A program made the translations under genes and the position numbers. This document shows, one piece after another, positions 1-64,000 of a stretch of 64,000 nt of DNA. The notes under the pieces are model-generated. The model saw only the letters and a list, made by a program, of their open reading frames with translations, did no database searches and was not told the origin of the DNA. Source of the stretch: Candidatus Latescibacterota bacterium (lineage in GTDB: Bacteria; Latescibacterota; UBA2968); assembly GCA_965198115.1 (NCBI GenBank), contig OZ240241.1, forward strand, positions 2,368,001 through 2,432,000, read 5' to 3'. Position 1 is the stretch's first letter; every line of letters starts with the position of its first letter.

Positions 1-659
1 TCTTTGCAGATACGATCGAACCACGCTACGTCTGCCCCCTGCGCTAGCTGGCTGATCAGAGCCAGAGCCGGCATTCGACTGCGATCGGGCCACGCCATTT
101 CCAGAACGAGATCGTAGACATCCTCGGTCGGGGACCCCGCGTAGACCGACGCAACCGCGTTGGCGATCTCCTCGTCCGAAGGACTCGGTGCCACTTGACT
201 CACGGCCTTCAGCTTCTCGAGAATCCTCTCGTCCGCCCGTCCTCTCGCCGCCTTACCGATCGCGTGGACAGCCTGCTTCCGAATGAAAAAGCTCTTGCTG
301 TCGAGATAAGGTCCCAGAGTATCCAGAATGACTCGGGCCGATGACCCTGTGACAGCCGCGGCCACAACGTTCACTGCTCGGTCCTTCAGATACAGATCCG
401 GATTGTGCGTGAAATAGGTCAATGCGTCCAAAGCGCGTGCGCCCCGACCCTCGAAAACATCACACGCGACACTGATCGCCCGGTTACGGGTGCGCGCATT
501 ACTCAGATAGGGATAAAGATACTCGAGCGCCCGCGGATCTCCCGTCCGACGGAATCGAACCGTCACATAGTCTGCCCAGATGGCGTTGGCCAGACCTTGC
601 CGGTTCAGCGCGTCCCAGGTTCTCGACTGCTCTTCCAGATTCTTCCAGAGATCGTTCAT
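1..659 (-). CDS. HEAT/ARM-like helical repeat protein (partial, runs off window start)
   Basis: Manual translation from ATG at 659 (MNDLWKNLEEQ...ALEYLYPYL...LGPYLDSKSFFIRKQAVHAIGK) is open to position 1 and shows HEAT-like LxxLLxDxxxxVRxxAxxALG periodicity. Confidence 0.6.
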   Translation of the reverse strand, partial: MNDLWKNLEEQSRTWDALNRQGLANAIWADYVTVRFRRTGDPRALEYLYPYLSNARTRNRAISVACDVFEGRGARALDALTYFTHNPDLYLKDRAVNVVAAAVTGSSARVILDTLGPYLDSKSFFIRKQAVHAIGKAARGRADERILEKLKAVSQVAPSPSDEEIANAVASVYAGSPTEDVYDLVLEMAWPDRSRMPALALISQLAQGADVAWFDRICK

Positions 660-930
660 GAGTGACCCGCCAAAAAGATGCGTGACGCGCCATTCCATTG
701 TAGGGGGCGCAATGACCGCGGCCCGTGCGCCATTCCATCCGCAGGGAGCGCGCCACGCAAAGGAGATATTGAATTGTTCGTCGTCCCGCCTTGTCGTGCG
801 TGTTCTATCCTTACACACTTTCACAGGCACTCTCACCGAAAATTCCGGTGGAGAACGATTCTCTGTTCCGGACAGCGTGCCCAAGCTAAATTGCCGCTTC
901 TCTCTGGTCACTTGTCAATGGTCAATAACC

Positions 931-1761
931 GTGTCTCTCACCATCCACTTCATAGGCGTTTCGGGCTCCAGAGTCGGCCCGGGTGAAGAAACCGCCAGTT
1001 ACGTCGTCAATGGTTCCATCCTGATCGACACCGGTTGAAATGCGGCCGTCTCGATGCAGGAAGTGGGCATCCAGCCGACCGACATCGACACACTGTTCGT
1101 GACTCACTGCCATCAGGACCACATTCTCGGACTGCCAGGCTTGTTCTTCGCGAACAGCCGTCGCCGCCAGACACGGCCCGATGCACCCGATCTCCACATC
1201 TACGGTCCGCTCGACCTGCCACTCAGTGTCGAAGGCGCCAAAGCGCTTCTCCGTTCGAAGCAATACCCTCAGTGCGTCCCCGATCATCAGGTGACGCTGG
1301 TCTATCCTGGCGAATCTGTCGAAATCGGTGACCTGAAAGTCGACGTGGGTCGAGCCTTCCACCCGCTCGACGCCAGAGCCTATCGGTTCACCGACACAGC
1401 GACCGGCGGCTGCATCGTCTTCACGGGGGATACGGCCTATCACGAATACCTGCCTGAATTCGCCAGAAGATGCGACGTTCTGGTACACGAAGCCTCCTCG
1501 ACCCCCGATACCGAACTGTCATCCAGACAGCGCGTTCTCCACTCGACGCCACAGGACGCAGCAAGGGTCGCCAACGAAGCCAGCGTGGGCGAACTCGTCA
1601 TCGTGCACACCGCAGCCGAGAATCGCAAGGCCATCATCGATCGCGCAAAGGCCGACTTCCCCAACTCCGAATTGGGAATCAAAGGAGCCAGACTGGACAT
1701 CTGGGGCCCCGGTGAGACCGAATGGACCCATCCTCAAACGAAGCACGTTGAGGCGCCATAG
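931..1761 (+). pseudogene. RNase Z-like MBL-fold metallo-hydrolase with in-frame TGA at 1036-1038
   Basis: GTG 931 SLTIHFIGVSG..LIDTG*NAAVSMQE continues in the same frame into THCHQDH, FTGDT, LVHEA and HSTP motifs. Confidence 0.8.
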
Positions 1762-1796
1762 TCATTCTGGTCATGGGTCAATGGTCAATGAGTTAG

Positions 1797-2234
1797 CTTC
1801 CTCCACCCTGTGTCATCTTTGAGACCGACATCCTCGGACCGACCAGACGGACTTTCGACACGAATCGGGCCTTCTGGGAATACGTCGTCTTTCTTTGCGC
1901 GAAGCTCTCACAAAGCGGTCGGCCCGTCGTCCTCTGCGGCTGGGTCAACCAGAGCCAGGTCGAGTCCAGCAAGGATCTGCGCTATTTTTCTGTGGCCAAC
2001 TATCTCATTCTGACTTGTGACGAGGACGGCCAAGTCGAGCGCTTACGAGGCCGATACCCTCGCACGCTCAAGAATCTCCCATCCGACGAAAACATCACCG
2101 GGGCCCTCAACGGCAACCGCATCATCACCCCGGGAGGCTACGAACACGATACCGCCACAGTCCTCGAAACAACGCATCACACCATCGATCAGACGCTAGC
2201 CCAGGCAGAACGCTGGATCACGGATCGTTTGTAG
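1797..2234 (+). pseudogene. 5'-truncated remnant, possibly a nucleoside/nucleotide kinase-like protein
   Basis: Frame is open from 1797 (VIFETDIL...SQSGRPVVLCG...YLILTCDE..ERLRGR) but has no upstream start or Walker A motif; TAG at 1794. Confidence 0.4.
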
Positions 2235-2294
2235 TAATCTCCAATTCCAATTCCCCCCAAGTCTACGTATCCTACACGCCATCCCAGACTTACC

Positions 2295-2335
2295 CTCGTG
2301 CCTTCGCGTCTTCGAGCCTTTGTGTCTTGGTGGTT
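2295..2335. repeat. Degenerate 8-mer tandem repeat (CTTCGYGT-like)
   Basis: ctcgtgc-cttcgcgt-cttcgagc-ctttgtgt-cttggtgg; related copy at 17241-17266. Confidence 0.7.
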
Positions 2336-2341
2336 TGAGTC

Positions 2342-3361
2342 TTAGGCGATCGTTTCCAGCATATCGTGCGTCACTTGGTGGAGCTGCTCTTCCCCCGCGA
2401 AGTAGCGACGGAGTTCTTCTGCCGCCATCTCCCCGACGCGATATGTCTGGGGACCCGCGATATGGGGAGTGAGAACAACGTTGGGAAGGGTTCGTAGTGG
2501 GTTTTCGGGCTCGGCCGGTTCCGGGTCCGTCACATCGATCAACGCGAAGAAACGGCCCTTCTGCAGTTCTTCGATAAGCGCCGCTTCATCGATGTTTGCG
2601 CCGCGAGACGTATTCACGAACACCGCGTCGTCTTTCATCAGCTTGAAGTGTGTCCCGTTCCACATATGACGTGTCGCATCCAACCTCGGAGCGTGACACG
2701 TCACGACATCCGATTCTCTTGCCATCGTTTCGAGGTCTACGAGCTCCGCACCGAACGCCTTCGCTTGCTCCTCCGAAACGAACGGATCGTAGAGCAGAAG
2801 GCGTGGTTTGTACGGTTGCAGAAGGCGCATCACGCGCCGGCCCACGTGGCTTGCGCTGATCACGCCGACGGTCTGGCGATGGAGTGTCCTTGGCCGCAAC
2901 GGGGGGTTACTGACCCTCCACAGGTCCGGCTGATCGTTCATCGCCATCTGTCGCATATACGGAAGGACACGTCTGAGGCCGATCGTGATCAACCCCATCG
3001 TGTACTCGGCCACATCGTCCGCGATCGCCGCAGCAGCACTCGTGATGACGATACCCTTCTCGTAAGCTTCCGCGCAGATCTTGCTTTTCACCGATCCGGC
3101 TGCGTGCGACCAGATCTTGAGTCCCGTCACTTTCTCGACCACGGCCAGGGACAACTGCACACTCACACCACCGGTCGTCCAGCTCGCCATCACACCGTCT
3201 ATCCCGACAAGGAAATCGGCGACTTCCTCGTCGTCCAAATCCCGATCCTCCCGATTCACCTTCACGTCGGCGAAACTCTGGAGCATCTCGAGGTCTTCCT
3301 GCCGCAGAATCAGCTCCTGGAGAGACTTTCTAACGAGAATGGCGATCTGAGGTCGTGTCAT
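2342..3361 (-). CDS. D-isomer-specific 2-hydroxyacid dehydrogenase
   Basis: VAEY, VGVISASHVG (degenerate Rossmann), FVNTSRG, IDVTDPEP and LTPHIAG motifs. Confidence 0.9.
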   Translation of the reverse strand: MTRPQIAILVRKSLQELILRQEDLEMLQSFADVKVNREDRDLDDEEVADFLVGIDGVMASWTTGGVSVQLSLAVVEKVTGLKIWSHAAGSVKSKICAEAYEKGIVITSAAAAIADDVAEYTMGLITIGLRRVLPYMRQMAMNDQPDLWRVSNPPLRPRTLHRQTVGVISASHVGRRVMRLLQPYKPRLLLYDPFVSEEQAKAFGAELVDLETMARESDVVTCHAPRLDATRHMWNGTHFKLMKDDAVFVNTSRGANIDEAALIEELQKGRFFALIDVTDPEPAEPENPLRTLPNVVLTPHIAGPQTYRVGEMAAEELRRYFAGEEQLHQVTHDMLETIA

Positions 3362-3401
3362 TCTGGCTTCCGTTTGTGATTTCGATGAGAATTGACGCTT
3401 T

Positions 3402-4196
3402 CTACACCGGTTTCAGATACTCTCCGGGAATACGCGACCCTTCGTACTCCGCATCCGAATCACGTTTGGCGATCACCTCAGGAATCTCACCCTCCCAATT
3501 GGCGGGTATGGTGTCGGTCGGTCGCCTGTGCCAGGCCAGGATGAGCGTCCTCCGCTCATCCGTCTTATTCCCATCGGCCGAGTGTAGAACACGCGCGTCA
3601 CCCAGCACCAGGGAGCCGGCCTTAACAGGTACGTAGATTTGCTCAGGATCGTCCCCGAACATAATCGGATGATCCTCCTCGATGAAGCGGGCGCCCTGCT
3701 CGTGGGCGGGAACGAGCCTGTCGTGAAGGGGAATGCGTCTGTGATGCGTGCCTGGAATGACTTTCAGGCAACCGTTCTCGGGCGTGGTGTCTGTCAGGTA
3801 ATAGTTGAGGAAGATGATCTGCGGCCAGGGAGATATGGTCAGCGGATCGTTCCACTGCATCCAGTCCTGGTGCCAGTAGAGTGGTAGGCCGTGCGCCTCT
3901 TTCGTCAGGATGATGACACTGCCGCTCGTCTTGAAGTCTCCGAAACCCAGTTCCTCGAGCGCACGATACGAGGGCTCCCAGGACAATAGCTTGTCGATCA
4001 CGGAATTGTCTTCCCGCTTCACGCCGATGTGTTGACCCTGGTAGACAAGATCGGGTGGTTCTTCGTGATTGGCGATGAGCCGCTCCGTTTCATCCCGCAT
4101 TTCCTGCAGGAAATCCTCCGTCACGATATCATCGATTACGCAGAATCCATCTCGCAGCATCTGCTCCCGTGTCTCTTTTACTTTCTCCGGTGTCAC
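3402..4196 (-). CDS. Phytanoyl-CoA dioxygenase (PhyH) family Fe(II)/2OG oxygenase
   Basis: DGFCVI, WHQD, NGCLKVIPGTH, LHS..N...RR motifs. Confidence 0.9.
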   Translation of the reverse strand: MTPEKVKETREQMLRDGFCVIDDIVTEDFLQEMRDETERLIANHEEPPDLVYQGQHIGVKREDNSVIDKLLSWEPSYRALEELGFGDFKTSGSVIILTKEAHGLPLYWHQDWMQWNDPLTISPWPQIIFLNYYLTDTTPENGCLKVIPGTHHRRIPLHDRLVPAHEQGARFIEEDHPIMFGDDPEQIYVPVKAGSLVLGDARVLHSADGNKTDERRTLILAWHRRPTDTIPANWEGEIPEVIAKRDSDAEYEGSRIPGEYLKPV

Positions 4197-4258
4197 GTTC
4201 CTCTCCTGGTTTCTAGAATCGTTTTCCTATGGTTGAACCCTGACGACTGGCGCTGGCC

Positions 4259-5359
4259 TCAGGCCGCGCTTCCCATCCTTTTGATCAGAGGATGGCGCCG
4301 ATCCTCCAGGGGAAGATAGGCGCGTGCTTTCGTGAAATGTGACTCGTAGGCGGCGCTCACGCACTGGATCGACGTGATCGCATTGGGTCCTCCCAGCTCG
4401 GGCGTTTCACCCGCCTGAAGCGACTCCACCATATGTTTCACGCTCCAGATCGGATGACCGCTGCCCCACGTCTCTCCGCCGATGACGAACGCCGCCGGGT
4501 CGATTTCAACGCACTCCCAAGCCGCACCTCCCTCCACGAAGAAAGCATCCGAGGGGCAATACCACATCTCCCACCGCTCGATCTTGATCTGGCCCATCGT
4601 ACCCAGTAAGTGAGGACTGTGAAGATAGCCATTCAGTTCCTCTCGCCGATACAACTCCACAACACCCGATACGCCGTTCGGTCCACCCAGGTGAACCAGC
4701 ATCGTGTCGCCGGCGACCATTCCGTTGTCCCGACGGTCGGTTGTGCACAGTTCGCTGCTGTGAACGATGTCCTCGACCCCAACCTCGTGACCTTCATAGG
4801 TCATCTGGGCGTGAACCCATTCGACACCCCGGGCGAAGAAATCCATCTCGTCGAAGTAGTGGACACCCATCTCCATGAGCTCGAACCCTGCCGCACGCCC
4901 TTTACCCACTTCGCGGATCGAACGGAACTGACCGATGCGTCCTTCCTCGATCCACTCGCGTACAAGACGATACAGCGGGCTGAACCGGTACTGATGGCTG
5001 ACCGCCAGCTCGACCTCCGCTTCCGCACAGGCGGCGATCATCGTGTCGGCCGTCTCCAAATCGACCGACAGAGGCTTCTCGCACAAGACGTTGATCCCTG
5101 CCCTCGCGGCGGCGATCGTCACGGGCGCGTGAAGCGGTGCGTGAGTACAGACACTCACGAGATCCAAGTTGGCCGAGGCAAACATCTCCTCGTAGTCCGT
5201 GTATCTGTTGGATACGCCGTGTTCGTCGGCCCGCTTGTCGAGCGCCTCCTGATTGATATCGCAGATCGCTGTGAAGTCGACGCTACTCAGGCAAGAATAA
5301 GCCGATGCGTGGTACCTGCTGATCCCCCCACAACCAACGATTCCCACTTTTAATGACAA
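4259..5359 (-). CDS. Gfo/Idh/MocA family oxidoreductase
   Basis: KVGIVGCGGI, VLCEKP, EMGVHYFD; probable TTG start at 5359 with GGAGG RBS. Confidence 0.9.
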   Translation of the reverse strand: MSLKVGIVGCGGISRYHASAYSCLSSVDFTAICDINQEALDKRADEHGVSNRYTDYEEMFASANLDLVSVCTHAPLHAPVTIAAARAGINVLCEKPLSVDLETADTMIAACAEAEVELAVSHQYRFSPLYRLVREWIEEGRIGQFRSIREVGKGRAAGFELMEMGVHYFDEMDFFARGVEWVHAQMTYEGHEVGVEDIVHSSELCTTDRRDNGMVAGDTMLVHLGGPNGVSGVVELYRREELNGYLHSPHLLGTMGQIKIERWEMWYCPSDAFFVEGGAAWECVEIDPAAFVIGGETWGSGHPIWSVKHMVESLQAGETPELGGPNAITSIQCVSAAYESHFTKARAYLPLEDRRHPLIKRMGSAA

Positions 5360-6063
5360 ATCGAGCCTCCCTGTTGGTGTAGGACGAAACGCGAGGCTAC
5401 ATGATAGCACGCTTGGCTCCGGAATCCCATTCGGTCGAAGATCCTCCCGAGCGGCCGGTCTTGACACCGCCTCGAGGCTGTCGTAACAAATAGTCGCGGT
5501 TGTTCCTTTCAGAGTCCTGTTTCGGAGCCAGGATGACCCTCCGATCGAACGTTGTAAAGATGTCGGTTCTGCTCGCTTTCTCTGCAGGCTACACTCGTGG
5601 CGAAGTGCGCCTGCCCGCACTCTTTTCGGATGGAATGGTACTACAGCGAGAGCAGGAGATTCCTGTCTGGGGGTTCGGTCGGCCGGGAGAAACCATTAGG
5701 TTCGGCTCGGTGACCATTCGGCCAGCGGGGTAGCCGATAGCCTGGGGACCTGGTCCGTTCATCTGCCTCAGTTGCCCGCCGGTGGGCCGCTGGAGATCGA
5801 GGTCGCAGGGAGCGGATCCACAATCGTCGTTAGGAATGTACTCGTCGGGGACGTCTGGGTCTGCTCCGGTCAATCGAACATGCGATTGCCGGTCCAGAGG
5901 TCCTCACACGCGGCCTCAGAGGTTGCGAGTTCGGCCAATCCTTCGATTCGTCTGTTTACCGTTGGACAAAGAGTTTCAAAAGAGCCGCTACGCGACACGG
6001 ACGCTATCTGGTTGGAATGCGAGCCTCGGAACGTCGCAACCTTTTCTGCGGTAGCCTATTACT

Positions 6064-7483
6064 GGCTCTATCCGGGTTTCTCAACGGTGAAACTATAGAA
6101 TGACAAGGTCATAGATCGTTCCCTACGCTTGGTTGTGTGTGTAGGACAATCAAAGCGAAGGGGGTGCGACCTATGACCGGGAGCAGATTACTATCGAAAC
6201 TGCTGAAATTCAAGGGGTTCCGTGTTGTCAGCTGGTGGTTTGAGGGGAGGAGCTGCGTCGTCATCGCCGTAAAGCCACATAAGAATGGTTGTTGTTGTCC
6301 GGAGTGCGGCCGTCGAGGTAAAATCGTCCGCACAATGCCCCATCCGCGTCGGTGGCGTGACATTCCGGTGTGCGGGTGGAGGGTCTGGCTTCTCTACCAT
6401 CCTCGGGAGATTCGGTGTCCTACCCACGGTCGTGTGGTCGAGGAGATTCCGTGGGCGGAGCGGTTCTCTCGGGTGACGTATCGCTTCGAGTATGCCATGC
6501 TGCGCTACTGCCAGACCATGACGCAGAAGGCGGCGTCCGAGTTACTGCGCATCTCTGCCTCGACGCTGTCGGATCTCCTTCACCGATCCATCACGCGGCT
6601 TCGTGAAGGTCATCGTATCCGAGGGCTCAAAACCATCGGGATCGACGAGATCTCCTACGCCAAGCGTCACAGGTACGCCACGCTCGTTTACGATCTGGAC
6701 CGCTCCTGCGTGGTGTGGGTTGGCCGCGGCAGGGCGCGTAAAACGATCGATCGGTTCTTCACAGAGGCTCTCAGTCCCTACCGGAGATCCAAGATCGAGT
6801 GGGCCTGCTGCGACATGAGCGAAGCTTACATCGGAGCCATCCAGGAACACTGTCCGAATGCCAAGCTGGTCCTCGATCGCTTTCACATCGTCAAGGCTCT
6901 CAATGCCGCCGTTGACGAGGTCCGTAAGGACCAGTGGCGTAAAGCTGCCCCGGATGAGCGCAAAGCCATGAAGGGCCTCCGATGGCTCCTCTACCGGCAC
7001 TCAGCGACACGCTCCAGAGGGGATACTCGGACACTCAAAGCACTGGAGAAGGCGAACTACCGAATCTATAGAGCCTGGAGACTCAAGGACGAGTTCGAGC
7101 AGTTCTGGGAATACAAAGCGCCCTGGGCTGCCGAACGCTTCCTGAAATGCTGGACGACGTCCGCACTCAGAAGTCGACTTGAACCCCTGCGAAAGTTCGT
7201 CAGGACCCTGCGACAGCACTTCTTCGGCGTCCTCGCATTCGTGAACACGCGTCTTACCAACGCCATCGCCGAAGGCCTCAACCGAATCGTCCAAATCGTC
7301 AAGAACCGAGCCAGCGGATTCCGCACACTCGACGCATTCAACGATATGATCTTCCTTACCGTCGGAGACATAAACATCCCTGAGCAGATTCCGAAGAGGT
7401 TCCGCACACGCTAACCGCGCCCCCATGCCAGGAACCACGGCACCTTCACCCACTTCATCTCGTTGAGAGATCCGGATATAGCC
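6064..7483 (+). mobile_element. ISL3-family IS, copy 1 (1420 bp), 8-bp target duplication CTATTACT
   Basis: IRL ggctctatccgggtttctcaacg and IRR (revcomp) ggctatatccggatctctcaacg; CTATTACT at 6056-6063 and 7484-7491. Confidence 0.97.
6137..7414 (+). CDS. ISL3-family transposase
   Basis: CPECG zinc finger, IGIDE, CCDM, VLDRFH, TNAIAEGLN. Confidence 0.95.
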   Translation: MCRTIKAKGVRPMTGSRLLSKLLKFKGFRVVSWWFEGRSCVVIAVKPHKNGCCCPECGRRGKIVRTMPHPRRWRDIPVCGWRVWLLYHPREIRCPTHGRVVEEIPWAERFSRVTYRFEYAMLRYCQTMTQKAASELLRISASTLSDLLHRSITRLREGHRIRGLKTIGIDEISYAKRHRYATLVYDLDRSCVVWVGRGRARKTIDRFFTEALSPYRRSKIEWACCDMSEAYIGAIQEHCPNAKLVLDRFHIVKALNAAVDEVRKDQWRKAAPDERKAMKGLRWLLYRHSATRSRGDTRTLKALEKANYRIYRAWRLKDEFEQFWEYKAPWAAERFLKCWTTSALRSRLEPLRKFVRTLRQHFFGVLAFVNTRLTNAIAEGLNRIVQIVKNRASGFRTLDAFNDMIFLTVGDINIPEQIPKRFRTR

Positions 7484-9005
7484 CTATTACTTTGGGCGCG
7501 ATCTGCACCAGGCTTTGAATGTGCCGATCGGGCTCATTCACGCATCCTGGGACGGCGCTCCGATCGAGCCTTGGATAAGACTTGAAACACTACAACAAGC
7601 GGGTGAAATCGTTGACTCTCGCCTGAGAGACTGGGATCTTCGCCTTCATGGATATCCGGCGAAGTTGGCAGACTATGTGGTGAAGCTGGACCAGTGGAAG
7701 GAAACCGCGGAGACCGAAAGGGCCGAAGGCCGAATTCCGCCACACCCCCCCAATAAACCGTTGGGCCCCAATTCTCCCTATAGACCCGGGGCCTCTACCA
7801 AGGCATGGTTGCTCCTCTTGTGCCGTTCGGAATCCGGGGCGCCATTTTTTATCATGGTGAAGCGAACACTTCCTGAGCTTTTCAATCGGGACGCTCTTCC
7901 CGATGCTAATTCGAGACTGGCGAGAAGCCTGGGGTCAGGGTGACTTTCCGTTTCTGTTCGTCCAGCTTCCTAATTTCAATCTTCGCGTGGACGGCTGGAA
8001 GGGCGTGGTGATCGAGCGAGATCCAGGCGAGAGCGAATGGGCGGAGCTGCGTGAGGCTCAGGCACTGGCACTCTCAGAACCCAACACCGGAATGGTCGTT
8101 ACCACGGACATCGGCGACCCCAACAACATTCATCCTGCAAACAAACGGGATGTGGGGAAGCGACTCGCCCGTATCGCACTCGCCAGAGAATACAGGCAAC
8201 CGGTTCAGCATTCCGGTCCCGTTTTCCGCGCAGCCTCCTTCGAGGGGTCGCGGGTTCGGATCGAATTCGATCACGTCGAGTCGGGGCTCGTCTTCCAGAA
8301 GGGTCGAAAGGGATTCGCCATCGCCGGTCCCGACAGTCACTTTATCTGGGCGCACGCGACGATAGAGGGAGACACCGTCATCGTCTGGCACGAGGATGTC
8401 CCCAAACCCATAGCAGTCAGGTATAACTGGGCGAACAATCCGAAAGGAAAACTCTTCAACGAGGCAGGTCTGCCCGCGGCACCATTTCGGACCGACAACT
8501 GGCCGGGTCAAACAATCGAAGCGCGATGAATTCTCCCCTGACCAGAAAGGAGCTTCCAGTGACGTTTCCTACCAACGAATGGGCGACCGCGACCCTCGAA
8601 GAAGCGGACGTCGATCAGGATGGATTGAAAACGATAAAAGCCTGGCTGGACGATCGCGTTGAGGACCGACGGTATCGCTTCGTGATCGTCAAGGAGGGAA
8701 AGCTCGTCGTCGACTGGAACCACGGAGTCGAGCGAGAGGAACAGCTGTCGGTCGCGTCAACGTGGAAGTCGATGCTGTCGAACGTGCTTGGAATCGTCGT
8801 AGAGGAAGGAAAGCTGCCGTCTGCCGACGCGGAAGTTTACGATTACTGGCCTGTCTATATGGACGTCCCGGATGGGGAGGGCCCAAAGGAGAACCGCTGC
8901 GCGTTCCCCAAGGATCGCCACATCACCTTCCGACAGTTGATCTCGAACAGCTCCGGGTATATGAAGCCGGGAGAACAGCCTGGAACGGTTTTCCACTACC
9001 AGAGT

Positions 9006-9642
9006 CATGACCTCCGGCAAAGCCGGAGGCTTGAAAACTTGTGAACCGCTCAAAGCGGTTGGAAACCAAGCGCCACCTAAAGGTGGCGATTACCTGAAAA
9101 TGTTGAGCTGGTCGAGACGCCGGTCCTCCCGCTCCTGGTTCTGGATATACTCCCGAACCGTCTGTTCATCCTTGCCAACGGTGGAGACCCAGTAGCCTCT
9201 TGCCCAGAAATGCTGCCCGGTGAAGTTCGACCTGCGTCCCAGATAGTTCCGAGCAATGTGAATCGCACTCTTTCCTTTGATGAACCCTACCGTCTGAGCT
9301 ACTGAGTGCTTCGGCGGGATCGAAATCAACGTGTGCACATGGTCGGATCGCAGGTGACCCTCTTCCACACGGCATTCCTTCTGTGCGGCCAGATCCCGAA
9401 TCACCTCGCCCAGATAGCGACGAATTTCACCATACAACACTTTTCTACGATACTTCCGAACCCAAACAACGTCATACTTGCACTCCCATACCGTGTGACG
9501 TAGACTCCTTACGTTGTTCATTAGAGAGCCTTCCTTCCGTGTGCTTTGAGCGGTCCACGGCAAGGGAGGCTCTTACATATTTCTGGAACTGTCAAACTCT
9601 GGGAGTCTCCCCGGCAGAGCCGGGGGCTTACCAAGGTTTAGT
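9006..9642 (-). mobile_element. IS200/IS605-family element (tnpA only)
   Basis: Subterminal hairpins cctccggc-aaa-gccggagg (~9011-9029) and ccccggc-aga-gccgggg (~9609-9625); AGT at both junctions makes the ends ambiguous by 3 nt. Confidence 0.9.
9090..9521 (-). CDS. tnpA: Y1 (HUH) transposase TnpA
   Basis: DHVH, IKGKS, FWARGYWVSTVG, YIQNQ motifs. Confidence 0.95.
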   Translation of the reverse strand: MNNVRSLRHTVWECKYDVVWVRKYRRKVLYGEIRRYLGEVIRDLAAQKECRVEEGHLRSDHVHTLISIPPKHSVAQTVGFIKGKSAIHIARNYLGRRSNFTGQHFWARGYWVSTVGKDEQTVREYIQNQEREDRRLDQLNIFR

Positions 9643-10347
9643 TACGGGATGTGCATCCTGTCGCACGCCCTCGCCAGTCTCTATGGTTACTACGATGTTA
9701 GCGATCCCGAAGGGTCGGACGGGTTCCGCCGATTGCTTCGCGAAAAGCTCGCCGACCCACTCGGTGCCGGTTGGGATTACACGGCAGGCACCCTCGACAA
9801 CCTGCACGACAAAGCAAGACAGAACATCTTCTGCTACGGCACACGGATCCAGACGACCGCCCTCGACCTCGCCCGCGCGGGCTGGCTCTGGTGCAACTAC
9901 GGGAAGTGGAACGACGAACAACTCGTGCCGGAATCGTGGATGCGCGAGTCGACTCAGGTCGCGCCCCACATCAAGCAGCATTGTGATGAGAAGGATTGGC
10001 TCTACGGAAACGGATTCTGGAGTAACTCGGAAGGCAAGCTGTGGCCCGACCTTCCCCGTGACGGTTTCCACTCTTGGGGCGCGGGCGGCCACTACGTCGT
10101 CGTGTTTCCCAGCCAGGAGCTGCTCATCGTGCAGAATCCCGACCCCTTCGGAATCCGCGGAGGCGAAGGAGCGAATCCGGAGTTGATCACCCAGGTTTTC
10201 CGCGCCTGCACGTAGGAATCGGCATTTCACCCACAAACAACGGATCCCTTCGGTCTGATATCGGATATCCGTTCTCGGATCTCGGATAGATTGTGGCCCC
10301 GGGGCCACTTTTTCAATGGAGCAAGAATCGTGGCAGACATAGACTGA

Positions 10348-10440
10348 CCTACTTCGACATTCGACGTTCGATGTTGGACATTGGTCATTCGAAGTAGGGG
10401 GAATGCCCAATGTCCAACGCTCAACTCCGAATTTCGAACG
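10348..10440. repeat. Heptamer-periodic palindromic intergenic element
   Basis: ttcgaca-ttcgacg-ttcgatg-ttggaca-ttggtca-ttcg; 10-bp IR cctacttcga/tcgaagtagg; inverted copy gaatgcccaatgtccaacg. Confidence 0.7.
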
Positions 10441-10473
10441 ACTCCACAGCCGGACCATATTTTGAGCTATCCA

Positions 10474-12807
10474 TCATCCCCCAAACCGGATCACGAACAG
10501 GACTTCCCTCCCCGGCTGCGGATGGTAGGGCGGAATGAACCCCACAGGATTCCGGATGGTGGGCTGTAGGCTGTCCACAGGTCTGACACCGGAGCCCGAT
10601 TGGCGTCCGACGGTCGCATAATCCTTCCCCAACAGGTTTCTGACGATCAGCTGGGGCTCTACTTTCCTCTCTTTGAGGAGGTTCCGCCCCGTCAGCGTCA
10701 GATGAATTGTCGTGAACCCGTCCAGATATCCGTCAGGATTCGACTCGGTCACGTAATCGTAGCCGGCCACGGCAACGCTGGCTGGCGTTTTTGGTTGAAA
10801 GTAGCTGTTCGAGGCCGGTGCTTTCGTCCTCCCACGCCAGTTCAGACGCGCGTTCACATTCAGGCGATTTGCCAGCAGGATATTGACGCCCGCATTGATC
10901 TTGTGTGCGGAGATGTTGTCGAGCTCGCCGTCTTCGCCCCGGGTGTAGGAATAGTTCGCGTATCCGAACGTCTCTCTCCCAAGCTGAAAATCACCACTCA
11001 ACGTCAGTCCGTAGATGTCTGCCGTGCCTGTGTTTTGGTAAAAGTCGAGGAGCTGGCTCTGAGGTCCGATCGGAAACCGAGTCGGATCGGGGTTTGGCGC
11101 GACCACGATCAGGTCCTTGAGATGACTGTAAAAGGGATTGACTCTCAGGTAGGCCTTTCCTTCCACTCGATAGTTCAACTCGCCTTCCACCGTATAGATC
11201 TGTTCAGGATCGAGATCCTCGTTCCCCCTGAATTCGTCGAACTGTTCGAAGACGGTCGGCGATTTGAAAGCCTCACCGTAAATGAGCTTGAGTCCGAATC
11301 CTTCCGGGGGGCTGCGCACGAGTCCGACACGCGGGTTGAACACGTGGCCGTATTCGTCGTCCGCATCGAATCGAATGCCACCCGACAGGGTGAAGTGGGA
11401 TCCGAAATCAACCTCGTCCTGAACGTAGAGCGCTGCGTTTTGAGAAAAGAACACGGGCTGAACCGACGGTAGCTCCGACGGCCACGTGAAAGGGATGATC
11501 GTCGACTTGGAATCCTGTTCAGGTCCGAAGGAAATGCCGTTGTATTGCTTGATCTCCTGTTCGACCTGCAGCCCCAGGACAAGCTTGTGACGTTCGCCCG
11601 AGTCGACATTGATCTGCTGCTCGAAACCGGTGACGAAACCCTCGCCGTGGTAGCCCTTCTTCTTGTCCTGCACCGGTGGATCGACACCGTTCGAGACGCT
11701 CTGGTATTGATAGGTATACGTAAACCCCGTTTCGGGAAGGAGACGATCGCTGCGGAAATAAGCACGGGAGGTCGACACCAGCTCTGGCGTCAGGTCGAAC
11801 GAGAAACCCGCATATCCACCGTAGCCACGGTGATGCGCTCGAAACTCGATCCCCGGAGTATTCGAGAAATACTCATAGGCCACGACCTCGCTCCCCAAGC
11901 CCTCGTCGCGATCCCAAAGCGTGAAGCCCATCTCGAAGCCGTTCCGTTCGAGCCTTCCTCTCAGAAAGATGTTGTCGATGTCGTTCCCGAAGCCGTCAGG
12001 AAGGGGCTTCCTCGCGCCGCCGGACAGTCGATCGTTCGCAATGTTCCCGTACTCCGATGTGAACACTGAGTCCGGCTCAAAATTGCCCTGAAAGAATCCT
12101 GCTGGATCGAACCGGCCAACACCGCGATCCCCATCCGTCCTGTACCATCGTCCCGCCAACTGCAGGCTCAATCCGCTCGCGAACGTGTAGGCGATCATCG
12201 CTTCGGGCGCGACGGTCTTGTGGTTGGACATCAGGACGTGAGCGTCGGTGACCAACCCCGGGCCCCCCAACGAGGGCTTTCGTGTGATGACATTGACAAT
12301 GCCCGCGTAGGCATTGGCTCCGTAAAGCGACGAACCCGGACCCGCGATCACCTCGATCCGATCCACGTCGAGAAAGGCGAAGTCGAATCCTACGCTGCGG
12401 ACCCAGCCGTTGGACACGTCGTTTCGGATGATGCCGTCGACCATAATCAGCACTTTTGTCTGACCCACGTCGCCGATCCCGCGAAACAGGAAATGCGCCG
12501 GGAACTCTCCGGCAGGTTGTCCAATCGTGAAATCAAACCCCGGTACGTCCCGCAGGACCTCATCCAAAGTCCGGTAGCCACGACGCCGAATCATTTCCCT
12601 CGTCACCACCGTCACATTGGCGGGTGCTTCCAGTGCTGTCTGCCCCCTGCGCGCTGGTGTCACGACTTCCATCTCGACCAGCGTGGAAAGCTCCAGGTCC
12701 AATAGCTCATCGATGCTTTGGGCGCTCAGATTCAGCGGCATCGCGAAAACGAAGCTCACGAGAGAAAGTCCAAACCCTCTCGCCCAAAGGGCGTTTCTAT
12801 GACTCAT
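10474..12807 (-). CDS. TonB-dependent receptor
   Basis: Signal peptide, plug motifs (APANVTVVT, LRDVPG, RIEVIAGPGSSLYGANAYAGIVNVIT), barrel motifs YVQDE and NPRVGLV. Confidence 0.92.
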   Translation of the reverse strand: MSHRNALWARGFGLSLVSFVFAMPLNLSAQSIDELLDLELSTLVEMEVVTPARRGQTALEAPANVTVVTREMIRRRGYRTLDEVLRDVPGFDFTIGQPAGEFPAHFLFRGIGDVGQTKVLIMVDGIIRNDVSNGWVRSVGFDFAFLDVDRIEVIAGPGSSLYGANAYAGIVNVITRKPSLGGPGLVTDAHVLMSNHKTVAPEAMIAYTFASGLSLQLAGRWYRTDGDRGVGRFDPAGFFQGNFEPDSVFTSEYGNIANDRLSGGARKPLPDGFGNDIDNIFLRGRLERNGFEMGFTLWDRDEGLGSEVVAYEYFSNTPGIEFRAHHRGYGGYAGFSFDLTPELVSTSRAYFRSDRLLPETGFTYTYQYQSVSNGVDPPVQDKKKGYHGEGFVTGFEQQINVDSGERHKLVLGLQVEQEIKQYNGISFGPEQDSKSTIIPFTWPSELPSVQPVFFSQNAALYVQDEVDFGSHFTLSGGIRFDADDEYGHVFNPRVGLVRSPPEGFGLKLIYGEAFKSPTVFEQFDEFRGNEDLDPEQIYTVEGELNYRVEGKAYLRVNPFYSHLKDLIVVAPNPDPTRFPIGPQSQLLDFYQNTGTADIYGLTLSGDFQLGRETFGYANYSYTRGEDGELDNISAHKINAGVNILLANRLNVNARLNWRGRTKAPASNSYFQPKTPASVAVAGYDYVTESNPDGYLDGFTTIHLTLTGRNLLKERKVEPQLIVRNLLGKDYATVGRQSGSGVRPVDSLQPTIRNPVGFIPPYHPQPGREVLFVIRFGG

Positions 12808-13087
12808 TCAGAATGACCTCAAAGCACCTTTACGATTACGACGAGCAGCCCTCGATCGAGTCGATTCCTGGATTAGCCCAGACGAAGCCTCAATATAACT
12901 TGGCACGTGGGCTGTTACCCGAGGTTTGACCGTTTTGTAAGGGATTCCGGAACGGCCGCCCTGCGTTTGGGGACACACGGGCAAACCCGACACATCGTAA
13001 ACTTGGCCACTCTGTGGCTCTGTTTATATTCTCTGCCCGAGCGCAGTCACGAACCACGATCGTTCCAACACCCGATGGAGAAAAGCG

Positions 13088-14158
13088 ATGCCGGATAAAG
13101 TAAAGTTAGGCTTCATAGGCGCCGGCTGGTGGGCGACGAGCAACCATATGCCTGTCCTATCGGCTCGAGACGACGTGGAGCTTGTCGGTGTGTGCCGTCT
13201 GGGCGCCGTCGAACTCGAGGAGGTCAAGGATCGATTCGGATTCGGCTACGCCACCGAGGACTATCGCGACCTGTTGGGTCATTGTGAGTTGGACGGTGTC
13301 GTCGTGGCCTCACCGCATACGTTGCACCACGAACACGCCCTCGCGGCCCTTGACGCCGGTCTGCACGTGATGTGCGAGAAACCAATGACCACGCGGGCAA
13401 GCCACGCCCGGGAACTCGTCGACCGAGCGCAGCGGGCAGATCGCCACCTGCTGGTCCCGTATGGCTGGCATTACAAGACCTTCGTCCAGCGCGCGAAGAC
13501 CCTGTTGGATGACGGGGCCGTCGGCACGATCGAGTATGCACTCTGTCATATGGCCTCCCCCATCCGCACGCTCCTCTCGGGCCAGGAGTTCGACGTCACC
13601 CAGGACAGCGGCGGATCAGAACCCGGCGTCTTTGGGCCGGACGTCACCACGTGGGCTGACCCGGTAAAGGCCGAAGGGGGCTACGGTCACGCACAGATCT
13701 CGCACTCGTCCGGGATGCTGTTCTGGCTCACGGGTCTGCGCGCTGAATCGGTCTTCGCCGTCATGACGGGACCGGGAGCAGAAGTCGAGCTCTACGACGC
13801 AATGACCGTACGCTTCGAAGGCGGTGGCATCGGCACCTTCTCCGGCGCTGGTAGCGTGCCTATCGGTCACGGCTTTCAGGTTGATCTACGCATCTTCGGC
13901 GACGAGGGGATGCTTCTGCTCGATTGTGAGCGTGCGCGGATGGAGCTCGTCCGACACGACGGTAAATCGGAATCGCTCGATCTGGAAGCAGACGAAGGGG
14001 CCTACGATTGTTCGGGTCCGCCGGCCAATTTCGTGGAACTCATCACGGGCGCATCGGTCGTGAATTTCGCTCCGGGCGAGGCGGCAATGCGTGGGGTCGA
14101 GGTGCTCGATGCGGCATATCGGTCGGCGAGGTCCGGGAAAGAGGAAGTGGTAGGATAG
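13088..14158 (+). CDS. Gfo/Idh/MocA family oxidoreductase
   Basis: LGFIGAGWW, VMCEKPM. Confidence 0.92.
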   Translation: MPDKVKLGFIGAGWWATSNHMPVLSARDDVELVGVCRLGAVELEEVKDRFGFGYATEDYRDLLGHCELDGVVVASPHTLHHEHALAALDAGLHVMCEKPMTTRASHARELVDRAQRADRHLLVPYGWHYKTFVQRAKTLLDDGAVGTIEYALCHMASPIRTLLSGQEFDVTQDSGGSEPGVFGPDVTTWADPVKAEGGYGHAQISHSSGMLFWLTGLRAESVFAVMTGPGAEVELYDAMTVRFEGGGIGTFSGAGSVPIGHGFQVDLRIFGDEGMLLLDCERARMELVRHDGKSESLDLEADEGAYDCSGPPANFVELITGASVVNFAPGEAAMRGVEVLDAAYRSARSGKEEVVG

Positions 14159-14217
14159 AGGGTGCGATGATCGACTAAACCGCTGGTCAAACTGAATACG
14201 GCTCGTGTCTGTCCTAT

Positions 14218-14886
14218 TCAGTTTTCATCCGCCTCCCTCAGCACCTCCTCCCGACTCTTGGCGTTCGACGTAACGAGGTCATCGGGAAGATGTTCCGTAT
14301 CCAGAAGTCGCAAAACCTCGAACGAGCTACCGAACACGAACGAGCTCAGAACGCAGTTCCAGCCACGCCTTCCGTGGTTCAGATGGTCCGGAGCGAATCG
14401 CTTCAGAACGTAACGGTGCACGCCGCTAACCGACGCGCCGTGACCCACCAGTAGCGCGTCGCCCTCGTCTGCGCTCACGATATCGACCAGGGGCGCGACC
14501 CTTGCTTCGATATTCTCCGGCGTCTCGATCTCTGACGTCCACCACGGTTCTGGCAACGCCTTCCTGTCATCGACCCGAGCATAGCGTGCCGCCAGCTCAT
14601 CGAGCGTCAAACCAAGAAACGCCTCCATCTGTCCTTCACGAATCACGTACTCCCGCATCTCGGCAGCGGCGACCACGGGAACGTCCACCACGTTCGCCAC
14701 GATCTGGGACGTCTCGACGGTTCGCAGATAGGGGGAACTGTAGATCGTCCCATTGAACCCCGTCGCTTTCAGCTTTTCCCCCAGCAATCGTGCTTGCTCG
14801 CGGCCAACACCGCTCAGGTACGGGTCTCCAACTGGATGATCCGTCTTCTGATCCACCTGACCGTGTCGTGTCACGTGAAGAATCAT
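14218..14886 (-). CDS. Histidine phosphatase (phosphoglycerate mutase-like)
   Basis: RHG, YSSPYLRTVET, LLVGHG. Confidence 0.9.
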   Translation of the reverse strand: MILHVTRHGQVDQKTDHPVGDPYLSGVGREQARLLGEKLKATGFNGTIYSSPYLRTVETSQIVANVVDVPVVAAAEMREYVIREGQMEAFLGLTLDELAARYARVDDRKALPEPWWTSEIETPENIEARVAPLVDIVSADEGDALLVGHGASVSGVHRYVLKRFAPDHLNHGRRGWNCVLSSFVFGSSFEVLRLLDTEHLPDDLVTSNAKSREEVLREADEN

Positions 14887-14981
14887 TCGGTTTCCTTTTG
14901 GATGGCCATAGAAAACGGCTTGCCAGGATCCTCATAGCAAGCCGCTTCGACAGCCGTCCGGCGATCACACTTCTGGTAGAG

Positions 14982-15791
14982 TCACGCCACCGGGACAGCA
15001 GGATTATACTCGATGCGTCGAAGGAACCGCTCGCCCACGTCGTAGTCCGGCTGATCCGACACGAAGCGCCACTGCTTGATGCGCTGCATCAACTCGTAGC
15101 GGGACTCGTTGCCTTCCCATCCGTGGCGTGTCGACAGGATTTTCCCGATTTCCGGGTCGTCCAGGTCTGAGGTGTCGAAGTGGCGCACCTGAGGCTTCGT
15201 CGGATTCAACCGCATTTTATACATATACCGATCCTGATCAGTGTGGTTGCTCCGAGCGCCGTGCCAGACGCGCGTGTTCCACACATACATCGTCCCCGCT
15301 GGGCACACCGCCCAGATCTTCCCCTTGATGTGCTGGTATCCCCGGATCTCCCCCGTTCGTACGTTTCGAAAGTGGGTGCCTGGAACCAGGAACGTTCCAC
15401 CCATCTCGTTCGGTGTATCCACGGGAAAAAATGACAGCTGGATATCATAGTAGTTCTCGCGGAAGTCGATGACCGAATCCTGATGCATATCCGGTCCCTT
15501 CATCTGCCCTGCCCTCATCAGATGGGCGGCGTGGTGATCGTAAAGTGGATCCGGTCCCACAAGCGAATGGATCAGACCCTTCACCTCCGGCAGCCTGAAC
15601 ACATCCCCTAGAGCTGTCCCTTTCGGCCACGTCTCTTCGAACGGCGTACCCACCGCCAGATATCCTCTGTTGTTCGTCATCTCCTCGCGACACGCCTCGC
15701 ACAGATCCTTCGGCACCATATCCTCGAACCTCAGATAGCCCGAGGCCACGAAATGCGCCATCTCCTTCGACGTGATCAGGTGATCCATCAA
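14982..15791 (-). CDS. PhyH-family dioxygenase
   Basis: FVASGYL, MHQD, GGTFLVPGTH, WHGARSN. Confidence 0.88.
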   Translation of the reverse strand: MMDHLITSKEMAHFVASGYLRFEDMVPKDLCEACREEMTNNRGYLAVGTPFEETWPKGTALGDVFRLPEVKGLIHSLVGPDPLYDHHAAHLMRAGQMKGPDMHQDSVIDFRENYYDIQLSFFPVDTPNEMGGTFLVPGTHFRNVRTGEIRGYQHIKGKIWAVCPAGTMYVWNTRVWHGARSNHTDQDRYMYKMRLNPTKPQVRHFDTSDLDDPEIGKILSTRHGWEGNESRYELMQRIKQWRFVSDQPDYDVGERFLRRIEYNPAVPVA

Positions 15792-16081
15792 CCATCCTCC
15801 TCTTCCTGTCGTTCGTTGAACCTCTGCAGCACCGTCTGGTAGGGCAGTGGCCCGAGTTCATACCCGTCCTTTTCTGAGCGATGCTTCAACTCACCCATCT
15901 GAATGACCTGCCACCCATCGCGCATCGCGGCCAACGCGTTTTCATACGGGGGCTCGTCCTCCTCGACCAGATCCTGAATCCCCGTTCCCTTCGAGGCCTC
16001 GTATCTCGCCCAGGCAACGGGTTCCACGTCGAGGGCAGGCGACGTTTGAAAGAGTACCAGAATATCCTGAACCGCGGGCAT
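15788..16081 (-). CDS. Small hypothetical protein translationally coupled to the PhyH gene
   Basis: 97 aa, GAAGGA RBS, stop overlaps next start; YENALAAMRDGWQVIQ. Confidence 0.7.
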   Translation of the reverse strand: MPAVQDILVLFQTSPALDVEPVAWARYEASKGTGIQDLVEEDEPPYENALAAMRDGWQVIQMGELKHRSEKDGYELGPLPYQTVLQRFNERQEEEDG

Positions 16082-16187
16082 ACAAATCCTTCAATAAGAT
16101 GTGAAGGCCGCGTGGAATGAACAGCGCGGTTTTTGAACAAGATTAGGCAGATAATCTAACAAAGAGAACAGGCACTACTTTCTTAAA

Positions 16188-17107
16188 TCACGCACCATAC
16201 ACCATCCGAGCATTCCCGCCAAGGATCAGCTCACGATCGTGGACCTCGAGGTAGCTGATATGCTTCTGCATCAATCGCAGAAAAGCAGGGTAGCTCTGGT
16301 GCTTTAACGTGCCCGGCTGATCGGTGCCCCAAAGGATCTTTCTCGGACCAACCGTATCGATCGCCTGCCTAAGGTACCGCTCGGCCGATGGATACGGGAA
16401 ATCCTCCTCCCAATCCGGCAGCGAGGAAACGTCGAACCAGACGTTCGGAAGTGTGCCGAGCGCAATCTGGTCCTCCCACATTTTCCATCTCTCGGGATCG
16501 CCCTCCTCCGCCCATTTTCTGGGTTGACCGAGATGTGCGATCACGATCTTGAGTTCAGCATACTTGTGAGCGATCCGTCGAACGGCATCCGTCTGATACG
16601 AAGGTTGCTCGGCCGAGCCGAGATCCAGTACTAATGGAACACGGGCACGGAGGACCGATTTCCATAGCCAGGCGATCGCGTCGTCATTAAGGCACGCGCC
16701 CGGGTGGATACCCGACAACCCCGTCTTTTGCGAAAACTCGATCTTGACCGCGCAAAACCGTCCCGTTTCGAGCAACCGCTCGAATTCAGGACGATAGTCT
16801 GGCCGCCAAGGGTCCGCGTGCAACGCTCCGAGGAGCCGGTTCGGGTACCTGTCCAGCGCCTCGAGAACGTAGGCGTTGCACTCGCCGTAAAACGTCCCCT
16901 GCAACAGCACAGCCTTGTCCACACCCGCCCAATCGAGATGCGAGATCAACATCTCGGGCGTGTACTCGGTGCGCTCGTTGTAGGCTGGGAACAATCGCAC
17001 CGTCTCCTCGCCGACCTTGATGTTCCCATACCCGGCGCTACCGGTTCTCCCATCCCCAATGACACCGTTCACAACGGGGAAAATGTGGCATGGGCATCAA
17101 CGATCAC
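16188..17107 (-). CDS. Amidohydrolase family 2 protein (1-nt frameshift near 17088)
   Basis: GTG 17107 gives IVDAHA[H]IF when one C is restored; AGVDKAVL, VIAHLG, VWFDVS, ILWGTD, ILGGNA. Confidence 0.85.
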
Positions 17108-17272
17108 TTAACCATCCGTCAGTTCTACCCTTCGTCGATTATGCGCCGGGAGCTGGCGCTTCTCACTTCTTGTTTGAAGTCTCCTCCGCGGCTACCGATT
17201 CACGAACGATCCACCCATCGTTCGTGTCTTTCCAGGTTCTCTTCGCGTCTTCGTGTCTTCGTGGTTCAAGCT

Positions 17273-18184
17273 TTATCGTGCATAGCCATCCGAATGATCC
17301 CCACGCCAGTCCGGCAGATAGCCTTCCTTCGCGTCGAATCCATACGATGGACCGATCTGGTTCTCCGTCCGCCACGGCCAACCCTGTCCGCCGATCACAC
17401 GAAAGTCGTCTCCCTTCCCACAAAGCCAGTAGTACATATGGGCGGCATAACGAGCCAGATTGTGACCACCGAAGTACGCCGTGCGGGGGTCGAAATCGGG
17501 TTCGACGATCCAGTCGCGTGTGGGGACGACGGTGCGCCAGTAGCTGTACTTCAGCATATGACGCAATCCCGTCGCAGTGGACGTTCCACGACGGTGCATG
17601 ATGCTTTGATGGTGGATGCCCAGGGTACCCGCCGGACCTTCGGACAGAACAGCGTTCGTGGGTTCCTTGTCCCGGCTCTCGCGGATGTGCGTGCTCGGCA
17701 CAAGCTCCGTTGGTCCCAGCTCGGCCGGCGTGTCTTGCGGGAAGTAGAAGACCTCGACGCAATTGAGCTCGGGACCAAAAACATGATCCGCATCGTGATG
17801 CCAGCCCTGCGCTTCCTGGGGGCACTCGACGCGGTGATGACTCACGAGCACGGGCAACCCCACGCTCTTGCCCAGTAGCGACCGTATGGCGCCCGTCACT
17901 TCAGCATTCAGAAGCACGTGCTCGATGAACCAATCCTCCAGAAAAATCGTACTCGGCTCGTGCGAAGCCCGGATGCGTTCGAGATCCGCCTCCGTCATTC
18001 CCTCTGGAATCCACGAAGGGTTCGCGGGAACCTTTCCTTCCAGGTAATCGCGCGTGCGCCGGTTGATCTCGTCGGGCACGACACCTGGCAGGAGCAGATG
18101 TCCTTCCCGGCAGAAATCGAGAACCTGCGAATCGGTGAGCGTTGGCTCGCAATCAAAAGTCCGCTTTTTCTTGTCGTATTCCAT
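17273..18184 (-). CDS. PhyH-family dioxygenase
   Basis: WHHD, YFPQDTPAELGPT, IMHR. Confidence 0.85.
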   Translation of the reverse strand: MEYDKKKRTFDCEPTLTDSQVLDFCREGHLLLPGVVPDEINRRTRDYLEGKVPANPSWIPEGMTEADLERIRASHEPSTIFLEDWFIEHVLLNAEVTGAIRSLLGKSVGLPVLVSHHRVECPQEAQGWHHDADHVFGPELNCVEVFYFPQDTPAELGPTELVPSTHIRESRDKEPTNAVLSEGPAGTLGIHHQSIMHRRGTSTATGLRHMLKYSYWRTVVPTRDWIVEPDFDPRTAYFGGHNLARYAAHMYYWLCGKGDDFRVIGGQGWPWRTENQIGPSYGFDAKEGYLPDWRGDHSDGYAR

Positions 18185-18242
18185 GCAATCTCTTTCACCG
18201 AGAGGATAGTTTGCCTTGTCTTACCTGACGTCTGACGCATGC

Positions 18243-18271
18243 CCACCGTAGCCGCATTCTGCGGCGAAGGT
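18243..18271. repeat. REP-like hairpin, family ccRccgWagc-N-gcgRaggNgg
   Basis: ccaccgtagccgca-ttc-tgcggcgaaggtgg; relatives on the opposite strand at ~31401-31441 and ~50041-50076. Confidence 0.55.
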
Positions 18272-18303
18272 GGGACTGACAACTCAGCGGCCAACCGGCC
18301 GCG

Positions 18304-19299
18304 CTACCATCGAATGATCGTTCCGACGATCGACTTATCCCCTTCGTCCAACCGCCTGTAGACCTCGGGCAGCTCGTGCCAGTCGAAGGTATGCGTCAAC
18401 ATCGGAGCAATCTTCAGCTGGCGGCGGGCGAGCAGGTCGATCGTCAGCCCGAACGAACGGTTCCGAGACCATCGATCGTGTTCGGGCGGGAAGGCATACG
18501 TCGTGACGATACGCAGACGCTTGCCCAAGAATGGATGTCCTACCGGATTGAAATGCGGATGTTCGGTGTGGCGGGCGACAATCACCAACGTGCCATCGGT
18601 GCGAGTCACTTCCATCGCCGTGCGGATTCCCGCCCAATTGGAGGCCGCCTCGCAGGTCACGTCCGCCCCGTCGTCGTCGAACAGCTCGACGACCCGAGCG
18701 ACGGCATCCTCCTCCTCAGGGCTGACCGCCAACCGGGCGCCCATCTCACGCGCGATCCCCAGACGCGTCGGATCCGGTTCCACTACGGCGATCCGCATTC
18801 CGAACGCCGCGCCGTAGGCCGTTGCCGACAGCCCGATCATTCCCTGCCCCACGACCGCGAGGTTGCCCCCCACCGGGGGATCGCCCTGACGAATGCCCTG
18901 GTGCGACACCTCGATGATATTCAGCATGACCGCCTCTTCATCGGGTATCGCATCGGGCAGTCGTAGCACGGCACCTGCAGCCACAGCGGCGTATTCCTTG
19001 TGCGGTTCGGGGACGAACACCCGCTCACCGACCGCTAAATTCTCGACCTCCGACCCGACCTCGACGACCTCCCCAACCATCGAATAGCCGTTCTCGGTGG
19101 GCAACTCGAACGGCACCGTCTCGTGCATGAAGCGTCCCCCATCGTCCACGGCGATCCCTCGATAGACCCGTATCTCCGTACCGGCACTGATCGCCGTGAT
19201 TCTGGCCTTCACCACGACACCGTCGGGAGGACACGCCGGCATCTCCACGTCTTCGAATTCAGCCTGGCGGGGCCCCGTAATCACGAGTCGCTTCATCAA
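18304..19299 (-). CDS. Zinc-binding/MDR alcohol dehydrogenase family
   Basis: ISAGTE, GYSMVGEV, VVGQGMIG. Confidence 0.88.
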   Translation of the reverse strand: MMKRLVITGPRQAEFEDVEMPACPPDGVVVKARITAISAGTEIRVYRGIAVDDGGRFMHETVPFELPTENGYSMVGEVVEVGSEVENLAVGERVFVPEPHKEYAAVAAGAVLRLPDAIPDEEAVMLNIIEVSHQGIRQGDPPVGGNLAVVGQGMIGLSATAYGAAFGMRIAVVEPDPTRLGIAREMGARLAVSPEEEDAVARVVELFDDDGADVTCEAASNWAGIRTAMEVTRTDGTLVIVARHTEHPHFNPVGHPFLGKRLRIVTTYAFPPEHDRWSRNRSFGLTIDLLARRQLKIAPMLTHTFDWHELPEVYRRLDEGDKSIVGTIIRW

Positions 19300-19470
19300 T
19301 TCTCCTGTTCAATCCGAGTCAGTGCACAGTGTAGGTGAGCCAGGGTTTCCATCGAGTCGATCCACAGAAAATGGCTCACGCATTGGATGCGCAAGCCATT
19401 TCGTCCTCGGTAGATGGGAGGTGTGCTCCGGCTGTCCCCCGAGGTCTACACCCTTAGCGCGACAGGATGG

Positions 19471-20955
19471 CTACTCGGCTGCGATGCTGTATCCCCGAGC
19501 AAACTCGAGGAAATCCGCGAAGTCCACAGTCCCATCTGCATTCGTGTCGGCTGCAGACGAAAACCCGGCCTGTCCGCGCAACGTATTGAAACTCCCTGCG
19601 AAGGCAAGGAAGTCCCCGAAATCGACCGTCCCATCGCCTAAAACGTCAGCGAGCAATTCGGGCAGTTTAGCGTGGAAGGAATGAACGTGGCGTGTGCCGT
19701 CGGGGGACTGTGTCTGATAGAGCCCTTCGAGAAAGGGTGCACCGAAGACGGACGCTCGTGAGGCAGCGAGGAACACACGAGATGACGTGTAATCACCGGT
19801 CTCCGGGCGAACCCCGAGCGACGCTGGCGAGCCGAGGCGTCTTCCATCCTCGGCGACCCGTTCCACGACCAGATCGTCATCCAGCACGCGCACGATGAAT
19901 AGGACGCCATTCGGCGCCTCCCAGAGACGACCTTCGTTGGCCCAACCATCCGAAGAGAATCCGACGTGCGTCAACGGACCTCCGGGAGGTCCAAAAGCAT
20001 GCATGAGCGCCGAGATGGCTGACTCGTTCTCCCGTTCCTGAAACCTGTAGAGAATATGGACATCACCATCTTGGTCGATCAGCATGTCGTCGTTGTGGGC
20101 CCACCCTGTCGTGGCCTGCACGTCGACGATGTTCAGGGTCTCATACGGCTCGTTCAGCAGATCTGGAGAATAGTAATACTCGAGGGTTCTGAACACGAAG
20201 GTGAAGCTTTCTCCCGCGGCGACCTTTTCCGCGTCGATAATGTCCTGGGTACTGAACACGTGCGCTTCCCGATCGCGCAGGGCGACGAAGGGATAGGTGT
20301 GCCGATCGACGTTCGAGGGTGAGTCCGGACGGTCGGCAAACTCGACGATCGTCCCCTGTTGCCACGTCTCGGAGCCCTGTTGTAGATAGCCGTATCGATG
20401 GTTTGGCCACGCCGATGGCACAACCAGAAGGTCACCTGAAGTGTTTGTTGCAGCGCCGGCGTAAGGCCAGAGATCGTCGTAGCCGACGTCGGCTATTTCC
20501 TCAAAGGGATCGCTCGACTCCGAGTCCGGATCGAAGCGCAGGTGATTGCACACGCCATCGAGCCAGGCGAATACGTGGACCCGATCCTGTTCGTCCACCA
20601 GCAGGCTCGGAGGTTGATTGAGCATCTTGGATTCCGAACTCAGGTAAATGCGTTTCCAATTATCTCCGTTCAGCTCATAAAGAGCCCATTGCTGCTGATG
20701 GTCTTCGTCCCACGGCTGCAGCAGGCCGGCATAAACACGAGATCCGGCTCGGACGATGATTGGTTGATGGTATCCCCAGAAGACCGGTGTATTCCCGGAG
20801 AACTGGGCAACTATCGTAATCGACCTCGTTTCAACCTCCCAGTCTGATGCATCCACATCGATAGGAGTCAGCGCGATCCAACAGATCGGTAGCAACAGCA
20901 CACCAAGCATTGTGAAGCGGGGTTTAGACGAAATCCTCCGAAAAGTAGAAGACAT
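19471..20955 (-). CDS. Secreted protein with C-terminal paired EF-hand/dockerin-like repeats
   Basis: Signal-like LGVLLLPICWIAL; GDGTVDFGDFLAFA and DTNADGTVDFADFLEFA; start uncertain (20955 or 20910). Confidence 0.75.
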   Translation of the reverse strand: MSSTFRRISSKPRFTMLGVLLLPICWIALTPIDVDASDWEVETRSITIVAQFSGNTPVFWGYHQPIIVRAGSRVYAGLLQPWDEDHQQQWALYELNGDNWKRIYLSSESKMLNQPPSLLVDEQDRVHVFAWLDGVCNHLRFDPDSESSDPFEEIADVGYDDLWPYAGAATNTSGDLLVVPSAWPNHRYGYLQQGSETWQQGTIVEFADRPDSPSNVDRHTYPFVALRDREAHVFSTQDIIDAEKVAAGESFTFVFRTLEYYYSPDLLNEPYETLNIVDVQATTGWAHNDDMLIDQDGDVHILYRFQERENESAISALMHAFGPPGGPLTHVGFSSDGWANEGRLWEAPNGVLFIVRVLDDDLVVERVAEDGRRLGSPASLGVRPETGDYTSSRVFLAASRASVFGAPFLEGLYQTQSPDGTRHVHSFHAKLPELLADVLGDGTVDFGDFLAFAGSFNTLRGQAGFSSAADTNADGTVDFADFLEFARGYSIAAE

Positions 20956-21332
20956 CGTCTTTGATGGAAGCTTTCTCGTCAGCATTTTTTCGCTAGCATT
21001 CTGCAAGTCACAAGATTCCTCGGTTCGCCTCTTGAGGGTGATGAGGCTAATGTAATCTCCTTGAGACAATATCTGTATGCAGAGGGCACCGAACAACGAG
21101 CGCTCAAGATCGCAAAAATGAGTCAAGAGTTCCTATCTTGGACAGCAGAATCAACCTGCGCGGGCATTAGCCTTGACGGGTTCCGGAATCCCGCCCAAGT
21201 TCACGAGGTTGCCCGGTTGCAGGCTTGGAAGATGCACGGAGTCCAGGTCGGAATGAGTCTAATTTCACAACCACAGCTTCTCGAAAAAAGATCCAGTCTT
21301 GCCTTCGCCTGCGGAGGAAACGGAGGAGAAAT

Positions 21333-21731
21333 ATGCTCGTACTGATCACATACACGGCACGGAGGAAGCAGCTCCCGCAACCGATCACACCGCGGGAGGT
21401 GGCGGAGCGGCTGGTTAACCTCGTAGGCGAAGGCGATCGGCGGAATTACCGCTTCAGGTGGGCGGGTATCCTTGCTCAGTGCTCTACAATCGCCGACGCA
21501 GAGTCCTTGAGGGATCGTTTGAACAGCCTCCGTGCCCAGCTAAGCGCGAATCCTGACGGCTCCAACGGTGCCTTCGACTACGCGATGGTCCTGCTCAAGG
21601 ACAGGTTGGGATGGGACTTCTTCCCTGATCCACTGGATCAACGAAGTGATTGGCCGAATCGTCCGGATCTGACGGATCTGACGGATCTGACGGATCTGAC
21701 GGATCTGACGGATCTTCTACAAAACGGATGA
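21333..21731 (+). CDS. Hypothetical protein ending in a DLT repeat
   Basis: GGAGGAG RBS before ATG 21333; stop overlaps next ATG (ATGA at 21728-21731). Confidence 0.55.
   Translation: MLVLITYTARRKQLPQPITPREVAERLVNLVGEGDRRNYRFRWAGILAQCSTIADAESLRDRLNSLRAQLSANPDGSNGAFDYAMVLLKDRLGWDFFPDPLDQRSDWPNRPDLTDLTDLTDLTDLTDLLQNG
21664..21715. repeat. Perfect 9-bp tandem repeat (CGGATCTGA) x5 plus partial copy
   Basis: Read directly. Confidence 0.95.
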
Positions 21732-23760
21732 GACGAGAAAAAATAACTATCAAGAACCTAAGTGCATGGGTTCATAAATATTATTACGTATGTTCTGAAC
21801 ATTATTTGTAGCTTATGTTCTCCTTCAAAAGGAGGAGAACAATGCCAAGACGTTCGCCTTATGTGGTGCTACTGTCTGAGAAGGAACGGGTCGACCTCGA
21901 GCGAATGGCTGGACAATATACGTTATCGTATTATCAAGTGATCCGATCGAAAATCGTGCTTCTCGCCGCCGAGGGATTATCCAACAAGATTATCGCCCAA
22001 CGGTTGGATGTCCCGCGTCCGATCGTAAGCAAATGGCGTAAGCGCTTTTTCGAAGAGCGTCTTTCGGGACTCGAAGATAGATCTCGTCCCGGGCGCCCGC
22101 CCGGTTTTCCCCCCCTCAGGTGGTCGTTCAGATCAAGGCGCTGGCGTGTGAACTACCGAGCGAGAGCGGGATACCGCTCTCGCGGTTCAGCTGTTCCGAG
22201 ATTGCCGCCGAGGCAGTGCAAAGGGGCTTCGTTGCCAAGATCAGCGGCGCCACTGTCTGGCGCTGGTTGAACGAGGACGCGATTCGTCCTTGGTATCATC
22301 GCTCCTGGATTTTCCCACGGGACCCGGACTTCCAAACCAAAGCAGGTAGAGTCCTTGATCTGTATCACCGCCAATGGCAAGGAAAGCCTTTAGGGCCGAG
22401 GGAATATGTACTTTCTGCCGACGAAAAGACCAGTATTCAAGCACGAGCTCGCAAGCACGTTACCCTACCGCCAGCCTCGAACAGAGCGGCACGCGTTGAA
22501 ACACGAATACGAGCGGAAAGGAGCCCTGGCCTATCTGGCTGTTCTCGACGTGCACAATGGTCGAATCTTCGGTCTCTGTGAGTCTTCTTCGGGTATCGAG
22601 CCCTTCAACCGGCTCCTGAGCCTGATCATGAGCCGGAAACCCTATTGCTCGGCAAAGAAAGTCTACCTCATCGTGGATAATGGCTCCTCGCACCGAGGGC
22701 AAACATGCATCGACCGTATCCAGGGGAAGTGGCCAAACATCCACCCCGTTCACCTTCCGATCCACGCAAGCTGGCTCAATCAGATCGAGATCTACTTCTC
22801 GATCCTCAAACGCAAGGCTCTGACACCTATCGAATTTGCATCGCTCGAAGAGCTTGAGGCAAGAATCCTCGGTTTTCAGGAACGCTACGGACGTATCGCC
22901 ACACCCTTCAAATGGAAGTTCACACGAACAGATCTCGCGGAGATGATCGACAAACTCAGGTTCTACGATACGCCCTTGGCAAAGTCTGCTTAGAATACGT
23001 CACCGTATTTGAGAACAGGAGTACTAAGGACAATCGGCACAACACTTCTAATTCTTGGAGCAATGCTCTTCGACAGTCCGGGCAGGGCGGATGAGTTCGA
23101 TTACCCGGACGAGGAAGAGATCCCGGATCTGTCCGGATCTGGCGGGAAACTCGACAAGAAGGCTGCGGTAAATCTGATCCCGGAACAGAGAGCCCTTGAA
23201 TTCCTCGAGCGCTCGACCATCGCCTATGGCACTCCGGTGGGGCTGGGCGGAGCAGAGAAACTGGTGTTCGAAGCGGAGATCGCCACCCACCTGCACTTTT
23301 TCAGCAACCTTCGTCGCCAGGCGGAGCATGGGGAACCCTTCGCCTGGGGCGCGCTGTTTTCGTTTCTACCCCACCTTCGCATGTACAATACGTCTTCCAA
23401 TCCCGTCAAAATGCCTTCTTACAAGCCTCGCGTAGGTCTTCAGCTCTTCTGGTTCCCAAAGAACAGCAATACTAAATCAGTGAAGTTGCTCGGCGCGATG
23501 CTGGCAGTCGGGCATTATTCGAACGGCCAATCAGGATACACTTATGTCACCGGCGTCCCCGACACGGACCCGATCTGTTGCCGAACGAACAGTCTGGTTG
23601 AGAATCTCGATCTTGCGAAGGAGCTCAATCGTCGGAGTGGAGGTTTTTCCACGAACTACGTAAGTCTGCAAGTCGGTCTGAGGTGGATGATTCTGGACGA
23701 CAACAGAATCCCCCGGCAGTCCGTATCTCTCGTTCTGAGACCGATGTTCCGCCTTAAAAA
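21728..23760 (+). pseudogene. Outer-membrane phospholipase A (OMPLA)-like protein, split by IS630 and 3'-truncated by ISL3
   Basis: MRREKITIKNL|RTIGTTLLILG rejoins in frame across the IS630 CTAAG site; YNTSSNPV..PSYKP and GHYSNGQ resemble the OMPLA HxSNG motif. Confidence 0.65.
21758..23028 (+). mobile_element. IS630-family IS
   Basis: CTAAG at both ends; imperfect IRs (agtgc..gttcataaata..acgta versus agtac..gttctcaaata..acgta); HTH ORF from 21842, TTTTCCCCCC slip site ~22105-22114, SADEK, IVDN, SWLNQIE; extra +1 frameshift ~22500. Confidence 0.92.
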
Positions 23761-25180
23761 GGCTCTATCCGGGTTTCTCAACGGTGAAACTATAGAATGA
23801 CAAGGTCATAGATCGTTCCCTACGCTTGGTTGTGTGTGTAGGACAATCAAAGCGAAGGGGGTGCGACCTATGACCGGGAGCAGATTACTATCGAAACTGC
23901 TGAGATTCAAGGGGTTCCGTGTTGTCAGCTGGTGGTTTGAGGGGAGAAGCTGCTTCGTCATCGCCGTAAAGCCACATAAGAATGGTTGTTGTTGTCCGGA
24001 GTGCGGCCGTCGAGGTAAAATCGTCCGCACAATGCCCCATCCGCGTCGGTGGCGTGACATTCCGGTGTGCGGGTGGAGGGTCTGGCTTCTCTACCATCCT
24101 CGGGAGATTCGGTGTCCTACCCACGGTCGTGTGGTCGAGGAGATTCCGTGGGCGGAGCGGTTCTCTCGGGTGACGTATCGCTTCGAGTATGCCATGCTGC
24201 GCTACTGCCAGACCATGACGCAGAAGGCGGCGTCCGAGTTACTGCGCATCTCTGCCTCGACGCTGTCGGATCTCCTTCACCGATCCATCACGCGGCTTCG
24301 TGAAGGTCATCGTATCCGAGGGCTCAAAACCATCGGGATCGACGAGATCTCCTACGCCAAGCGTCACAGGTACGCCACGCTCGTTTACGATCTGGACCGC
24401 TCCTGCGTGGTGTGGGTTGGCCGCGGCAGGGCGCGTAAAACGATCGATCGGTTCTTCACAGAGGCTCTCAGTCCCTACCGGAGATCCAAGATCGAGTGGG
24501 CCTGCTGCGACATGAGCGAAGCTTACATCGGAGCCATCCAGGAACACTGTCCGAATGCCAAGCTGGTCCTCGATCGCTTTCACATCGTCAAGGCTCTCAA
24601 TGCCGCCGTTGACGAGGTCCGTAAGGACCAGTGGCGTAAAGCTGCCCCGGATGAGCGCAAAGCCATGAAGGGCCTCCGATGGCTCCTCTACCGGCACTCA
24701 GCGACACGCTCCAGAGGGGATACTCGGACACTCAAAGCACTGGAGAAGGCGAACTACCGAATCTATAGAGCCTGGAGACTCAAGGACGAGTTCGAGCAGT
24801 TCTGGGAATACAAAGCGCCCTGGGCTGCCGAACGCTTCCTGAAATGCTGGACGACGTCCGCACTCAGAAGTCGACTTGAACCCCTGCGAAAGTTCGTCAG
24901 GACCCTGCGACAGCACTTCTTCGGCGTCCTCGCATTCGTGAACACGCGTCTTACCAACGCCATCGCCGAAGGCCTCAACCGAATCGTCCAAATCGTCAAG
25001 AACCGAGCCAGCGGATTCCGCACACTCGACGCATTCAACGATATGATCTTCCTTACCGTCGGAGACATAAACATCCCTGAGCAGATTCCGAAGAGGTTCC
25101 GCACACGCTAACCGCGCCCCCATGCCAGGAACCACGGCACCTTCACCCACTTCATCTCGTTGAGAGATCCGGATATAGCC
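23761..25180 (+). mobile_element. ISL3-family IS, copy 2 (transposase 23834-25111), no target duplication
   Basis: Near-identical to copy 1; flanks cttaaaaa and tttttttc do not match. Confidence 0.97.
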
Positions 25181-25447
25181 TTTTTTTCTCCCACACGGAC
25201 TCGAACAGGTCGAACTGACCGGTGTCGGTGCGCGGGTGGTTGACGGCGGGGCGAATCGTTTTGATGGCGACACGCCGCTGATACAGATCCCGGAACAATC
25301 GAATGGCGCTGGTGGTGATGGTCGCGATGTCGACTGTGGGGTGTGGCCAGTGCGTGGTTTTTTGTGTGGTGCGATTGTCCGTGTAAGTCAGCACGCAGGT
25401 GAGGTGATGCGTCTGGACGTTTTCCATTCGCAGGGCGTGACAGATTT
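25181..25447 (-). pseudogene. C-terminal fragment of a Y-family DNA polymerase (DinB-like little finger)
   Basis: ICHALR.ENV....LTCVLTYTD...PT......AIRLF.......IKTI...QFDLF (beta-clamp-type motif). Confidence 0.65.
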
Positions 25448-25756
25448 TACCGTCAGCGCGGATTGCTGCCCCGCCCAGTTCTTGAGTCCGGGATTTAACC
25501 CCCAGTCCCGCCACCAGTCGAGTTCGACGCCGGCGAAGCGGAGTCTGTCCTCTGTCTCTTCAAGAGATGCTTCCGCCAGACGGTCGAGCGCCGCCGAGAG
25601 ATCCGGAGTCACAAAGCGGAATCGATCGTTCGACTCGAACCCGGTCTTTAGTCTCCGGTTTGCGCGCCAGGCGAGATGCGCCAATCCGGCACACGCGAAT
25701 ACTTCTCCGGGATTGCGGGGATCGATGTGCCACTCCATTACGCTCTCACTTTCCAT
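25448..25756 (-). pseudogene. N-terminal fragment of type I-G (I-U) CRISPR large subunit Cas8u2/Csb3
   Basis: IDPRNPGEVFACAGL and LDWW...LKNWAGQQ motifs recalled from this family. Confidence 0.7.
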
Positions 25757-25799
25757 TGCGACTCGACACGTAGGCATCCGCAGCCTTAAGAAGAGCCTC
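25746..25799 (-). pseudogene. cas3: Extreme C-terminus of type I-G Cas3 (HD domain end)
   Basis: EALLKAADAYVSSRNGK*, resembling the LEALLRAADxxAS end of I-G Cas3; overlaps the cas8 start. Confidence 0.55.
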
Positions 25800-25801
25800 T
25801 T

Positions 25802-27086
25802 GGGGTTTGCCACGAAATAAGTGCTGCACTTTTCAAGGTAATGATCTTACGCTCGGAGTGTGGACGTCGAAACTCTCCGAACGAAGTATGAAGCCTTGGC
25901 TCCGGTGCTGACGGAACGCACGCGTCGTCTGTGGGCCGCCACGGAAGCCGAAGCGTTGGGTCACGGTGGGATCGCGATTGTGGCTCTGGCGACAGGAATG
26001 TCCAGAGAGCGGATCTTTCGTGGCATTCAGGAGTTGAGGTCGGACGAACCTTTGGACCCGGCTCGCATCCGGCGTCCAGGCGGCGGTCGTAAGCGGAAGG
26101 CCGACACGGACCCGACGCTGTGGCAGGACCTGAATGATCTGGTCGAGCCAACGACTGCGGGGTCGCCTGACGACAATCCTCTGAGATGGACATCGAAGAG
26201 CACTCGCAAACTGGCCGCCGAGTTGCAAGCGATGGGGCATTCGGTGAGCCCCAGGATCGTTGCCAATCTCCTGCACGAACACGATTACACGCTGCAGGCG
26301 AATCGGAAGACAAGGGAGGGATCTGCACACCCGGATCGGGACGCTCAGTTCGTTTACCTCGATGATCGGATTAGCCAGCAGCAGCAGCAGGGCCTTCCCG
26401 TTATCTCGGTGGACACCAAGAAGAAAGAGTTGATCGGCGACTTCAAGAATCCTGGCCGAGAATGGCGACCCAAGGGAGACCCGGAGCGTGTGAAGGTACA
26501 CGATTTCATAGTGCCTGCTCAGGGCAAGGCGATCCCTTATGGAGTGTATGATCTGAGCCGTGATGAAGGCTGGGTAAGTGTCGGTATCGATCACGACACG
26601 GCCAGCTTCGCCGTGAATGCGATCCGAAGTTGGTGGAAGAACATGGGACGGCCCGCCTACGGCACTTCGACGCATCTGCTAATCACGGCGGACGCAGGCG
26701 GCAGCAACGGCGCCAAGACGCGGCTGTGGAAGTGGGAGCTGCAGCGCTTTGCGAATCGCACTGGCCTGACGATCACCGTATGCCACTACCCTCCTGGCAC
26801 TAGTAAGTGGAACAAGATCGAACATCGCCTGTTCTCCTTCATCGCTATGAACTGGCAAGGCAAGCCCCTGGTCAGCCTGGCTGCAACCGTGAATCTCATT
26901 GCCGGAACGACCACTCAAGCCGGTCTCCGAGTACGCTCCGAGATCGACAAGCGACCCTACCCTAACGGGGTCAAGGTGACCGATGAACAGATGACCCAAA
27001 TCGATCTCACTCCGCACGATTTCCACGGCGACTGGAACTACACGATCCGGCCAATGGCTCAACATTGAGATCGACCGTTTATTTAT
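25802..27086 (+). mobile_element. ISAzo13-family IS (transposase 25860-27068); right IR cut by ISL3 copy 3
   Basis: RIRRPGGGRK, LRWTSKS, ISVDTKKKE, ITADAGGSN, SKWNKIEHRLFS, HGDWNY; IRL ggggtttgccacgaaataag; right end stops at tttatttat. Confidence 0.92.
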
Positions 27087-28303
27087 GGCTATATCCGGAT
27101 CTCTCAACGAGATGAAGTGGGTGAAGGTGCCGTGGTTCCTGGCATGGGGGCGCGGTTAGAGTGTGCGGAACCTCTTCGGAATCTGCTCAGGGATGTTTAT
27201 GTCTCCGACGGTAAGGAAGATCATATCGTTGAATGCGTCGAGTGTGCGGAATCCGCTGGCTCGGTTCTTGACGATTTGGACGATTCGGTTGAGGCCTTCG
27301 GCGATGGCGTTGGTAAGACGCGTGTTCACGAATGCGAGGACGCCGAAGAAGTGCTGTCGCAGGGTCCTGACGAACTTTCGCAGGGGTTCAAGTCGACTTC
27401 TGAGTGCGGACGTCGTCCAGCATTTCAGGAAGCGTTCGGCAGCCCAGGGCGCTTTGTATTCCCAGAACTGCTCGAACTCGTCCTTGAGTCTCCAGGCTCT
27501 ATAGATTCGGTAGTTCGCCTTCTCCAGTGCTTTGAGTGTCCGAGTATCCCCTCTGGAGCGTGTCGCTGAGTGCCGGTAGAGGAGCCATCGGAGGCCCTTC
27601 ATGGCTTTGCGCTCATCCGGGGCAGCTTTACGCCACTGGTCCTTACGGACCTCGTCAACGGCGGCATTGAGAGCCTTGACGATGTGAAAGCGATCGAGGA
27701 CCAGCTTGGCATTCGGACAGTGTTCCTGGATGGCTCCGATGTAAGCTTCGCTCATGTCGCAGCAGGCCCACTCGATCTTGGATCTCTGGTAGGGACTGAG
27801 AGCCTCTGTGAAGAACCGATCGATCGTTTTACGCGCCCTGCCGCGGCCAACCCACACCACGCAGGAGCGGTCCAGATCGTAAACGAGCGTGGCGTACCTG
27901 TGACGCTTGGCGTAGGAGATCTCGTCGATCCCGATGGTTTTGAGCCCTCGGATACGATGACCTTCACGAAGCCGCGTGATGGATCGGTGAAGGAGATCCG
28001 ACAGCGTCGAGGCAGAGATGCGCAGTAACTCGGACGCCGCCTTCTGCGTCATGGTCTGGCAGTAGCGCAGCATGGCATACTCGAAGCGATACGTCACCCG
28101 AGAGAACCGCTCCGCCCACGGAATCTCCTCGACCACACGACCGTGGGTAGGACACCGAATCTCCCGAGGATGGTAGAGAAGCCAGACCCTCCACCCGCAC
28201 ACCGGAATGTCACGCCACCGACGCGGATGGGGCATTGTGCGGACGATTTTACCTCGACGGCCGCACTCCGGACAACAACAACCATTCTTATGTGGCTTTA
28301 CGG
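27087..28303 (-). mobile_element. ISL3-family IS, copy 3, inverted and 5'-truncated (about 200 bp missing)
   Basis: IRR at 27087; identity with copies 1 and 2 ends at ...ggctttacgg 28303. Confidence 0.95.
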
Positions 28304-29013
28304 AGTGGGGCCACGCCCCGGCACACATGCCGGAAGAGCTTCGCCCCTTGTTCCGGCTGGATCATGACAACATTCACTACAAGCCTGGGCGGAAACCGAC
28401 AGACGGCGAGGACAGAGGCGGGACGCTCCACGGCGGCCCTGGCAGCTGGCATATCACGTGTGTGTATGAACTCGAGACGGTCGGACCCAATGACGGGGGC
28501 TTCGGGTGCGTTGTCGGCACACACAAGCCGGCCAATGAGCAGAAACTGCTGGACATCGACGGCGACTGGAAGGCGAACTGGTGCGACACGGAGTGGACGT
28601 CGAAGCTGCCGAACTGGGATGAAGATGTGCCGGTGCACCGCGTCGAGGCCAAGGCCGGGGACTGCATTCTGTTCACTGAGAAGCTCAAACACGGTACGAT
28701 TCCGTGGGCGGGGAGCGACGAGCGCCGCACGCTCTTCTACAAGTACGTTCCTTTCGGCATGCACCACGGCGACGTTGCGTACGACACGAACGACCCCGAA
28801 CTCACCGAGCGACAGAAACGTATCCTGGAGTTCTCGCCGTGCTGGTTTAACGAGCCCCGGGAGGACAAAAACTACTCCGCGAACCCGGCGCTCACAGAGC
28901 TCCATCCGCTGGCGCGTGTGGAGAGCGACCCGAGTGGGTTGCTGCCGGGCATGTCGCCGCCGCGCATCCGGCTGACGGACGAGACCAAGGCGAGGCTGCA
29001 AAGCGCCGGTTGA
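28304..29013 (+). pseudogene. 5'-truncated PhyH-fold protein (HGG motif)
   Basis: FRLDH, TLHGG, DGGFGCVVGTHK, AGDCILFTEKLKHGT, RRTLFYKY. Confidence 0.8.
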
Positions 29014-29111
29014 GACTGAGCCCCCCGGGGATGTATAGTCGGCGAGCGTCGTGACAAACGGTAGATGAACCGGCCGTTATCTGTTCGCCTTCGTCGCCAA
29101 AATTTGACAAT

Positions 29112-29150
29112 GAAAAGCGCCCTTTCGGGAACAACCGAAGGGGCGCTTCT
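29112..29150. terminator. Hairpin, probable intrinsic terminator
   Basis: gaaaagcgccctttcgg-gaacaa-ccgaaggggcgcttct. Confidence 0.55.
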
Positions 29151-29309
29151 GTGCTTGAGAGGACAGAGGTCAGACGACAGCAACAGGCAGACGTCTACGC
29201 ACAGCATGCTTCGGAGTCCAGGAGGATGGTGGCATAGGTGCATCGCAACCCAGGACGCGACCCAGCCTTCGCTCGAACAAGGACGAGCTTCAACCGGTAC
29301 TGCCTTTTC

Positions 29310-31313
29310 CTACCACCCGTGTATCCTGTGCCCCCCATCCGGGAAGAACAGGAGATCGACGAGGGTACCCGTACCGAGTCCGGCAACATACCCCACCACA
29401 AGCCCGAAGAAGAACGGCCTCGCCCGGTTGAACAGATCGATGCCGCCGATCCTCATGATCAGGATTTTGGCAGCCCAGACCAGCAGCATGCTGAACGCGT
29501 AGTATTCCGATCCGTTCGAGTCCTGAAACGCGAGGCCGAGGGGATGCACCGGCCACTAGGGAATCCTGTTGTAGAGGACCATCAGGAGCCCCGCTCCAGC
29601 GATTCCACCTAGCCAAACCGTCGTTCTGCCTGGGTTAAACCCCGTCCGATCCGTGTCGATCACGGCAGAGACCATCCTGTGGTAGGTATCCCGATTGGCC
29701 TTGACAAGCCCGCTCAACCCGAGATTCTGCCCGGCGTGTTCGTAACCGAGGTAGATGATCAACAGACAGGAGCCGATGAACGTCGCTGAAAAAACGAGGA
29801 TCACCGTCCACGGAGTCCAGTGGCGTCTTCGGTCGGACCCGAAAAGCCTCAGGTAGTGAGGCAGGGCAGGCCGGGATGCGTTGCCTGCCGAAAAAGGCGT
29901 AGGAGTTGATCGTGCCCATCCCCACGATCTCTTTAGCGGTCATCCCGCGCGTGCCTCCCAACGACAGAATGACATTCCCTCCCTTCTCGGCGACGGGGAA
30001 CAGATAGGCAAAACCCGTCGCGGCCGTGAACTTGGCCAGCGTAAAGTATGCGATGTACATCAGCCCGAGCTGACAGACCGCCATCCACGGTGTCAGACCC
30101 ATCGCGAGAAAGCAACCCAGCAGATAGAGCGTCACCAACGAAAATCCGAGGAGCGCAACCCGATAAGGCATCACGCCGTTGTCACCGGGACCAGGGACAC
30201 CCGTTCTTGCAGCCTGCCAGACGTGCCGCAGATGGTGCCTGGCAATCCAGACCGACCACACGGCCAGAAACACCATCGCACCGTGCGATTCGAGCATGAT
30301 GAACTCCGATTTCGGTTGCCCGATCGTCGCGTTTGTGGCTGAGGAATAGCCGATCGAAACACCCAGTCGGGCCATCACGCCTTCTTTCAGGATCGCAATC
30401 AACCGGAAGAGCCAGAAACTCAGAAGCATGTCCGAGTTACACAGGTAGGTCAGACCGATGACGGGTGGCATCACGCGCAGGTAGACGGCGGGAACATCCG
30501 CCCAACCGGGAGCCCCTTGAGTTCCACCGTGTCGTAGATCGTGATCCGCGGCAATTCCTGCGTAAAGTAGCCCGCAATGTTCCACGCAATGACCAGGAAG
30601 ACGACGAGGAAACCGGCCTGGAACGCACGGTCCTTGAAAACCGGAGGAATCCGTTCCTTCCCATCGAAGCCCTCGGTCAACGCCAGGGCAAACGTGGACA
30701 GCGGAAACGTCAACCGCTCTGCGTCTTCCCATTGACGCTGGAAGACCACGGACAGACATAGTCCGGCGATCACGAGGGCGATTGAAAACGAGAACCACCA
30801 GTAGAGCGGGGCCAACCACCCTGACCATGGGATGCTGGCCCCCTCGGGCAGACCCTCGTAAAAAGCGACGATGACTTCCTTGGAATCCGTCGGATAGCAC
30901 CACCACGGCATCACATCGAACAACACTTCCTCCCACCGGTTCTCCGCCGATGCGTAGTAGACCGGTGAGCTGATGATGCCGCCCCAGTAGGCGAGCCAGC
31001 CACTCGCGGACATCGTTCCCACGATCCACGACAAGCTGTAGATCACGACCAGCTCCCCACCAGACAGCGCGAGTCGAGGAACGATCAGTCGGAGAATCGT
31101 GTTGATCAGAAGCCACGCCACGAACGGGAGCAGCATCGCCATCGGCAGCTGGGATTTCACCAGCGAAGCACCCCCGATGATCAGCCCGGCGTAGTTGCTG
31201 TAGAGATTCAGCAGGACGCCCGTGGCCACACCGAGGACCACGCCTCGGACCGTCAGCGTGGATCGAGTGCTTTCGGGCTGTGGGTATGGGGATATTTCAG
31301 CTTGCGGAGGCAT
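29310..31313 (-). pseudogene. DUF6785/DUF6784-type polytopic membrane protein, frameshifted, internal TAG at 29556-29558
   Basis: RQWEDAERLTFPL, PVIGLTYL..SFW, P*WPVHPLG, ARPFFFGLVVG; frameshifts ~30480 and ~29870. Confidence 0.75.
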
Positions 31314-31886
31314 CGAGAAGAATCGCGTCTCTCGTGCTAAATGGATGGAATGTCTGGCGTATCACAGCCCAAGATGCGGGGGCGAGAAACGGTGGGCAAG
31401 CCCTCCTCCGCTCGATGGGGCGCGAGCTTCGGCGGGGCAGGCGGGGGTGATGGAGGCGATTACGGGGACTGGAAATGGCAGCGCGGCGACGCTGTCTTTA
31501 GGGGTTCTGCAAAGCAGCCGTCGGCACCCGGCGAGCCGCAATCCCAGATCTCAGTTTTCGAATTCTCAACCGCAGGATGTCTGTGACGAGTGTCGCAGCG
31601 TTCTGGGTTATTCTTGTTGCGTGTCTGTAGATCGCACGATACACTGGAACGGAGCTTGAGATCCCCTTGAATGTGAACGAGTCCACATACTCGACAGCTA
31701 CTTCGTTCTGATTGAGGCTCTGCCGCGTGCTGTCAGCAATGCAGGGGTAACTCCCTCAAGCCGCAAAGCTAGTTCACCGTATCCCCACAATAGTCCCCGT
31801 CCCGAATAAGCACATCACGGGCCCGATGTGCCAAAGCCATCCGCTTCCTGGTGGCGGTCCAGGGCCACGGCTTCGAAGAGGAGTAG

Positions 31887-33527
31887 TTGAGCATGGAAAA
31901 TTCCAGATTGGACACCTACACCGTGAGCCACTGGAACGAGGCGACGAGCGTGCGCGAGCGCTCAATCCTTACAGCGGAGCAGGAATTCACCTTCGATGCG
32001 CTCGGGTTCGTCGTGCTGTCACAGGTCCTCAGCCTGGCCGAGCTGTCGGCGTGTCGTAACGACGGGCTAGGCAACCTCTGCAGTGAGGACGGCGCCGTCG
32101 GGCGCTACGTGCGCGAGCTGTGCGGCGATGGCTTTCGCCAGGACGGCCAAGGGAAGCAGGTCTCCGCTGGCGCCGCAGGAGGGCACGACGAGGCCTCGCT
32201 GCCACTGGAAGGCGGGGTGGACACGCTGGATCGGGCCTACATCAACCTATCGGGGTGGAATGGCCGCAACGCCGACGGAGCTTCGCTCACGCGGGCCGGC
32301 GGCGACTGGGAAGAGGTCCGCATCCGGCAGTGCCAGGGCCTGTTGGTGGTCATCGCCCTCACGGACTCCGCAGGTGGCAAGTGCCCGTTGGTCGTGGTCC
32401 CATCCTCGCACAAGAGCGGGCTGCCCGCCCCGCCGCTTCGGTCCTCCAGCCCCTTCGCTGAGCGCCCGGCGCTGGCGGCGGGCGACGTGCTCCTGTGCGC
32501 CGCCAGCACGCTGCACGGGATCTGCCCACAGGGTGCTGGCGGTGAGCTACTCGTGGTAAATTTCATCTCGCGCTCGGCTCGGCCACAGGTGCCACCTGAC
32601 CCGCAGGACAAGCCGTCCCTGCCTGCGTGGGCGGAAGGGCTGGGCGAGGCCGAGCAAACCCTGCTGATGGGCGGCAACTCGCGTCGCGTGCTCCTATCGG
32701 ACGGCATTGCCACCAGGCTTGCCCCTGCCGACGATCCGGACGTGGCGCAGAGGACCTCCTCCCCTCTCCAGTTCGGACGCCGAGACGACGCGGCCGAGCG
32801 CTGGGCATTCGACACCCACGGCTACCTGTTGGTTGAGGGCGTCATGGACGACGATTGGATCGATGCGGCTGTGGCGGGCATCGATGCGAACCTCGATCGC
32901 ATGGTGTACCGAGGCGTAGGCGAGCGCGACGGAGACGTGACCCTTGCTGACATCCCCGGCGCGCCGACGATTTCGGGCACGGGCCGGCCGGATCTGAAGG
33001 ACCTGTTTCAGCTACCCGCGCCGCACAATGCGCCTTTCCTCAAGATGCTGGCGCATCCGGCCGTTATCCAGCGCCTGAACTGGATGATTGGAGCAGGTTA
33101 CCGGGTAACCCAGAACACGGCCCTGTGCCACGTCAAAGGCTCGAGCGGGCAGATGCTGCACTCGGGGAACGCCAACCCGACCTGCATAGGCAAACACTAC
33201 GAGATGGTAAATGGGCGCGTGCACACGAAGTCGGGTATCAACGTCGCGTGGCAGCTCTCCGACGTCGGGCCTGACGATGGCGGGTTTGTCGTAGTGCCGG
33301 GCAGTCACAAATCTTGCTATCCTTTGCCGCACTCTGTGCGGACCTGTAACGAGCGCGCTCCGATCCGCCACGTTCCCATGCGTCGCGGGTCTGTTGTCTT
33401 CTTTTTAGGAGGGACGGTCTGTCACGGAGCGTACCGCTGGGAGGCCGACTCACCGAGGCGGACAGCGCTCTTCACGTACGGGCACGACGCCCGGCTCCCT
33501 TTTGCGTGGCCCTCGAGCAAACTGTGA
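31887..33527 (+). CDS. Tandem two-domain PhyH-fold protein (second domain HSG)
   Basis: Two FDxxG[FY]xx..V starts and two VVPxSHK motifs; elevated GC relative to flanks. Confidence 0.82.
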   Translation: MSMENSRLDTYTVSHWNEATSVRERSILTAEQEFTFDALGFVVLSQVLSLAELSACRNDGLGNLCSEDGAVGRYVRELCGDGFRQDGQGKQVSAGAAGGHDEASLPLEGGVDTLDRAYINLSGWNGRNADGASLTRAGGDWEEVRIRQCQGLLVVIALTDSAGGKCPLVVVPSSHKSGLPAPPLRSSSPFAERPALAAGDVLLCAASTLHGICPQGAGGELLVVNFISRSARPQVPPDPQDKPSLPAWAEGLGEAEQTLLMGGNSRRVLLSDGIATRLAPADDPDVAQRTSSPLQFGRRDDAAERWAFDTHGYLLVEGVMDDDWIDAAVAGIDANLDRMVYRGVGERDGDVTLADIPGAPTISGTGRPDLKDLFQLPAPHNAPFLKMLAHPAVIQRLNWMIGAGYRVTQNTALCHVKGSSGQMLHSGNANPTCIGKHYEMVNGRVHTKSGINVAWQLSDVGPDDGGFVVVPGSHKSCYPLPHSVRTCNERAPIRHVPMRRGSVVFFLGGTVCHGAYRWEADSPRRTALFTYGHDARLPFAWPSSKL

Positions 33528-33743
33528 GCTAACAAGAGTGCAGCGTGTCGGTGTGCCGAAAGGCCGATTGGGATAGGCAGACCGCGGTAATCGGATGCTC
33601 ACTCCGAACGCCCAAAATGACTGATACCGTACGGGTCGGTCACAAAAGCGTCTTTGAAGTTCATTTTATTCAGGTCAGACTGCGAGCCTGACCGACGGCC
33701 TTCGGTCCTCAGGAAATGGGATTAAATTGGATCTGTCTTTCAT

Positions 33744-33765
33744 TGCAACTCCCCTCGGGGTCACC
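33744..33765 (+). other. tRNA 3'-end fragment (att-like remnant, tRNA-Glu-like)
   Basis: tgcaactcccctcggggtcacc resembles T-loop, T-stem and acceptor 3' strand; no 5' half upstream. Confidence 0.45.
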
Positions 33766-33775
33766 CTTTGACTAT

Positions 33776-33819
33776 GAAAAGGGCGCCCTGTCGACGACTT
33801 TCGACAGGGCGCCCTTTTC
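33776..33819. terminator. Bidirectional intrinsic terminator
   Basis: gaaaagggcgccctgtcga-cgactt-tcgacagggcgcccttttc, perfect 19-bp stem. Confidence 0.85.
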
Positions 33820-33859
33820 GTTTACTGCCGTGAGACTCTGATAGGCGTGCGTAATCTGC

Positions 33860-34125
33860 TCAAACCAAAGGAGAGTCTACTAACCCCTGCTCCCCAGCTT
33901 TTCTGCTGTATTCCACCGGCACGCGCACCGAAAACGTGCTGCTTCTACCCAACTCACTCTCAACGCCAATTGACCCGCCCAGCAACTGGGCAAACTTCTT
34001 CGTGATCGAGTCCGAGACCCGTGCCTTTCCGCACGCTGCTCTCCGACCCTTCGGCCTGGCGGTATTCGTCAAAGATGGTGGGCAGCTCGGCGGCGGGGAT
34101 GCCCTTGCCGGTGTCCGCAGCGGCG
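33860..34125 (-). repeat. Orphan histidine kinase 3' end, copy 9 (frameshifted)
   Basis: [69 protein letters not shown]. Confidence 0.92.
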
Positions 34126-34190
34126 AGGCCCCAGCTGGTCGTGTCAGCAGGACTGAAGCGGACACGGGGCCATCGGGATGGTGCCGCACT

Positions 34191-35031
34191 CTATAGCTTC
34201 CCGAAGTTGAAAATCCCCCACGCCAGATGGCCATTCCACCCGCCATCAATCCAGTACTGGAGGCCCTTCTTCATGTTGGCCACGTAGTCAGACGTAACAT
34301 CGGCAGCCAGGTCGGCCTCGTGGGCTTCCGTTTCCTCCAGCACCCGCACGTAATGGTGAACGAGTTGGTCGGTCAGGTCCTCGAACAGGATCTGCTGCAT
34401 CCCCAGAACCTCGGCTGTCCTGCGGTAAAACGCTGGGGACCCCAGCGACGACAGGTGTATGCGGTCCAGAATCGGTTGTAGCACCCCATCCAGACAGTCC
34501 TCCGATTTCATCGGATCGGTGAATACGAACTCCCCACTCGATTTCAGGACGCGATGGACCTCCGACAGGACCTGCTCCCGGTCTCCGCTGTGCAGGATGG
34601 CATCCTGCGACCAGACGACATCCACGGACGCGTCCGGCAAGGGGATCTCCTCGAAGCTGCCGTCAACGACATCGATCAGGTTCGACAACCCCTGTTCCAC
34701 ATTCATCTTGCGGCCGCGTTCGTTCTCAACTTCGCTGAGATTCAGAGCCGTCACCTTGCATCCGAAGGTGCTGGACAGGTACCGGGCAGCCCCGCCGTAG
34801 CCAGCGCCGATGTCCAGAACACGCGTGGCCTTCGTTCGGCTCCGTGGAGAGCTTCGCCGCCATGCGCTCAACTGTGCGGCGGCTGGCTTCCCGAATGGAC
34901 TCGGCAGGGTCGACGTAGATGCCCACGTGGATGTCTTCGCCTCCCCAGATGCGATGGTAGAAAGCGTCGGCGTCCTCGCTGTTGTAGTAGTCACGAGCGA
35001 TTTTCACCGCGTGGTTAAACGTTGTTGTCAC
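34191..35031 (-). CDS. Sarcosine/dimethylglycine N-methyltransferase (frameshift ~34840)
   Basis: ARDYYNSEDADAFY..IWGGEDIHVGIY, VLDIGAGYGG, WSQDAILHSG, QPILDRIHL, HLAWGI. Confidence 0.85.
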
Positions 35032-35150
35032 ACCTCAACCTTTCTCTGTATTCCTTCTCCGCTACGTGAATGAAGAAATCCGGCTCCTGGAAGTCACCGA
35101 AGGTATCGATCTTCCGAAACCCGACCTCGTGCAATCGTAGTAGGTGTACC
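35015..35150 (-). pseudogene. C-terminal remnant of glycine/sarcosine N-methyltransferase
   Basis: EVGFRKIDTFGDFQE-PDFFIHVAEK, overlapping the SDMT start as in GSMT-SDMT operons. Confidence 0.7.
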
Positions 35151-35169
35151 TTGTGGAACCCACTTTTAC

Positions 35170-36141
35170 CTATCGATAACTGAACATCACTTGGATGCAT
35201 TGCTCTGGATGCTGGTGAACGAGTTCGTAGGCCTCCGGCGCGCTGTCGAAGGGCAGGTTGTGGGTGATGAGGGAATCCAAGGGCATGTTCGGCAGCATTC
35301 TCAGCGTGCTCCTCACGCGCCGTTCGTAGGACCACCGGGAGGACAGGTGGAGGGGCACGCTGCCACCCTGGGCAACGCGGAGGTGGACACGCTTGTGGTG
35401 GAAATCCCGTGTCAGGTCGAGGGCGGACGCATCGGAGGAGTACCAGCTCAGGGGAACGATTGTGGATTGCGGGCGAATCGCCTTGAATGCGTCGTTCAGG
35501 GCTGGGATCGCCCCGCTGGTTTCGAGGACGACGTCGGCCAGCTCTCCGTCGTTGTGCGCGCGAACCTGCTCCTCGACGTCGACGTCAGTCGGATCCAGGG
35601 CGGCGTCGAGGCCCATCCGTAGGCCGGCCTCCCGCCGGAGGGCGATGGGATCGAAGCCGGTGACCGTGAACGCCCCAGCGCGTCGGACCAGGAAGGAGGC
35701 ACAGAGCCCGACGACACCCAGGCCGAAGACGACGGCGGTCTCACCGAGGGCGGTCTGAGACTCGAGCACCCCGTTGTAGGCCACGCCGGCAAGGGCGGTG
35801 AAGATGCCGTACCGGGGATCCAGCCCATGCGGAAGGCGGTAAACGGGCTCTTCCTCCGAAATGAGAAACTCGGTGGCGTGTGAGGCGTAATGAAAGATCC
35901 GGTCTCCCACCGTGGCTTTCGTGAACTCCGGGCCGATTTCCACGATTTCGCCTACGGCCGAATAGCCGCTACGCCGCGGGAACGAACCGGCGATGCGGCC
36001 GCTGTAGACGTTCATTTCGGTTCCGTGACTGATCCCCGAATACAGCGTCTGCACACGGGCCTGGCAGGAGCCGAGTGGCGGCGCCGGCTCGTCGTGGATC
36101 TCGACTTTCTCCGGGGCGATGATGTGAAGCACTCTGACCAT
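35170..36141 (-). CDS. Zinc-binding/MDR dehydrogenase
   Basis: YSGISHGTE, GYSAVGEI, VFGLGVVG. Confidence 0.88.
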   Translation of the reverse strand: MVRVLHIIAPEKVEIHDEPAPPLGSCQARVQTLYSGISHGTEMNVYSGRIAGSFPRRSGYSAVGEIVEIGPEFTKATVGDRIFHYASHATEFLISEEEPVYRLPHGLDPRYGIFTALAGVAYNGVLESQTALGETAVVFGLGVVGLCASFLVRRAGAFTVTGFDPIALRREAGLRMGLDAALDPTDVDVEEQVRAHNDGELADVVLETSGAIPALNDAFKAIRPQSTIVPLSWYSSDASALDLTRDFHHKRVHLRVAQGGSVPLHLSSRWSYERRVRSTLRMLPNMPLDSLITHNLPFDSAPEAYELVHQHPEQCIQVMFSYR

Positions 36142-36474
36142 GGTAGAGCGACTCCGGTTAGGACTGACGGCGCGTTGGGGGGCGAAAGCCCGAGGACTAC
36201 CCACGAGAGTATGAAAACCGCTATCGGATGAGTCGTTACCCGGACAAAATCTCGTACATCCAGACGGCCATTTGGCTGTTCAGCCACGGCGGGAAACACT
36301 ACCAGACGCTGATCTGGGCGTAGGAAGGTCGCTGGTACACGGAGGTGACGAGCGGGGTTGTATCTCTTACCGACTCGAAGCGGGACCGAACGTGTAATCA
36401 GTCAGCCGGGCGGCGGTGTCGGAATATGGCCCTCCGTTCAGGGTAATGTCAACGAGCTCTTACCGTTTCGCTGT

Positions 36475-36531
36475 TCAACTCTGGGCCTGATACTCCACCG
36501 GCACCCGCACCGTAAACGTGCTGCCCTGGCC
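36475..36531 (-). repeat. Orphan histidine kinase 3' end, copy 8
   Basis: [18 protein letters not shown], starts 1-2 nt after the stop of the upstream gene. Confidence 0.85.
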
Positions 36532-36532
36532 G

Positions 36533-36997
36533 CTACTGCCCAGACGGCAGGTCCGAGTTGAAGATGTCCACCGAGATCAGCCACTCCCCGTCGGGCTGCC
36601 GGCGTCGAATCTCAATGTACTTGCCCGAATCCTTGATCGGCCCCGCTGGCACGATCGTCATCGTGTAGGTACCCAGCACATACGCCAGGTCGTCGCGGCC
36701 GTCTACCTGCACATTGTTTAAGGTGAAGTCTGTCACCGGAGGGAACTTCTCGACCCACGCCTGGATCGCTGCCCGTCCCTTGACCATCGGCGTGTTCGGC
36801 GGGAGGAGAATGGCATCATCGGTATAGAGCTTCGCTGCGGTCGCCCAGTCTTTGGCGAGAAAAGCCTTCACGAAGTTCTGGGACCCCTCGTCAATCGCGC
36901 TCACACTGGCCTGAGAAAGTGGAGCAACCTGCTCCTGGCAGGACAAGAGAGCGGCGAGCATCGCCACGAATCGCAGGGTTCTGATTACGGAACTCAT
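36533..36997 (-). CDS. DUF4440/SnoaL-like (NTF2 fold) lipoprotein
   Basis: Lipobox-like LLSC; LYTDDAILLPP, GRAAI, GKYIEI..RQPDGEWLI. Confidence 0.85.
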   Translation of the reverse strand: MSSVIRTLRFVAMLAALLSCQEQVAPLSQASVSAIDEGSQNFVKAFLAKDWATAAKLYTDDAILLPPNTPMVKGRAAIQAWVEKFPPVTDFTLNNVQVDGRDDLAYVLGTYTMTIVPAGPIKDSGKYIEIRRRQPDGEWLISVDIFNSDLPSGQ

Positions 36998-37242
36998 CTG
37001 GGCCTCCTACTGTAAGAGTAACGTGACCTCACTGGATGAATGAAGCACCACGAAGAGGCTACGGAAAACACGGACGAGGACGGAGGCAAGGGTGCTCTTA
37101 ACCTCAAACCTCGTTTTCCATCATTCCTCGATCGGCGTCAGGTTCCGACCGTTCGGACCCGACCAGATCGCATAGATTTCGAGTGAAATGGTTGTCGGCT
37201 GTGCCGAACAAGCGGCCTGTTCTGCCCACGTGAGGGCAGTCT

Positions 37243-37352
37243 TCAAGATTGGTACGCCACAGGCACCCGCACGGTAAACGTGCTGCCCTTGCCCACCTCG
37301 CTCTTCACGCCGATGGTCCCGCCCAGTAGCTCGGCGAATTTCTCGTGATACA
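37243..37352 (-). repeat. Orphan histidine kinase 3' end, copy 7
   Basis: [31 protein letters not shown]. Confidence 0.92.
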
Positions 37353-37373
37353 GCTGCTCAAAGTTCGGTGTAG

Positions 37374-38759
37374 TTAACCATCACGGCAGACCGGCTGCCT
37401 CCCAGGCGGCCAGCCCCCCACCAGGTCGGAGACCGAAAGCTCTTCCGACTCCAGGAGGCTCGCAGCAATCGAAGATCGGTATCCCGACTGGCAGTGCACG
37501 ACGATGGGGCCGTCACCCAGCTCGTCGATGCGTTCCCCAAGATGGGCAAGGGGGATGTTGACACTCCCTTTGATGCATCTCTCCTCCCACTCAGGCTGCG
37601 CGCGCACATCCACGATCGTCACAGAGTCACCCTCCTCGATCCGTTCGGCCAACGTCGCGGCTGCGATGCGCTCGATTCGACTCACCAGGTCGGGATGCGA
37701 TTCCAACGGCTGCATTCCGCCTTCCAGATAGCCGACTACGCGGTCGTAGCCGATGCGTCCCAGACGGAGCGCGCCCTCGGATTCGCGGCCCGGTTCTGCA
37801 ATCAACACGATTTCTTCCTCCGGCTTCAGCAGCGTCCCGCACCACGTGGCGTACTTGCCGTCGAGTGCGATGTTCAGACTTCCCTTCACGTGCGCTCCCG
37901 CGTACTCCGGCGGCTCCCGCACGTCGAGAACGCGCGCACCCTTCTTCATCAACCCGCGAAGCTCCTCGACACCCAGTCCTTTCAGCGACGTCTCGAGCGC
38001 CGTCTCCAGCGTCGCGTGCTCCCGCGAATTTAGGATCGCATCGTAGGTGAAGTAATCGGGCGCGTCCGGCTGCTCGGCATTCACGATGGCAATGAATGCC
38101 TCCTTCTCCATCGGCTGCAGCGCGTAGTTGTAGGTCCGCTGAACCCCGATCGTAGACACGGTGTCTTCGCTCATATTCTTCCCGCACAGCGACCCCGCGC
38201 CGTGAGCCGGATAAACGAGGGTTTCGGCGGGCAGTTTCATCAGCTTTCCGTGGAGCGATTCGTAGAGCAGTGCCCCCAGCTGTTCCGCCGTCCACCCAAG
38301 CGAGGCCCGCAGATCCGGTCGTCCCACGTCGCCGATGAACAGGGTGTCGCCCGTCAGGACTGCGTGAGGTTTCTCGCTGCTCTCGGCAAGGTCATAGACC
38401 ACGATGGAGATCGACTCGGGCGAGTGTCCCGGAGTTTCCAGGATTTCCAACCGAACGTTGCCGAACTCGAGGGCATCCCCGTCGCCTCCGGGCTCGAACG
38501 CGTACTCCGCTTCGGCCCGACGACCAAGATGGATGGTCGCCCCTGTCTTGTCCCTGAGCTCGAGATGCCCAGCCAGAAAATCAGCGTGAAGATGGCTCAG
38601 GAAGACGTGCCGGATTTCGAGCCCGGCCTCGCCGACATCCGAAAGGTACTGGTCGATATCGCGCTGGGGATCGACGATCACGGCCGTCTGTGTCTCCTCA
38701 TCCGCGATCAGGTAGGATGCGTGCGCCAGGCATCCGAGGTAGTACTGTTTCAGGATCAT
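37374..38759 (-). CDS. MBL-fold hydrolase with two rhodanese domains (persulfide dioxygenase-like); frameshift in last codons
   Basis: SHLHADFLAGH, TPGHSPES, TGDTLFIGDVGRPDL, PAHGAGSLCG, CQSGYRS. Confidence 0.92.
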   Translation of the reverse strand: MILKQYYLGCLAHASYLIADEETQTAVIVDPQRDIDQYLSDVGEAGLEIRHVFLSHLHADFLAGHLELRDKTGATIHLGRRAEAEYAFEPGGDGDALEFGNVRLEILETPGHSPESISIVVYDLAESSEKPHAVLTGDTLFIGDVGRPDLRASLGWTAEQLGALLYESLHGKLMKLPAETLVYPAHGAGSLCGKNMSEDTVSTIGVQRTYNYALQPMEKEAFIAIVNAEQPDAPDYFTYDAILNSREHATLETALETSLKGLGVEELRGLMKKGARVLDVREPPEYAGAHVKGSLNIALDGKYATWCGTLLKPEEEIVLIAEPGRESEGALRLGRIGYDRVVGYLEGGMQPLESHPDLVSRIERIAAATLAERIEEGDSVTIVDVRAQPEWEERCIKGSVNIPLAHLGERIDELGDGPIVVHCQSGYRSSIAASLLESEELSVSDLVGGWPPGRQPVCRDG

Positions 38760-38890
38760 TTGGATGGACTCCAGTATATCGGGGTCATAAGAAACCAAGG
38801 GTTGGGCTACGTACTCAGAATGTCATAGGCCGCCAAATTCGGCCGATCTCACTTAATCCAGTGGTGAGAGAACAAAACGACCTCACGAGT

Positions 38891-39074
38891 TTACGGCATC
38901 AAGATGTGGGCTCCCCGATACTGGACCGGCACCCTCACCGTAAACGTGCTGCCCCTGCCCACCTCGCTCTCCACGCCGATGGTCCCGCCCAGCAGCTCCG
39001 CGAACTTCTTGGTGATGGACAGCCCCAACCCTGTGCCCTTCTGCACGCTGCTCTCCGACCCTTCGGCCTGACGG
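38891..39074 (-). repeat. Orphan histidine kinase 3' end, copy 6
   Basis: [52 protein letters not shown]. Confidence 0.95.
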
Positions 39075-39193
39075 CGATGGTGGGCACTCTTCTCTCCTCA
39101 AGCCAAACGATTGCTCTTCTATAGGGTTGGATACCACACTCCCGAGCTGTAGGCTGATCGAACTGCTGCTAAACTCAGCCTTCCGATGCCCGC

Positions 39194-40529
39194 TCAGTCT
39201 TCCGCGATGCAGTAGAGATAATCTCGCCCGCGCAGGAAGATTTCGTTTCCCGCGATGGCCGGCGAAGCCGAGAACTCATCGTCGAGCGTGTTTTGGCTCA
39301 GAACTTCATACTGATCGCCTCGCTTTTATTACGACCGTCGTCCCGTTCCTACCTGTGATGTAGACCCGGTCGTTCGCCCCGACGGGCGAAGCGTAGATCC
39401 CATCGATTCCACTCACTCTTTGGGGGCCGAAATACGGGGCGCCCGTCTTGGCGTTCAGACACGAAAGGATGCCGTCATTTCCTTTGAGGAAGTAGAGATA
39501 ATTACCGTAGAGAAGGGGTGAAGGAGTGTAAGGCGTGTCCCGATCGTACCGCCACAAAACGGCGTCAGAATCCGTGATGTCACCCTTTGCACTTGAAAGC
39601 TGAATGGCCAGGAGCATGTTTCCGCGAAAGCCGCTTGTGACATAGAGCCTGCCATCAGCGTAGACCGGTGTAGGTATCACATTGTGCGTCATGCCGCTGC
39701 ACTCCCAGATCATCTTGCCCGTCTCCAGATCGTAGCTTCGCACACGACCAGTCGCGCTCGTGATGATCTGACGACTTCCGTTTTCGTCCACAATCAGGGG
39801 AGTCGCCCACGATGTGATTTCATCCCGATCCACCTTCCAGTCCACCTTTCCCGTCTTCTTGTCAAGGGCAACAAGGAACGACTGCCTCTCGTGATCCCAA
39901 ATGACGACGATCTTGTCGTCGTAAATTGCGGGAGAGCTGCCTTCGCCGAACCCGAGCTTGATCGTCATATCTCCGAAATCGGTCTTCCACTTAAGACTTC
40001 CTTTGAAGTCGTAGCAGTACAGCCCCTGGGACCCGAAATAGGCGTAGACGTGCTCGCCGTCCGTGATCGGCGAGCCTGATGCCCAGCTCCCCGTAGGATG
40101 CCTACTCTCGTGGGGCATCGCCTCGTGCGCCGTCCGCTGCCAGTTTACTTTTCCGGTTCTTCGATCGATCGCAAAAATCTCGAACTTCTGAACGTATTGG
40201 GTACTCAAGGTCGGCGGGCCACGGCGACGGGCCCGAGGCCCTGGCGTCTGCCGATCGCCGACCACATCGGTTTTAAACGCTGAGAGGATAAAGACCTGAT
40301 CTCCCCAGATGATGGGCGAGGCGTGACCCCTTCCCGGAATTCCGACTTTCCAGCGGATGTTCCGGTTCTCACCCCATACCACAGGTGGATCGGCAGGAAA
40401 TGACGTGCCATTTGCAGATGGTCCACGCCATTGGCCCCAGTATGGATCAATGTTGGAAAGATCCTCGGCTCCGACCGCGGCGCAAGATCCTGCACACAGA
40501 CTCAGGACAACTGCTACAAAGCTTGTCAT
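39194..40529 (-). CDS. PQQ-like beta-propeller (BamB-like) secreted protein; frameshift ~39320
   Basis: WGQWRGPSANG, GHASPIIWGD, GEGSSP, SWATP; true tail ..FSASPAIAGNEIFLRG..LYCI lies in another frame. Confidence 0.88.
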
Positions 40530-40628
40530 CAGATTCGTTCTCCGTTTGGAACGGCGCGAACGGGAGAAGTCAGAAGACTGCCAGTGAATAGCAGGTAGGC
40601 AGTCACGACAGCGGCCAGTTGCAGAGAA

Positions 40629-40922
40629 TCACGTGGCGTCCGCGTATTCCACCGAAACCTTCACCGTAAACGTGCTGCCCCTGCCAACCTCGCTCTCCAC
40701 GCTGATGGTCCCGCCCAGCAGCTCTGCGAACTTCTTCGTGATGGACAGCCCAAGCCCTGTGCCTTTCTGGACGCTGCTCTCCGACCCTTCGGCCTGACGG
40801 TATTCGTCGAAGATGGTCGGCAGCTCGTTCTCGGGAATGCCTTTGCCGGTATCGCTGATGGCGATGACCAGCTGGCCGTCTTCGGTGGACGCGCTCACGG
40901 TCACGCTGCCGCTGTCCGTGAA
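40629..40922 (-). repeat. Orphan histidine kinase 3' end, copy 5 (longest)
   Basis: FTDSGSVTV...SDTGKGIP...[35 protein letters not shown]. Confidence 0.95.
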
Positions 40923-41103
40923 CCACCAGCCCGGCAGTCAGTTGCTTCAGCAGACCTTTCTCGCCCAGTAGGTCATCGGGACCGTCACAGTTCTTGATCA
41001 GCTCATCGAGGAGACGATCGACTTCAGCATTCCTGGCCATAGAACCTCCTGTTTCTTCACTATAGGATTCTATCACCAGTTACACGGTTAATCTTACACA
41101 CTC
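40923..41103 (-). mobile_element. IS256-family left-end fragment
   Basis: IR-like gagtgtgtaagattaaccgtgtaac; ORF from 41040 with LLDELI....PDDLLGEKGLLKQLT..LV. Confidence 0.75.
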
Positions 41104-41236
41104 TGGCGCTGGCAGTACAATCACATCAGACCACACAGCTCATTGGGCTATCGCCCACCTGCACCTGAAGCGGTCACCAAACCGCTCACCGCAGCCATAT
41201 CCTAACTCTGGATGTGGACACATAGATGGGGGCAGG

Positions 41237-41308
41237 TCACTCTGGCGACAGCGCCCCGTGCACCACGACGTAGCCGTTTTCCTTGAAGTGATCGAGGTAT
41301 TCGTCCAT
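41237..41308 (-). pseudogene. N-terminal stub of a PhyH-family gene
   Basis: MDEYLDHFKENGYVVVHGALSPE*. Confidence 0.55.
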
Positions 41309-41796
41309 CGCATATCGTGTTGCTGCCATATCGAGACTCTCTGTTGTTCGAGTTTGTGGAACACGTGTAGTGGCAGGTCATCGCAATCCAAGATGCGACC
41401 CGCTCTCCGCCCGAACAAGCACGAGCTTCCACCTACGCTGGAAGCTTCGGCGGACGGGCCGGCGGGCGTGGGTGGTGGAGGGGATTAATTCAAGTGAAAT
41501 TGGAAAATCAGAATGCAAACTGAGGGTCTGTCTGGGTCACGAGAATTCGAGAAGCGTACGGGAAGAACCCTGGTTATCCTTCCAATACGTTGGAGATCAT
41601 CCCGGAAGAGGCAATCCGGCTGGGGGGGATGCTGACAAAGTGGACGTCAGCACGATGGTCCAGACCGTGGATCGAAGCTCGGGCCACCGGTCGGTACGCG
41701 AAATCGCCGGACGGGTGTCGACTTCACTGGGGTGGTCGCTGGCACACGCGGTTTCTGCATTCGACATCAGCGCGCTGCAGATAGGACGGAGGTTAC

Positions 41797-44346
41797 GTGA
41801 GGACAGGAAGAATCATCGCCTTCGTGGGCAGTGTGGGGCTTGCGATTTCGCTGGTCGCCGGCGTGTCTTCGGCTGCGGTATCCGAGGCGGCCATTGTGCT
41901 GACGCGAGAAGCGCTTGCCGATTCGGGCGACACCCTCGCGTCGTTCGAAGCCGTGCTGTCGACCGATGTCGACCAGGCCCTGGCCGACGTCTGGAAATCG
42001 AGGAACCCGCCGATCTATCGATATTATTTCGGTCACCTCGCTGGCAGGCGGCTCTACACCGCATCGGACGCCTTCTACGACGGGCTGCGGAACGTCCCCC
42101 TTCTCTTTCAGGTTGGCGCGCCACCCGCTAACCCAGCCCATCTTGCCCAAGCCGACGCTTTTCTGCGAACCCTTCTCGTTCGGACGCCGGAAGATGCGGT
42201 TGCCCACAACGGGCTGGGCTACATAAGACTGGAGCGTGGCGACTACGAGGGTGCCGAAGCGGCGTTTACGGAAGCCCTCGCACGGGATCGACAACTCGTC
42301 GAAGCCAGAAACGGCCGAGCTCTCGCTTTCCTAGCCCGGCCTAACGGGGGGTCAGAAGGCGTCGAACGGCTCCGGCGGGCGTGGTCGGCCAACACCGACT
42401 ATGGCGACGCGCTCTACGGTCTGGCGGTTGGGCAGATCGTCATCGGGGGTCGCGATATCGGTACGGAGTTCGAGAAGCTGGTTGCTCGGTTTCCAGATCA
42501 TCGGGACGGCTGGTTCAAGCTCGGGGCTTTCCACGAAGCAGATTTCATGGTCGAGAAGGATGCCGACCTCGGAAGAGCGGCGGACGCCTACCGACGCCAG
42601 ACCGTGGTGAATCCCGATCATCCGAAGGCCTGGTTCCGGCTGGGACGAGCCCTGAATCGGTCGGGCCAAAGCGAGGAAGCCATCCAGACGCTTCAGCGAA
42701 TCACGGCCACTCAGCCGGATTACAGACACGCGTATCTCCCTCACTTTTTCGAGGCGTGTCTCAAACGGGGAAATGGGAAACGTGCCTGGTCCGCTGCCCA
42801 GGCGTTTGTAGCAGGTCTCGATCCGGACACCCGCTCCGCCTATGAGGACATCCGGACCATCTCGACCCCCGAAGAAACCAGCGACTTCACCGGTTTGGAC
42901 GGCGCGGTGCGCACCGATTACATCAGACGATTCTGGCAGAAACGAGACCCGACGCCGGTGACGGATGAAAACGAGCGTCGTGTCGAACATTATCGCCGGG
43001 TTCACGACGCGATGGAGTTCTACCCGTCGGCATCCGGGTCGTGGGATCGTCGAGGCGACCTCTACATCCGCTATGGGGATCCTGCCCACACAGGCCGGTG
43101 GAACAACATCCGAAGTGAGCGCACGACAAGTACGCTGTATGCCAAGGACCGTCTACTCCAGTCTCTTCCAAGGACGGCGCAACACGAGATCGCCGAGGCC
43201 AGCAGAGATGCGGCCCACGAAGCCAGCCTCGCGGGGTATCTTTCCGAGTCCGGACGACGCCCGTTCGATCCGAGCGGCGGCCGTGAGCAGATGCTGGACG
43301 TCGTCGAGGGGTTTCCTCTCTACCCCGTCCAGCGCGGTCGATTTTGGGAATACTGGCTCTATCCGGACATCGTGGAAGGTCTGGAGATCGTCTTCGTGGC
43401 GTCCGACCCGGACGGGCCGATGGACTACCCGCCTCCGCCCGAGGGCCGCGGCCGGGGGAACGACGCGGTGTGGGAGGCCCATCATCCAGCGAAGATTCTG
43501 GCCGAAACGATCGCGGTCGAGAGTGAGTCCTACAGCCTCGAGGGGCCGTCCATCGCGGTGACGCTTGACCACGCCGACTTTCGGGGAGCGGGACGCAAGG
43601 CGCGACTTGAAATCTACTTCGGGTACGCACATCGGAACCTGACGCCGGTTCGTGAAGACACGGGCTACGTCGTTCGCGGCATTGCGCTGTTCGACACGAC
43701 CTGGACCGCGAGATACCGGCGCACGGACACGCTGACGTTCGTGAAGCGGGGAGAGGTGGAGGAAATCGGGATCAGTGAGTTTCCCGTCAACCTGCCCGGC
43801 GGGAACTACATCGTGGGTGCTCAGTTCGCCGACCCGACGTCGATGGCCGTCGGGTCGGCGTATCTTGAGGTCGAGGTCGACAATTACCCGGCTGGTAGAT
43901 TCGGGTTGAGCGACATCGAAATAGCTTCGGTGATCAGAGAACCCGAAGCTGACGGGGGGCATCTCATCGTATTCCCGAATCCGACGCGGCAGTATACCCC
44001 AAAAAGCCCCGTCAAGATGCACTACCAGATTTACGGGCTGTCTGGAGGAACGAACGGGCGATGTCGCTATATCGCGGATGTTCGCATCGATCCACGCGGC
44101 GATGCGCGGCCCTTTGTCGCGCGCGTGCTTCGTTCAGCCGGCAAAGTCGTGCGAAAGACGAGAAACAACGACGGGATGTCCATCAGAACGGAGGCATCGA
44201 ACGACCGACCCGATCAGGAGGAATATATCGAGTTGGAAGCGTCGGGTCGATCCGGGGGGCACTACGACGTGACCGTATCCGTGACGGATCTTGTAACGAA
44301 CCGATCGATCGCGAAGCAATCGGCGTTCGAGATCGTGCGTCGATGA
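41797..44346 (+). CDS. TPR- and GWxTD-domain exported protein
   Basis: Signal peptide, TPRs (AHNGLG, AWFRLG), FWQKRDPTP..NE...EHYRR, WDRRGDLYIRYGDP. Confidence 0.88.
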   Translation: MRTGRIIAFVGSVGLAISLVAGVSSAAVSEAAIVLTREALADSGDTLASFEAVLSTDVDQALADVWKSRNPPIYRYYFGHLAGRRLYTASDAFYDGLRNVPLLFQVGAPPANPAHLAQADAFLRTLLVRTPEDAVAHNGLGYIRLERGDYEGAEAAFTEALARDRQLVEARNGRALAFLARPNGGSEGVERLRRAWSANTDYGDALYGLAVGQIVIGGRDIGTEFEKLVARFPDHRDGWFKLGAFHEADFMVEKDADLGRAADAYRRQTVVNPDHPKAWFRLGRALNRSGQSEEAIQTLQRITATQPDYRHAYLPHFFEACLKRGNGKRAWSAAQAFVAGLDPDTRSAYEDIRTISTPEETSDFTGLDGAVRTDYIRRFWQKRDPTPVTDENERRVEHYRRVHDAMEFYPSASGSWDRRGDLYIRYGDPAHTGRWNNIRSERTTSTLYAKDRLLQSLPRTAQHEIAEASRDAAHEASLAGYLSESGRRPFDPSGGREQMLDVVEGFPLYPVQRGRFWEYWLYPDIVEGLEIVFVASDPDGPMDYPPPPEGRGRGNDAVWEAHHPAKILAETIAVESESYSLEGPSIAVTLDHADFRGAGRKARLEIYFGYAHRNLTPVREDTGYVVRGIALFDTTWTARYRRTDTLTFVKRGEVEEIGISEFPVNLPGGNYIVGAQFADPTSMAVGSAYLEVEVDNYPAGRFGLSDIEIASVIREPEADGGHLIVFPNPTRQYTPKSPVKMHYQIYGLSGGTNGRCRYIADVRIDPRGDARPFVARVLRSAGKVVRKTRNNDGMSIRTEASNDRPDQEEYIELEASGRSGGHYDVTVSVTDLVTNRSIAKQSAFEIVRR

Positions 44347-44386
44347 TCGTGGGGCTCGTCAGAATCTTTTGCCGAGCGGAGACTTG

Positions 44387-45481
44387 CTACCGCACCGAAC
44401 TCAACGGCTCTGAAATTGCGGCGATCTTTTCCTCGTCCAGTTCCATCCCCAGCCCCGGGCCTTCGGGCAAGAGCACATACCCCTTCTCGTATTGAATCGG
44501 ATTCTTGACAACATCACTTTCATAGAGCTGTCCGCCCGTGCAATCACCTGGATAGTCGAGGTTTTCCGTGATACAACCGAACGTGGCCTGGGCCGCGACA
44601 CCGATTGACAGTTCCTGGGTGGTACCGACGAGGACGGATAGTCCAGCCGAGTCGGCGACCTGGGCCATGTGCAGTGCGTTGGTGATTCCGCCCGCACCAG
44701 AGAGGCTGATGTTGTAGATGTCGACATACTTGTGGTAGGCGAACTGGTAGGCCTGATTGAGCGAGGAGACGTGTTCACTGATCGGCAGATCGACGCGCTT
44801 TCGCACTTCGTACTGCCCATCGAGATCTTTCCGATCAGAGACGGATTCAAGCAGGATCGGGGTGTAGTATTGGGACAGAATCCCCACGGCGTGAACCACG
44901 TGTTTCCACTTGCGGGCGGCGCTGAAGTCGAGCGATTTCAGCTCGAACTTGTCGCCGTGGTTTGACTTCACGCCGTCCAGGAAGATCTCGTCCGCCTCGA
45001 CATTCCCACCGTGATACAGCCGGAACAGGTCCTGGCCCTCACCCATCCGGCGATCGACGCGCTTGATGTTCGCTTCGGCGTCTTCCCGTGAGTGATTGGG
45101 GAAGATGGGGTAACAGACGCGCATCTTGTCCGTGAGCTCCCCGCCAAACACGCCCGCCACCGACCGGCCCTGGATTTTGCCGATCAGGTCGAACAGGGCG
45201 ATCTCGAATCCTGTGCGAATGGCCCTGCCCATCGCGAAGCGACCACGCGCCGCTCTTGTGATGGGGTGCCAGTCGAGGGGATCCTTTCCGGCCAGTAGCG
45301 ATTCGTAGGCGCCCTTCACATCGGCCAGATCATACATGACACCCCAGTCGCCCACGTCGGACATCTCGCCCAGACCGACAAGCCCTTCGTCGGTGTTGAA
45401 TTGAACGACGACGTGACGGGAGACCTCTCCTGTTTCACGCCGGGTTGCGACAGGTGTCAGATCAACGCTGGTGATCTTCAT
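44387..45481 (-). CDS. Enolase superfamily (muconate cycloisomerase/mandelate racemase-like)
   Basis: TDEGLVGLGE, EIALFDLIGK, GGIT, PEGPGLGMELDE. Confidence 0.88.
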   Translation of the reverse strand: MKITSVDLTPVATRRETGEVSRHVVVQFNTDEGLVGLGEMSDVGDWGVMYDLADVKGAYESLLAGKDPLDWHPITRAARGRFAMGRAIRTGFEIALFDLIGKIQGRSVAGVFGGELTDKMRVCYPIFPNHSREDAEANIKRVDRRMGEGQDLFRLYHGGNVEADEIFLDGVKSNHGDKFELKSLDFSAARKWKHVVHAVGILSQYYTPILLESVSDRKDLDGQYEVRKRVDLPISEHVSSLNQAYQFAYHKYVDIYNISLSGAGGITNALHMAQVADSAGLSVLVGTTQELSIGVAAQATFGCITENLDYPGDCTGGQLYESDVVKNPIQYEKGYVLLPEGPGLGMELDEEKIAAISEPLSSVR

Positions 45482-45519
45482 GGGAATGCTCCTTGAAAGA
45501 CGAGTGGTGGTTCTGGGCT

Positions 45520-45570
45520 TCAGGCATCAGGTGGCTGATAGCTGCCCGGCACGCGTGAACGTGCTGCCCT
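45520..45570 (-). repeat. Orphan histidine kinase 3' end, copy 4 (short, internal deletion)
   Basis: aagggcagcacgttcacg-cgtgccgggcagctatcag.. = (K)GSTFT/VPGSYQPPDA*; abuts stop of upstream gene. Confidence 0.7.
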
Positions 45571-46716
45571 TCACATCTCATCAGCCGGGTGACGAATACG
45601 GCGATCGGGGAAGGGCTCGTAAGGGTAGCGGGCGAGTGCGTCTTCATCGAGCTCGATGCCCAGCCCCGGTCGTTCGGGGAGGGCGATGTGGCTGTCGACG
45701 ACCTCGAACGGCGTCGTCGCAATATCCTGGCCGAGGGGCTCGAGGTTCACGAAGTACTCGAGGATGATGAAGTTGGGCATGGAGGCCACGGTGTGCATGG
45801 TTGCGGCGAGTCCCACGGTCGTGCTGTTGTAGTTGTGGGGTGCGACGCCGACGTGATAGGCCTCTGCCATCGCGCCGATCTCTTTGAGCTCGAGGATACC
45901 GCCGCACGCGCCAATGTCCGGATTGATGATGTCGGCTACGTGCTTCTCAAATGCCAGTACGAACTCCTGCTTGAGGTATAGCTCTTCACCAGAGACGACT
46001 GGGATGTTGATCTGGCTGCGCGCTTCGGCCAGTCCATTCAGATCACGCGAGGAAACGGGCTCCTCATACCAGAACGGTCGATACGCTTCGATTCTCCGGG
46101 CCACGCGGACGGCGTGCATAGGTGCAAGGCGGCGATGCACTTCGACCAGAATCTCGACGTCGGGACCGACCGCTTCGCGGACAGCCTTAACACGTTCGAC
46201 GGCAATGTCCTCTTGCGCGCGGTCGATGTAGGCGCGGCGCGGACCGGGGAAAGGATCGAACTTGAGGCCGGTGAATCCGCGCGCGACCACTTCCTCTGCG
46301 CGGCGTGCCAGCGTGTCTATGTCTCCCCCACCCCCCCATCCGTTCGCGTAGACGCGAATCTTCTCTCGGCAGGCTCCTCCCAACAGATTGTGGACCGGCT
46401 GTCCCGCGGCCTTTCCGACGATGTCCCACAGGGCTATCTCGAGGCCGCTGATGGCGCAATACAGATCCATCGCGCCTCGCTTGTCCGCGAAGTCGGTGTA
46501 GGCCCAGAAGGTGAAATGCTTGATCTCGAAGGGAGAACGGCCACGTAGATATCGGGCGAGCTGATGAATGTGCGACTCGATGGTTTGGGCCCGATCGGCG
46601 TGCGTGTAGGCCTCACCCCAACCGTGGATGCCCTCGTCTGTCTCGATTTTGACGAAGCACAGGTTCTTGCCGCTCGGCGGACGGATCAGGAAGGTTTCGA
46701 TATCGGTGATTCTCAT
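45571..46716 (-). CDS. Galactonate dehydratase-like enolase superfamily enzyme
   Basis: KIETDEGIHGWGE, EIALWDIVGK, KFDPF, WYEEP, APHN, PGLGIE. Confidence 0.9.
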   Translation of the reverse strand: MRITDIETFLIRPPSGKNLCFVKIETDEGIHGWGEAYTHADRAQTIESHIHQLARYLRGRSPFEIKHFTFWAYTDFADKRGAMDLYCAISGLEIALWDIVGKAAGQPVHNLLGGACREKIRVYANGWGGGGDIDTLARRAEEVVARGFTGLKFDPFPGPRRAYIDRAQEDIAVERVKAVREAVGPDVEILVEVHRRLAPMHAVRVARRIEAYRPFWYEEPVSSRDLNGLAEARSQINIPVVSGEELYLKQEFVLAFEKHVADIINPDIGACGGILELKEIGAMAEAYHVGVAPHNYNSTTVGLAATMHTVASMPNFIILEYFVNLEPLGQDIATTPFEVVDSHIALPERPGLGIELDEDALARYPYEPFPDRRIRHPADEM

Positions 46717-46833
46717 TAGTGATCCTTTAGGACGGGAGAAGTAAGAATACATCCGCGTCGGCCGTGCCGGGGACTCTCGGCGGGGAGGAGGCGTCGGAGA
46801 ACGCGACCCGGTTGACTACAGCTTCTTGCGGTG

Positions 46834-48375
46834 CTATGACCGCCTCGGGGGTTTGCCGAGATTGCGCGACACGTAGTTGAAGATGACGGCTCGTCTCGGG
46901 GTGTCGTTCTTCCACGGGTAGGCGCCGTGGATCTGAGCGGATCCCATGAAGATGACGAGGTCGCCGGCTTTCATCTCGACGTGTCTGAGAAGTCCTCTCT
47001 CGTCCTCCAGAGAGCGCACGCGCTCGGGCACGGGGTGACTCGTTTTGTGCGAACCGGCAATGCCGAAAAAGCCGCCGTCGCCGGCATTCACATCGCGCAG
47101 CTGCCAGGCGACGTTGATGGTCTCGCAGTACGTCCTGCCATTCTGCAGCGCATAGATGCTTCGCGCCGACCCGGGGTAGCACCCGCTGTGCACGCCGTGC
47201 CCCGAGGTGCCCTTTTCGTAGACGATGGCACGCGCGGCGTCGACGACAAAGCCCGAGCCCGACATCCAGTTGAGACGCTGCACGAGAGCGGGGTTGGCGA
47301 TCATGCGGCGGAACGGTTCGGCGTGGGGATGCGGGAGGTCGAAGAGGCCGCTCAGCGATGACACGCCGGTGCCGGCGAGTCGCTTCGTATTGTGGCTTAC
47401 ATCACCTCCCTTGACGATGTTGTCAGTACCGGCGTCGATCGCTTCATTGGCGGCAGCGAGCCACGCTTCGTCCATGACGTTGCGCACGACGAGGTGGCCG
47501 TTGAGATCCCAGAAGTAGAACTCCTTTTCGTCAATCTGGCAATCGGGGTCGCGAATCGTGGTAGTGGGATGGTAGGTCCCCGGCTCCTCGTCCACCCACG
47601 TGCGCGTGCCGTCGGAGTGGACAATGGGTGCCGGATTCGGCCGGTCGACACCGAGGATGACGCGCTGCTCCGGCGTCATCTCATCCACCCAGTTTGGAGG
47701 GTCTCCATCCGCATCCTCGGCGGGAGCGTCATTCGACCGGCGCACGAGCCGGCTGATATAGCCGGTGCTGAGCAGCCGTTTCGCCCCTCCCCTCCAAGGA
47801 CGCATGCCCTGGAGCAAGGTGGCAACCGACAACAGCAGGTCACCCGCCTCGAGCGCCGGCTGCAGTGTCAGACCCATGTCGTCACTGCCGTCGAGGACAT
47901 CGGATGGCGTCTCGACGAGGCTCTTGTGCGAGCAGGGCACGAGGCTGAAGCCGCCATCTCCCTCGGCGACATCCCCGAGAGCCCAGATCGCGCGGACGCC
48001 GAGAGTGAAACGGGCGTCGTTACCGCAGTAGTAGGAACCGGACCAGTTGCGTGGCTCGCCGCCGCCGACCAGAGGCGCAGCTGGCGCCACCCGCTCGTCG
48101 AGCAGCCGTGGCGGTCGATCGAGTCGGCTGCCGTCGTAACAGAGCTGATCGAGGTATCCCGTCAGGATCGGGTGCTCGAGGAGCCTGACGAAGGGATCGC
48201 ACCAGGGTGACTCCCACTCCAGCATCCCCTCCCGTCTACCGACGCGATCGATGGCCTCATTGCAGGCGGTCACCTCCGGCTGCGTGAGGACCCCACGGAG
48301 GATGAGGTAACCGGCGACGTCGAGACAAAATTCATCTTCTGGTGAGATTTCAGGCTGGGAGTTTTCTGGAACCAA
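46834..48375 (-). CDS. Tandem two-domain PhyH-fold protein (second domain HSG)
   Basis: LDVAGYL and WDLNGHL domain starts; GGF..V/I..SHK twice; IHGAYPW..RR. Confidence 0.88.
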   Translation of the reverse strand: MVPENSQPEISPEDEFCLDVAGYLILRGVLTQPEVTACNEAIDRVGRREGMLEWESPWCDPFVRLLEHPILTGYLDQLCYDGSRLDRPPRLLDERVAPAAPLVGGGEPRNWSGSYYCGNDARFTLGVRAIWALGDVAEGDGGFSLVPCSHKSLVETPSDVLDGSDDMGLTLQPALEAGDLLLSVATLLQGMRPWRGGAKRLLSTGYISRLVRRSNDAPAEDADGDPPNWVDEMTPEQRVILGVDRPNPAPIVHSDGTRTWVDEEPGTYHPTTTIRDPDCQIDEKEFYFWDLNGHLVVRNVMDEAWLAAANEAIDAGTDNIVKGGDVSHNTKRLAGTGVSSLSGLFDLPHPHAEPFRRMIANPALVQRLNWMSGSGFVVDAARAIVYEKGTSGHGVHSGCYPGSARSIYALQNGRTYCETINVAWQLRDVNAGDGGFFGIAGSHKTSHPVPERVRSLEDERGLLRHVEMKAGDLVIFMGSAQIHGAYPWKNDTPRRAVIFNYVSRNLGKPPRRS

Positions 48376-48447
48376 TGCTCACCTTCCTCTGCATCCAAGC
48401 ATGGTGGTTTTCGGCTGCGTTGTCGGCCGTCAGGCGCTCGTCATTGG

Positions 48448-48516
48448 TCAGGCTTCAGGTGGGTGATAGCTTGTGCGGATTCGCACCGTAAACGCGCTGC
48501 CTTCCCGATCCGCTTC
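48448..48516 (-). repeat. Orphan histidine kinase 3' end, copy 3 (degenerate)
   Basis: EGSAFTVRIRTSYHPPEA*; begins about 7 nt after the STAS stop. Confidence 0.7.
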
Positions 48517-48522
48517 TATTTG

Positions 48523-48872
48523 TCAGGAATCGACCCCAAAGCTAGCCACGCCCGCATCGGCGTTGTCGAAAAACTGAAACACTTCCTCCAGATGCGTTAC
48601 CACGAAGACGTTCGTCAACCGCGTGTTCACCCCCGCCAATCGCAGGTCACCGCCCGCCTCTTTGGTCAGTTTCAACGCCGCCGTTAGAATGCCCAGCGTG
48701 CTACTGTCCAACCAGTTAACTCCATCCAGATCCAGAACCACTTTCGAGGTGCCATTTGTAATCAGTTTTCCGATCTCGTCGTTCTCAATTCCTCGCTATG
48801 GCTCGCATAGAGCGTGCTCTGCTCCGGCTTGACCACCGCTACTCCATCCTGAACATAAACCCGGGTGTTCAT
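48523..48872 (-). CDS. STAS-domain anti-sigma-factor antagonist (frameshift ~48785)
   Basis: MNTRVYVQDGVAVV.. then VVLDLDGVNWLDSSTLG; GAAGGAG RBS. Confidence 0.85.
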
Positions 48873-48999
48873 TTTGTTCTCCTTCGGTTTGTTGAGCAGG
48901 GGCCGACTTACGGGATACAAAGAATGGTTGCTTCGCGACTGAACACAAAACTCAAGTCAGGTTGTTATGTACAGGACCCTCCGACTCGAACCATCAGCA

Positions 49000-49070
49000 G
49001 GCCCCTGATACTAGACCGGCACCCGCACCGTAAATACTCCCCCTCCTCACCTCGCTCTTAATCCCCGAAC
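49000..49070 (-). repeat. Orphan histidine kinase 3' end, copy 2 (degenerate)
   Basis: KSEV..G/FTVRVPV*YQG; starts about 6 nt after the stop at 49076. Confidence 0.8.
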
Positions 49071-49075
49071 CACAT

Positions 49076-49675
49076 TTATAACGCGTCCTCTGCCCACTCG
49101 TGATCGGGCGGGATTGTCCACGTTTCCGACAGTGCCAGGCAGCAACTGGATCCCTCTTTACCGAACAGATCCCGGGGCAGAACCCGTCCGGGAACCGTTT
49201 CGCCATTGATCGTCATTTGGGCACGCCTGGCGGGGATCAACAGGCTGTAGACGCCGTGCGGCTGGTCCGGATTCTCGCCTGGCTGGTTGGCGACCTGGAC
49301 CGGTTCCATGAAGTCGTACCAGGATAGGGCAATGTGCTCATCCCTCGACACGACGTATTCCACCCAGGAAGTCAGCGTGTCGCCCTTTTTGGTGAATCTG
49401 GCCTCGATGATGGGAATGTCACCCGAGTAGGTATCCCGCATCGAAGCCTGGATGCCTTCCTGGAGCCAGCGCGCAAGGGCGAAGTTGTCGGAATAGATCC
49501 GAGGCTCGTTGTTGGACAAGACGCTCTTTGCGAAGAGGATGTGGCCCACTCCCCTGGAGGATGCCATGATCCGCCAGTGGCTGTTCTCGGCCGTCGGCTC
49601 CGCATCCTCGGACTCTCCGATACGCAGAAATGAGTTCTCGCCTGTGAGACGTATCTTGTTGGGGTCTGCTCCCAT
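49076..49675 (-). CDS. Hypothetical protein
   Basis: 199-aa ORF with AGGAGG RBS and natural composition; family not recognised. Confidence 0.75.
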   Translation of the reverse strand: MGADPNKIRLTGENSFLRIGESEDAEPTAENSHWRIMASSRGVGHILFAKSVLSNNEPRIYSDNFALARWLQEGIQASMRDTYSGDIPIIEARFTKKGDTLTSWVEYVVSRDEHIALSWYDFMEPVQVANQPGENPDQPHGVYSLLIPARRAQMTINGETVPGRVLPRDLFGKEGSSCCLALSETWTIPPDHEWAEDAL

Positions 49676-49719
49676 TTTCCTCCTCCTAGTCTGTCATTTC
49701 TGAGCGAGATGAGTGACGG

Positions 49720-49902
49720 TCACGATTTCGCCTGTCTCAGAATTCCCTCGTAAATCGCCTTCACGGCCTCAATGGTGCCTCTGAGTTGATCCAGCTCTTC
49801 CGTCACGTCTTCTCCACGACGGCTGCGATCCAACAAGGTCATCATTTCTCGAGCGTGGGTCTCGAGCTGAGTATGCAGGTTCTGTAGGGTGTCTTCTGTC
49901 AT
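49720..49902 (-). CDS. Small helical hypothetical protein
   Basis: 60 aa, GAAGGA RBS, amphipathic helices. Confidence 0.6.
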   Translation of the reverse strand: MTEDTLQNLHTQLETHAREMMTLLDRSRRGEDVTEELDQLRGTIEAVKAIYEGILRQAKS

Positions 49903-49914
49903 CGGTTCAGTCCT

Positions 49915-50005
49915 TCAAGTTTGCTCTTGATACTCCGTCGGTACCCGCACTGTGAACGTACTCCCCTTACCCACCTCGCTCTCCACACCGATGGTCCCAC
50001 CCAGG
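49915..50005 (-). repeat. Orphan histidine kinase 3' end, copy 1
   Basis: [29 protein letters not shown]. Confidence 0.92.
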
Positions 50006-50135
50006 AACCCTGAGGGGGAGAGGGGGCGCTGGGAGGAGAGCCCTCCTTCGCGGCTGACGCCGCTTCGGCGGACAGGAGGGGGAAAAAGCGGAAGCCCAAC
50101 GCGATTCTCTGGCGGTTCGTTTAGCCATACGCGAC

Positions 50136-53100
50136 TTACTCGGTATACTCTGTGGGGATGGTGACGGTGAATGTGGAGCCTTTACCCACCTCGCTCTCCA
50201 AGGTGATCGAACCTCCGAGCAACTCCGCGAACTTCTTGGTAATCGACAGCCCCAACCCTGTACCCTTCTGCACGCTGCTCTCCGACCCTTCGGCCTGACG
50301 GTATTCGTCGAAGATGGTTGGGAGTTCGTCGGCGGGAATGCCCTTACCAGTGTCAGAGACGGAAATGATCAGTTCGCTGGCCGTCGAACTGTCGGCGGTT
50401 GGCGGTGAGCTGTCGGCGGAGCCATCGCGCTCGGTTTCCGTGTCCCCGAGTGTGCCGGCCGGTGGCCGGGATGTAACGAGGGGCGCCAGATTCGCGCGAA
50501 CCACTACTTCTCCCGAATCCGTGAACTTGATCGCATTGGACAGGAGGTTAATGACCATCTGTTGCAGCCGCGCCTTATCAGTGTTCGCTTCGCCGATGTC
50601 GACGGCCACGTCCTGGCGGAGCTCAACGCCCTCCTGGATCAGAGGGCTGACGGTGTCGCACGCCGACGTGACCAGTTCCCCCACATCGAACCGCTCGGGG
50701 TTCACGTCCATCCTGCCTGCCTCAATTTTCGACAGGTCGAGCAGGTCGTTGATCATCGCGAGCAGGTGGTCGGATGCCTGATCGACCTTCTCCAGGTTCT
50801 CGCGCTGCCTGTCGGGAATCTCACGACCGATCCGTCGAAGCACCACGTTCGTAAAGCCCTTGATGGCGTTCATCGGCGTGCGCAGTTCGTGCGACATTGA
50901 CGCGAGGAAGGCCGACTTGCGCTCGGTCGCTTCCTGTATCTCGCGGATGTCGAGGTAACGGGCGTAGCCGAGGGCGACGGCGTCGGCGAATTCACGTAGC
51001 GTGGCGATCTCGTCGTCGTTGAAGCGTTCCCGACCTGACGCAATCAGCCTGAGCCGCCCATAACTTCCTGCCGGGACTTCAAGGATTGTCGTGTCCTCTT
51101 CAACAACCGCCTGCCAGGGCTCCCCGGCGATGAAACGTTCGACAGTTTGACGAATCACACCGGGGAACGGTGCAGCAACGGCAAAGGCTTCTACGGCGAC
51201 GTGGCCTGTCGTGTCGAGCGTGTAAGTCGCGTATTTGAATCCGTTCTCCTCAAACAGCTCTATCGTCGGATTCTCGACCGGCTCATCCAGCACGTCGATT
51301 TCGCAGCCATCGAAGGTGAGTTCCACCGTCTTCAGGCTCTCGGTCAGCAGCGACAGGATGCGCTCGAAATCGCTCGCCTCGTCCATCGACTGCACTTCAG
51401 CACGTAGACGCTGGACGGATGCCTCAACAGCGAGTCGACGGTTCTGTGCTTCCTTCTGCTGTAGCTCCTTGTGGCGCGAATGGGCGTATCCAAACACGTC
51501 GCCGAAACGGTTGATGAGCATCACGTATTCTTCGGCGATCGGCTCTTCAGACGCCACGTGGACATAGCCACCACAGAAAAAGGCCATAAATCAACCTTCT
51601 TCGGCCACTGGTCTTCAGGAACTGCCCCCCAACGAAGATACCCGCGCTTGGCATTGTCCCGGATGCTATCTCTGAGTGCATCATCCTCCAGGTGAAAATG
51701 GTAGTACTCTTTACCCCTCAGACGAGCTTGCGTTGGCGGAGAGTTTTCAGGGGGACGTCGGACCATCTTGTACGGCTTCCGAGCACGACCCGTTTCATCT
51801 GTAGACCATACCTCCATTTTGGTATCTGACACGTGGATGGTGATGGACGAGTCCACCAGATTTAGCCCAAGCCCAGTCAACTCATGACAAACCGCCTCCA
51901 CCATGGGACCAATGTCCTCGCTCGACTGCATCCCCTGCGCCTGACCCCGCAGCCGCTCCAGCACCTGCTCGCGCTGGAGGTCCACGTTGACCTGGAACAG
52001 TTCGTTGTTGGCGGACGAGAGAGCATCCACCGAATCCTGTAGCTTTCGCTTGCCCTGCACGACGCGGGCGGACTGGAAGAGCACGGCGATGATGAGCAGG
52101 AGTCCAGGACCCGCCACGACGGGGTCACGCCACCACGGGGCCTCGACGACAAACGAGTGAACGGCGGGTGTCGGGTCTACGTTGAGTTCGTCATCGGCAG
52201 CGCGTACTTCAATGCGGTGCTTCCCCGACGATAGAGATGTGAGGGTGACACCATCTCGGGTCGTCCAGGGTGACCAGTTGCCAGCGTCCAGACGGTGCTG
52301 GTAACGAACCTCCTCTTGCGGGGTGACGTCCCAGAGGTCGCGGCCGGACCACGTCAACTGGGTGTTGCCAGAGGAACCAACCTCGGCCGGGGTGACTTGG
52401 AAGCGGGTCTCGGGGGCGTCTTGGTCCGTTGTCAGACTGCCCGTCAGGCCCGCCCCCGTCGTGTAGCCCAAGCGTCCGTCCCGTTCCAGCCAAAGGTGTT
52501 CCACCACGCCAGGCCAGATACCGTCTTCCTCTGTGTAACTAGCCCAGAGTTCCGTTCGAGGGTCAAAGTGGCTGATGCCGTTGTCAGTGGCGACCCAGAC
52601 CGTTCCGTCCGAGTCGGGGAGAACCTCTTCTGAGAATTCACCGGCCAGACCATCGCGCATCCTGTAGGTTCGCCAAGCTGCCTGCCCTGAACCGGCATCC
52701 GACTTGTATCGCGAGACACCCAAGCCGCCGGCAATGCCTCCGTATGTGCACCACAAGTCCGAACCTGAAACCCGAAACCCCCTTGCCTTATTGCCCGGAA
52801 ATCCCTCCTCATAGCTCGACCAGGTGCCGGTGAACCAGCTGATGCCGTTGAGCGTGCCTGCCCAGATGGTGCCGTCCGGTGACTGTCCGAAGCCGTAAAA
52901 TGCGGTTGTGGAGAAGTCCATCGGCAGTCGTGTAACGGGTCCACGTAGATCCATCGAAGTGCATCACGCCGTCGCTGACCAGGACTGCTCCCGGCTTGGG
53001 CCAATTATTGGTGCCGAACCAAATGTCTCCGCTCGCTTCAACGAGAGGAGAATGGAGTCGCTCGGCATCAACACCGGGGTCCAGAACCTGCCACGACTTT

Positions 53101-54572
53101 CCATCGTAGCGGCTGGCCGCCGCCCTCCCGTCCCGGCTGCCGGCCACCCAGAAAGTGCCGTCAGCCGGCCGATAGACCACCCCAACTTTTCCTTTGCCAC
53201 TGATAGCTGGTGCAATCGACAGGCGCTGGAGACCGATGTCCGATGCTGTGTGGGTTTCCCACCGACCTGCCACGTATCTGCACCATCCTCTTGATTGAGC
53301 CGCGAGGAACCATACGGAGCCGTCGTCAGTGGCTGTCATCGCCACGTAGGGCGGGTCGAGCAGTCCTTCCATGGGTCCGTAGAGCACCCAGTTCCGGCCG
53401 TCGTAGCGAACCGGACCGTTGTCGGTCACGAACCACGTAGAACCATCCGGTGTGCCATGACCGCCTTTCAACGAACGACTTAAATGGAATCGCGTTCGGA
53501 GATGCTCCCCAACCCGAATCCGGTGTGCGAGAGGTCTTCTCCACGGGAATAGCCACACCGAGCCGCTGCGGCCTACCCGGACGAAGACGCTACCACTTTG
53601 CTTTAGGGCCGAATCCACGGCACGCCAGCCCTCGCCAGTAAAGGTCACAATGTCGCCGTTGCGACTGGCCGACCAGATCCGCCTGTCCGGCGTCTCCCAG
53701 ATAGAGACGTGGACTGCATCCGTGAGGCCATCTGCAGGCCGGTATACAGTCCATCTATCATCCTTATACCGAACGATGGCCGGGACGTCCCAGGCGGTGG
53801 CCCAAACCGACCCATCTGACGTTTGAACGACCTCGACGTAGCTGAGACCCGGAAGGCCTTGCTCCAGACCGAGTACCGTCCATTCGCCTTCACGATAGCG
53901 TAGCAGCCCCTGCCCAAATGAGGCAATCCAGAGGGACCCGTCTGTCGCCTCGGTCAGAGACCTCACAGCGAGCGTATCCGTCGGGGTCTCCACCACAGAC
54001 CATCTGCGTCCGTCAAATTTACTCAGACCCCCGGCACCCCCTTGAAGGGACCGGAATCCTGCCCACAGACCTCTCTCCCCCGACAGCTTGAGACTTCGCC
54101 CCGAGATGAAATCGTCCGGCAGACCGTCCTTCACGGTGTAGGTGCGGACACTGTCGGCCAGCATCCGAGTGATGCCACCACCGAGTGTCCCGAACCACAT
54201 TGCGCCGTCTGGCGTCTGGGTGATGGTGCGAATCGGACTGGTTTGGGACGGGTCACGAGTGTGGTCGGCACCCAGGCCAGCACCCAGGCCATCTTCGCTG
54301 GTGAAGATCCGGTAGTGCGTGCCGTCGTATCGGACGGCTCCCGCGTCCGATGCAAACCACATATTGCCTTCACGGTCTTCAAAGATATCGCGGACCGGAC
54401 TTGGCAGGTTGAACTCGGTCCATCGCCAGGTTTCGGACAGCGGTTCGGGCTGTGGTGCGACTGTGAGGGTGTCCAGGGCGTAGGCCGGGACCGTCAGCAG
54501 CAGGCAGACTCCTACACGCAGAGCGCTACGGAGTCCAGAGAGGATGGAGGTAGGGATGCACATTGTGACCAA
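50136..54572 (-). CDS. Large sensor histidine kinase (Reg_prop beta-propellers, Y_Y_Y-like, TM, GAF-like, HisKA, HATPase_c); frameshifts ~52900 and ~51590
   Basis: DxxGxxWF/GL repeats; H-box FLASMSHELRTPMNAI, NLLSNAIKFT, DTGKG, GTGLGL; three ORFs overlap at homopolymer runs. Confidence 0.9.
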
Positions 54573-54856
54573 GATGTGGTTCTATCGATGAGCGTGCAAG
54601 CAAGGCTGATTGGGGCGAATAAGCCAGCGACAGCTTCACAGAACGAGATCACAACGGTAGAACGTTGAGGATTTGCAGTCGAGGGAGATACCTGAATGAT
54701 CTGTTCAGGCATCGGAAAGGACGTAGAGGATCAACCTGTTGATTTTCCTAGGACTTCGTATTCGCCCCCTCACGGCACGGTGTTTGCCCTTGACACAGGT
54801 GGTTGAATTCACCCACTGGGTGAGCTACTTTACTGCAAGTCAGGAGAGGACGGAGA

Positions 54857-55144
54857 ATGGCCGAAGAACTTGGAACGAAAGACGTACTCGAGCAGGTTCA
54901 CACCCGCTTGGGGACGCTCGAACAGGACGTGAGAGCGCTGGATACTAAATTCGATGCTCGTTTCGACCGTCTCATCGCTACGATGGACGCACGCTTTGTC
55001 GTCGTCGGCACTGAGATCCGAGAGTTGCGTTCGGACGTAAACGGTCGGCTCGACAAGACGGTCCGCTGGCTCATCGGACTCTTCTTTGCGGGTTGGTTGT
55101 CCCTGGTTGGTGCGATGGCCTCCATCTGGCTCAAGCTTCCGTAG
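54857..55144 (+). CDS. Small coiled-coil protein with C-terminal TM helix (DUF1640-like)
   Basis: Heptad repeats ..DARFD..MDARF.. followed by WLIGLFFAGWLSL. Confidence 0.7.
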   Translation: MAEELGTKDVLEQVHTRLGTLEQDVRALDTKFDARFDRLIATMDARFVVVGTEIRELRSDVNGRLDKTVRWLIGLFFAGWLSLVGAMASIWLKLP

Positions 55145-55409
55145 TACGCTTTAGCCCACAGGATTTGTCCCACCTGCCAGCCACCCAACTTCCATCCGCA
55201 TCGAAGCCGCCAATCAACTCAGTCTCCTCCTCGCTTAGCCATCCGCCCCTCGATACTCCACGAGAACCGCTTCCCAGACGAATCCACCATTGTTGCCCCT
55301 CATGATGCGCCCTATCTTGATCGCTGTCGGATCCATGTCATCCGGAAATCGGGGCGATGAGCTTTGACGCCACCGTTCCCTGCCCTCCTTCTCCCGAAAG
55401 ATGTAAAGC

Positions 55410-56285
55410 ATGCCGCCTATCATTCCTGATCCAACGCACAAGCTGTCGGCTGAACAGCAGTACGAGTTCGACGTCAACGGCTATATCATCCTGAGGAATC
55501 ACTACGATGCGGACACCGTGGCGCAACTTCACGAAGGTATCGACGAACTGCAGGCCATTCCCGTCGACTACGAAACCTACAGGAAGATAGGCGTCGCCAG
55601 CTACTATCTCGCACCAGCGATGAAGGATCCGGCACACGACTTCTGGAACGGCAAACACCCGGAAGCCAGCCAGGAGACTGGAGGCGTCTGGAAGGTTGAA
55701 CACGCGATCTGCGGCACGGACAAATTCGACGTCATTGTACGCGATCCCATCCTCGAGGACATCCACTCAGCCCTCGCCTGGAGCACCCTATTCATCTCCG
55801 CCACCTACTACATCGAGAAGATCGGGCCTGCTCCACCCGGCGGGCTCCACAACGGCGGCTCACCCCCCGACAGACACATCTACTACGCCTACGATCGGGC
55901 GAATCAACAATTCAATTGCTGCAGCACAAAAAGCGTCGTCATTCTTTCCGACATGTCAAAAGTCGAGAACGGCCCTTTCGCAGCCGTACCGGGCAGCCAC
56001 AAGGCGAACTTCGCTTTTCCCTTCGACAAGTCAGATCCCGCGAAGAATCCAATGGCTGTGCCCGTTCTTGCGGAGCCCGGGGATGTGATCATTTTCAGCG
56101 AGGGCATGACACACGGCGCCTATGCCGTGACCAACAACACGGTTCGCCGGTCCGTCTTTTTCTGCTACATGCCCTCCATCAACCGCGACAACCTGCCGCA
56201 CCAGCGCATGTCCATGTATCCCGATCACGTGCTCGATCGTCTCAGCGACATGTCGCACATCCTGACATCTTCCGGATATATCTGA
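55410..56285 (+). CDS. PhyH-fold protein (HNG motif)
   Basis: EQQYEFDVNGY, GLHNGG, GPFAAVPGSHK, PGDVIIFSEGMTHG, RRSVFFCY. Confidence 0.88.
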   Translation: MPPIIPDPTHKLSAEQQYEFDVNGYIILRNHYDADTVAQLHEGIDELQAIPVDYETYRKIGVASYYLAPAMKDPAHDFWNGKHPEASQETGGVWKVEHAICGTDKFDVIVRDPILEDIHSALAWSTLFISATYYIEKIGPAPPGGLHNGGSPPDRHIYYAYDRANQQFNCCSTKSVVILSDMSKVENGPFAAVPGSHKANFAFPFDKSDPAKNPMAVPVLAEPGDVIIFSEGMTHGAYAVTNNTVRRSVFFCYMPSINRDNLPHQRMSMYPDHVLDRLSDMSHILTSSGYI

Positions 56286-56445
56286 TTGTTCCCGGGGACG
56301 GCGCCGTAGCGGCTGCTGGCGCTTCAGGCAGAAAGAGTTCTCTGAGTTTTGCGCTGGAAGAACCTCGAGGTTTCTTCGCTGACAAAGGAAGGGCAGAATT
56401 ACCAATTTAGAAAGGGAAATATCCGGTTAACAAAGCACATTTGAC

Positions 56446-56619
56446 CTAATGGCACACATCAGAACGGTGGTCTTTCGTCCTTCTTTGGGCCGGCCGCCGT
56501 TTTTTTGCCTTCCGCTTCTTCGGCTTGAACCTCGGGGGCGGCTCAGTCGTCAATGCCGTCCGCAATACCTCCACGGGGTCCAGTTCCTGCTTGTCCTTGT
56601 CCTTGTCCTTCTTCTTCAC
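56446..56619 (-). CDS. 57-aa basic small protein inside IS1595
   Basis: GTG with GGTAGG RBS; MKKKDKDKDKQELDPVEVLRTALTTEPPPRFKPKKRKAKKRR... Confidence 0.5.
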   Translation of the reverse strand: MKKKDKDKDKQELDPVEVLRTALTTEPPPRFKPKKRKAKKRRPAQRRTKDHRSDVCH

Positions 56620-56644
56620 TACCTACCCCCGCTCACGGGAAAAG

Positions 56645-56674
56645 TTGACATGAATACAGACATGGTGTTATACT
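56645..56674 (+). promoter_or_regulatory. Near-consensus sigma70 promoter upstream of the HTH ORF and tRNA
   Basis: TTGACA-18 nt-TATACT with extended -10 TG. Confidence 0.65.
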
Positions 56675-56760
56675 CTGGTCAGAGGCTATTCTACAACTCA
56701 ACTCCCCTCTCACATCCCGTAGTCTATTCCGTTCCATGTCCTCACATTTTGAGGTGGACC

Positions 56761-57234
56761 ATGCCTGACGATCCTTTCCTTGAAACTATGCGGGCAGAAG
56801 AGCGCAAGCTGCTTAAACGAGCTGCGATTCTGCGCAAAACCATCTTGGAATATGAAATCGAGAGCAACGGCGAAGCGACGGAACAAAAGGCGCCAACCAA
56901 AAAGCTCAGAGTCCAGCGGCTGAAGAAGCGACAGCTGCCCAAACCATCGGGTTTGAAATCCGTCGATGGTAAACGGACCCTCAGTCCCCTAACCGCTGGA
57001 ATCCTTGCGGCTCTTGAAGAACTGGAACACCCGTCGGCTCTCGCGGTCATTTACGAGGTGCTCAAGAGAAAAGGCGTCTCGATGCTCGGTGACACTGACT
57101 CGGAGAAGCGCGCCAAACTGGCGTCAAGACTCTCGAATCTGAAATATCAGAAAACGCATGTCTATAGGACGGACAAGAAATTGTGGGGCCTCGAAGCGTG
57201 GCGCCACAACGAAAACGGCCCCTCAAACCGATAG
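56761..57234 (+). CDS. Coiled-coil plus winged-helix (HARE-HTH-like) protein, IS passenger
   Basis: GAGGTGG RBS; ILAALEELEHP....IYEVLKRKG....LASRLS......YRTDKKLWGLEAW. Confidence 0.65.
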   Translation: MPDDPFLETMRAEERKLLKRAAILRKTILEYEIESNGEATEQKAPTKKLRVQRLKKRQLPKPSGLKSVDGKRTLSPLTAGILAALEELEHPSALAVIYEVLKRKGVSMLGDTDSEKRAKLASRLSNLKYQKTHVYRTDKKLWGLEAWRHNENGPSNR

Positions 57235-57265
57235 CGCGGTTCAGGAGCCGTTTTCAAACCAGAGC

Positions 57266-57341
57266 GGGAGGGTCGTCTAACTGGTTAGGATAGTCGGGTT
57301 TGCACCGACTGGACTGGGTTCGAGTCCTGGCCCTCCCGCCA
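57266..57341 (+). tRNA. Non-canonical tRNA, anticodon UUG (Gln-like), encoded CCA
   Basis: GGGAGGG/CCCTCCC acceptor, GTCT-AACTGGTTA-GGAT D arm, GTCGG-GTTTGCA-CCGAC anticodon arm, CTGGG-TTCGAGT-CCTGG T arm, GCCA; atypical G32, C37 and A48. Confidence 0.8.
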
Positions 57342-57551
57342 AACACCAACCCTACACGCGAACTGAGAAGCCCACGTAGACATAGAATAACTATCGTGTC
57401 AATCAAAGTCAAGAAAGGATAACCGCCAATGAAATAAAGTACTTATAAAACATGCACTTAGAATCTGAGAATGACGCCCGGCGATCACCTTGAACCCGTC
57501 GCGTGAAGTGAGACGGAACTAAGTCTCAGCTTGAAAGGAGGGTGGTGCCCT

Positions 57552-57662
57552 ATGGCTTGCCGTAAGGTGCGTTCTGGCACGCGGCGTGGCCGGAGGACCG
57601 TCCGGGTTGATGGCCACACGCGTAGGAAGCCCAAGCCCATTCCCGGCCGTAGGTGCCGGTAG
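57552..57662 (+). CDS. 36-aa Arg-rich micropeptide
   Basis: AAAGGAGG RBS; MACRKVRSGTRRGRRTVRVDGHTRRKPKPIPGRRCR. Confidence 0.55.
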   Translation: MACRKVRSGTRRGRRTVRVDGHTRRKPKPIPGRRCR

Positions 57663-57714
57663 TGTAGGCCCGTAGGACAATTCCTGCCGGGCGCCATTCT
57701 CAAAAAAGAGTGAA

Positions 57715-57854
57715 GCACCACCCGGACTGCGTAACCACAACCCTTTCCGATAGGAGGACGACATGAAACACCGGTGTCGTTCACCACCCAGGGTCGTTCG
57801 TTGTAGTCTGAGACACCCGTCAATGTGATCCCTGACAAATGCAGCGGGTGGTGC
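57715..57854. ncRNA. Putative structured RNA domain
   Basis: Closed by a perfect 10-bp helix gcaccacccg/cgggtggtgc, with nested ggactgc/gtagtct, accct/agggt, gacgaca/tgtcgtt and gtca/tgac pairings. Confidence 0.4.
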
Positions 57855-57883
57855 GTCACTTCTTTTTCTTCTTCCTCCGTTTC

Positions 57884-58822
57884 TTAGGCCGCCGCTTTAG
57901 GTCTTGCAAGCATCAGCCTCTTGCCCTCGGATTGCGCAATCGCCAGATCGCGACGCGCACCATCGGAGAGCTTGCGCGTGTTCCACCGGAACGTGGCCTC
58001 GGCCAGATACCGGTGCATGTGGTGACGGCTGTACGAATGATGGATGCCATAGTGCCCGCGTTTGACGAGCGAGATAAAGCACTCGGCTAAGTTCGTCGTG
58101 ACCTTCAGGCCGTCCAACGCTTCGCGCACGTACTGTCCGTCCTTGTGTCGTATGACTTCGTGGCGCTGGCGCTGACTGACCTTTCGATAACCGGACCATT
58201 CGTCGGTAACGACCGTCGCGTCCTTGCGAACGTGACGCTTGATGTTCTCCGTGAGTGTCCTTTGGTCTACCCTGTCAACGTGAGTGGCAACGGCGCGTCC
58301 ATCACGCTCAACGAGGACGGCAACAGGGGACTTCAGTGTATTACGACCGAAGCGCGATTTGTCACCCGTCTTCTGGCTTTGGTGTAGGTTCTTCGCATTG
58401 GCGCCGATGTAGGCTTCATCGCCCTCAACAACACCGCCTAAGTTTCCCACTGTCTGATTCATCGCCCACCTGACACGATGCGCCAAGTGTAGCGCCGTCT
58501 CGTATGATCCCAACCCCAACTCCCTCTGGAGCTGTTTGGCGGAAACGCCCTTCTTGCTACTGCTCATAAGATGAAAGGCCGTCGCCCACTTGCGCAGAGA
58601 AATTTTTGACCGCTCCATTACCGTGTTGACTGTGACCGTGTAACTCTGGCGACAGTCGCCGTTGTTGCACTGAATTAAGCCGGGACGGTGGCTCTTGCCC
58701 TGTAAGCGTGTGAAGTTCATACTGCCACAGTGAGGGCACACCGGGCCATCCGGCCATCTGATTCTCTCAAAGTGCGCTCGGGCTTCTTCTTCGGTCATGC
58801 TGGCGATCTCAAGCAGGGTCAT
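57884..58822 (-). CDS. IS1595-family transposase
   Basis: RWPDGPVCPHC zinc ribbon, KKGVSAKQLQRELG, VEGDEAYIG, TDEWSGY, TTNLAE, RYLAE..FRWN. Confidence 0.95.
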   Translation of the reverse strand: MTLLEIASMTEEEARAHFERIRWPDGPVCPHCGSMNFTRLQGKSHRPGLIQCNNGDCRQSYTVTVNTVMERSKISLRKWATAFHLMSSSKKGVSAKQLQRELGLGSYETALHLAHRVRWAMNQTVGNLGGVVEGDEAYIGANAKNLHQSQKTGDKSRFGRNTLKSPVAVLVERDGRAVATHVDRVDQRTLTENIKRHVRKDATVVTDEWSGYRKVSQRQRHEVIRHKDGQYVREALDGLKVTTNLAECFISLVKRGHYGIHHSYSRHHMHRYLAEATFRWNTRKLSDGARRDLAIAQSEGKRLMLARPKAAA

Positions 58823-58868
58823 TGGTCAGTCTCCGGTTTCGGCGCCTTATTTCTCTGTAACTAACTCT

Positions 58869-58897
58869 AAGATAACTAATTAACCCTGCTTTGTCAA
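58869..58897 (-). promoter_or_regulatory. Transposase promoter with -35 inside the IR
   Basis: TTGACA-17 nt-TATCTT on the minus strand. Confidence 0.55.
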
Positions 58898-59286
58898 CCG
58901 GATACTTCCCTTTAGAAAATTGGAAAGCGGGGATCAGCACCCGTTCGATCCGATGTATGATGCAGAACCGATCACGCTTCACGTAGCTGGATCAGCAGTA
59001 ACGATGGGTTTCGGGCAACCACAAGCGTTGCATAGGCGTGGGCTCCCTCGGGGTCGCATGAAATGGAGAACTCACCGATGTGAGTAGCCCCTCTGGTTCG
59101 ACGCCAGCAGGGGCATTTCTCTTTGGGCATCCGGATCTCGCTGACGACCTGCACCAGGGGCTACAACGCTCTACATCTCGCTTGGAGTTGATCTCTTTGC
59201 GCGATCAAGATACGGAAGGCGACGGATGATGGAGCTCGATGAAATCGGCGGGTCCTCCGTCTGACGTCAGAACAGGAGCAACTGCG

Positions 59287-60644
59287 ATGAAATTATGGAT
59301 GGACGTCATGCGGGACCTGGAGAGCGTGATGAACGATCACGAGCGCATCCTCGATGCCTGGAGTGAAGGCGGCGTGGATAGCGTCGTCTTCGGGCCTCTG
59401 ACGTTCGGCACGTCCAAGCTTTCCAAGGACGCCAGGGCCGCCCCCACGGGTGACGTGGTGGCCGAGGCCTACGACCCCAACCCGGCGATCTACGAGCGTC
59501 TGGGTGTGGAACCGCCGAGGCCGCCCGAGCACAAGCTGCCCCAAAAGCGAGCTCTGCTGGAAAAGACGATGATCGCCGCCAAGGATCGAGGCATGCAGGT
59601 CTATTGCATGTACGCCGATGGCCCAGGCGGCGACGGACACCACCTGCACGACGACAGACGCTGGCCTCACGCGTGGCGCGTATGGTAGACACCCTCGAGC
59701 ACTTTCCAATGGCCGACGGCGCCGTCATGGACGAGCCCGAATAGGGCTACGAGATGGCGCCCCACCACATGAACCACCGCTCCTATTTCTTCGACGATCT
59801 GCCCGAGTCGGTAGCGCCTCTCGCGAAGGACCTGGGCTACGATTACCCGGCCATGGTGGCCGCCGGGGAACGACTGCTGGACCTGTTCCACAACCTCGAT
59901 CCCGCACGCATTCGCGCCCACGCCCGCGGCGGCCTCGTGGGTGCCCATCGCATGCTCGGCGCCGACCCCGACCTGATGGCGTGGTTGTCCTTCCGCGTCG
60001 ACTCGCTGACCCGCTACTACCGGCGCATCCGCGAGGGTGTGGCGGCCGAACTCGACCGTCCGATACGACTCGGCTGTGGACCGCGATCGGCGGCCTTCGC
60101 CCCATTGTGCGGCTACGACTTCGTCGAACTGGCGCAATTCATGGATTTCCTGCTGCCCAAGCACTACTTCTTCCATCGCGGCTTCGACGGCTTCGTAGGC
60201 ACGGTCTACCGCTACTCGCAGACGCTCATCGAGTGGAACCCCGGCCTGACGGTGGCCGACACGCTCGAAGTCGTGCAGTCGCTGTTCGGCATCATCCTGC
60301 CCGGCGTCGAGGACAGGCTCGACTTCGAGAGTGCCCTGACACCCGAGTTCTTCGAGCAGGTCGTCACCCAGGAGACCCGCCGCGCTCTCGCCGCCGTCGA
60401 CGACCCGGAGCGTATCGTGCCCTGGCTCGACACCGGCCGCTTCCCACACGATGGCGACCCCATGTCGTCACGCGACCTGAAGATGCTGCTGGATGCGGCC
60501 GAAGACGCGGGCCTGAAGCGCTTCAACTACCACCACCAGGGCAACCTGAGCGCCGGCGAGTGGGTGGTGATCAGCGACAAGTGCGGCACGCGCTGGGACC
60601 CACGCACCAGCGACTGGGAGCCCACCGACGACCTGGTGCTGTAG
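59287..60644 (+). pseudogene. Hypothetical protein (possible TIM-barrel), frameshifts and in-frame TAG at 59742-59744
   Basis: ORFs 59287-59688 and 59754-60644 join via ..DTLEHFPMADGAVMDEPE*GYEMAP. Confidence 0.65.
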
Positions 60645-60717
60645 AACGGCCTTGCCGATCTGCAACCCAGCCGTGAACCAGATTCAGAGCACGTAGACCC
60701 ACACGATGAGGTGAGCA

Positions 60718-61649
60718 ATGCAGCAGCGATTCACGAGGACACCGTACTACACCGGGCCCGATGATCCGGAGATCGGTGAAGTCAGGGGGCCGCTCCAACT
60801 CGGCGAGACGGTGATCATCGAAACAGTCGGCGGGCACGACCAGGATTACGAGAACAACCACGAGCATCGCGCCGGCGCGGTAATGGAGGTGAAGGAGCCG
60901 CGCTTCTCCAGACCCGGGGGACCGTTCTTCATCGAGGGCATCGAGCCGGGGGACTGGGTGTCGCTCGAGATCGCCGATATCGAGCCCGGACCGTATGGTT
61001 TCTATCGCAACGGCGGTCCTCACTGGGGGAGTCTACGGCTGGTGGCACCGGTTCGGGATGGCCTCGTCCACTTTCCGCCGGACTTCGTCGTGCCCGTGCG
61101 GCCGATGATCGGCTACATCACACTCGAATCCGTGGCGCCTCACCAGATCGATCACGGCGGCAACACGGACTTCAACTCCTATCAGGCCGGCAGCACGGTT
61201 CACATCAGGGCACAGAAGCCGGGTGGGCTGCTGACGTTGACAGACGTCCACGCCCGCATGGGAGACGGTGAGCTCACCGCCACGGGTGTGGAGATCGATT
61301 CGGCCGTCACCCTCAAGGTCGACCGCTCACGTGGGTTTCCCTGCAGCAGTCCAGTGGTCGAGAAAACGAGGCACGTCGAGGGGTCAGAGGAGTGGCTGAC
61401 CAGCGGCCGCGGGGCCGGGTGGGAGGAAGCGGTGAAGATCGCCTGGTCGGAGATGGTCGCCCTGATCGCCGACGAGTACGACACCACGGCGGAGTTCGCC
61501 AATCTCATCGTCGGCACGATCGCCGATGCGCGACCCGGATACAGTGCTGGCGCATTGAACCAGCGCGGGCAAAGCGGGAGCCAGTACATGACCTGTCAGC
61601 TGGCCGTCACCAAGGGCTGCACCGCACCGGGGAGCCATACACCGACTGA
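60718..61649 (+). CDS. Acetamidase/formamidase family (frameshift in last codons)
   Basis: GPFFIEGIEPGD, PVRPMIG, HGGNTD, DVHARMGDGEL..TGVE. Confidence 0.88.
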
Positions 61650-61662
61650 GATCAGGCTGGAG

Positions 61663-63851
61663 TCAAGCTTCCGTGTCCACCGTCTCCGGCTGCAAGGCCC
61701 CCCCTGGCCGAAAATCAGAGAAAACGCCTTCCCCTCATCGCTTCTCGTCCGGCCGTCCAGGTAGCTGATGCTGATGGCGCGGCGAGGTTTATCGGTCGGG
61801 TTGACCGCAGAGGTGTGCAGCATTCTGTTGTGCAGGAGGATGGCCTGGCCTGCCGGACACTCCAGAGTTTCCGGTGTGTGTGTGGCAAGCACATCCACAA
61901 CCTTTTTTTGAACAAGGACGTCGTCATTCGGAAATAGATGTTGGGTTCCCGGCAGGACTTTGAGGCAGCCATTGGTGCTGGTCGCATCGTCCAGGGCCAT
62001 CCAGACGGCGGCTTCTGGCGGCCGATCCAACCCGGCGTAGAGATCCCAGTGCCAAGGTAGGACTGTGCCTTGCCGAGCCGGTTTGTTCATGAACATCGCC
62101 CAATAGATTGTGATCGGAACGTCCTTGCCATACGCCCGTTGGCAGACGTGGTGGAAGAGGGGTTTCTGCATATAGGCCAGGTAGAGCGGATCGAATTCGA
62201 GCCCCGTGATTTTGCGATAGGCCCGCGTCGCGCCTTTGTGACCGAGGGTCTGGGGGTCCATGTCTTTGTAAAGCCCGCGGTTGTCTGGACACTCGGGTGA
62301 GTGTATTCAGGCGGCCTTTCGAGTTGCCGTGAGTGCGTTTCTAGCCTGTTCGGGCGTCTTGTAGCCGTGACGTTCGATGATCCACCTGTGGTTGTATCTG
62401 TCCCGAAACTCAAGGAGTGCGAGGCGCAGGTCTTCGATGGTACTGAAGTGTCTAACCCACAGGAGGTTTTCTTTGAGGGTACGGATGAACCGCTCGGCGC
62501 ATCCGTTGCCTTCTGGCTCACGCACGAAACTCGGCGATGTTTGGACGCCGAGGAATGCGATCTCGTTCTGGAAGTCGTCAGAGACGTATTGTGACCCGTG
62601 ATCGTGTCGGAGCTCCAGTCCTTCGGCGATGTTTTCTTCGAAGCCCCCGAAGTGTTCACGGATGCCCTGTCGGATCGGCTCGAGAGCCTCAAAGCGGTTG
62701 GCCGTCTTGGAGGCGTGAATGCCCACACACTCGCACGTGCAGTGGTCGATCGCGATAAACACGGAGGCTCTGCCCTCGTCGACCGTGGGCGTCACAGTCA
62801 GGTCGGTGCCCCACATCTGATCGGGCTTCTCGGTCGTAATCGTGCCATCGTGGGCTCGTCGTTCGCGACGCCGTCCTGGACGCGCCTGGAGCCCGTTTTC
62901 ACGCATCAACCGGCGGACCCGATCCTTTGACGTCCGCATACCGTGAAAGCGAAGCCTGGCCCAGATCTTGCAGTATCCTTCGCCGTGGAAGGGTGACGCG
63001 TCGATCTCCTGCTGAATGAGGGAGACCAATTCCTCATCGGTACCCGCTCCGACCGGGCCTCGCTTCCGGGGTTGCCGAAGATCGGTTACGGATGAACGAC
63101 GAAGCTGGCTGTGCACCGTGGAACGGGGTATCTGCAACACTTTGCACACGCGTTTAATGCTGTAGCGTCTCCCCGTGGAGGGCGAAAGGACCTCACTCAT
63201 TTCCGCGACCTCCGATGCGCCAAAGGGCGGCGGGCTTCCAGACGATCGATTCTTTGTTGCAGCAGCTCGTTGTCCATCGTGAGCTCGCCAATCTTCGCCT
63301 GGAGGTCCTTGACCCTCTCGTCACGCTCGTCGCTCGGACGAGAGCGTAGTGCGGCCTGGGCGCCAGAGTGGAACTGATCGCGCCACTCGCTCAATTTAGC
63401 TGCCGTTACTCCCAGATCGCGAGAGACGCTGTCGAGGCTCTCGCCACGCATCACACGTAATACGGCTTCGGCCTTCTTCTTCACGGAGAAACGACCCTGC
63501 GAAGTCGCGCTTGGATCGGCTGGGCCTCCGCTCGCTCTCGCTCGCTCCGCCCCAACCGATCCCCTAGTAGCCTTGTTCATGGTGGACCCTCCTTTTCGAC
63601 CTACTGTAGGTCAACGGAGTGTCCAAGAAAACCCCGGGGCGCTGGAGGGGGTCCATGTCTTTGTACTGACCGGTTGATGTATCCAGCTGCATCATCATGC
63701 GTTCATACGGCACGTCTGCCTTGCCGAGCATGATTTCGTCGATGCGAAGCCGTAAGCCTTCGAGTTCTTCATCGGTAACCACTCGGCCCAGTCTTACATA
63801 ACCCTTTTCCTCAAACGTCTGCCACTGTGCTTCGCTGATGGTTTCCTGCAC
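61663..63851 (-). pseudogene. PhyH-family dioxygenase interrupted by an IS3-like element
   Basis: FEEKGYVRLG...GQYKDMDP|QTLGHKG..., LPWHWD, NGCLKVLPGTQH, LHTS.VN...PRR. Confidence 0.88.
62267..63646 (-). mobile_element. Two-ORF IS3-like element (orfA 63197-63580, orfB 62307-63200) with a 15-19 bp direct repeat
   Basis: HTH orfA, rve DDE orfB (WGTD, RHDHGSQY, GNGCAERF.RTLKE); IRs share gccc..ggtt.tct.ggacact; gggggtccatgtctttgta at 62252-62270 and 63647-63665. Confidence 0.92.
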
Positions 63852-64000
63852 GGTGTTTACTCCTGGTTCAGGACATTCTCGAACAATCGGCTTTTGCTGT
63901 CTGTGAACGTCTCACGTGGCGACGACCATGTAGAGCTCGGTCCGTCCATCGAAATCCCGAGCCGGAATCGTGGGATCGACACGAAAACCGACCGTTTCAT

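Follow-up and report, generated by a model that had tools for sequence, protein, structure and literature searches.

Arrays of displaced 3′ gene ends are described for rhs loci, in which, according to the available part of Jackson et al. 2009 (PMC2935791), a lead gene is followed by co-oriented, variably 5′-truncated copies with intervening genes, the fragments and the lead gene share a clade and no integrase is present. The locus reported here lies in a 64,000-nucleotide stretch (the window) of a Candidatus Latescibacterota genome (G000), where co-oriented, variably truncated 3′ ends likewise lie downstream of a lead gene, a sensor histidine kinase, and are restricted to its clade (81-95%). 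In the same available text, however, the displaced variable tip is the payload, whereas here a conserved catalytic end is displaced, the payload consists of unrelated metabolic genes, 5′ ends are stranded too and tRNA att remnants lie in the array. Unlike rhs and CdiA loci, it carries no variable toxin tip with an immunity gene, its tail being HATPase_c and its cargo enzymes and small domains.

The orphan immunity arrays of the Vibrio cholerae T6SS (PMC5361080) and homology-facilitated illegitimate recombination (HFIR; PMC3240628) share with it, as far as the accessible portions of these papers go, a proposed conserved anchor upstream with an illegitimate joint downstream, the replacement of about 1 kb and short microhomology at some joints (3-10 bp in HFIR). 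The kinase locus differs from what is given there for V. cholerae in being without toxin-immunity logic, in having as its anchor a signalling family with 17 paralogues, and in a cargo that crosses the boundary between bacterial families at 98% identity. Additive tRNA islands and tycheposons (PMC4898812; bioRxiv 10.1101/2020.12.28.424599) resemble it, in the sections at hand, by cassettes stacked at the tRNA 3′ end, partial tRNA repeats between cassettes, fragmented integrases and cargo near-identical across taxa, and a minority of them use large serine recombinases. Partial tRNA direct repeats also bound cassettes here (33748-33765, ~59040-59058 and the G030 unit below), but the window array is not adjacent to an intact target tRNA. 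Those sections ascribe to tycheposons an inward-facing, mostly lineage-specific tyrosine recombinase, and the window array has only a serine remnant; the recombinase here is of the large serine type and faces outward, its 3′ end running into att. An emptied kinase gene as the non-autonomous unit is absent from the portions of the tycheposon and tRNA-island descriptions compared.

Integrons and CALINs hold single genes in co-oriented tandem, with a repeat just past the stop codon. The present array departs from them in having neither an IntI above cut-off nor an attC-like fold, a variable 5′ boundary, and a repeat that is former coding sequence. It is unlike a diversity-generating retroelement (DGR) in lacking a reverse transcriptase and adenine-specific differences, and unlike a MITE or dispersed repeat in its variable 5′ ends and the absence of random orientation. 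A literature search restricted to the main texts of papers outside subscription found no prior description of such a tail array for a kinase.

Tails, cargo and heads

The original prediction, made from the window's sequence, had proposed nine minus-strand copies of a kinase 3′ end, 5′-truncated to differing lengths. Alignment found all nine at those positions (Table 1), extending 54-297 nt to the reference stop. They had been said to reach the kinase C-terminal motif without exception, but the 49000 and 45520 copies have a stop or indels inside it; four had been said to begin within about 10 nt of the preceding stop codon, while the re-measured boundaries place 2/9 within 2 nt and 5/9 within 25 nt. 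Genome-wide, 11 of 32 tails begin at most 45 nt from a preceding stop (8.5% expected, p=4e-5). Seven of the nine score 25-96 bits, compared with at most 11.0 in a reversed-genome control; the 48448 (15.1 bits) and 45520 (10.6 bits) copies are weak alone, and a twin of the latter at G000 497198-497239, within a matching enolase-tail-enolase unit (496051-497904), is less decayed (24 bits).

Table 1. Features of the kinase-tail array and its surroundings in the window.
Feature	Position	Strand	Remarks
Collapsed unit	29088..29261	-	head 29222-29261 fused almost directly to right-end hairpin 29088-29179
Orphan head	31357..31407	-	upstream of DUF6785 genes
Island right end	33748..33849	-	terminator-like hairpin 33774-33820; tRNA-Glu 3′-end att fragment 33748-33765
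Orphan tail 9	33860..34126	-	5′ boundary 34126; 239 nt to reference stop; one frameshift
Sarcosine/dimethylglycine methyltransferase-like gene	34191..35031	-	frameshifted; below NCBIfam cut-off
Zinc-binding dehydrogenase gene (cargo)	35170..36141	-	
Orphan tail 8	36475..36531	-	60 nt to reference stop; begins 1 nt past DUF4440 stop
DUF4440 gene (cargo)	36533..36997	-	
Orphan tail 7	37243..37349	-	5′ boundary 37349; 117 nt to reference stop
MBL-fold/rhodanese gene (cargo)	37374..38759	-	
Orphan tail 6	38891..39074	-	5′ boundary 39074; 174 nt to reference stop; intact frame
PQQ-type propeller gene (cargo)	39306..40529	-	
Orphan tail 5	40629..40923	-	297 nt to reference stop; intact frame; HATPase_c
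IS pieces	40923..41239	-	IS3-type end 41104-41239; IS256/Mutator transposase 5′ fragment 40923-41103
Second kinase head fused to PhyH 5′ fragment	41240..41490	-	kinase 5′ end ~41370-41490
GWxTD/TPR gene	41797..44346	+	opposite strand
Enolase-superfamily gene B	44387..45481	-	~20 nt past tail 4 stop; own ribosome-binding region
Orphan tail 4	45520..45572	-	5′ boundary 45572; 57 nt to reference stop; 5-nt deletion
Enolase-superfamily gene A	45571..46716	-	stop codon overlaps tail 4
PhyH gene (cargo)	46834..48375	-	
Orphan tail 3	48448..48515	-	5′ boundary ~48501-48515; 54 nt to reference stop; decayed
STAS-domain gene (cargo)	48523..48804	-	
Orphan tail 2	49000..49058	-	5′ boundary 49058; 71 nt to reference stop; frameshift and stop
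199-aa gene (cargo)	49076..49675	-	without Pfam family
60-aa gene (cargo)	49720..49902	-	
Orphan tail 1	49915..50008	-	5′ boundary 50008; 97 nt to reference stop; intact frame
Lead sensor kinase	50136..54572	-	Reg_prop propeller to HisKA-HATPase_c; three ORFs, two frameshifts
Lead-kinase family head	54539..54617	-	conserved upstream motif and first codons
Decayed island junction	58966..59144	-	large serine recombinase 3′ remnant; degenerate tRNA-Glu att ~59040-59058; left-end motif

Contigs of run X1 identical to the window bridge five of the nine tail junctions by at least 31 letters (34126, 36531, 37349, 48501 and 49058), and are not independent since X1 is possibly the source sample; 39074, 40923, 45572 and 50008 are unbridged among the X1 contig pieces listed, and 45572 is bridged by a contig of a separate study (X8). 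Tail-tail joints in Logan contigs were left out because other paralogues could be their source. As predicted, the copies differ mainly at synonymous sites (219 synonymous and 96 non-synonymous codon differences, and 1 stop). Their best matches are family kinase ends (81-95%; one 34-nt copy 100%), yet they differ from one another and from every kinase end, and by sequence they are former coding ends. The tails are polar, co-oriented and divergent in the manner of coding sequence.

Domain assignments bore out the cargo identities first proposed. The opposite-strand GWxTD gene, the IS pieces, the second kinase 5′ end and the tRNA-Glu att at 33748-33765 had been missed. The IS256/Mutator fragment is joined directly to tail 5. 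The 199-aa gene has a tail-less copy at G000 5657543 (93.6%), matched only unnamed clusters in an Atlas search of its protein, and in contigs from four further studies the match runs to 49060, 2 nt short of the tail boundary, and is then unlike. An Rfam scan of the window at gathering scores gave 0 matches.

The lead kinase had been taken as full-length, but two frameshifts in the assembled sequence split it into three ORFs (52809-54572, 51521-52954 and 50136-51587). Such other copies of the family as were examined in G000 are broken as well, which speaks against displacement and lends no support to selection restoring a working 3′ end; frameshifts in family genes far exceed the background (4 distinct genes in 121 comparisons). 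Genome G031 has intact family kinases of 1151-1339 aa with orphans downstream. A full kinase in G001 was dropped as orthologue of the G000 1413.7k fragment, the identity being only 70%. Stranding affects kinase 5′ heads (28 copies) with much the same frequency as tails, and the upstream motif of the heads is, as judged by eye, a predicted promoter. The second window head with its PhyH fragment is 89% identical to a head and PhyH copy at G000 4994416-4994610.

G000 holds 32 orphan tails and 17 family kinases. Within 20 kb, 18 of the 32 tails lie downstream of and co-oriented with a family kinase (in 5000 random draws the mean was 0.59 and the maximum 9), 4 lie upstream but co-oriented and 0 in opposite orientation; outside the window, 9/23 tails are downstream of a co-oriented family kinase. 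With variable 5′ ends and 22/32 copies near a co-oriented kinase, the tails do not behave as the scattered, randomly oriented repeat or MITE that had been named as the outcome to refute the proposal. A co-oriented orphan 3′ end occurs within 10 kb of 9/17 family kinases, against 0/80 unrelated kinase loci with a co-oriented copy that extends to the 3′ end (4 had short matches), these controls being distant kinases found by search of genome contigs. When 4451 non-IS genes were ranked by orphan 3′ ends, the kinase family came on top (up to 26). The tail core had no exact match in viral contigs.

Island ends and relatives

The array had been called integrase-free, which applies to the tails themselves only and not to their context, since tRNA-Glu att and serine-recombinase remnants bound it at both ends and an intact serine recombinase is present in trans. 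Intact serine recombinases adjoin tRNA-Glu(CTC) in G000 and G030, and in six genomes att copies follow the 3′ remnants of such recombinases. G000 has three orphan att copies, and two of these follow a tail at a distance of 90-140 bp; in the window only one of nine tails is followed by hairpin and att. The tRNA-Glu genes of G000 (2872k, 3318k and 3673k) are far from the array, and arrays adjoin an intact target tRNA in G030 (L035) and G001 (L040). No PF00589 match to a tyrosine integrase was found beside the array over G000 1.12-2.90 Mb. DUF3854/D5 primase lies beside att in G030 and DUF3854 occurs in G033; a scan of 8 proteins next to the recombinase of G000 found no replication genes.

In G030, a distant relative that belongs to another family, an 1822-bp att-head-BNR-tail-hairpin-att unit occurs at two loci (99.8% alike), bounded by 20-21-bp tRNA-Glu repeats; its BNR segment is 98.2% identical to G000, and it constitutes an emptied kinase gene with one captured gene between docking sites. 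The order tail-hairpin-att recurs at window 33748, G000 1441k and L065, and the order att-left end-head at G000 481k, 2594k and 3147k, G001 L044 and G002 L072. A match was found in 16/52 genomes of the order, most relatives being without; orphan tails are present in 7/9 relatives examined and in metagenome contigs. The expectation that a tail with its cargo would be found elsewhere on an intact kinase was borne out in part: in metagenome contig L063 the 60-aa gene follows a longer HisKA-HATPase piece (690 bp), the tail and 60-aa gene unit being at a different place of the matching region. The same cargo occurs in differing orders and hosts, and head-cargo-tail units exist.

The output domain is also exchanged, SpoIIE or a different HATPase taking the place of the catalytic core with the former tail left behind. 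At G000 481-486k, ~1095 bp of kinase are out, ~775 bp are in and the old tail is kept; this is the one measured case with one-sided homology and a deletion about as long as the insertion, and we count it for displacement, its size being within the HFIR range in the accessible part of PMC3240628. The junctions themselves are mixed (n=6). Microhomology with a known uninterrupted partner was 10 bp (L068), 8 bp (G030 head-BNR) and 3 bp (L044), and the other testable joints gave 1 bp (IS256, 40923), 0 (IS3 end, G000 3530492) and 0 (L064), so that 3/6 have 0-1 bp of exact microhomology, against displacement. The 5′ ends range genome-wide from 46 to 297 nt, with 11/31 in 15 nt; as a breakpoint hot spot this cluster was rejected, being significant against a uniform (p<2e-4) but not against an exponential length model (p=0.06).

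Origin of the tails

With a probability of roughly 0.55, we consider the tails to be the stranded ends of former alleles, left by capture at the kinase family within a decayed tRNA-Glu island array. One multi-copy sensor-kinase family would supply the alleles whose 3′ ends become stranded. Incoming DNA likely recombines at one of its ends through homology within the kinase gene, and the other end is likely closed by a short-microhomology joint within the last 300 bases of the kinase; the resulting patchwork probably sits in the decayed island array, with units moved by a large serine recombinase in trans. RecA-type anchoring may have made each joint, the DNA may have come from transformation or island transfer (ComEC is present in G000 but split in two frames), the serine recombinase may act on the tRNA-Glu att sites of the array, and later deletions, some IS-driven, could have trimmed the tails and erased att junctions. 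We infer that Rhs-like C-terminal displacement by HFIR fits the evidence. The anchoring and displacement first proposed are partly supported by tail clustering, coding origin, the L063 unit and the domain swaps, but not as integrase-free or as a single chronology. The reading as one roughly chronological array fails on three counts: it contains a second head, the series of tail lengths starts anew at 40923 and at 34126, and one tail abuts the IS256 fragment; the tails shorten with distance in the stretch 50008-45572 and once more in 40923-36531, with few copies and two restarts. Also counted against chronology is a weakly supported tree in which no window tail groups with the present kinase end. 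Further points against displacement are that the window tails are not one lineage, with low tree support, that hairpin and att follow just one of the nine, that ComEC is split, that no event was caught between two close strains and that most relatives are without tails. More tentatively, the promoter-bearing head and the tail could be a co-opted chassis around single genes, swapped by ordinary recombination among the numerous heads and tails, with a tRNA-Glu serine recombinase in trans shipping the units.

Each tail might instead be the right end of a separate att-head-cargo-tail-hairpin-att mini-island stacked at tRNA-Glu by a serine recombinase, most att/head junctions having been lost to later deletions that fixed the cargo in place, with no displacement at a living kinase; we regard this as rather unlikely. 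It agrees with the complete G030 unit, with the tail-hairpin-att and att-left end-head junctions at several loci, with 10 heads that alternate with 12 tails along a single strand of G000 2397-2470k, and with a tail directly followed by a head at 619k and 624k; it explains head stranding equally well once deletion is added, and stacked elements with partial tRNAs are known for tycheposons from the available sections of bioRxiv 2020.12.28.424599. However, there are only three clear att copies and four right-end hairpins for 32 tails, att lies 170-250 bp upstream in only 3/28 heads, most tails finish cleanly at the kinase stop before the cargo, the SpoIIE/HATPase swaps require recombination within the kinase, and cargo entry into the shell would still need an illegitimate step. 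That the tails are passive survivors, without a part in capture, of dispensable paralogues losing their 5′ parts by transposon-linked deletions in an IS-rich genome is improbable: although 970/7965 called ORFs in G000 are near-identical multi-copy, IS sequence adjoins tails at window 40923 and G000 3530492 and family genes are frameshifted above background, clear IS joints occur at only 2/32 tails (two more have other repeat matches upstream), fragments concentrate in the final 300 bp, the matches listed including about five short ones from the interior, the pattern is absent from other families among the 4451 non-IS genes, and orphans recur in relatives and metagenome contigs.

It is very improbable that the tail core is a dedicated attC-like site served in integron fashion by a recombinase in trans. 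The absence of both IntI (TIGR02249 best 107.9 bits against a cut-off of 265 in a genome search) and an attC-like fold (45-nt core, z -0.87 top, -1.4 bottom) agrees with the original prediction; third-position identity is 0.82-0.83 in the core against 0.73-0.78 upstream, and every joint is different. A hairpin site was accordingly rejected for want of folding signal and extra synonymous conservation beyond a little, against the frequent start of tails right past a stop codon, the clustered 5′ ends and a core kept in nearly all copies. Truncation at the 5′ side only, the 3′ end being constant, is typical of retrocopies. Products of retro-elements (template repeats of a DGR or such retrocopies) and assembly artefact are, taken together, the least probable origin, even in a single-contig genome with many frameshifts: the copies are distinct from one another and from all kinase ends, five joints are spanned without change by X1 contigs, G000 has 0 RVT_1 matches, and there is no adenine bias, the mismatch rate being lowest at A (0.076; C 0.159, G 0.13, T 0.118).

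On the reading of the tails as stranded ends of former alleles, C-terminal displacement would reach beyond toxin loci to a family of signalling genes with metabolic cargo, and the same process would swap output domains on one sensor, from kinase to SpoIIE phosphatase. The base-level joints may show how single genes are cut back to their ribosome-binding site and stop codon and packaged with no integron involved, and the G030 unit an emptied gene that serves, on both sides of a family boundary, as the body of a non-autonomous island. Should kinase ends act as anchors in general, orphan tails would be an easy marker of gene-capture hot spots. If the chassis reading is true, genes would be captured here by a two-tier system that has neither IntI nor attC; the birth of a cassette would be readable at base resolution, and captured genes flanked by head and tail would be ready-to-express cassettes shipped between bacterial families.

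The kinase tails of the window

All nine co-oriented 3' ends of the kinase proposed in the original prediction were recovered with a DNA profile of that end, and these tails (orphan 3' ends of the sensor-kinase family) are 54-297 nt long and on the minus strand of a single 8.43-Mb contig. Two scored poorly by themselves, at 15.1 and 10.6 bits where the control reached at most 11.0; the lower-scoring one is matched by a better-preserved twin at 496-498k of the source genome, in another enolase-tail-enolase unit. Four tails had been said to begin within about 10 nt of the preceding stop codon; with our own boundaries, five of the nine begin within 25 nt. The lead kinase, described as full-length, does run from Reg_prop to HisKA-HATPase, but in the assembled sequence two frameshifts split it.

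Relative to a consensus of six family ends, the orphan tails carry 219 synonymous and 96 non-synonymous differences and 1 stop codon (88 and 26 for family copies), so most of their divergence arose while coding, which bears out the idea that they ended functional alleles or paralogs. A tail tree with weak support splits the tails into more than one lineage and places none of them beside the present kinase end of the window. The gene content of the genome (GWxTD, many PhyH and enolase genes) resembles that of Candidatus Latescibacterota. Genome-wide, our own caller gave 7965 ORFs, of which 970 are near-identical multi-copy, mostly IS transposases judging from the examples scanned. The tRNA-Gln(TTG) predicted by ARAGORN had no Rfam match at gathering score and is possibly island-borne or atypical.

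Features of the window (bare positions) and of related loci
Feature	Position	Context
Lead kinase	50136..54572	minus strand
Tail 1	49915..50008	
Tail 5	40629..40923	
Tail 9	33860..34126	followed by hairpin, then tRNA-Glu copy
18-bp copy of tRNA-Glu 3' end	33748-33765	
Second head	about 41370-41490	inside array, fused to PhyH fragment; next come IS3 and IS256 pieces that adjoin tail 5
DUF6784 gene	29290	
Degenerate att	about 59050	preceded by decayed 3' end of large serine recombinase
tRNA-Gln(TTG), predicted	57266-57341	between kinase head and IS1595
NHL-BNR-IS3-end segment	G000:C1:1403501-1405364 and 3530492-3532355	source genome, about 100% alike
Serine recombinase fragment	G000:C1:1439080-1439478	1.5 kb from att of three-tail array
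Large serine recombinase	L032:13190-14851 (relative G031)	runs into tRNA-Leu; Toprim gene, SpoIIE gene and orphan tail upstream
Shared genes	L043:9782-12000 (relative G001) and G000 1414942-1417134	kinase sequence adjoins in both
dCache-HisKA-HATPase kinase	L066:75-1778	among purine-synthesis genes
20 tRNA genes	G000:C1:2870558-2872531	one strand
ComEC	G000:C1:826316-827105	split over two frames
Short palindromic repeat	G000:C1:5291751-5291840	and many other places

Tails and stranded heads across genomes

The source genome has 17 family kinases and 32 listed orphan tails, a list that leaves out three 3'-truncated fragments and profile matches near control level. Eighteen of the 32 are found downstream of a family kinase in the same orientation, at most 20 kb away (mean of 0.59 under random placement), four upstream of one and none opposite to one; the tails are clustered, as predicted, rather than scattered. 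Beyond the window, this downstream placement holds for 9 of 23. Behind 9/17 family kinases lies a copy in the same orientation that extends to the 3' end, as against 0/80 unrelated kinase loci (621 kb searched downstream), four of which had short self-matches. The family also ranked top for orphan 3' fragments among 4451 non-IS genes; the other genes that ranked high lack paralogues, and some of them at least extend into repeats. A short palindromic repeat, REP-like by appearance, occurs in dozens of copies genome-wide. Orphan tails were present in seven of nine relatives sampled (G001, G003, G005, G010, G012, G030 and G031, some on short contigs) and absent from the regions taken of G023 and G040. 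Any match to a tail was limited to 16 of the 52 genomes of the order, and the tail core pattern to 6 of 131 in the class.

The array had been described without stranded 5' ends, which has to be revised. These heads, a motif of ~80 bp with a promoter predicted by eye and the first codons, gave 28 profile matches above 13 bits (control maximum 11.3), seven of which had been used to build the profile, and one lies inside the array. Between 2397k and 2470k of the source genome, 10 heads on the minus strand alternate with 12 tails.

Rearranged units and tRNA-Glu sites

A tail-cargo unit was expected elsewhere on an intact kinase. In contig L063, from a metagenome, the 60-aa gene of the window sits behind a 690-bp HisKA-HATPase piece, both behind a DUF6784 gene that the window also holds, so the unit recurs with more of the kinase and in a different gene order, the kinase being a piece and not intact. 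Contig L064 carries two tails in an array with different cargo, and in contigs of four other studies the 199-aa gene of the window comes within 2 nt of the tail boundary before the sequence diverges. At 481-486k of the source genome, ~775 bp with SpoIIE stands in place of ~1095 bp of kinase core with the old tail kept behind; G031 and G005 have similar SpoIIE-tail layouts, and another HATPase precedes a tail at 3129k of the source genome and in G031.

In G030, from another family, an 1822-bp unit (att-head-BNR gene-tail-hairpin-att, att being a partial copy of the tRNA-Glu 3' end) occurs twice, the two being 99.8% alike: one abuts tRNA-Glu(TTC), and the other is 97 kb away from tRNA-Glu(CTC), next to orthologues of genes at 2491-2498k of the source genome. 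The BNR segment of the unit shares 98.2% identity with two source-genome copies. In one of the two NHL-BNR-IS3-end segments, a kinase tail adjoins the IS end. Copies of a mechanosensitive-channel-helix gene, 94-95% alike, occur in L064, contig L067 and at 4966k, 3127k and 1396k of the source genome; at four of these five sites the gene adjoins a tail, in differing orientations. The genes shared with G001 are 93% identical, most others there being 74-81%, and on these identities would be a recent transfer. The L066 kinase ends, in frame, in a tail of the window-kinase family; this fusion is likely an assembly chimera, the metagenomic contig having low coverage.

The source genome has three orphan att copies: two closely follow tails, and the third lies 250 bp ahead of a head. 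An intact 483-aa serine recombinase (best NCBIfam match CcrB, far below cut-off) abuts its tRNA-Glu(CTC), as a 547-aa one does in G030. The recombinase fragment near the three-tail array is a second broken piece of a tRNA-Glu island stack, and the G031 locus is an island of this type at a different tRNA, tRNA-Leu. By the membership tests applied, the array does not class as an integron, DGR, MITE or tycheposon.

Proposed displacement within an island

We favour, with a probability of roughly 0.55, two layers, namely displacement within an island. Conserved kinase ends would act as homology anchors, so that DNA with another allele and its neighbour gene could recombine in at the kinase end, while the old end would be stranded by the joint on the far side, formed through microhomology or a deletion; alleles and emptied kinase shells may travel as tRNA-Glu islands, moved by a serine recombinase in trans, and so supply alleles with new neighbours. 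Homology-facilitated illegitimate recombination is described with ~1 kb insertions and deletions and 3-10 bp microhomology (PMC3240628) and has been put forward to explain T6SS and rhs arrays (PMC5361080); for rhs arrays, Jackson et al. propose circles instead (PMC2935791). Against the two-layer reading, exact microhomology at six joints with a known uninterrupted partner was mixed, at 10, 8, 3, 1, 0 and 0 bp. Two joints are IS-made, and the kinase family is broken in the source genome, with frameshifts apparent in the assembled sequence (against a background of 4 distinct genes with frameshifts among 121 comparisons). ComEC there is also split over two frames.

Stacking of tRNA-Glu islands with erosion alone would explain heads, tails and att remnants equally well, and we hold it possible though less probable. 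The IS-made joints speak for IS decay, which we consider unlikely. A dedicated recombination site is quite improbable, given that the tail core folds into no unusual structure and no IntI match rose above cut-off in the genome. Least credible is an artefact or retroelement: contigs of sequencing run X1, possibly the source sample itself, bridge five joints without differences, no reverse transcriptase was found in the genome, and tail differences show no adenine bias.

By analogy, the array would work as a displacement of the rhs/T6SS kind set within a tRNA additive island. In tycheposons (bioRxiv 10.1101/2020.12.28.424599) and Alteromonas additive islands (PMC4898812), partial tRNAs and fragmented integrases are described between stacked elements. 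In searches of the open-access literature, we found no account of such an array for a sensor kinase. The apparent novelty lies in the scale, in stranded heads and in an att-bounded kinase shell that crosses a family boundary.

Follow-up and report, generated by a model that had tools for sequence, protein, structure and literature searches.

Transporter insertion sequences (tIS) of the IS1595 family were reportedly described by Siguier, Gagnevin and Chandler in 2009, and the passengers described there are said to be protein genes. In the open-access literature, we found no description of a tRNA-carrying IS1595 element or of a transposon tRNA that is matched to its own transposase. Allo-tRNAs are mismatched or otherwise odd tRNAs found near transposon-related and toxin–antitoxin genes; in E. 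coli some of them mistranslate or kill, and others are charged yet unused, according to the part of the account drawn on here (Mukai et al. 2017, PMC5389517). The tRNA-ProX/ProRSx system of Streptomyces is described, in the sections of the source used here, as one of encoded mistranslating tRNAs with a dual identity (PMC11415595). In bacteria, a few tRNA families are known for encoded mistranslation.

The element that we describe here lies in a window of 64,000 nt, which is the whole stretch of DNA that was analysed. All coordinates are positions within this window, and the following features were called from its sequence.

56406..56413, no strand: target duplication, left copy, 8 bp, TTTAGAAA
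56414..56437, no strand: 24-bp terminal inverted repeat on the side away from the transposase start
56446..56619, minus strand: basic ORF, 57 aa, similar to a short basic ORF that is widespread in this group of IS1595 elements
56645..56674, plus strand: sigma70-type promoter-like site, TTGACA-18-TG-TATACT, 11/12 consensus match with TG
56761..57234, plus strand: winged-helix ORF, 157 aa, HARE-HTH-like family
57211..57255, no strand: hairpin between the winged-helix gene and the tRNA, z -4.87, flanked by A and T runs
57266..57341, plus strand: irregular tRNA gene, 76 nt, anticodon UUG (ARAGORN Gln(UUG); Rfam RF00005)
57384..57412, minus strand: weak promoter-like site, antisense through the tRNA toward the hairpin, 9/12 (one expected by chance)
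57552..57662, plus strand: Arg-rich ORF, 36 aa, SD-like sequence upstream
57702..57867, plus strand: long-range stem (arms of 23 nt) around hairpins and a 21-aa ORF, no Rfam family
57763-57828, within 57702..57867: 21-aa ORF, SD-like sequence upstream
57884..58822, minus strand: IS1595-family transposase, 312 aa, zinc ribbon, HTH and DDE
58887..58910, no strand: terminal inverted repeat upstream of the transposase, 24 bp, containing the -35 of a promoter-like site for the transposase gene
58897-58869, minus-strand sense: promoter-like site for the transposase gene, -35 within the inverted repeat
58911..58918, no strand: target duplication, right copy, 8 bp, TTTAGAAA

The IS1595 element (56414..58910, 2.5 kb) is intact. 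It has the terminal inverted repeats of about 25 bp and the 8-bp target duplication of the family, and its transposase carries the domains DDE_Tnp_IS1595 and Zn_ribbon_IS1595 (PF12762, E 3e-36; PF12760, E 8e-14) with the catalytic triad D135/D207/E247 in place. A first-pass annotation of the DNA had claimed 24-bp repeats and a perfect duplication, and both are there: the repeats agree at 22 of 24 positions and the same 8 bp stand on both flanks. It had also called the insertion recent. The perfect duplication argues for this, and it alone carries the word, since an empty-site joint was looked for in two sequencing runs and none was seen. The element is present as a single copy in the genome. 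One short-read contig equals 56228-59300 with zero differences; it probably stems from the same sample and hence serves as an assembly check only. A scan of viral contigs with the single transposase protein gave zero matches. About 1.45 kb between the distal repeat and the transposase stop is passenger DNA, as expected for a tIS.

Within this passenger DNA the winged-helix gene, the hairpin and the tRNA are all convergent with the transposase, in agreement with the first-pass annotation. The promoter proposed there stands as a consensus match (four sites match at this level, 0.9 are expected) and is predicted to drive the unit of winged-helix gene and tRNA. We sought an operator at the promoter and found no clear one. 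The 157-aa protein consists of an N-terminal helix, a basic linker and a C-terminal winged helix (residues 76-151). An AlphaFold model built from a 13-row alignment shows the three helices and beta wing of this fold, with pLDDT mostly >90 across the domain; folded without an alignment, the protein reaches a pLDDT of 56. Its structural matches are winged-helix folds with Z 8-9.7 (Z 9.7 is an rmsd of 1.7 over 68 residues), many of them tied, among them Fur, SelB, H1/H5 and Z-alpha winged helices. Because the ties extend across several winged-helix types, they do not decide between DNA and RNA binding. The earlier winged-helix call agrees with the predicted model. A HARE-HTH-like family is suggested by PF05066, which 6 of the 11 non-self profile hits carry. 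The assignment is drawn only from these family members: with the window protein, a Pfam search gave no hit at E<=1 and did not reach the PF05066 cut-off, and single-sequence searches returned only the protein itself. A HARE-HTH search across 41 related genomes gave one hit, which was left out of the analysis. The hairpin that follows, also noted in the first pass, is confirmed by its z score; it looks terminator-like on the minus strand and is a candidate bidirectional terminator or attenuator.

What had been called a tRNA-like gene is recognized as a tRNA by both ARAGORN and Rfam, with 42.1 bits on RF00005 (gathering 29). It has the T-loop, the GG of the D-loop and an encoded CCA end, and its cloverleaf is intact with four fully paired stems (z -2.7). 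The fold is 7/5 with C49:G65, so we rejected the 8/4 or 9/3 fold of allo-tRNAs. The acceptor has G1:C72, G2:C71, G3:C70 and G73; the D-arm has G10·U25, U11:A24, U13·G22 and U20a; elsewhere there are a 4-nt variable loop, A15·A48, G32, C37 and A38. The canonical tRNA-Gln set is U1:A72, G2:C71, G3:C70, G73, G10, YUG, A37 and U38 (PMC9976931 Table 1). The window tRNA retains G73, G2:C71, G3:C70, G10, U34, U35 and G36 of the GlnRS set, and has G1:C72, C37 and A38 in place of U1:A72, A37 and U38. It is not a canonical bacterial tRNA-Glu either: G1:C72, U11:A24, U13·G22 and the missing position 47 are tRNA-Glu features, and U2:A71, A46, C36 and A37 are lacking. Among tRNA bodies, Asp comes nearest (score 50), followed by Gln (49), and body and anticodon do not plainly mismatch.

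How such a tRNA would be charged depends on the host. The host genome encodes glnS, gltX and gatB. It has three tRNA-Gln genes, two of them UUG, and all three are without the G1:C72 and U20a of the window tRNA; CAA makes up 21% of its Gln codons. At the position of a Gly in the 2CFO enzyme the host GluRS carries Arg, a residue that we take to be a marker of a discriminating GluRS, and the host enzyme is probably discriminating. Given this Arg and the presence of glnS, insertion of Glu is unlikely in the window's host, where GlnRS may charge the tRNA poorly. In hosts with the indirect Gln pathway, the identity bases predict that the tRNA places Glu at CAA. G1:C72 and U20a block amidation for Asn, and the same is predicted for Gln in the part of the source used here (PMC1635274).

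To place the cassette we compared 96 non-redundant IS1595 relatives bounded by inverted repeats, the window element included. Irregular tRNAs occur in 16 of the 96 (window counted); among the types are mini-D-arm Ala bodies and Leu- or Ser-type bodies that bear a Pro anticodon. The first-pass annotation had proposed an RNA-centred cargo that would fall if homologous elements lacked these passengers. Instead, relatives recurrently carry irregular tRNAs, often with a winged-helix gene. The pairing of the two that it had suggested is seen in half of the tRNA elements: 8 of 16 have a similar winged-helix gene alongside and the other 8 have none, and L142 has the gene with no tRNA detected. Leave-one-out E values of the winged-helix profile range from 1e-7 to 43, too variable to gauge an enrichment. 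The nearest element with DNA of this layout is L017, of the same class (transposases 51-53%), in which the transposase gene faces two irregular tRNAs and a winged-helix gene, followed by a short ORF; a second IS1595 element in the window's own genome (L004) has the same layout. On a quick transposase tree, the tRNA elements are scattered: their 16 rows need 14 changes, and a number this low is reached in 120 of 500 shuffles. The irregular tRNA is thus a passenger that is repeatedly gained or lost.

All 14 Leu-body tRNAs reached via the transposase have non-Leu anticodons (UGG 10, AGG 2, UUA 1, CGA 1). G1, A73, A15:U48 and A20a, which are LeuRS determinants (PMC9976931), are invariant in a 24-row alignment, and stem covariation is 0.763 compared to 0.209 when shuffled and <=0.166 when slid. 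Invariant bases and covarying stems show that these tRNAs are under selection. For the Leu- and Ser-body relatives the mismatch between body and anticodon is clear-cut on paper, and mischarging is predicted. As a control, ordinary tRNA-Leu(UAG) loci have an IS1595 transposase in 0 of 34 cases. One tRNA pattern search returned 75 loci, for the most part tRNA-like RNAs of phages whose anticodon arms are unrelated; an IS1595 transposase lies within 3.5 kb of 8 of the 75, and the clean Leu/Pro tRNAs without IS1595 have mixed contexts. A mini-D-arm pattern search recovered just the known case (1/7).

Other parts of the proposed module fared less well. The 57-aa basic ORF had been counted as one of them, but it resembles an ORF that most elements of this group have, whether they carry a tRNA or not (58-59 of 96 at E<0.01, none in the reversed control); its own match to that profile is weak to moderate (E 1.8 in round 1, later 0.0007-0.003). 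The Arg-rich peptide and the folded RNA at the 3' end do not look like conserved parts: for these and the 21-aa ORF there is no homologue among the relative loci compared (the Atlas gives a lead only). The 3' stem (57702-57867) folds with z -5.1 on the plus strand and -2.8 on the minus strand.

A clue to function comes from the codons of the relatives' transposases. A linker Pro is coded by CCA in all 11 UGG-tRNA elements that have this Pro, compared to 4 of 57 without a tRNA. A C-terminal Pro is coded by CCA in 7 of 7 UGG-tRNA elements, compared to 0 of 18. Both elements with an AGG tRNA have CCU at the two sites, four control Pro columns have CCA in 3 of 37 cases, and three sister contrasts agree with the coupling. 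These counts leave out the long-branch row G6209, and Fisher p-values overstate the coupling because of kinship among the elements. The suggestion that the module modulates translation thus gains support from relatives, whose codons point to the element's own transposase as a target. Related elements likely use their private tRNA to alter the reading of a matched rare transposase codon. We sought the same coupling in the window's own transposase and did not find it: the protein has no linker Pro, and its three CAA codons (148, 187 and 297) equal the mean of elements without a tRNA. Q187 is coded by CAA at an A/G/S column and is common to two of the three closest proteins (64-74% identity), a hint only. 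For the mini-D-arm tRNAs, no codon-matching rule emerged. In 0 of 12 Leu/Pro elements does a Pro stand at a Leu-conserved column, and we therefore rejected a role of the tRNA in repairing the transposase. The base after the fixed CCA varies, which makes a frameshift at a slippery site there unlikely.

We tentatively favor the following reading, although we put it somewhat below an even chance. The window holds an intact passenger IS1595 element whose irregular tRNA is likely a codon-selective recoding device. It would misread or slow CAA, the rarer of the Gln codons, and a likely target is the mRNA of the element's own transposase. In the window copy, transcription would run from the promoter at 56645 through the winged-helix gene, the hairpin would limit read-through into the tRNA, and the winged-helix protein would repress its own promoter. 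RNase P would process the transcript at the G1:C72 stem, the CCA being already encoded. In hosts with a non-discriminating GluRS and GatCAB, the tRNA would be glutamylated but not amidated, since its G1:C72 and U20a are reported to act as antideterminants for the amidotransferase, and Glu would be put at CAA/CAG. In the present host Gln charging would be weak or absent, and this may mute the cassette. Genes with many A-ending codons, such as the transposase and other foreign DNA, would bear most of the effect. A broader version is conceivable, if doubtful: IS1595 elements would carry private, identity-swapped tRNAs that recode a rare codon at fixed transposase sites under the gate of the winged-helix protein, and the window would add a Gln-to-Glu version in GatCAB hosts. 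The repertoire would then comprise Leu/Pro, Ser/Pro, Leu/ochre, mini-D-arm Ala and Arg-body tRNAs and the Gln-anticodon tRNA of the window.

It is unlikely, though compatible with recoding (both may hold), that the cassette makes an RNA that acts on the whole cell as a toxin or signal, as in addiction or abortive anti-phage defense. Held back by the winged-helix protein, the hairpin and perhaps an antisense RNA, the tRNA would mistranslate once released or, uncharged, stall ribosomes at CAA. A repressor-like gene and a strong hairpin immediately upstream of the tRNA would fit such a role, and so would the induced allo-tRNAs that killed E. coli and adjoin toxin–antitoxin genes, in the part of the account cited (PMC5389517). 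The antisense site faces the minus-strand terminator and could give a candidate RNA of about 165 nt, a lead only, but this promoter is at chance level. The cassette also occurs without IS1595, beside integrases or an IS1-like gene (L216, L132 and L281), and most of the anticodons found decode codons that end in A or U, several of them rare in the host. A toxic RNA does not account, however, for a matched codon that is held at two positions of the transposase.

We also think it improbable that the tRNA, once a functional tRNA-Gln or irregular tRNA, has gathered substitutions and now drifts as a relic that the element carries passively. No second tRNA of its type was found in viral contigs, plasmids, phages or 124 other genomes of the phylum; its odd bases therefore cannot be shown to be selected. 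Two of these are rare (G32 in 6 and C37 in 3 of the 346 tRNAs counted), the window transposase lacks the codon coupling, and visibly decayed tRNAs exist among the relatives (the second tRNA of L017 and, in its anticodon stem, that of L113). Against a relic, the changes lie at identity and loop positions and spare the stems, all four of which pair fully in a tRNA with an encoded CCA and 42 bits in Rfam. Element, ORFs and promoter are intact, and C37-A38 is seen again in two other IS-borne irregular tRNAs (L152 and L130).

Still less probable is a back-up role in which GlnRS charges the tRNA with its cognate Gln and CAA is read correctly, the altered loop serving to escape anticodon nucleases or the tRNA to supply a rare codon. 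In favor of this role, most GlnRS determinants are retained, the host has glnS and one mini-D-arm relative is cognate (L356, Ala body, UGC). Against it, the tRNA has lost U1:A72, A37 and U38 of the Gln set (PMC9976931 Table 1), and the host encodes two tRNA-Gln(UUG) of its own. A supply role also fails to explain why nearly all relatives are mismatched.

The recoding reading matters because the irregular tRNAs described here ride small, self-contained transposons, and in the relatives with Pro anticodons a candidate target can be read from the sequence: two fixed places of the transposase hold a rare codon. The purpose of such a tRNA is thus directly testable. If true, this would be an undescribed route for transposon self-regulation or for taxing foreign genes. 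The mini-D-arm Ala tRNAs and the ochre-reading Leu tRNA of the relatives are natural parts for genetic-code engineering. The window alone brings a smaller gain: it adds a new tRNA type but does not show the coupling.

Compared to known systems, the winged-helix protein resembles the HARE-HTH domain (PF05066; the N-terminal type of RNA polymerase delta) in its C-terminal W-x-L-x-x-W wing, and the delta subunit takes Foldseek ranks 2-3 (E 0.27); it differs in being stand-alone and in its N-terminal helix. Allo-tRNAs have 8/4 or 9/3 acceptor branches and mostly Ser or Ala identity, whereas the fold of the window tRNA is 7/5 and its variable loop is short; the part of their account used here names no IS1595 element, winged-helix partner or transposase codon match (PMC5389517). 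With tRNA-ProX the window tRNA shares the rare A15·A48 pair, but tRNA-ProX has a Pro body, A33/A34 and its own synthetase gene in the sections drawn on (PMC11415595), whereas the window element has no synthetase ORF and its tRNA no C1:G72. The window's relatives, moreover, target Pro codons rather than insert Pro. With the tIS the element shares the Zn-ribbon/HTH/DDE transposase (PF12760/PF12762), inverted repeats of about 24 bp, the 8-bp duplication and passenger DNA. It departs from them in that an irregular tRNA gene recurs as the passenger, and in the relatives the anticodon of this tRNA is matched by fixed codons of the transposase.

The window carries an element that belongs to the transporter ISs of the IS1595 family. 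All features that the first-pass annotation had listed, from the inverted repeats to the folded RNA, are present in the sequence.

Features of the element (window positions; convergent, relative to the transposase)
56414-58910: IS1595 element; 24-bp inverted repeats, 22/24 identical
Both flanks of the element: target duplication TTTAGAAA, identical on each side
58822-57884, minus strand: transposase; 312 aa, matches to PF12762 and PF12760, D135, D207 and E247 kept
Start 56645, convergent: promoter-like site; 11/12 consensus match
56761-57234, plus strand, convergent: 157-aa ORF (predicted winged helix-turn-helix, wHTH)
Convergent side: hairpin; z -4.9
57266-57341, convergent: tRNA gene; Gln UUG (ARAGORN), 42 bits (Rfam)
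Convergent: 36-aa Arg-rich ORF
Convergent side: long stem; z -5.1

The insertion point is intergenic and no gene is apparently disrupted; a phytanoyl-CoA dioxygenase-family gene (55410-56285, plus strand) lies 120 bp upstream. The element has a G+C content of 54.6%, versus 59.1% for the 8.4-Mb host genome, where it occurs once; a short-read contig, probably from the same sample, matches it base for base. In two sequencing runs no joint spanning an empty site was seen. Nine more IS1595-like transposase loci exist in this genome. Further IS1595 elements with perfect duplications and passengers lie on host contig C1 near 5671143, 6209234, 4808906, 7655133 and 1186339, one of them present in two copies. 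Their passengers are a pair of DNA methyltransferase-like genes, small ORFs of the HTH and membrane types and proline-rich micro-ORFs. The same contig holds an array of 20 tRNA genes (2870558-2872531), including Ile(UAU), that is separate from the housekeeping set and looks like a tRNA operon of the cryptic or mobile kind.

Do relatives carry such passengers? We took transposase loci (L numbers) among the matches listed from GTDB genomes, metagenomes and viral contigs: 218 loci among these matches, of which 97 passed the inverted-repeat filter and 96 were non-redundant. With tRNA labels assigned by hand, 16 of these 96 elements among the matches listed, the window included, have an irregular tRNA inside the inverted repeats. 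At least eight more loci bear a tRNA without a passing repeat pair (L022, L050, L098, L099, L372, L378, L130, L350). A quick tree of the transposases shows the tRNA-bearing elements scattered (14 changes for 16 rows), with clustering not beyond that of shuffles; one 40-row clade that includes the window holds 14 of the 16 tRNA-bearing rows.

None of the 14 Leu bodies reached through the transposase among the matches listed has a Leu anticodon (UGG 10, AGG 2, UUA 1, CGA 1). In an alignment of 24 Leu bodies, 12 found via the transposase and 12 via a pattern containing the anticodon, G1, A73, A15:U48 and A20a do not vary, and two-sided changes occur at 17 of the 20 pairs. Judged by alignment, the relatives' tRNAs are under selection. 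UGG also occurs on a short-arm tRNA (L378) and, within an IS1595 with CCA at the linker proline, on a Ser-type body with G73 and a long arm (L358:1889-1976, plus strand). Arg bodies with A20 and odd anticodons were found in L017 and L350, and adjoining other elements in L129/L275 and L132. In a further type, of 71-72 nt, the acceptor has G3·U70, the D-arm is miniature and the anticodon arm is long; its anticodons, read by eye, are GUG (L004), UAG (L017), UUC (L130), UCC (L135, L152) and UGC (L356), that of L364 being unclear. The L004 copy, in the host's second IS1595 (L004:1120-1191, plus strand; genome position about 7,722,620), is a 72-nt RNA with G3·U70 and the loop CUGUGGA (GUG, His) immediately 3' of a wHTH gene; ARAGORN did not detect it. 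In L364, also an IS1595, a wHTH gene is followed by a Leu-body tRNA with UUA and a mini-D-arm Ala RNA (4660-4746 and 4857-4928, plus strand). The UUA tRNA would read the ochre stop; the L364 transposase ends in TAG, not TAA. A variant layout also occurs: in L022 (222-311) and L099 (4606-4698) a Leu/UGG tRNA lies 5' of the transposase beside a small divergent HTH gene. L156/L158 (9937-10039) has, outside the element called there, a Leu-type body whose anticodon arm is extended and carries a UGC loop. Many phage RNAs on viral contigs (L211-L285) have a Leu-type D-arm and T-arm, but a long stretch of unrelated sequence where the anticodon arm would be; several were found again in many contigs.

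The proline anticodons are matched by the transposase genes. At the linker proline, a conserved residue that lies between HTH and catalytic domain, 11 of 12 UGG elements have CCA, and the twelfth has Leu. Of 79 elements without a detected tRNA, 57 keep the proline and only 4 of these 57 use CCA. At a C-terminal proline the count is 7/7 UGG elements versus 0/18 without a detected tRNA, and the two AGG elements, which are sisters, both have CCU at both sites. Four other conserved proline columns of the same UGG elements served as a control (CCA in 3/37). Base composition is no explanation, because GC3 of these genes, where measured, is 0.63-0.71. Three sister contrasts go in the predicted direction (L053 vs L059/L366, L371 vs L377, L157 vs L358). 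At the level of sequence, codon matching is thus shown for the relatives with Pro anticodons. A repair of the transposase by the tRNA was rejected (0/12 elements), since the proline itself is the family residue. For mini-D-arm tRNAs, we found no codon-matching rule in the compared transposases. In the window transposase the linker proline has been lost. Its three CAA codons (148, 187, 297) equal the mean of tRNA-free elements; Q187, at an A/G/S column and common to two of the three closest proteins, is at most a hint of coupling.

The tRNA often has a partner. In 8 of the 16 elements (window, L004, L017, L059, L109, L358, L364, L366) a gene of 130-190 aa, whose product has a helix at the N terminus and a winged helix at the C terminus, adjoins the tRNA on the same strand, and the pairing is also seen in L098 and L372. 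Hence, the wHTH-tRNA part of the module proposed by the first-pass annotation recurs. The annotation's 57-aa basic ORF (56619-56446, minus strand) is a feature of the IS group rather than of the tRNA cassette, because 58-59 of the 96 elements have a similar short basic ORF (reversed control: 0). L142 has a similar wHTH gene, and a tRNA was not detected there. Cassettes of a wHTH gene and an irregular tRNA also occur at L216:3012-3537 (minus), L132:7773-8491 (minus), L275:2889-3595 (plus) and L281, their contexts being beside a tyrosine integrase (L216), before an IS1-like transposase (L132) and just outside an IS1595. Any enrichment of wHTH genes with tRNAs is an impression, because the family diverges too far for leave-one-out profiling. 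AlphaFold with a 13-row alignment gives a confident winged helix for residues 76-151 of the window protein. Foldseek with this model found no match at E<=0.001 (top rows: ZBP1 Z-alpha and RNA polymerase delta), and with VIA-align Z reached 9.7, many winged helices being tied. A profile of the alignment retrieved 11 other proteins, six with PF05066 (HARE-HTH) and mostly kin of one row; one is 28% identical to the window protein over 65 residues. The cargo of L364 and L372 also includes a conserved small basic protein (Y-I-T-L-x-x-G-x-x-L-Y-A...G-L-K-A-F) between the wHTH gene and the short basic ORF.

For the Arg-rich peptide, a 21-aa ORF and the 3' stem we found no counterpart among the loci compared, nor in Pfam, PHROGs and Rfam; the Atlas, with low recognition, likewise points to none. 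Directly after the transposase stop, an alternative frame (57870-57900, minus strand) reads as a Lys/Arg run like the ends of short basic ORFs. This run is the right arm of the long stem, so part of the stem may be a remnant.

By its sequence, the window tRNA is no ordinary tRNA-Gln. It forms a full cloverleaf with an encoded CCA end. Its pairs include G1:C72, G10·U25, U11:A24 and U13·G22; it also has U20a, a variable loop of four bases, A15 facing A48 and the anticodon loop G32-U-UUG-C37-A38. In a count of 346 tRNAs taken from the genome and the loci, G32 occurs in 6 and C37 in 3, and none of the host's three tRNA-Gln has G1:C72. By the table in PMC9976931, it retains G73, G2:C71, G3:C70, G10, U34, U35 and G36 of the Gln identity set, is without U1:A72, A37 and U38, and has part of the Glu set. 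According to PMC1635274, G1:C72 and U20a block GatCAB amidation, as shown for Asn and predicted for Gln. In body similarity Asp and Gln are nearest and almost tied. Searches of viral contigs, plasmids, phages and 124 further genomes from the phylum turned up no other tRNA of this kind.

The analysis establishes the anatomy, the recurrence, the selection on the relatives' tRNAs and the codon match for Pro anticodons; the mechanism that follows is inferred. In relatives the tRNA would place Leu or Ser at the conserved proline, or cause a pause there. In the window, transcription from the 56645 promoter would cover the wHTH gene and, where it reads through the hairpin, the tRNA as well. The wHTH protein is likely a repressor of this promoter, at which no operator was identified. 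A weak antisense promoter (57412-57384, a match at chance level) and a facing minus-strand terminator could silence the tRNA. In a host with a non-discriminating GluRS and GatCAB, the tRNA would deliver Glu at CAA. This host encodes glnS, gltX and gatB, and its GluRS has Arg at a position where the comparison structure 2CFO has Gly. Arg at this position presumably marks discriminating enzymes. The tRNA would therefore carry Gln weakly here or stay uncharged. CAA and CCA make up only 21% and 12% of their codon families in the host, so such tRNAs would act mainly on A-ending codons in the transposase and other foreign genes. That the cassette of this particular copy acts in this way is a tentative reading, to which we give slightly less than even weight. 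A cell-wide toxin or defence RNA seems unlikely to us. We think it equally improbable that the tRNA is a relic. A back-up tRNA-Gln, for all the Gln positions retained, is more doubtful still given those that are missing.

Transporter ISs of the IS1595 group were reportedly described by Siguier in 2009. In the open-access literature we found no account of irregular tRNAs borne by IS1595 elements, or of any transposon whose tRNA matches its own transposase. In its likely working the window tRNA resembles the irregular tRNAs that Mukai et al. described in 2017 (PMC5389517), but their defining 8/4 or 9/3 fold is absent from it; in its likely working it also resembles tRNA-ProX (PMC11415595), but the element is without a synthetase, a defining feature of ProX. 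What our analysis adds is a tRNA type with a Gln anticodon, an estimate of how frequent such tRNAs are among IS1595 elements and a test, with controls, of the match between anticodon and codon.

Follow-up and report, generated by a model that had tools for sequence, protein, structure and literature searches.

The 64,000-nt window, the whole stretch of DNA that was analysed, carries a tRNA-shaped gene at 57266-57341 as a passenger of an intact, 2,497-bp IS1595 element (56414-58910). Judged by sequence, its RNA is a Glu/Gln chimera that is missing key identity elements of both tRNAs. The feature is real and belongs with the irregular, mobile-element-linked tRNAs and with the passenger-carrying IS1595 elements. 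The reading favoured here, tentatively and at somewhat less than even confidence, is that the RNA would be poorly charged, would rarely decode and would act by its shape, as a processing mark within the transposon.

A complete cloverleaf with an irregular decoding loop

The gene is a 76-nt, 7/5 cloverleaf. ARAGORN labels it tRNA-Gln(TTG), and Rfam RF00005 scores 42.1 bits, above the gathering score of 29, in a search of 3 kb; a search of the whole window at the gathering threshold did not pick it up. The initial annotation, which had described a cloverleaf with encoded CCA and G73 in which all stems pair, is borne out, as 21/21 pairs form and four of them are G-U wobbles (10-25, 13-22, 50-64, and 51-63). 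The anticodon loop is as odd as was claimed. It reads GUUUGCA (G32-U33-UUG-C37-A38), and G32 and C37 each occur once among the 66 CCA-ending ARAGORN calls in the host, both times in this gene. Positions 15 and 48 are indeed both A, which breaks the Levitt pair. The upstream GC said to be able to pair with G73-C74 is present but not special, since it also precedes 3 of the 13 other host G73 tRNAs, and an extended acceptor helix was rejected as a distinguishing trait.

An ordinary tRNA-Gln with odd bases arising from assembly errors would have accounted for the loop, and the first reading had used a single assembly. However, Logan contigs of runs X1 and X2 have no differing letters across 56228-59500, although these runs represent one sample that is possibly the assembly's own source. 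A contig of run X3, from a second sample of the same study, likewise has no differing letters across 57200-57410, which includes the tRNA. Because the contigs of all three runs carry identical letters, an error of assembly can be dismissed to the extent that contigs allow, and this explanation has practically no probability left.

The host has ordinary Gln tRNA genes, two Gln(UUG) and one Gln(CUG). Its chromosome also contains an array of 20 divergent tRNA genes (G000:C1:2870558-2872531). Separately, G000:C1:855800-855927 and 429270-429397 (minus strand) are near-identical segments that end in the 3' part of the host tRNA(CAU) at 3490617, like attachment-site copies; the former lies 1.5 kb from a broken IS1595.

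The IS1595 element

The element has the defining features of IS1595, namely the Zn_Tnp_IS1595 and DDE_Tnp_IS1595 domains, terminal repeats that match at 22/24 positions and a perfect 8-bp duplication (Table 1). Its order is a small lysine-rich ORF on the minus strand, a promoter, a 157-aa ORF, a hairpin, the tRNA, two folded domains and the convergent transposase. It is present as a single copy in the host genome and was not found in 40 relatives. The insertion target (56399-56413 / 58911-58925) is AT-rich and part-palindromic around the duplicated 8 bp, with a PhyH gene just upstream. Elsewhere in the window, a two-ORF IS3-like element (62307-63580, minus strand; rve, rve_3, HTH_21) splits, by eye, a PhyH-like gene into 63564-63851 and 61596-62261.

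The closest transposases by identity are P0003 (74%), P0004 (65%), and P0005 (64%). In searches of four other groups (904 genomes), no match for the closest transposases exceeded 56% identity to its query, and a search of genome contigs with the transposase returned only 12 loci, all distant. The transposase tree leaves the close kin of the query unresolved, with a support of 0.48 two nodes up.

Table 1. Features of the IS1595 element in the window, followed by tRNA-shaped RNAs at related loci (L numbers denote fetched loci, with positions within the locus)
Feature	Position	Strand	Remarks
Left target-site duplication	56406..56413	.	8 bp, TTTAGAAA, identical to 58911-58918
Left terminal inverted repeat	56414..56437	+	22/24 match to right repeat; starts GG
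Small lysine-rich ORF, 57 aa	56446..56619	-	No Pfam family
Sigma70-like promoter facing cargo	56645..56674	+	11/12 with TG extension; consensus match only
Orphan ORF, 157 aa	56761..57234	+	Long N-terminal helix and three C-terminal helices
Hairpin across stop of 157-aa ORF	57211..57255	.	Terminator-like call on minus strand only
Irregular Glu/Gln-type tRNA	57266..57341	+	G1-C72, G73, Glu-type D arm, 4-nt variable loop, A15/A48, encoded CCA
Weak sigma70-like promoter	57384..57412	-	9/12, pointing back over tRNA; lead only
Multibranch structured region, 237 nt	57466..57702	+ (as listed; strand not established)	17-bp closing helix; z -3.9, 0/200 shuffles
Long hairpin domain, 166 nt	57702..57867	+	Ends 17 nt before transposase stop; z -4.9, 0/200 shuffles
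IS1595-family transposase, 312 aa, intact	57884..58822	-	PF12762 E 2.7e-36; PF12760 E 7.7e-14
Transposase promoter, sigma70-like	58869..58897	-	10/12; starts inside right repeat
Right terminal inverted repeat	58887..58910	-	22/24 match to left repeat
Right target-site duplication	58911..58918	.	Identical to left 8-bp copy
Leu-type body, UGG	L105, L106, L126, L138, L161, L163, L173, L175, L177, L182, L184, L187, L206, L212, L275, L277, L278, L308, L312, L322, L323, L328, L330, L332, L335		In or beside IS1595
Leu-type body, AGG	L102, L167		In or beside IS1595
tmRNA-end-only minis	L005:2607-2678, L014:1318-1388, L034:1048-1118, L236:2572-2642		65-73 nt, G3-U70, A73
Further tmRNA-end-like minis	L271, L272, L274, L323, L328		65-73 nt, G3-U70, A73
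Mismatched or scrambled tRNAs	L303:1233-1307, L285:2770-2846, L332:2648-2723, L050:3037-3124, L191:6273-6348, L013:2455-2530, L099:3190-3301		Near IS1595 transposases

Identity elements and predicted charging

The identity elements were judged by sequence against the table in PMC9976931. From the GlnRS set listed there, the RNA has G73, G2-C71, G3-C70, G10, and U34-U35-G36, and it is missing U1-A72, A37, and U38, in place of which it has G1-C72, C37, and A38. From the GluRS set, it has G1-C72, U34-U35, a Glu-type D arm and no nucleotide 47, and it is missing U2-A71, C36, and A37, which are replaced by G2-C71, G36, and C37. The two Gln tRNA genes that lie on the host chromosome but not in its tRNA array start with U1. 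The D arm matches 11 viral loci, several of which are near-identical to each other; ARAGORN calls eight of these Glu, one His and one Leu, and one is uncalled.

The host encodes GlnRS, one GluRS and GatB. Its GluRS has an Arg aligned with the Arg of the E. coli enzyme, at a position where T. elongatus has Gly; Arg at this position rejects G36. By this alignment, the host GluRS looks discriminating. Both GlnRS and GluRS read the anticodon loop, as set out in the relevant part of PMC9976931. The identity mismatches and the host GluRS residue together suggest that charging by either enzyme would be weak.

tRNA-shaped RNAs in related IS1595 elements

Related elements were gathered by their transposases and scanned with a stem-and-CCA detector and ARAGORN. 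The repeat pair was found in 102 of the 217 distinct loci, and these constitute the delimited elements. Ten of them contain 11 tRNA-shaped RNAs, all irregular (10 in nine elements when the query is left aside). Three classes are represented: Leu bodies with Pro anticodons, tmRNA-end-only minis, and bodies with a short arm and a scrambled loop. The interiors of the elements minus the transposase (188 kb) thus hold 11 irregular RNAs, versus two ordinary tRNAs in 304 kb of flanks, and the background of the detector is two non-ARAGORN matches in 3 Mb of host DNA. The retained acceptor stem and T arm of the sister RNAs are partly built in, because the detector requires both. Given short contigs and 1.5-kb flanks, the cargo counts are lower bounds, and the kin are also non-independent.

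A further 70 loci, a few of them repeats of earlier ones, were scanned and added more cases. In total, 41 loci were labelled by hand and their body types assigned by eye; many lack the repeat pair, which leaves a position inside the element unproven for those, and duplications were present in 13/16 tested. Leu-type bodies with UGG occur at 25 labelled loci, Leu-type bodies with AGG at two, and tmRNA-end-like minis at nine, with some loci holding two kinds. Single cases make up the rest: Leu/UUA and Leu/CGA, U73 bodies carrying Ser anticodons, and Arg-type bodies whose loops are broken. The mismatched or scrambled set in Table 1 comprises the U73 bodies with Ser anticodons, Leu/CGA, the Arg-type bodies with odd loops and one long loop insertion. 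The RNA at 57266-57341 is the only Glu/Gln-type member among the 41 loci.

It also falls outside the Leu-body and mini classes. The four tmRNA-end minis that were tested all match the tmRNA model, below its gathering score. These minis have G3-U70, A73 and no D stem, whereas the query has G3-C70, G73, a full D stem and tRNA as its best model. The Leu-body/Pro-anticodon class is marked by a long variable arm, A73 and a codon match, whereas the query has a short arm, G73 and no match. One locus combines two kinds of RNA: L272 carries a Leu-type body with a UUA (ochre) anticodon (1166-1252) followed by a tmRNA-end-like mini, and its transposase ends in TAG.

The layout of the query (small ORF, inward ORF, tRNA shape, convergent transposase) recurs at L005 and at L034, the latter in the host itself. 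At L005, a tmRNA-end-only mini is accompanied by an Arg-type body whose arm is distorted; L034 has only a mini. The L005 mini overlaps the last codons and the stop of the ORF, and the L034 mini begins 5 nt past the ORF stop. In tandem arrangements, a Leu/UGG tRNA is preceded at 2-5 nt by a mini in L323 and L328 and by a scrambled-loop U73 body in L332; hence, different shapes fill one slot. Across the sister elements, the RNAs lie upstream or downstream of the transposase and on either strand, and a single role in cis is therefore not universal. Irregular loops also occur in the Leu/UGG class, where 3 of the 25 tRNAs have G32, five lack U33 and one (L177) has both G32 and C37.

Codon matches between cargo tRNAs and transposases

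A recoding tRNA was among the roles first suggested for this gene, and the commonest class of sister RNAs fits that idea. Leu/UGG elements have CCA at two transposase columns, accounting for 11/12 and 11/11 of the Pro codons there, versus 11/34 and 7/49 at the same columns in other elements and 12% elsewhere. Eleven fresh elements point in the same direction without reaching significance per column, with CCA in 8/10 versus 9/20 (p 0.12) and 7/8 versus 6/12 (p 0.16). The L177 transposase retains both CCA codons despite the G32/C37 loop of its tRNA; such a loop therefore need not mean that decoding is lost.

The query element, however, shows no codon match. CAA accounts for 3/13 Gln codons of its transposase, which equals the host's 23%, and neither CAA enrichment nor a fixed-site CAA/CAG match was found there. 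At residue 230, where 211/258 transposases have Glu, the query has Gln (CAG), but this Glu-to-Gln change was rejected as a recoding site. It is non-specific, occurring in 13/258 transposases of which eight are without a detected tRNA, and some such Glu-to-Gln change is found in 28/258. For the tRNAs of the Cys, Arg, and UUA types, likewise, no matching change was detected at conserved positions of the transposase.

These comparisons bear on whether the query is an attenuated decoder or mistranslator, with weak Gln or Glu charging and low-rate reading of CAA/CAG that is tuned down by G32 and C37. It retains U33, UUG, G73, G2-C71, G3-C70, and G10, its D arm resembles those of phage tRNAs that are mostly called Glu, and irregular loops also turn up in the Leu/UGG class, whose transposases keep their CCA codons. 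Yet the absence of a codon match, the non-specific change at residue 230, the non-significant result on fresh loci and the dependence of GlnRS and a seemingly discriminating GluRS on the anticodon loop make this role quite unlikely.

Neighbouring ORFs, promoters and structured RNAs

Short ORFs similar by eye to the small lysine-rich ORF lie at the same element end in L005 (3254-3454) and L034 (371-529). This ORF, near the element end opposite the transposase, apparently recurs as an accessory gene in this IS group. The 157-aa ORF is without homologs and without a Pfam or PHROG family in the searches run, and a fold search with its low-confidence model (pLDDT 56) gave no match. Its third Atlas hit (0.91) belongs to a cluster with 11% HARE-HTH, and the modelled product is possibly a winged-helix DNA binder.

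No sense promoter was detected within 150 nt upstream of the tRNA. On the minus strand, the weak promoter (57412-57384) and a terminator-like hairpin (57230-57206) could bracket an antisense RNA of ~170 nt that spans the tRNA. An antisense promoter as a general trait was rejected: such matches occur at 9/38 loci versus ~3 expected, and since sense-strand matches are equally frequent (9/38), the antisense promoter is a lead only.

Downstream of the tRNA, the multibranch region at 57466-57702 contains repeated GUAG/GUAA-capped hairpins and yielded no Rfam family and no homolog. The hairpin domain that follows (57702-57867) contains a Shine-Dalgarno sequence and a 21-codon ORF (57763-57828). It resembles L034:1238-1410 in placement, closing helix, Shine-Dalgarno and a short RCR[SG]PP ORF, a likeness of two sequences only, and a profile of the two found no third member in the fetched IS loci. 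The motif is like the RAPP/RGPP arrest motifs. Short RxPP ORFs were rejected as a general trait, as they are not enriched inside elements (7/602) relative to outside (4/675).

Maintenance or decay

Homologs of the tRNA or of the two RNA domains were found neither in 40 relatives nor in plasmids and phages, and three viral pattern scans gave none. The 168 genomes of the phylum gave only eight short, weak matches. About 280 fetched IS loci contain no tRNA with the same loop and no homolog of either RNA domain. In addition, runs X1 and X2 contain a 370-nt contig that aligns to 56420-56445, 57206-57258, and 57331-57413 and represents a deleted, MITE-like derivative of the element, absent from this assembly. 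It keeps the repeat, the hairpin, both acceptor strands and the CCA, and has lost the ORFs, the anticodon arm and the T arm. This derivative shows that the tRNA module travels with the element and can decay.

The missing same-loop homologs and the decayed copy in the same sample favour a relic, that is, a once-functional, element-borne tRNA with a Glu-type D arm that drifted at positions 32, 36-38, and 48 and is now carried along with no function. The lack of a codon match in the transposase is in line with this, and a transposon-overlapping allo-tRNA pseudogene is described in the 2017 report by Mukai et al. (PMC5389517). In random-change trials, stems and core were left intact in 8.5% with three changes, 3.8% with four, 1.7% with five and 0.16% with eight. 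Chance retention is thus conceivable if only three changes separate the gene from its ancestor, and far less so at five to eight. All 21 pairs and 13 core positions, including the CCA, are preserved, nothing in the element itself is broken and its duplication is perfect, and cargo RNAs of this kind regularly have irregular loops. A relic is accordingly rather unlikely, although it qualifies the original proposal of selection for shape rather than decoding. The context fits that proposal, since the gene is IS1595 cargo and sister RNAs, some without a normal anticodon arm, fill the same slot; the relic reading stays alongside it.

Proposed role as a processing mark

In the favoured, by-shape reading, read-through transcription from the promoter at 56645 would pass the hairpin and enter the tRNA. 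RNase P relies on the acceptor stem, the T arm and the CCA, and this enzyme and the other host tRNA-processing enzymes would excise the cloverleaf. Little of the product would be charged by the host GlnRS or GluRS, and codon reading is predicted to be rare. Excision would set the 3' end of the message for the upstream 157-aa ORF and would release the downstream structured RNA, which extends toward the stop codon of the transposase gene, with possible effects on the element's own genes.

This reading is favoured by the intact element with its perfect 8-bp duplication and by the finding that related elements have unrelated tRNA shapes in this slot. The Gln/Glu identity mismatches together with the lack of a codon match, and the ordinary Gln tRNAs already present in the host, point the same way. 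Transcription may end at the hairpin that precedes the tRNA, which would count against this reading, as do the lack of a sense promoter within 150 nt upstream, the varied positions of the sister RNAs, the retained CCA codons of L177 and the deleted copy without anticodon and T arms in the same sample. The earlier suggestion of a processing signal for the flanking RNAs agrees with the cargo context and the shared slot, and the processing itself is a predicted step.

A decoy or resistant stand-in was also suggested. Such an RNA would soak up or escape anticodon nucleases and tRNA-targeting toxins, to the benefit of the host. Evasion of these enzymes has been proposed for altered-loop phage tRNAs (PMC10264068), and toxin-antitoxin genes lie near irregular tRNAs in PMC5389517. 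Here, however, the idea is without direct support. Pfam and PHROG searches of the element turned up no toxin or antitoxin family, loops vary between elements, and a scrambled loop would neither bait loop-reading nucleases well nor serve well as a substitute for decoding. A decoy is therefore very improbable.

Relation to known systems

Several known systems resemble the query in part. The allo-tRNAs are described as 8/4 or 9/3 molecules with a long variable arm (PMC5389517; PMC7609411), whereas the query is 7/5 with a 4-nt variable loop. In these accounts, Mukai et al. suggested that irregular tRNAs are tied to transposons and to toxin-antitoxin systems. The portions considered here mention neither an IS family nor a member of the Glu/Gln type, whereas the query lies between defined IS1595 ends.

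The IS1595 transporter elements (MTnSag1/tISSag10, tISCpe8) share with the query the Zn-ribbon and DDE transposase, repeats of ~25 bp, an 8-bp duplication and passenger cargo (PMC5704250; PMC8101967). The passengers named in the relevant parts of these sources are protein genes, whereas the query also carries a tRNA shape and two structured RNA domains.

The tRNA-ProX of Streptomyces and Kitasatospora (PMC10404621) is, like the query, a natural bacterial tRNA with a mismatch between identity and anticodon. However, tRNA-ProX has Pro identity and an adjoining ProRSx gene, as described in the part of that source considered, and the query has no Pro identity and no synthetase within 56414-58910; mistranslation is only putative.

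The favoured explanation likens the query to mascRNA-type processing marks, cloverleafs that are cut by tRNA enzymes and have no conserved anticodon loop and no aminoacylation, according to the corresponding section of PMC9976931. In contrast to mascRNA, which is the end of a eukaryotic lncRNA, the query has a full D arm and a 7-nt loop and had no mascRNA match among those listed in the Rfam search. No paper on tRNA cargo of IS1595 was found in a search that left most subscription journals outside its reach, and the supplements of Mukai 2017 may hold such loci.

Implications

A broader proposal, possible but doubtful, is that IS1595 elements carry an interchangeable toolkit of tRNA shapes, comprising Leu/Pro tRNAs that mis-charge, tmRNA-end-only minis, and types with a locked loop (Glu/Gln, Arg, and Cys). 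These shapes would plug into host tRNA processing, charging and ribosome rescue and control the elements' own genes. The query would then be a maintained Glu/Gln-type member that processes the transposase-facing structured RNA.

To our knowledge, insertion sequences carry a transposase and at most a few protein passengers. A tRNA-shaped RNA, in no case an ordinary one, is present in about one in ten of the delimited elements of this group (10/102). Annotation of genomes places such genes among the normal tRNAs, as with the gene at 57266-57341, which is counted as Gln. The 2.5-kb cassette is small enough to be tested whole in E. coli. If these RNAs are maintained, small transposons would tap the tRNA machinery of their hosts, and the irregular tRNAs whose tie to mobile elements Mukai et al. 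only guessed would have a concrete home.
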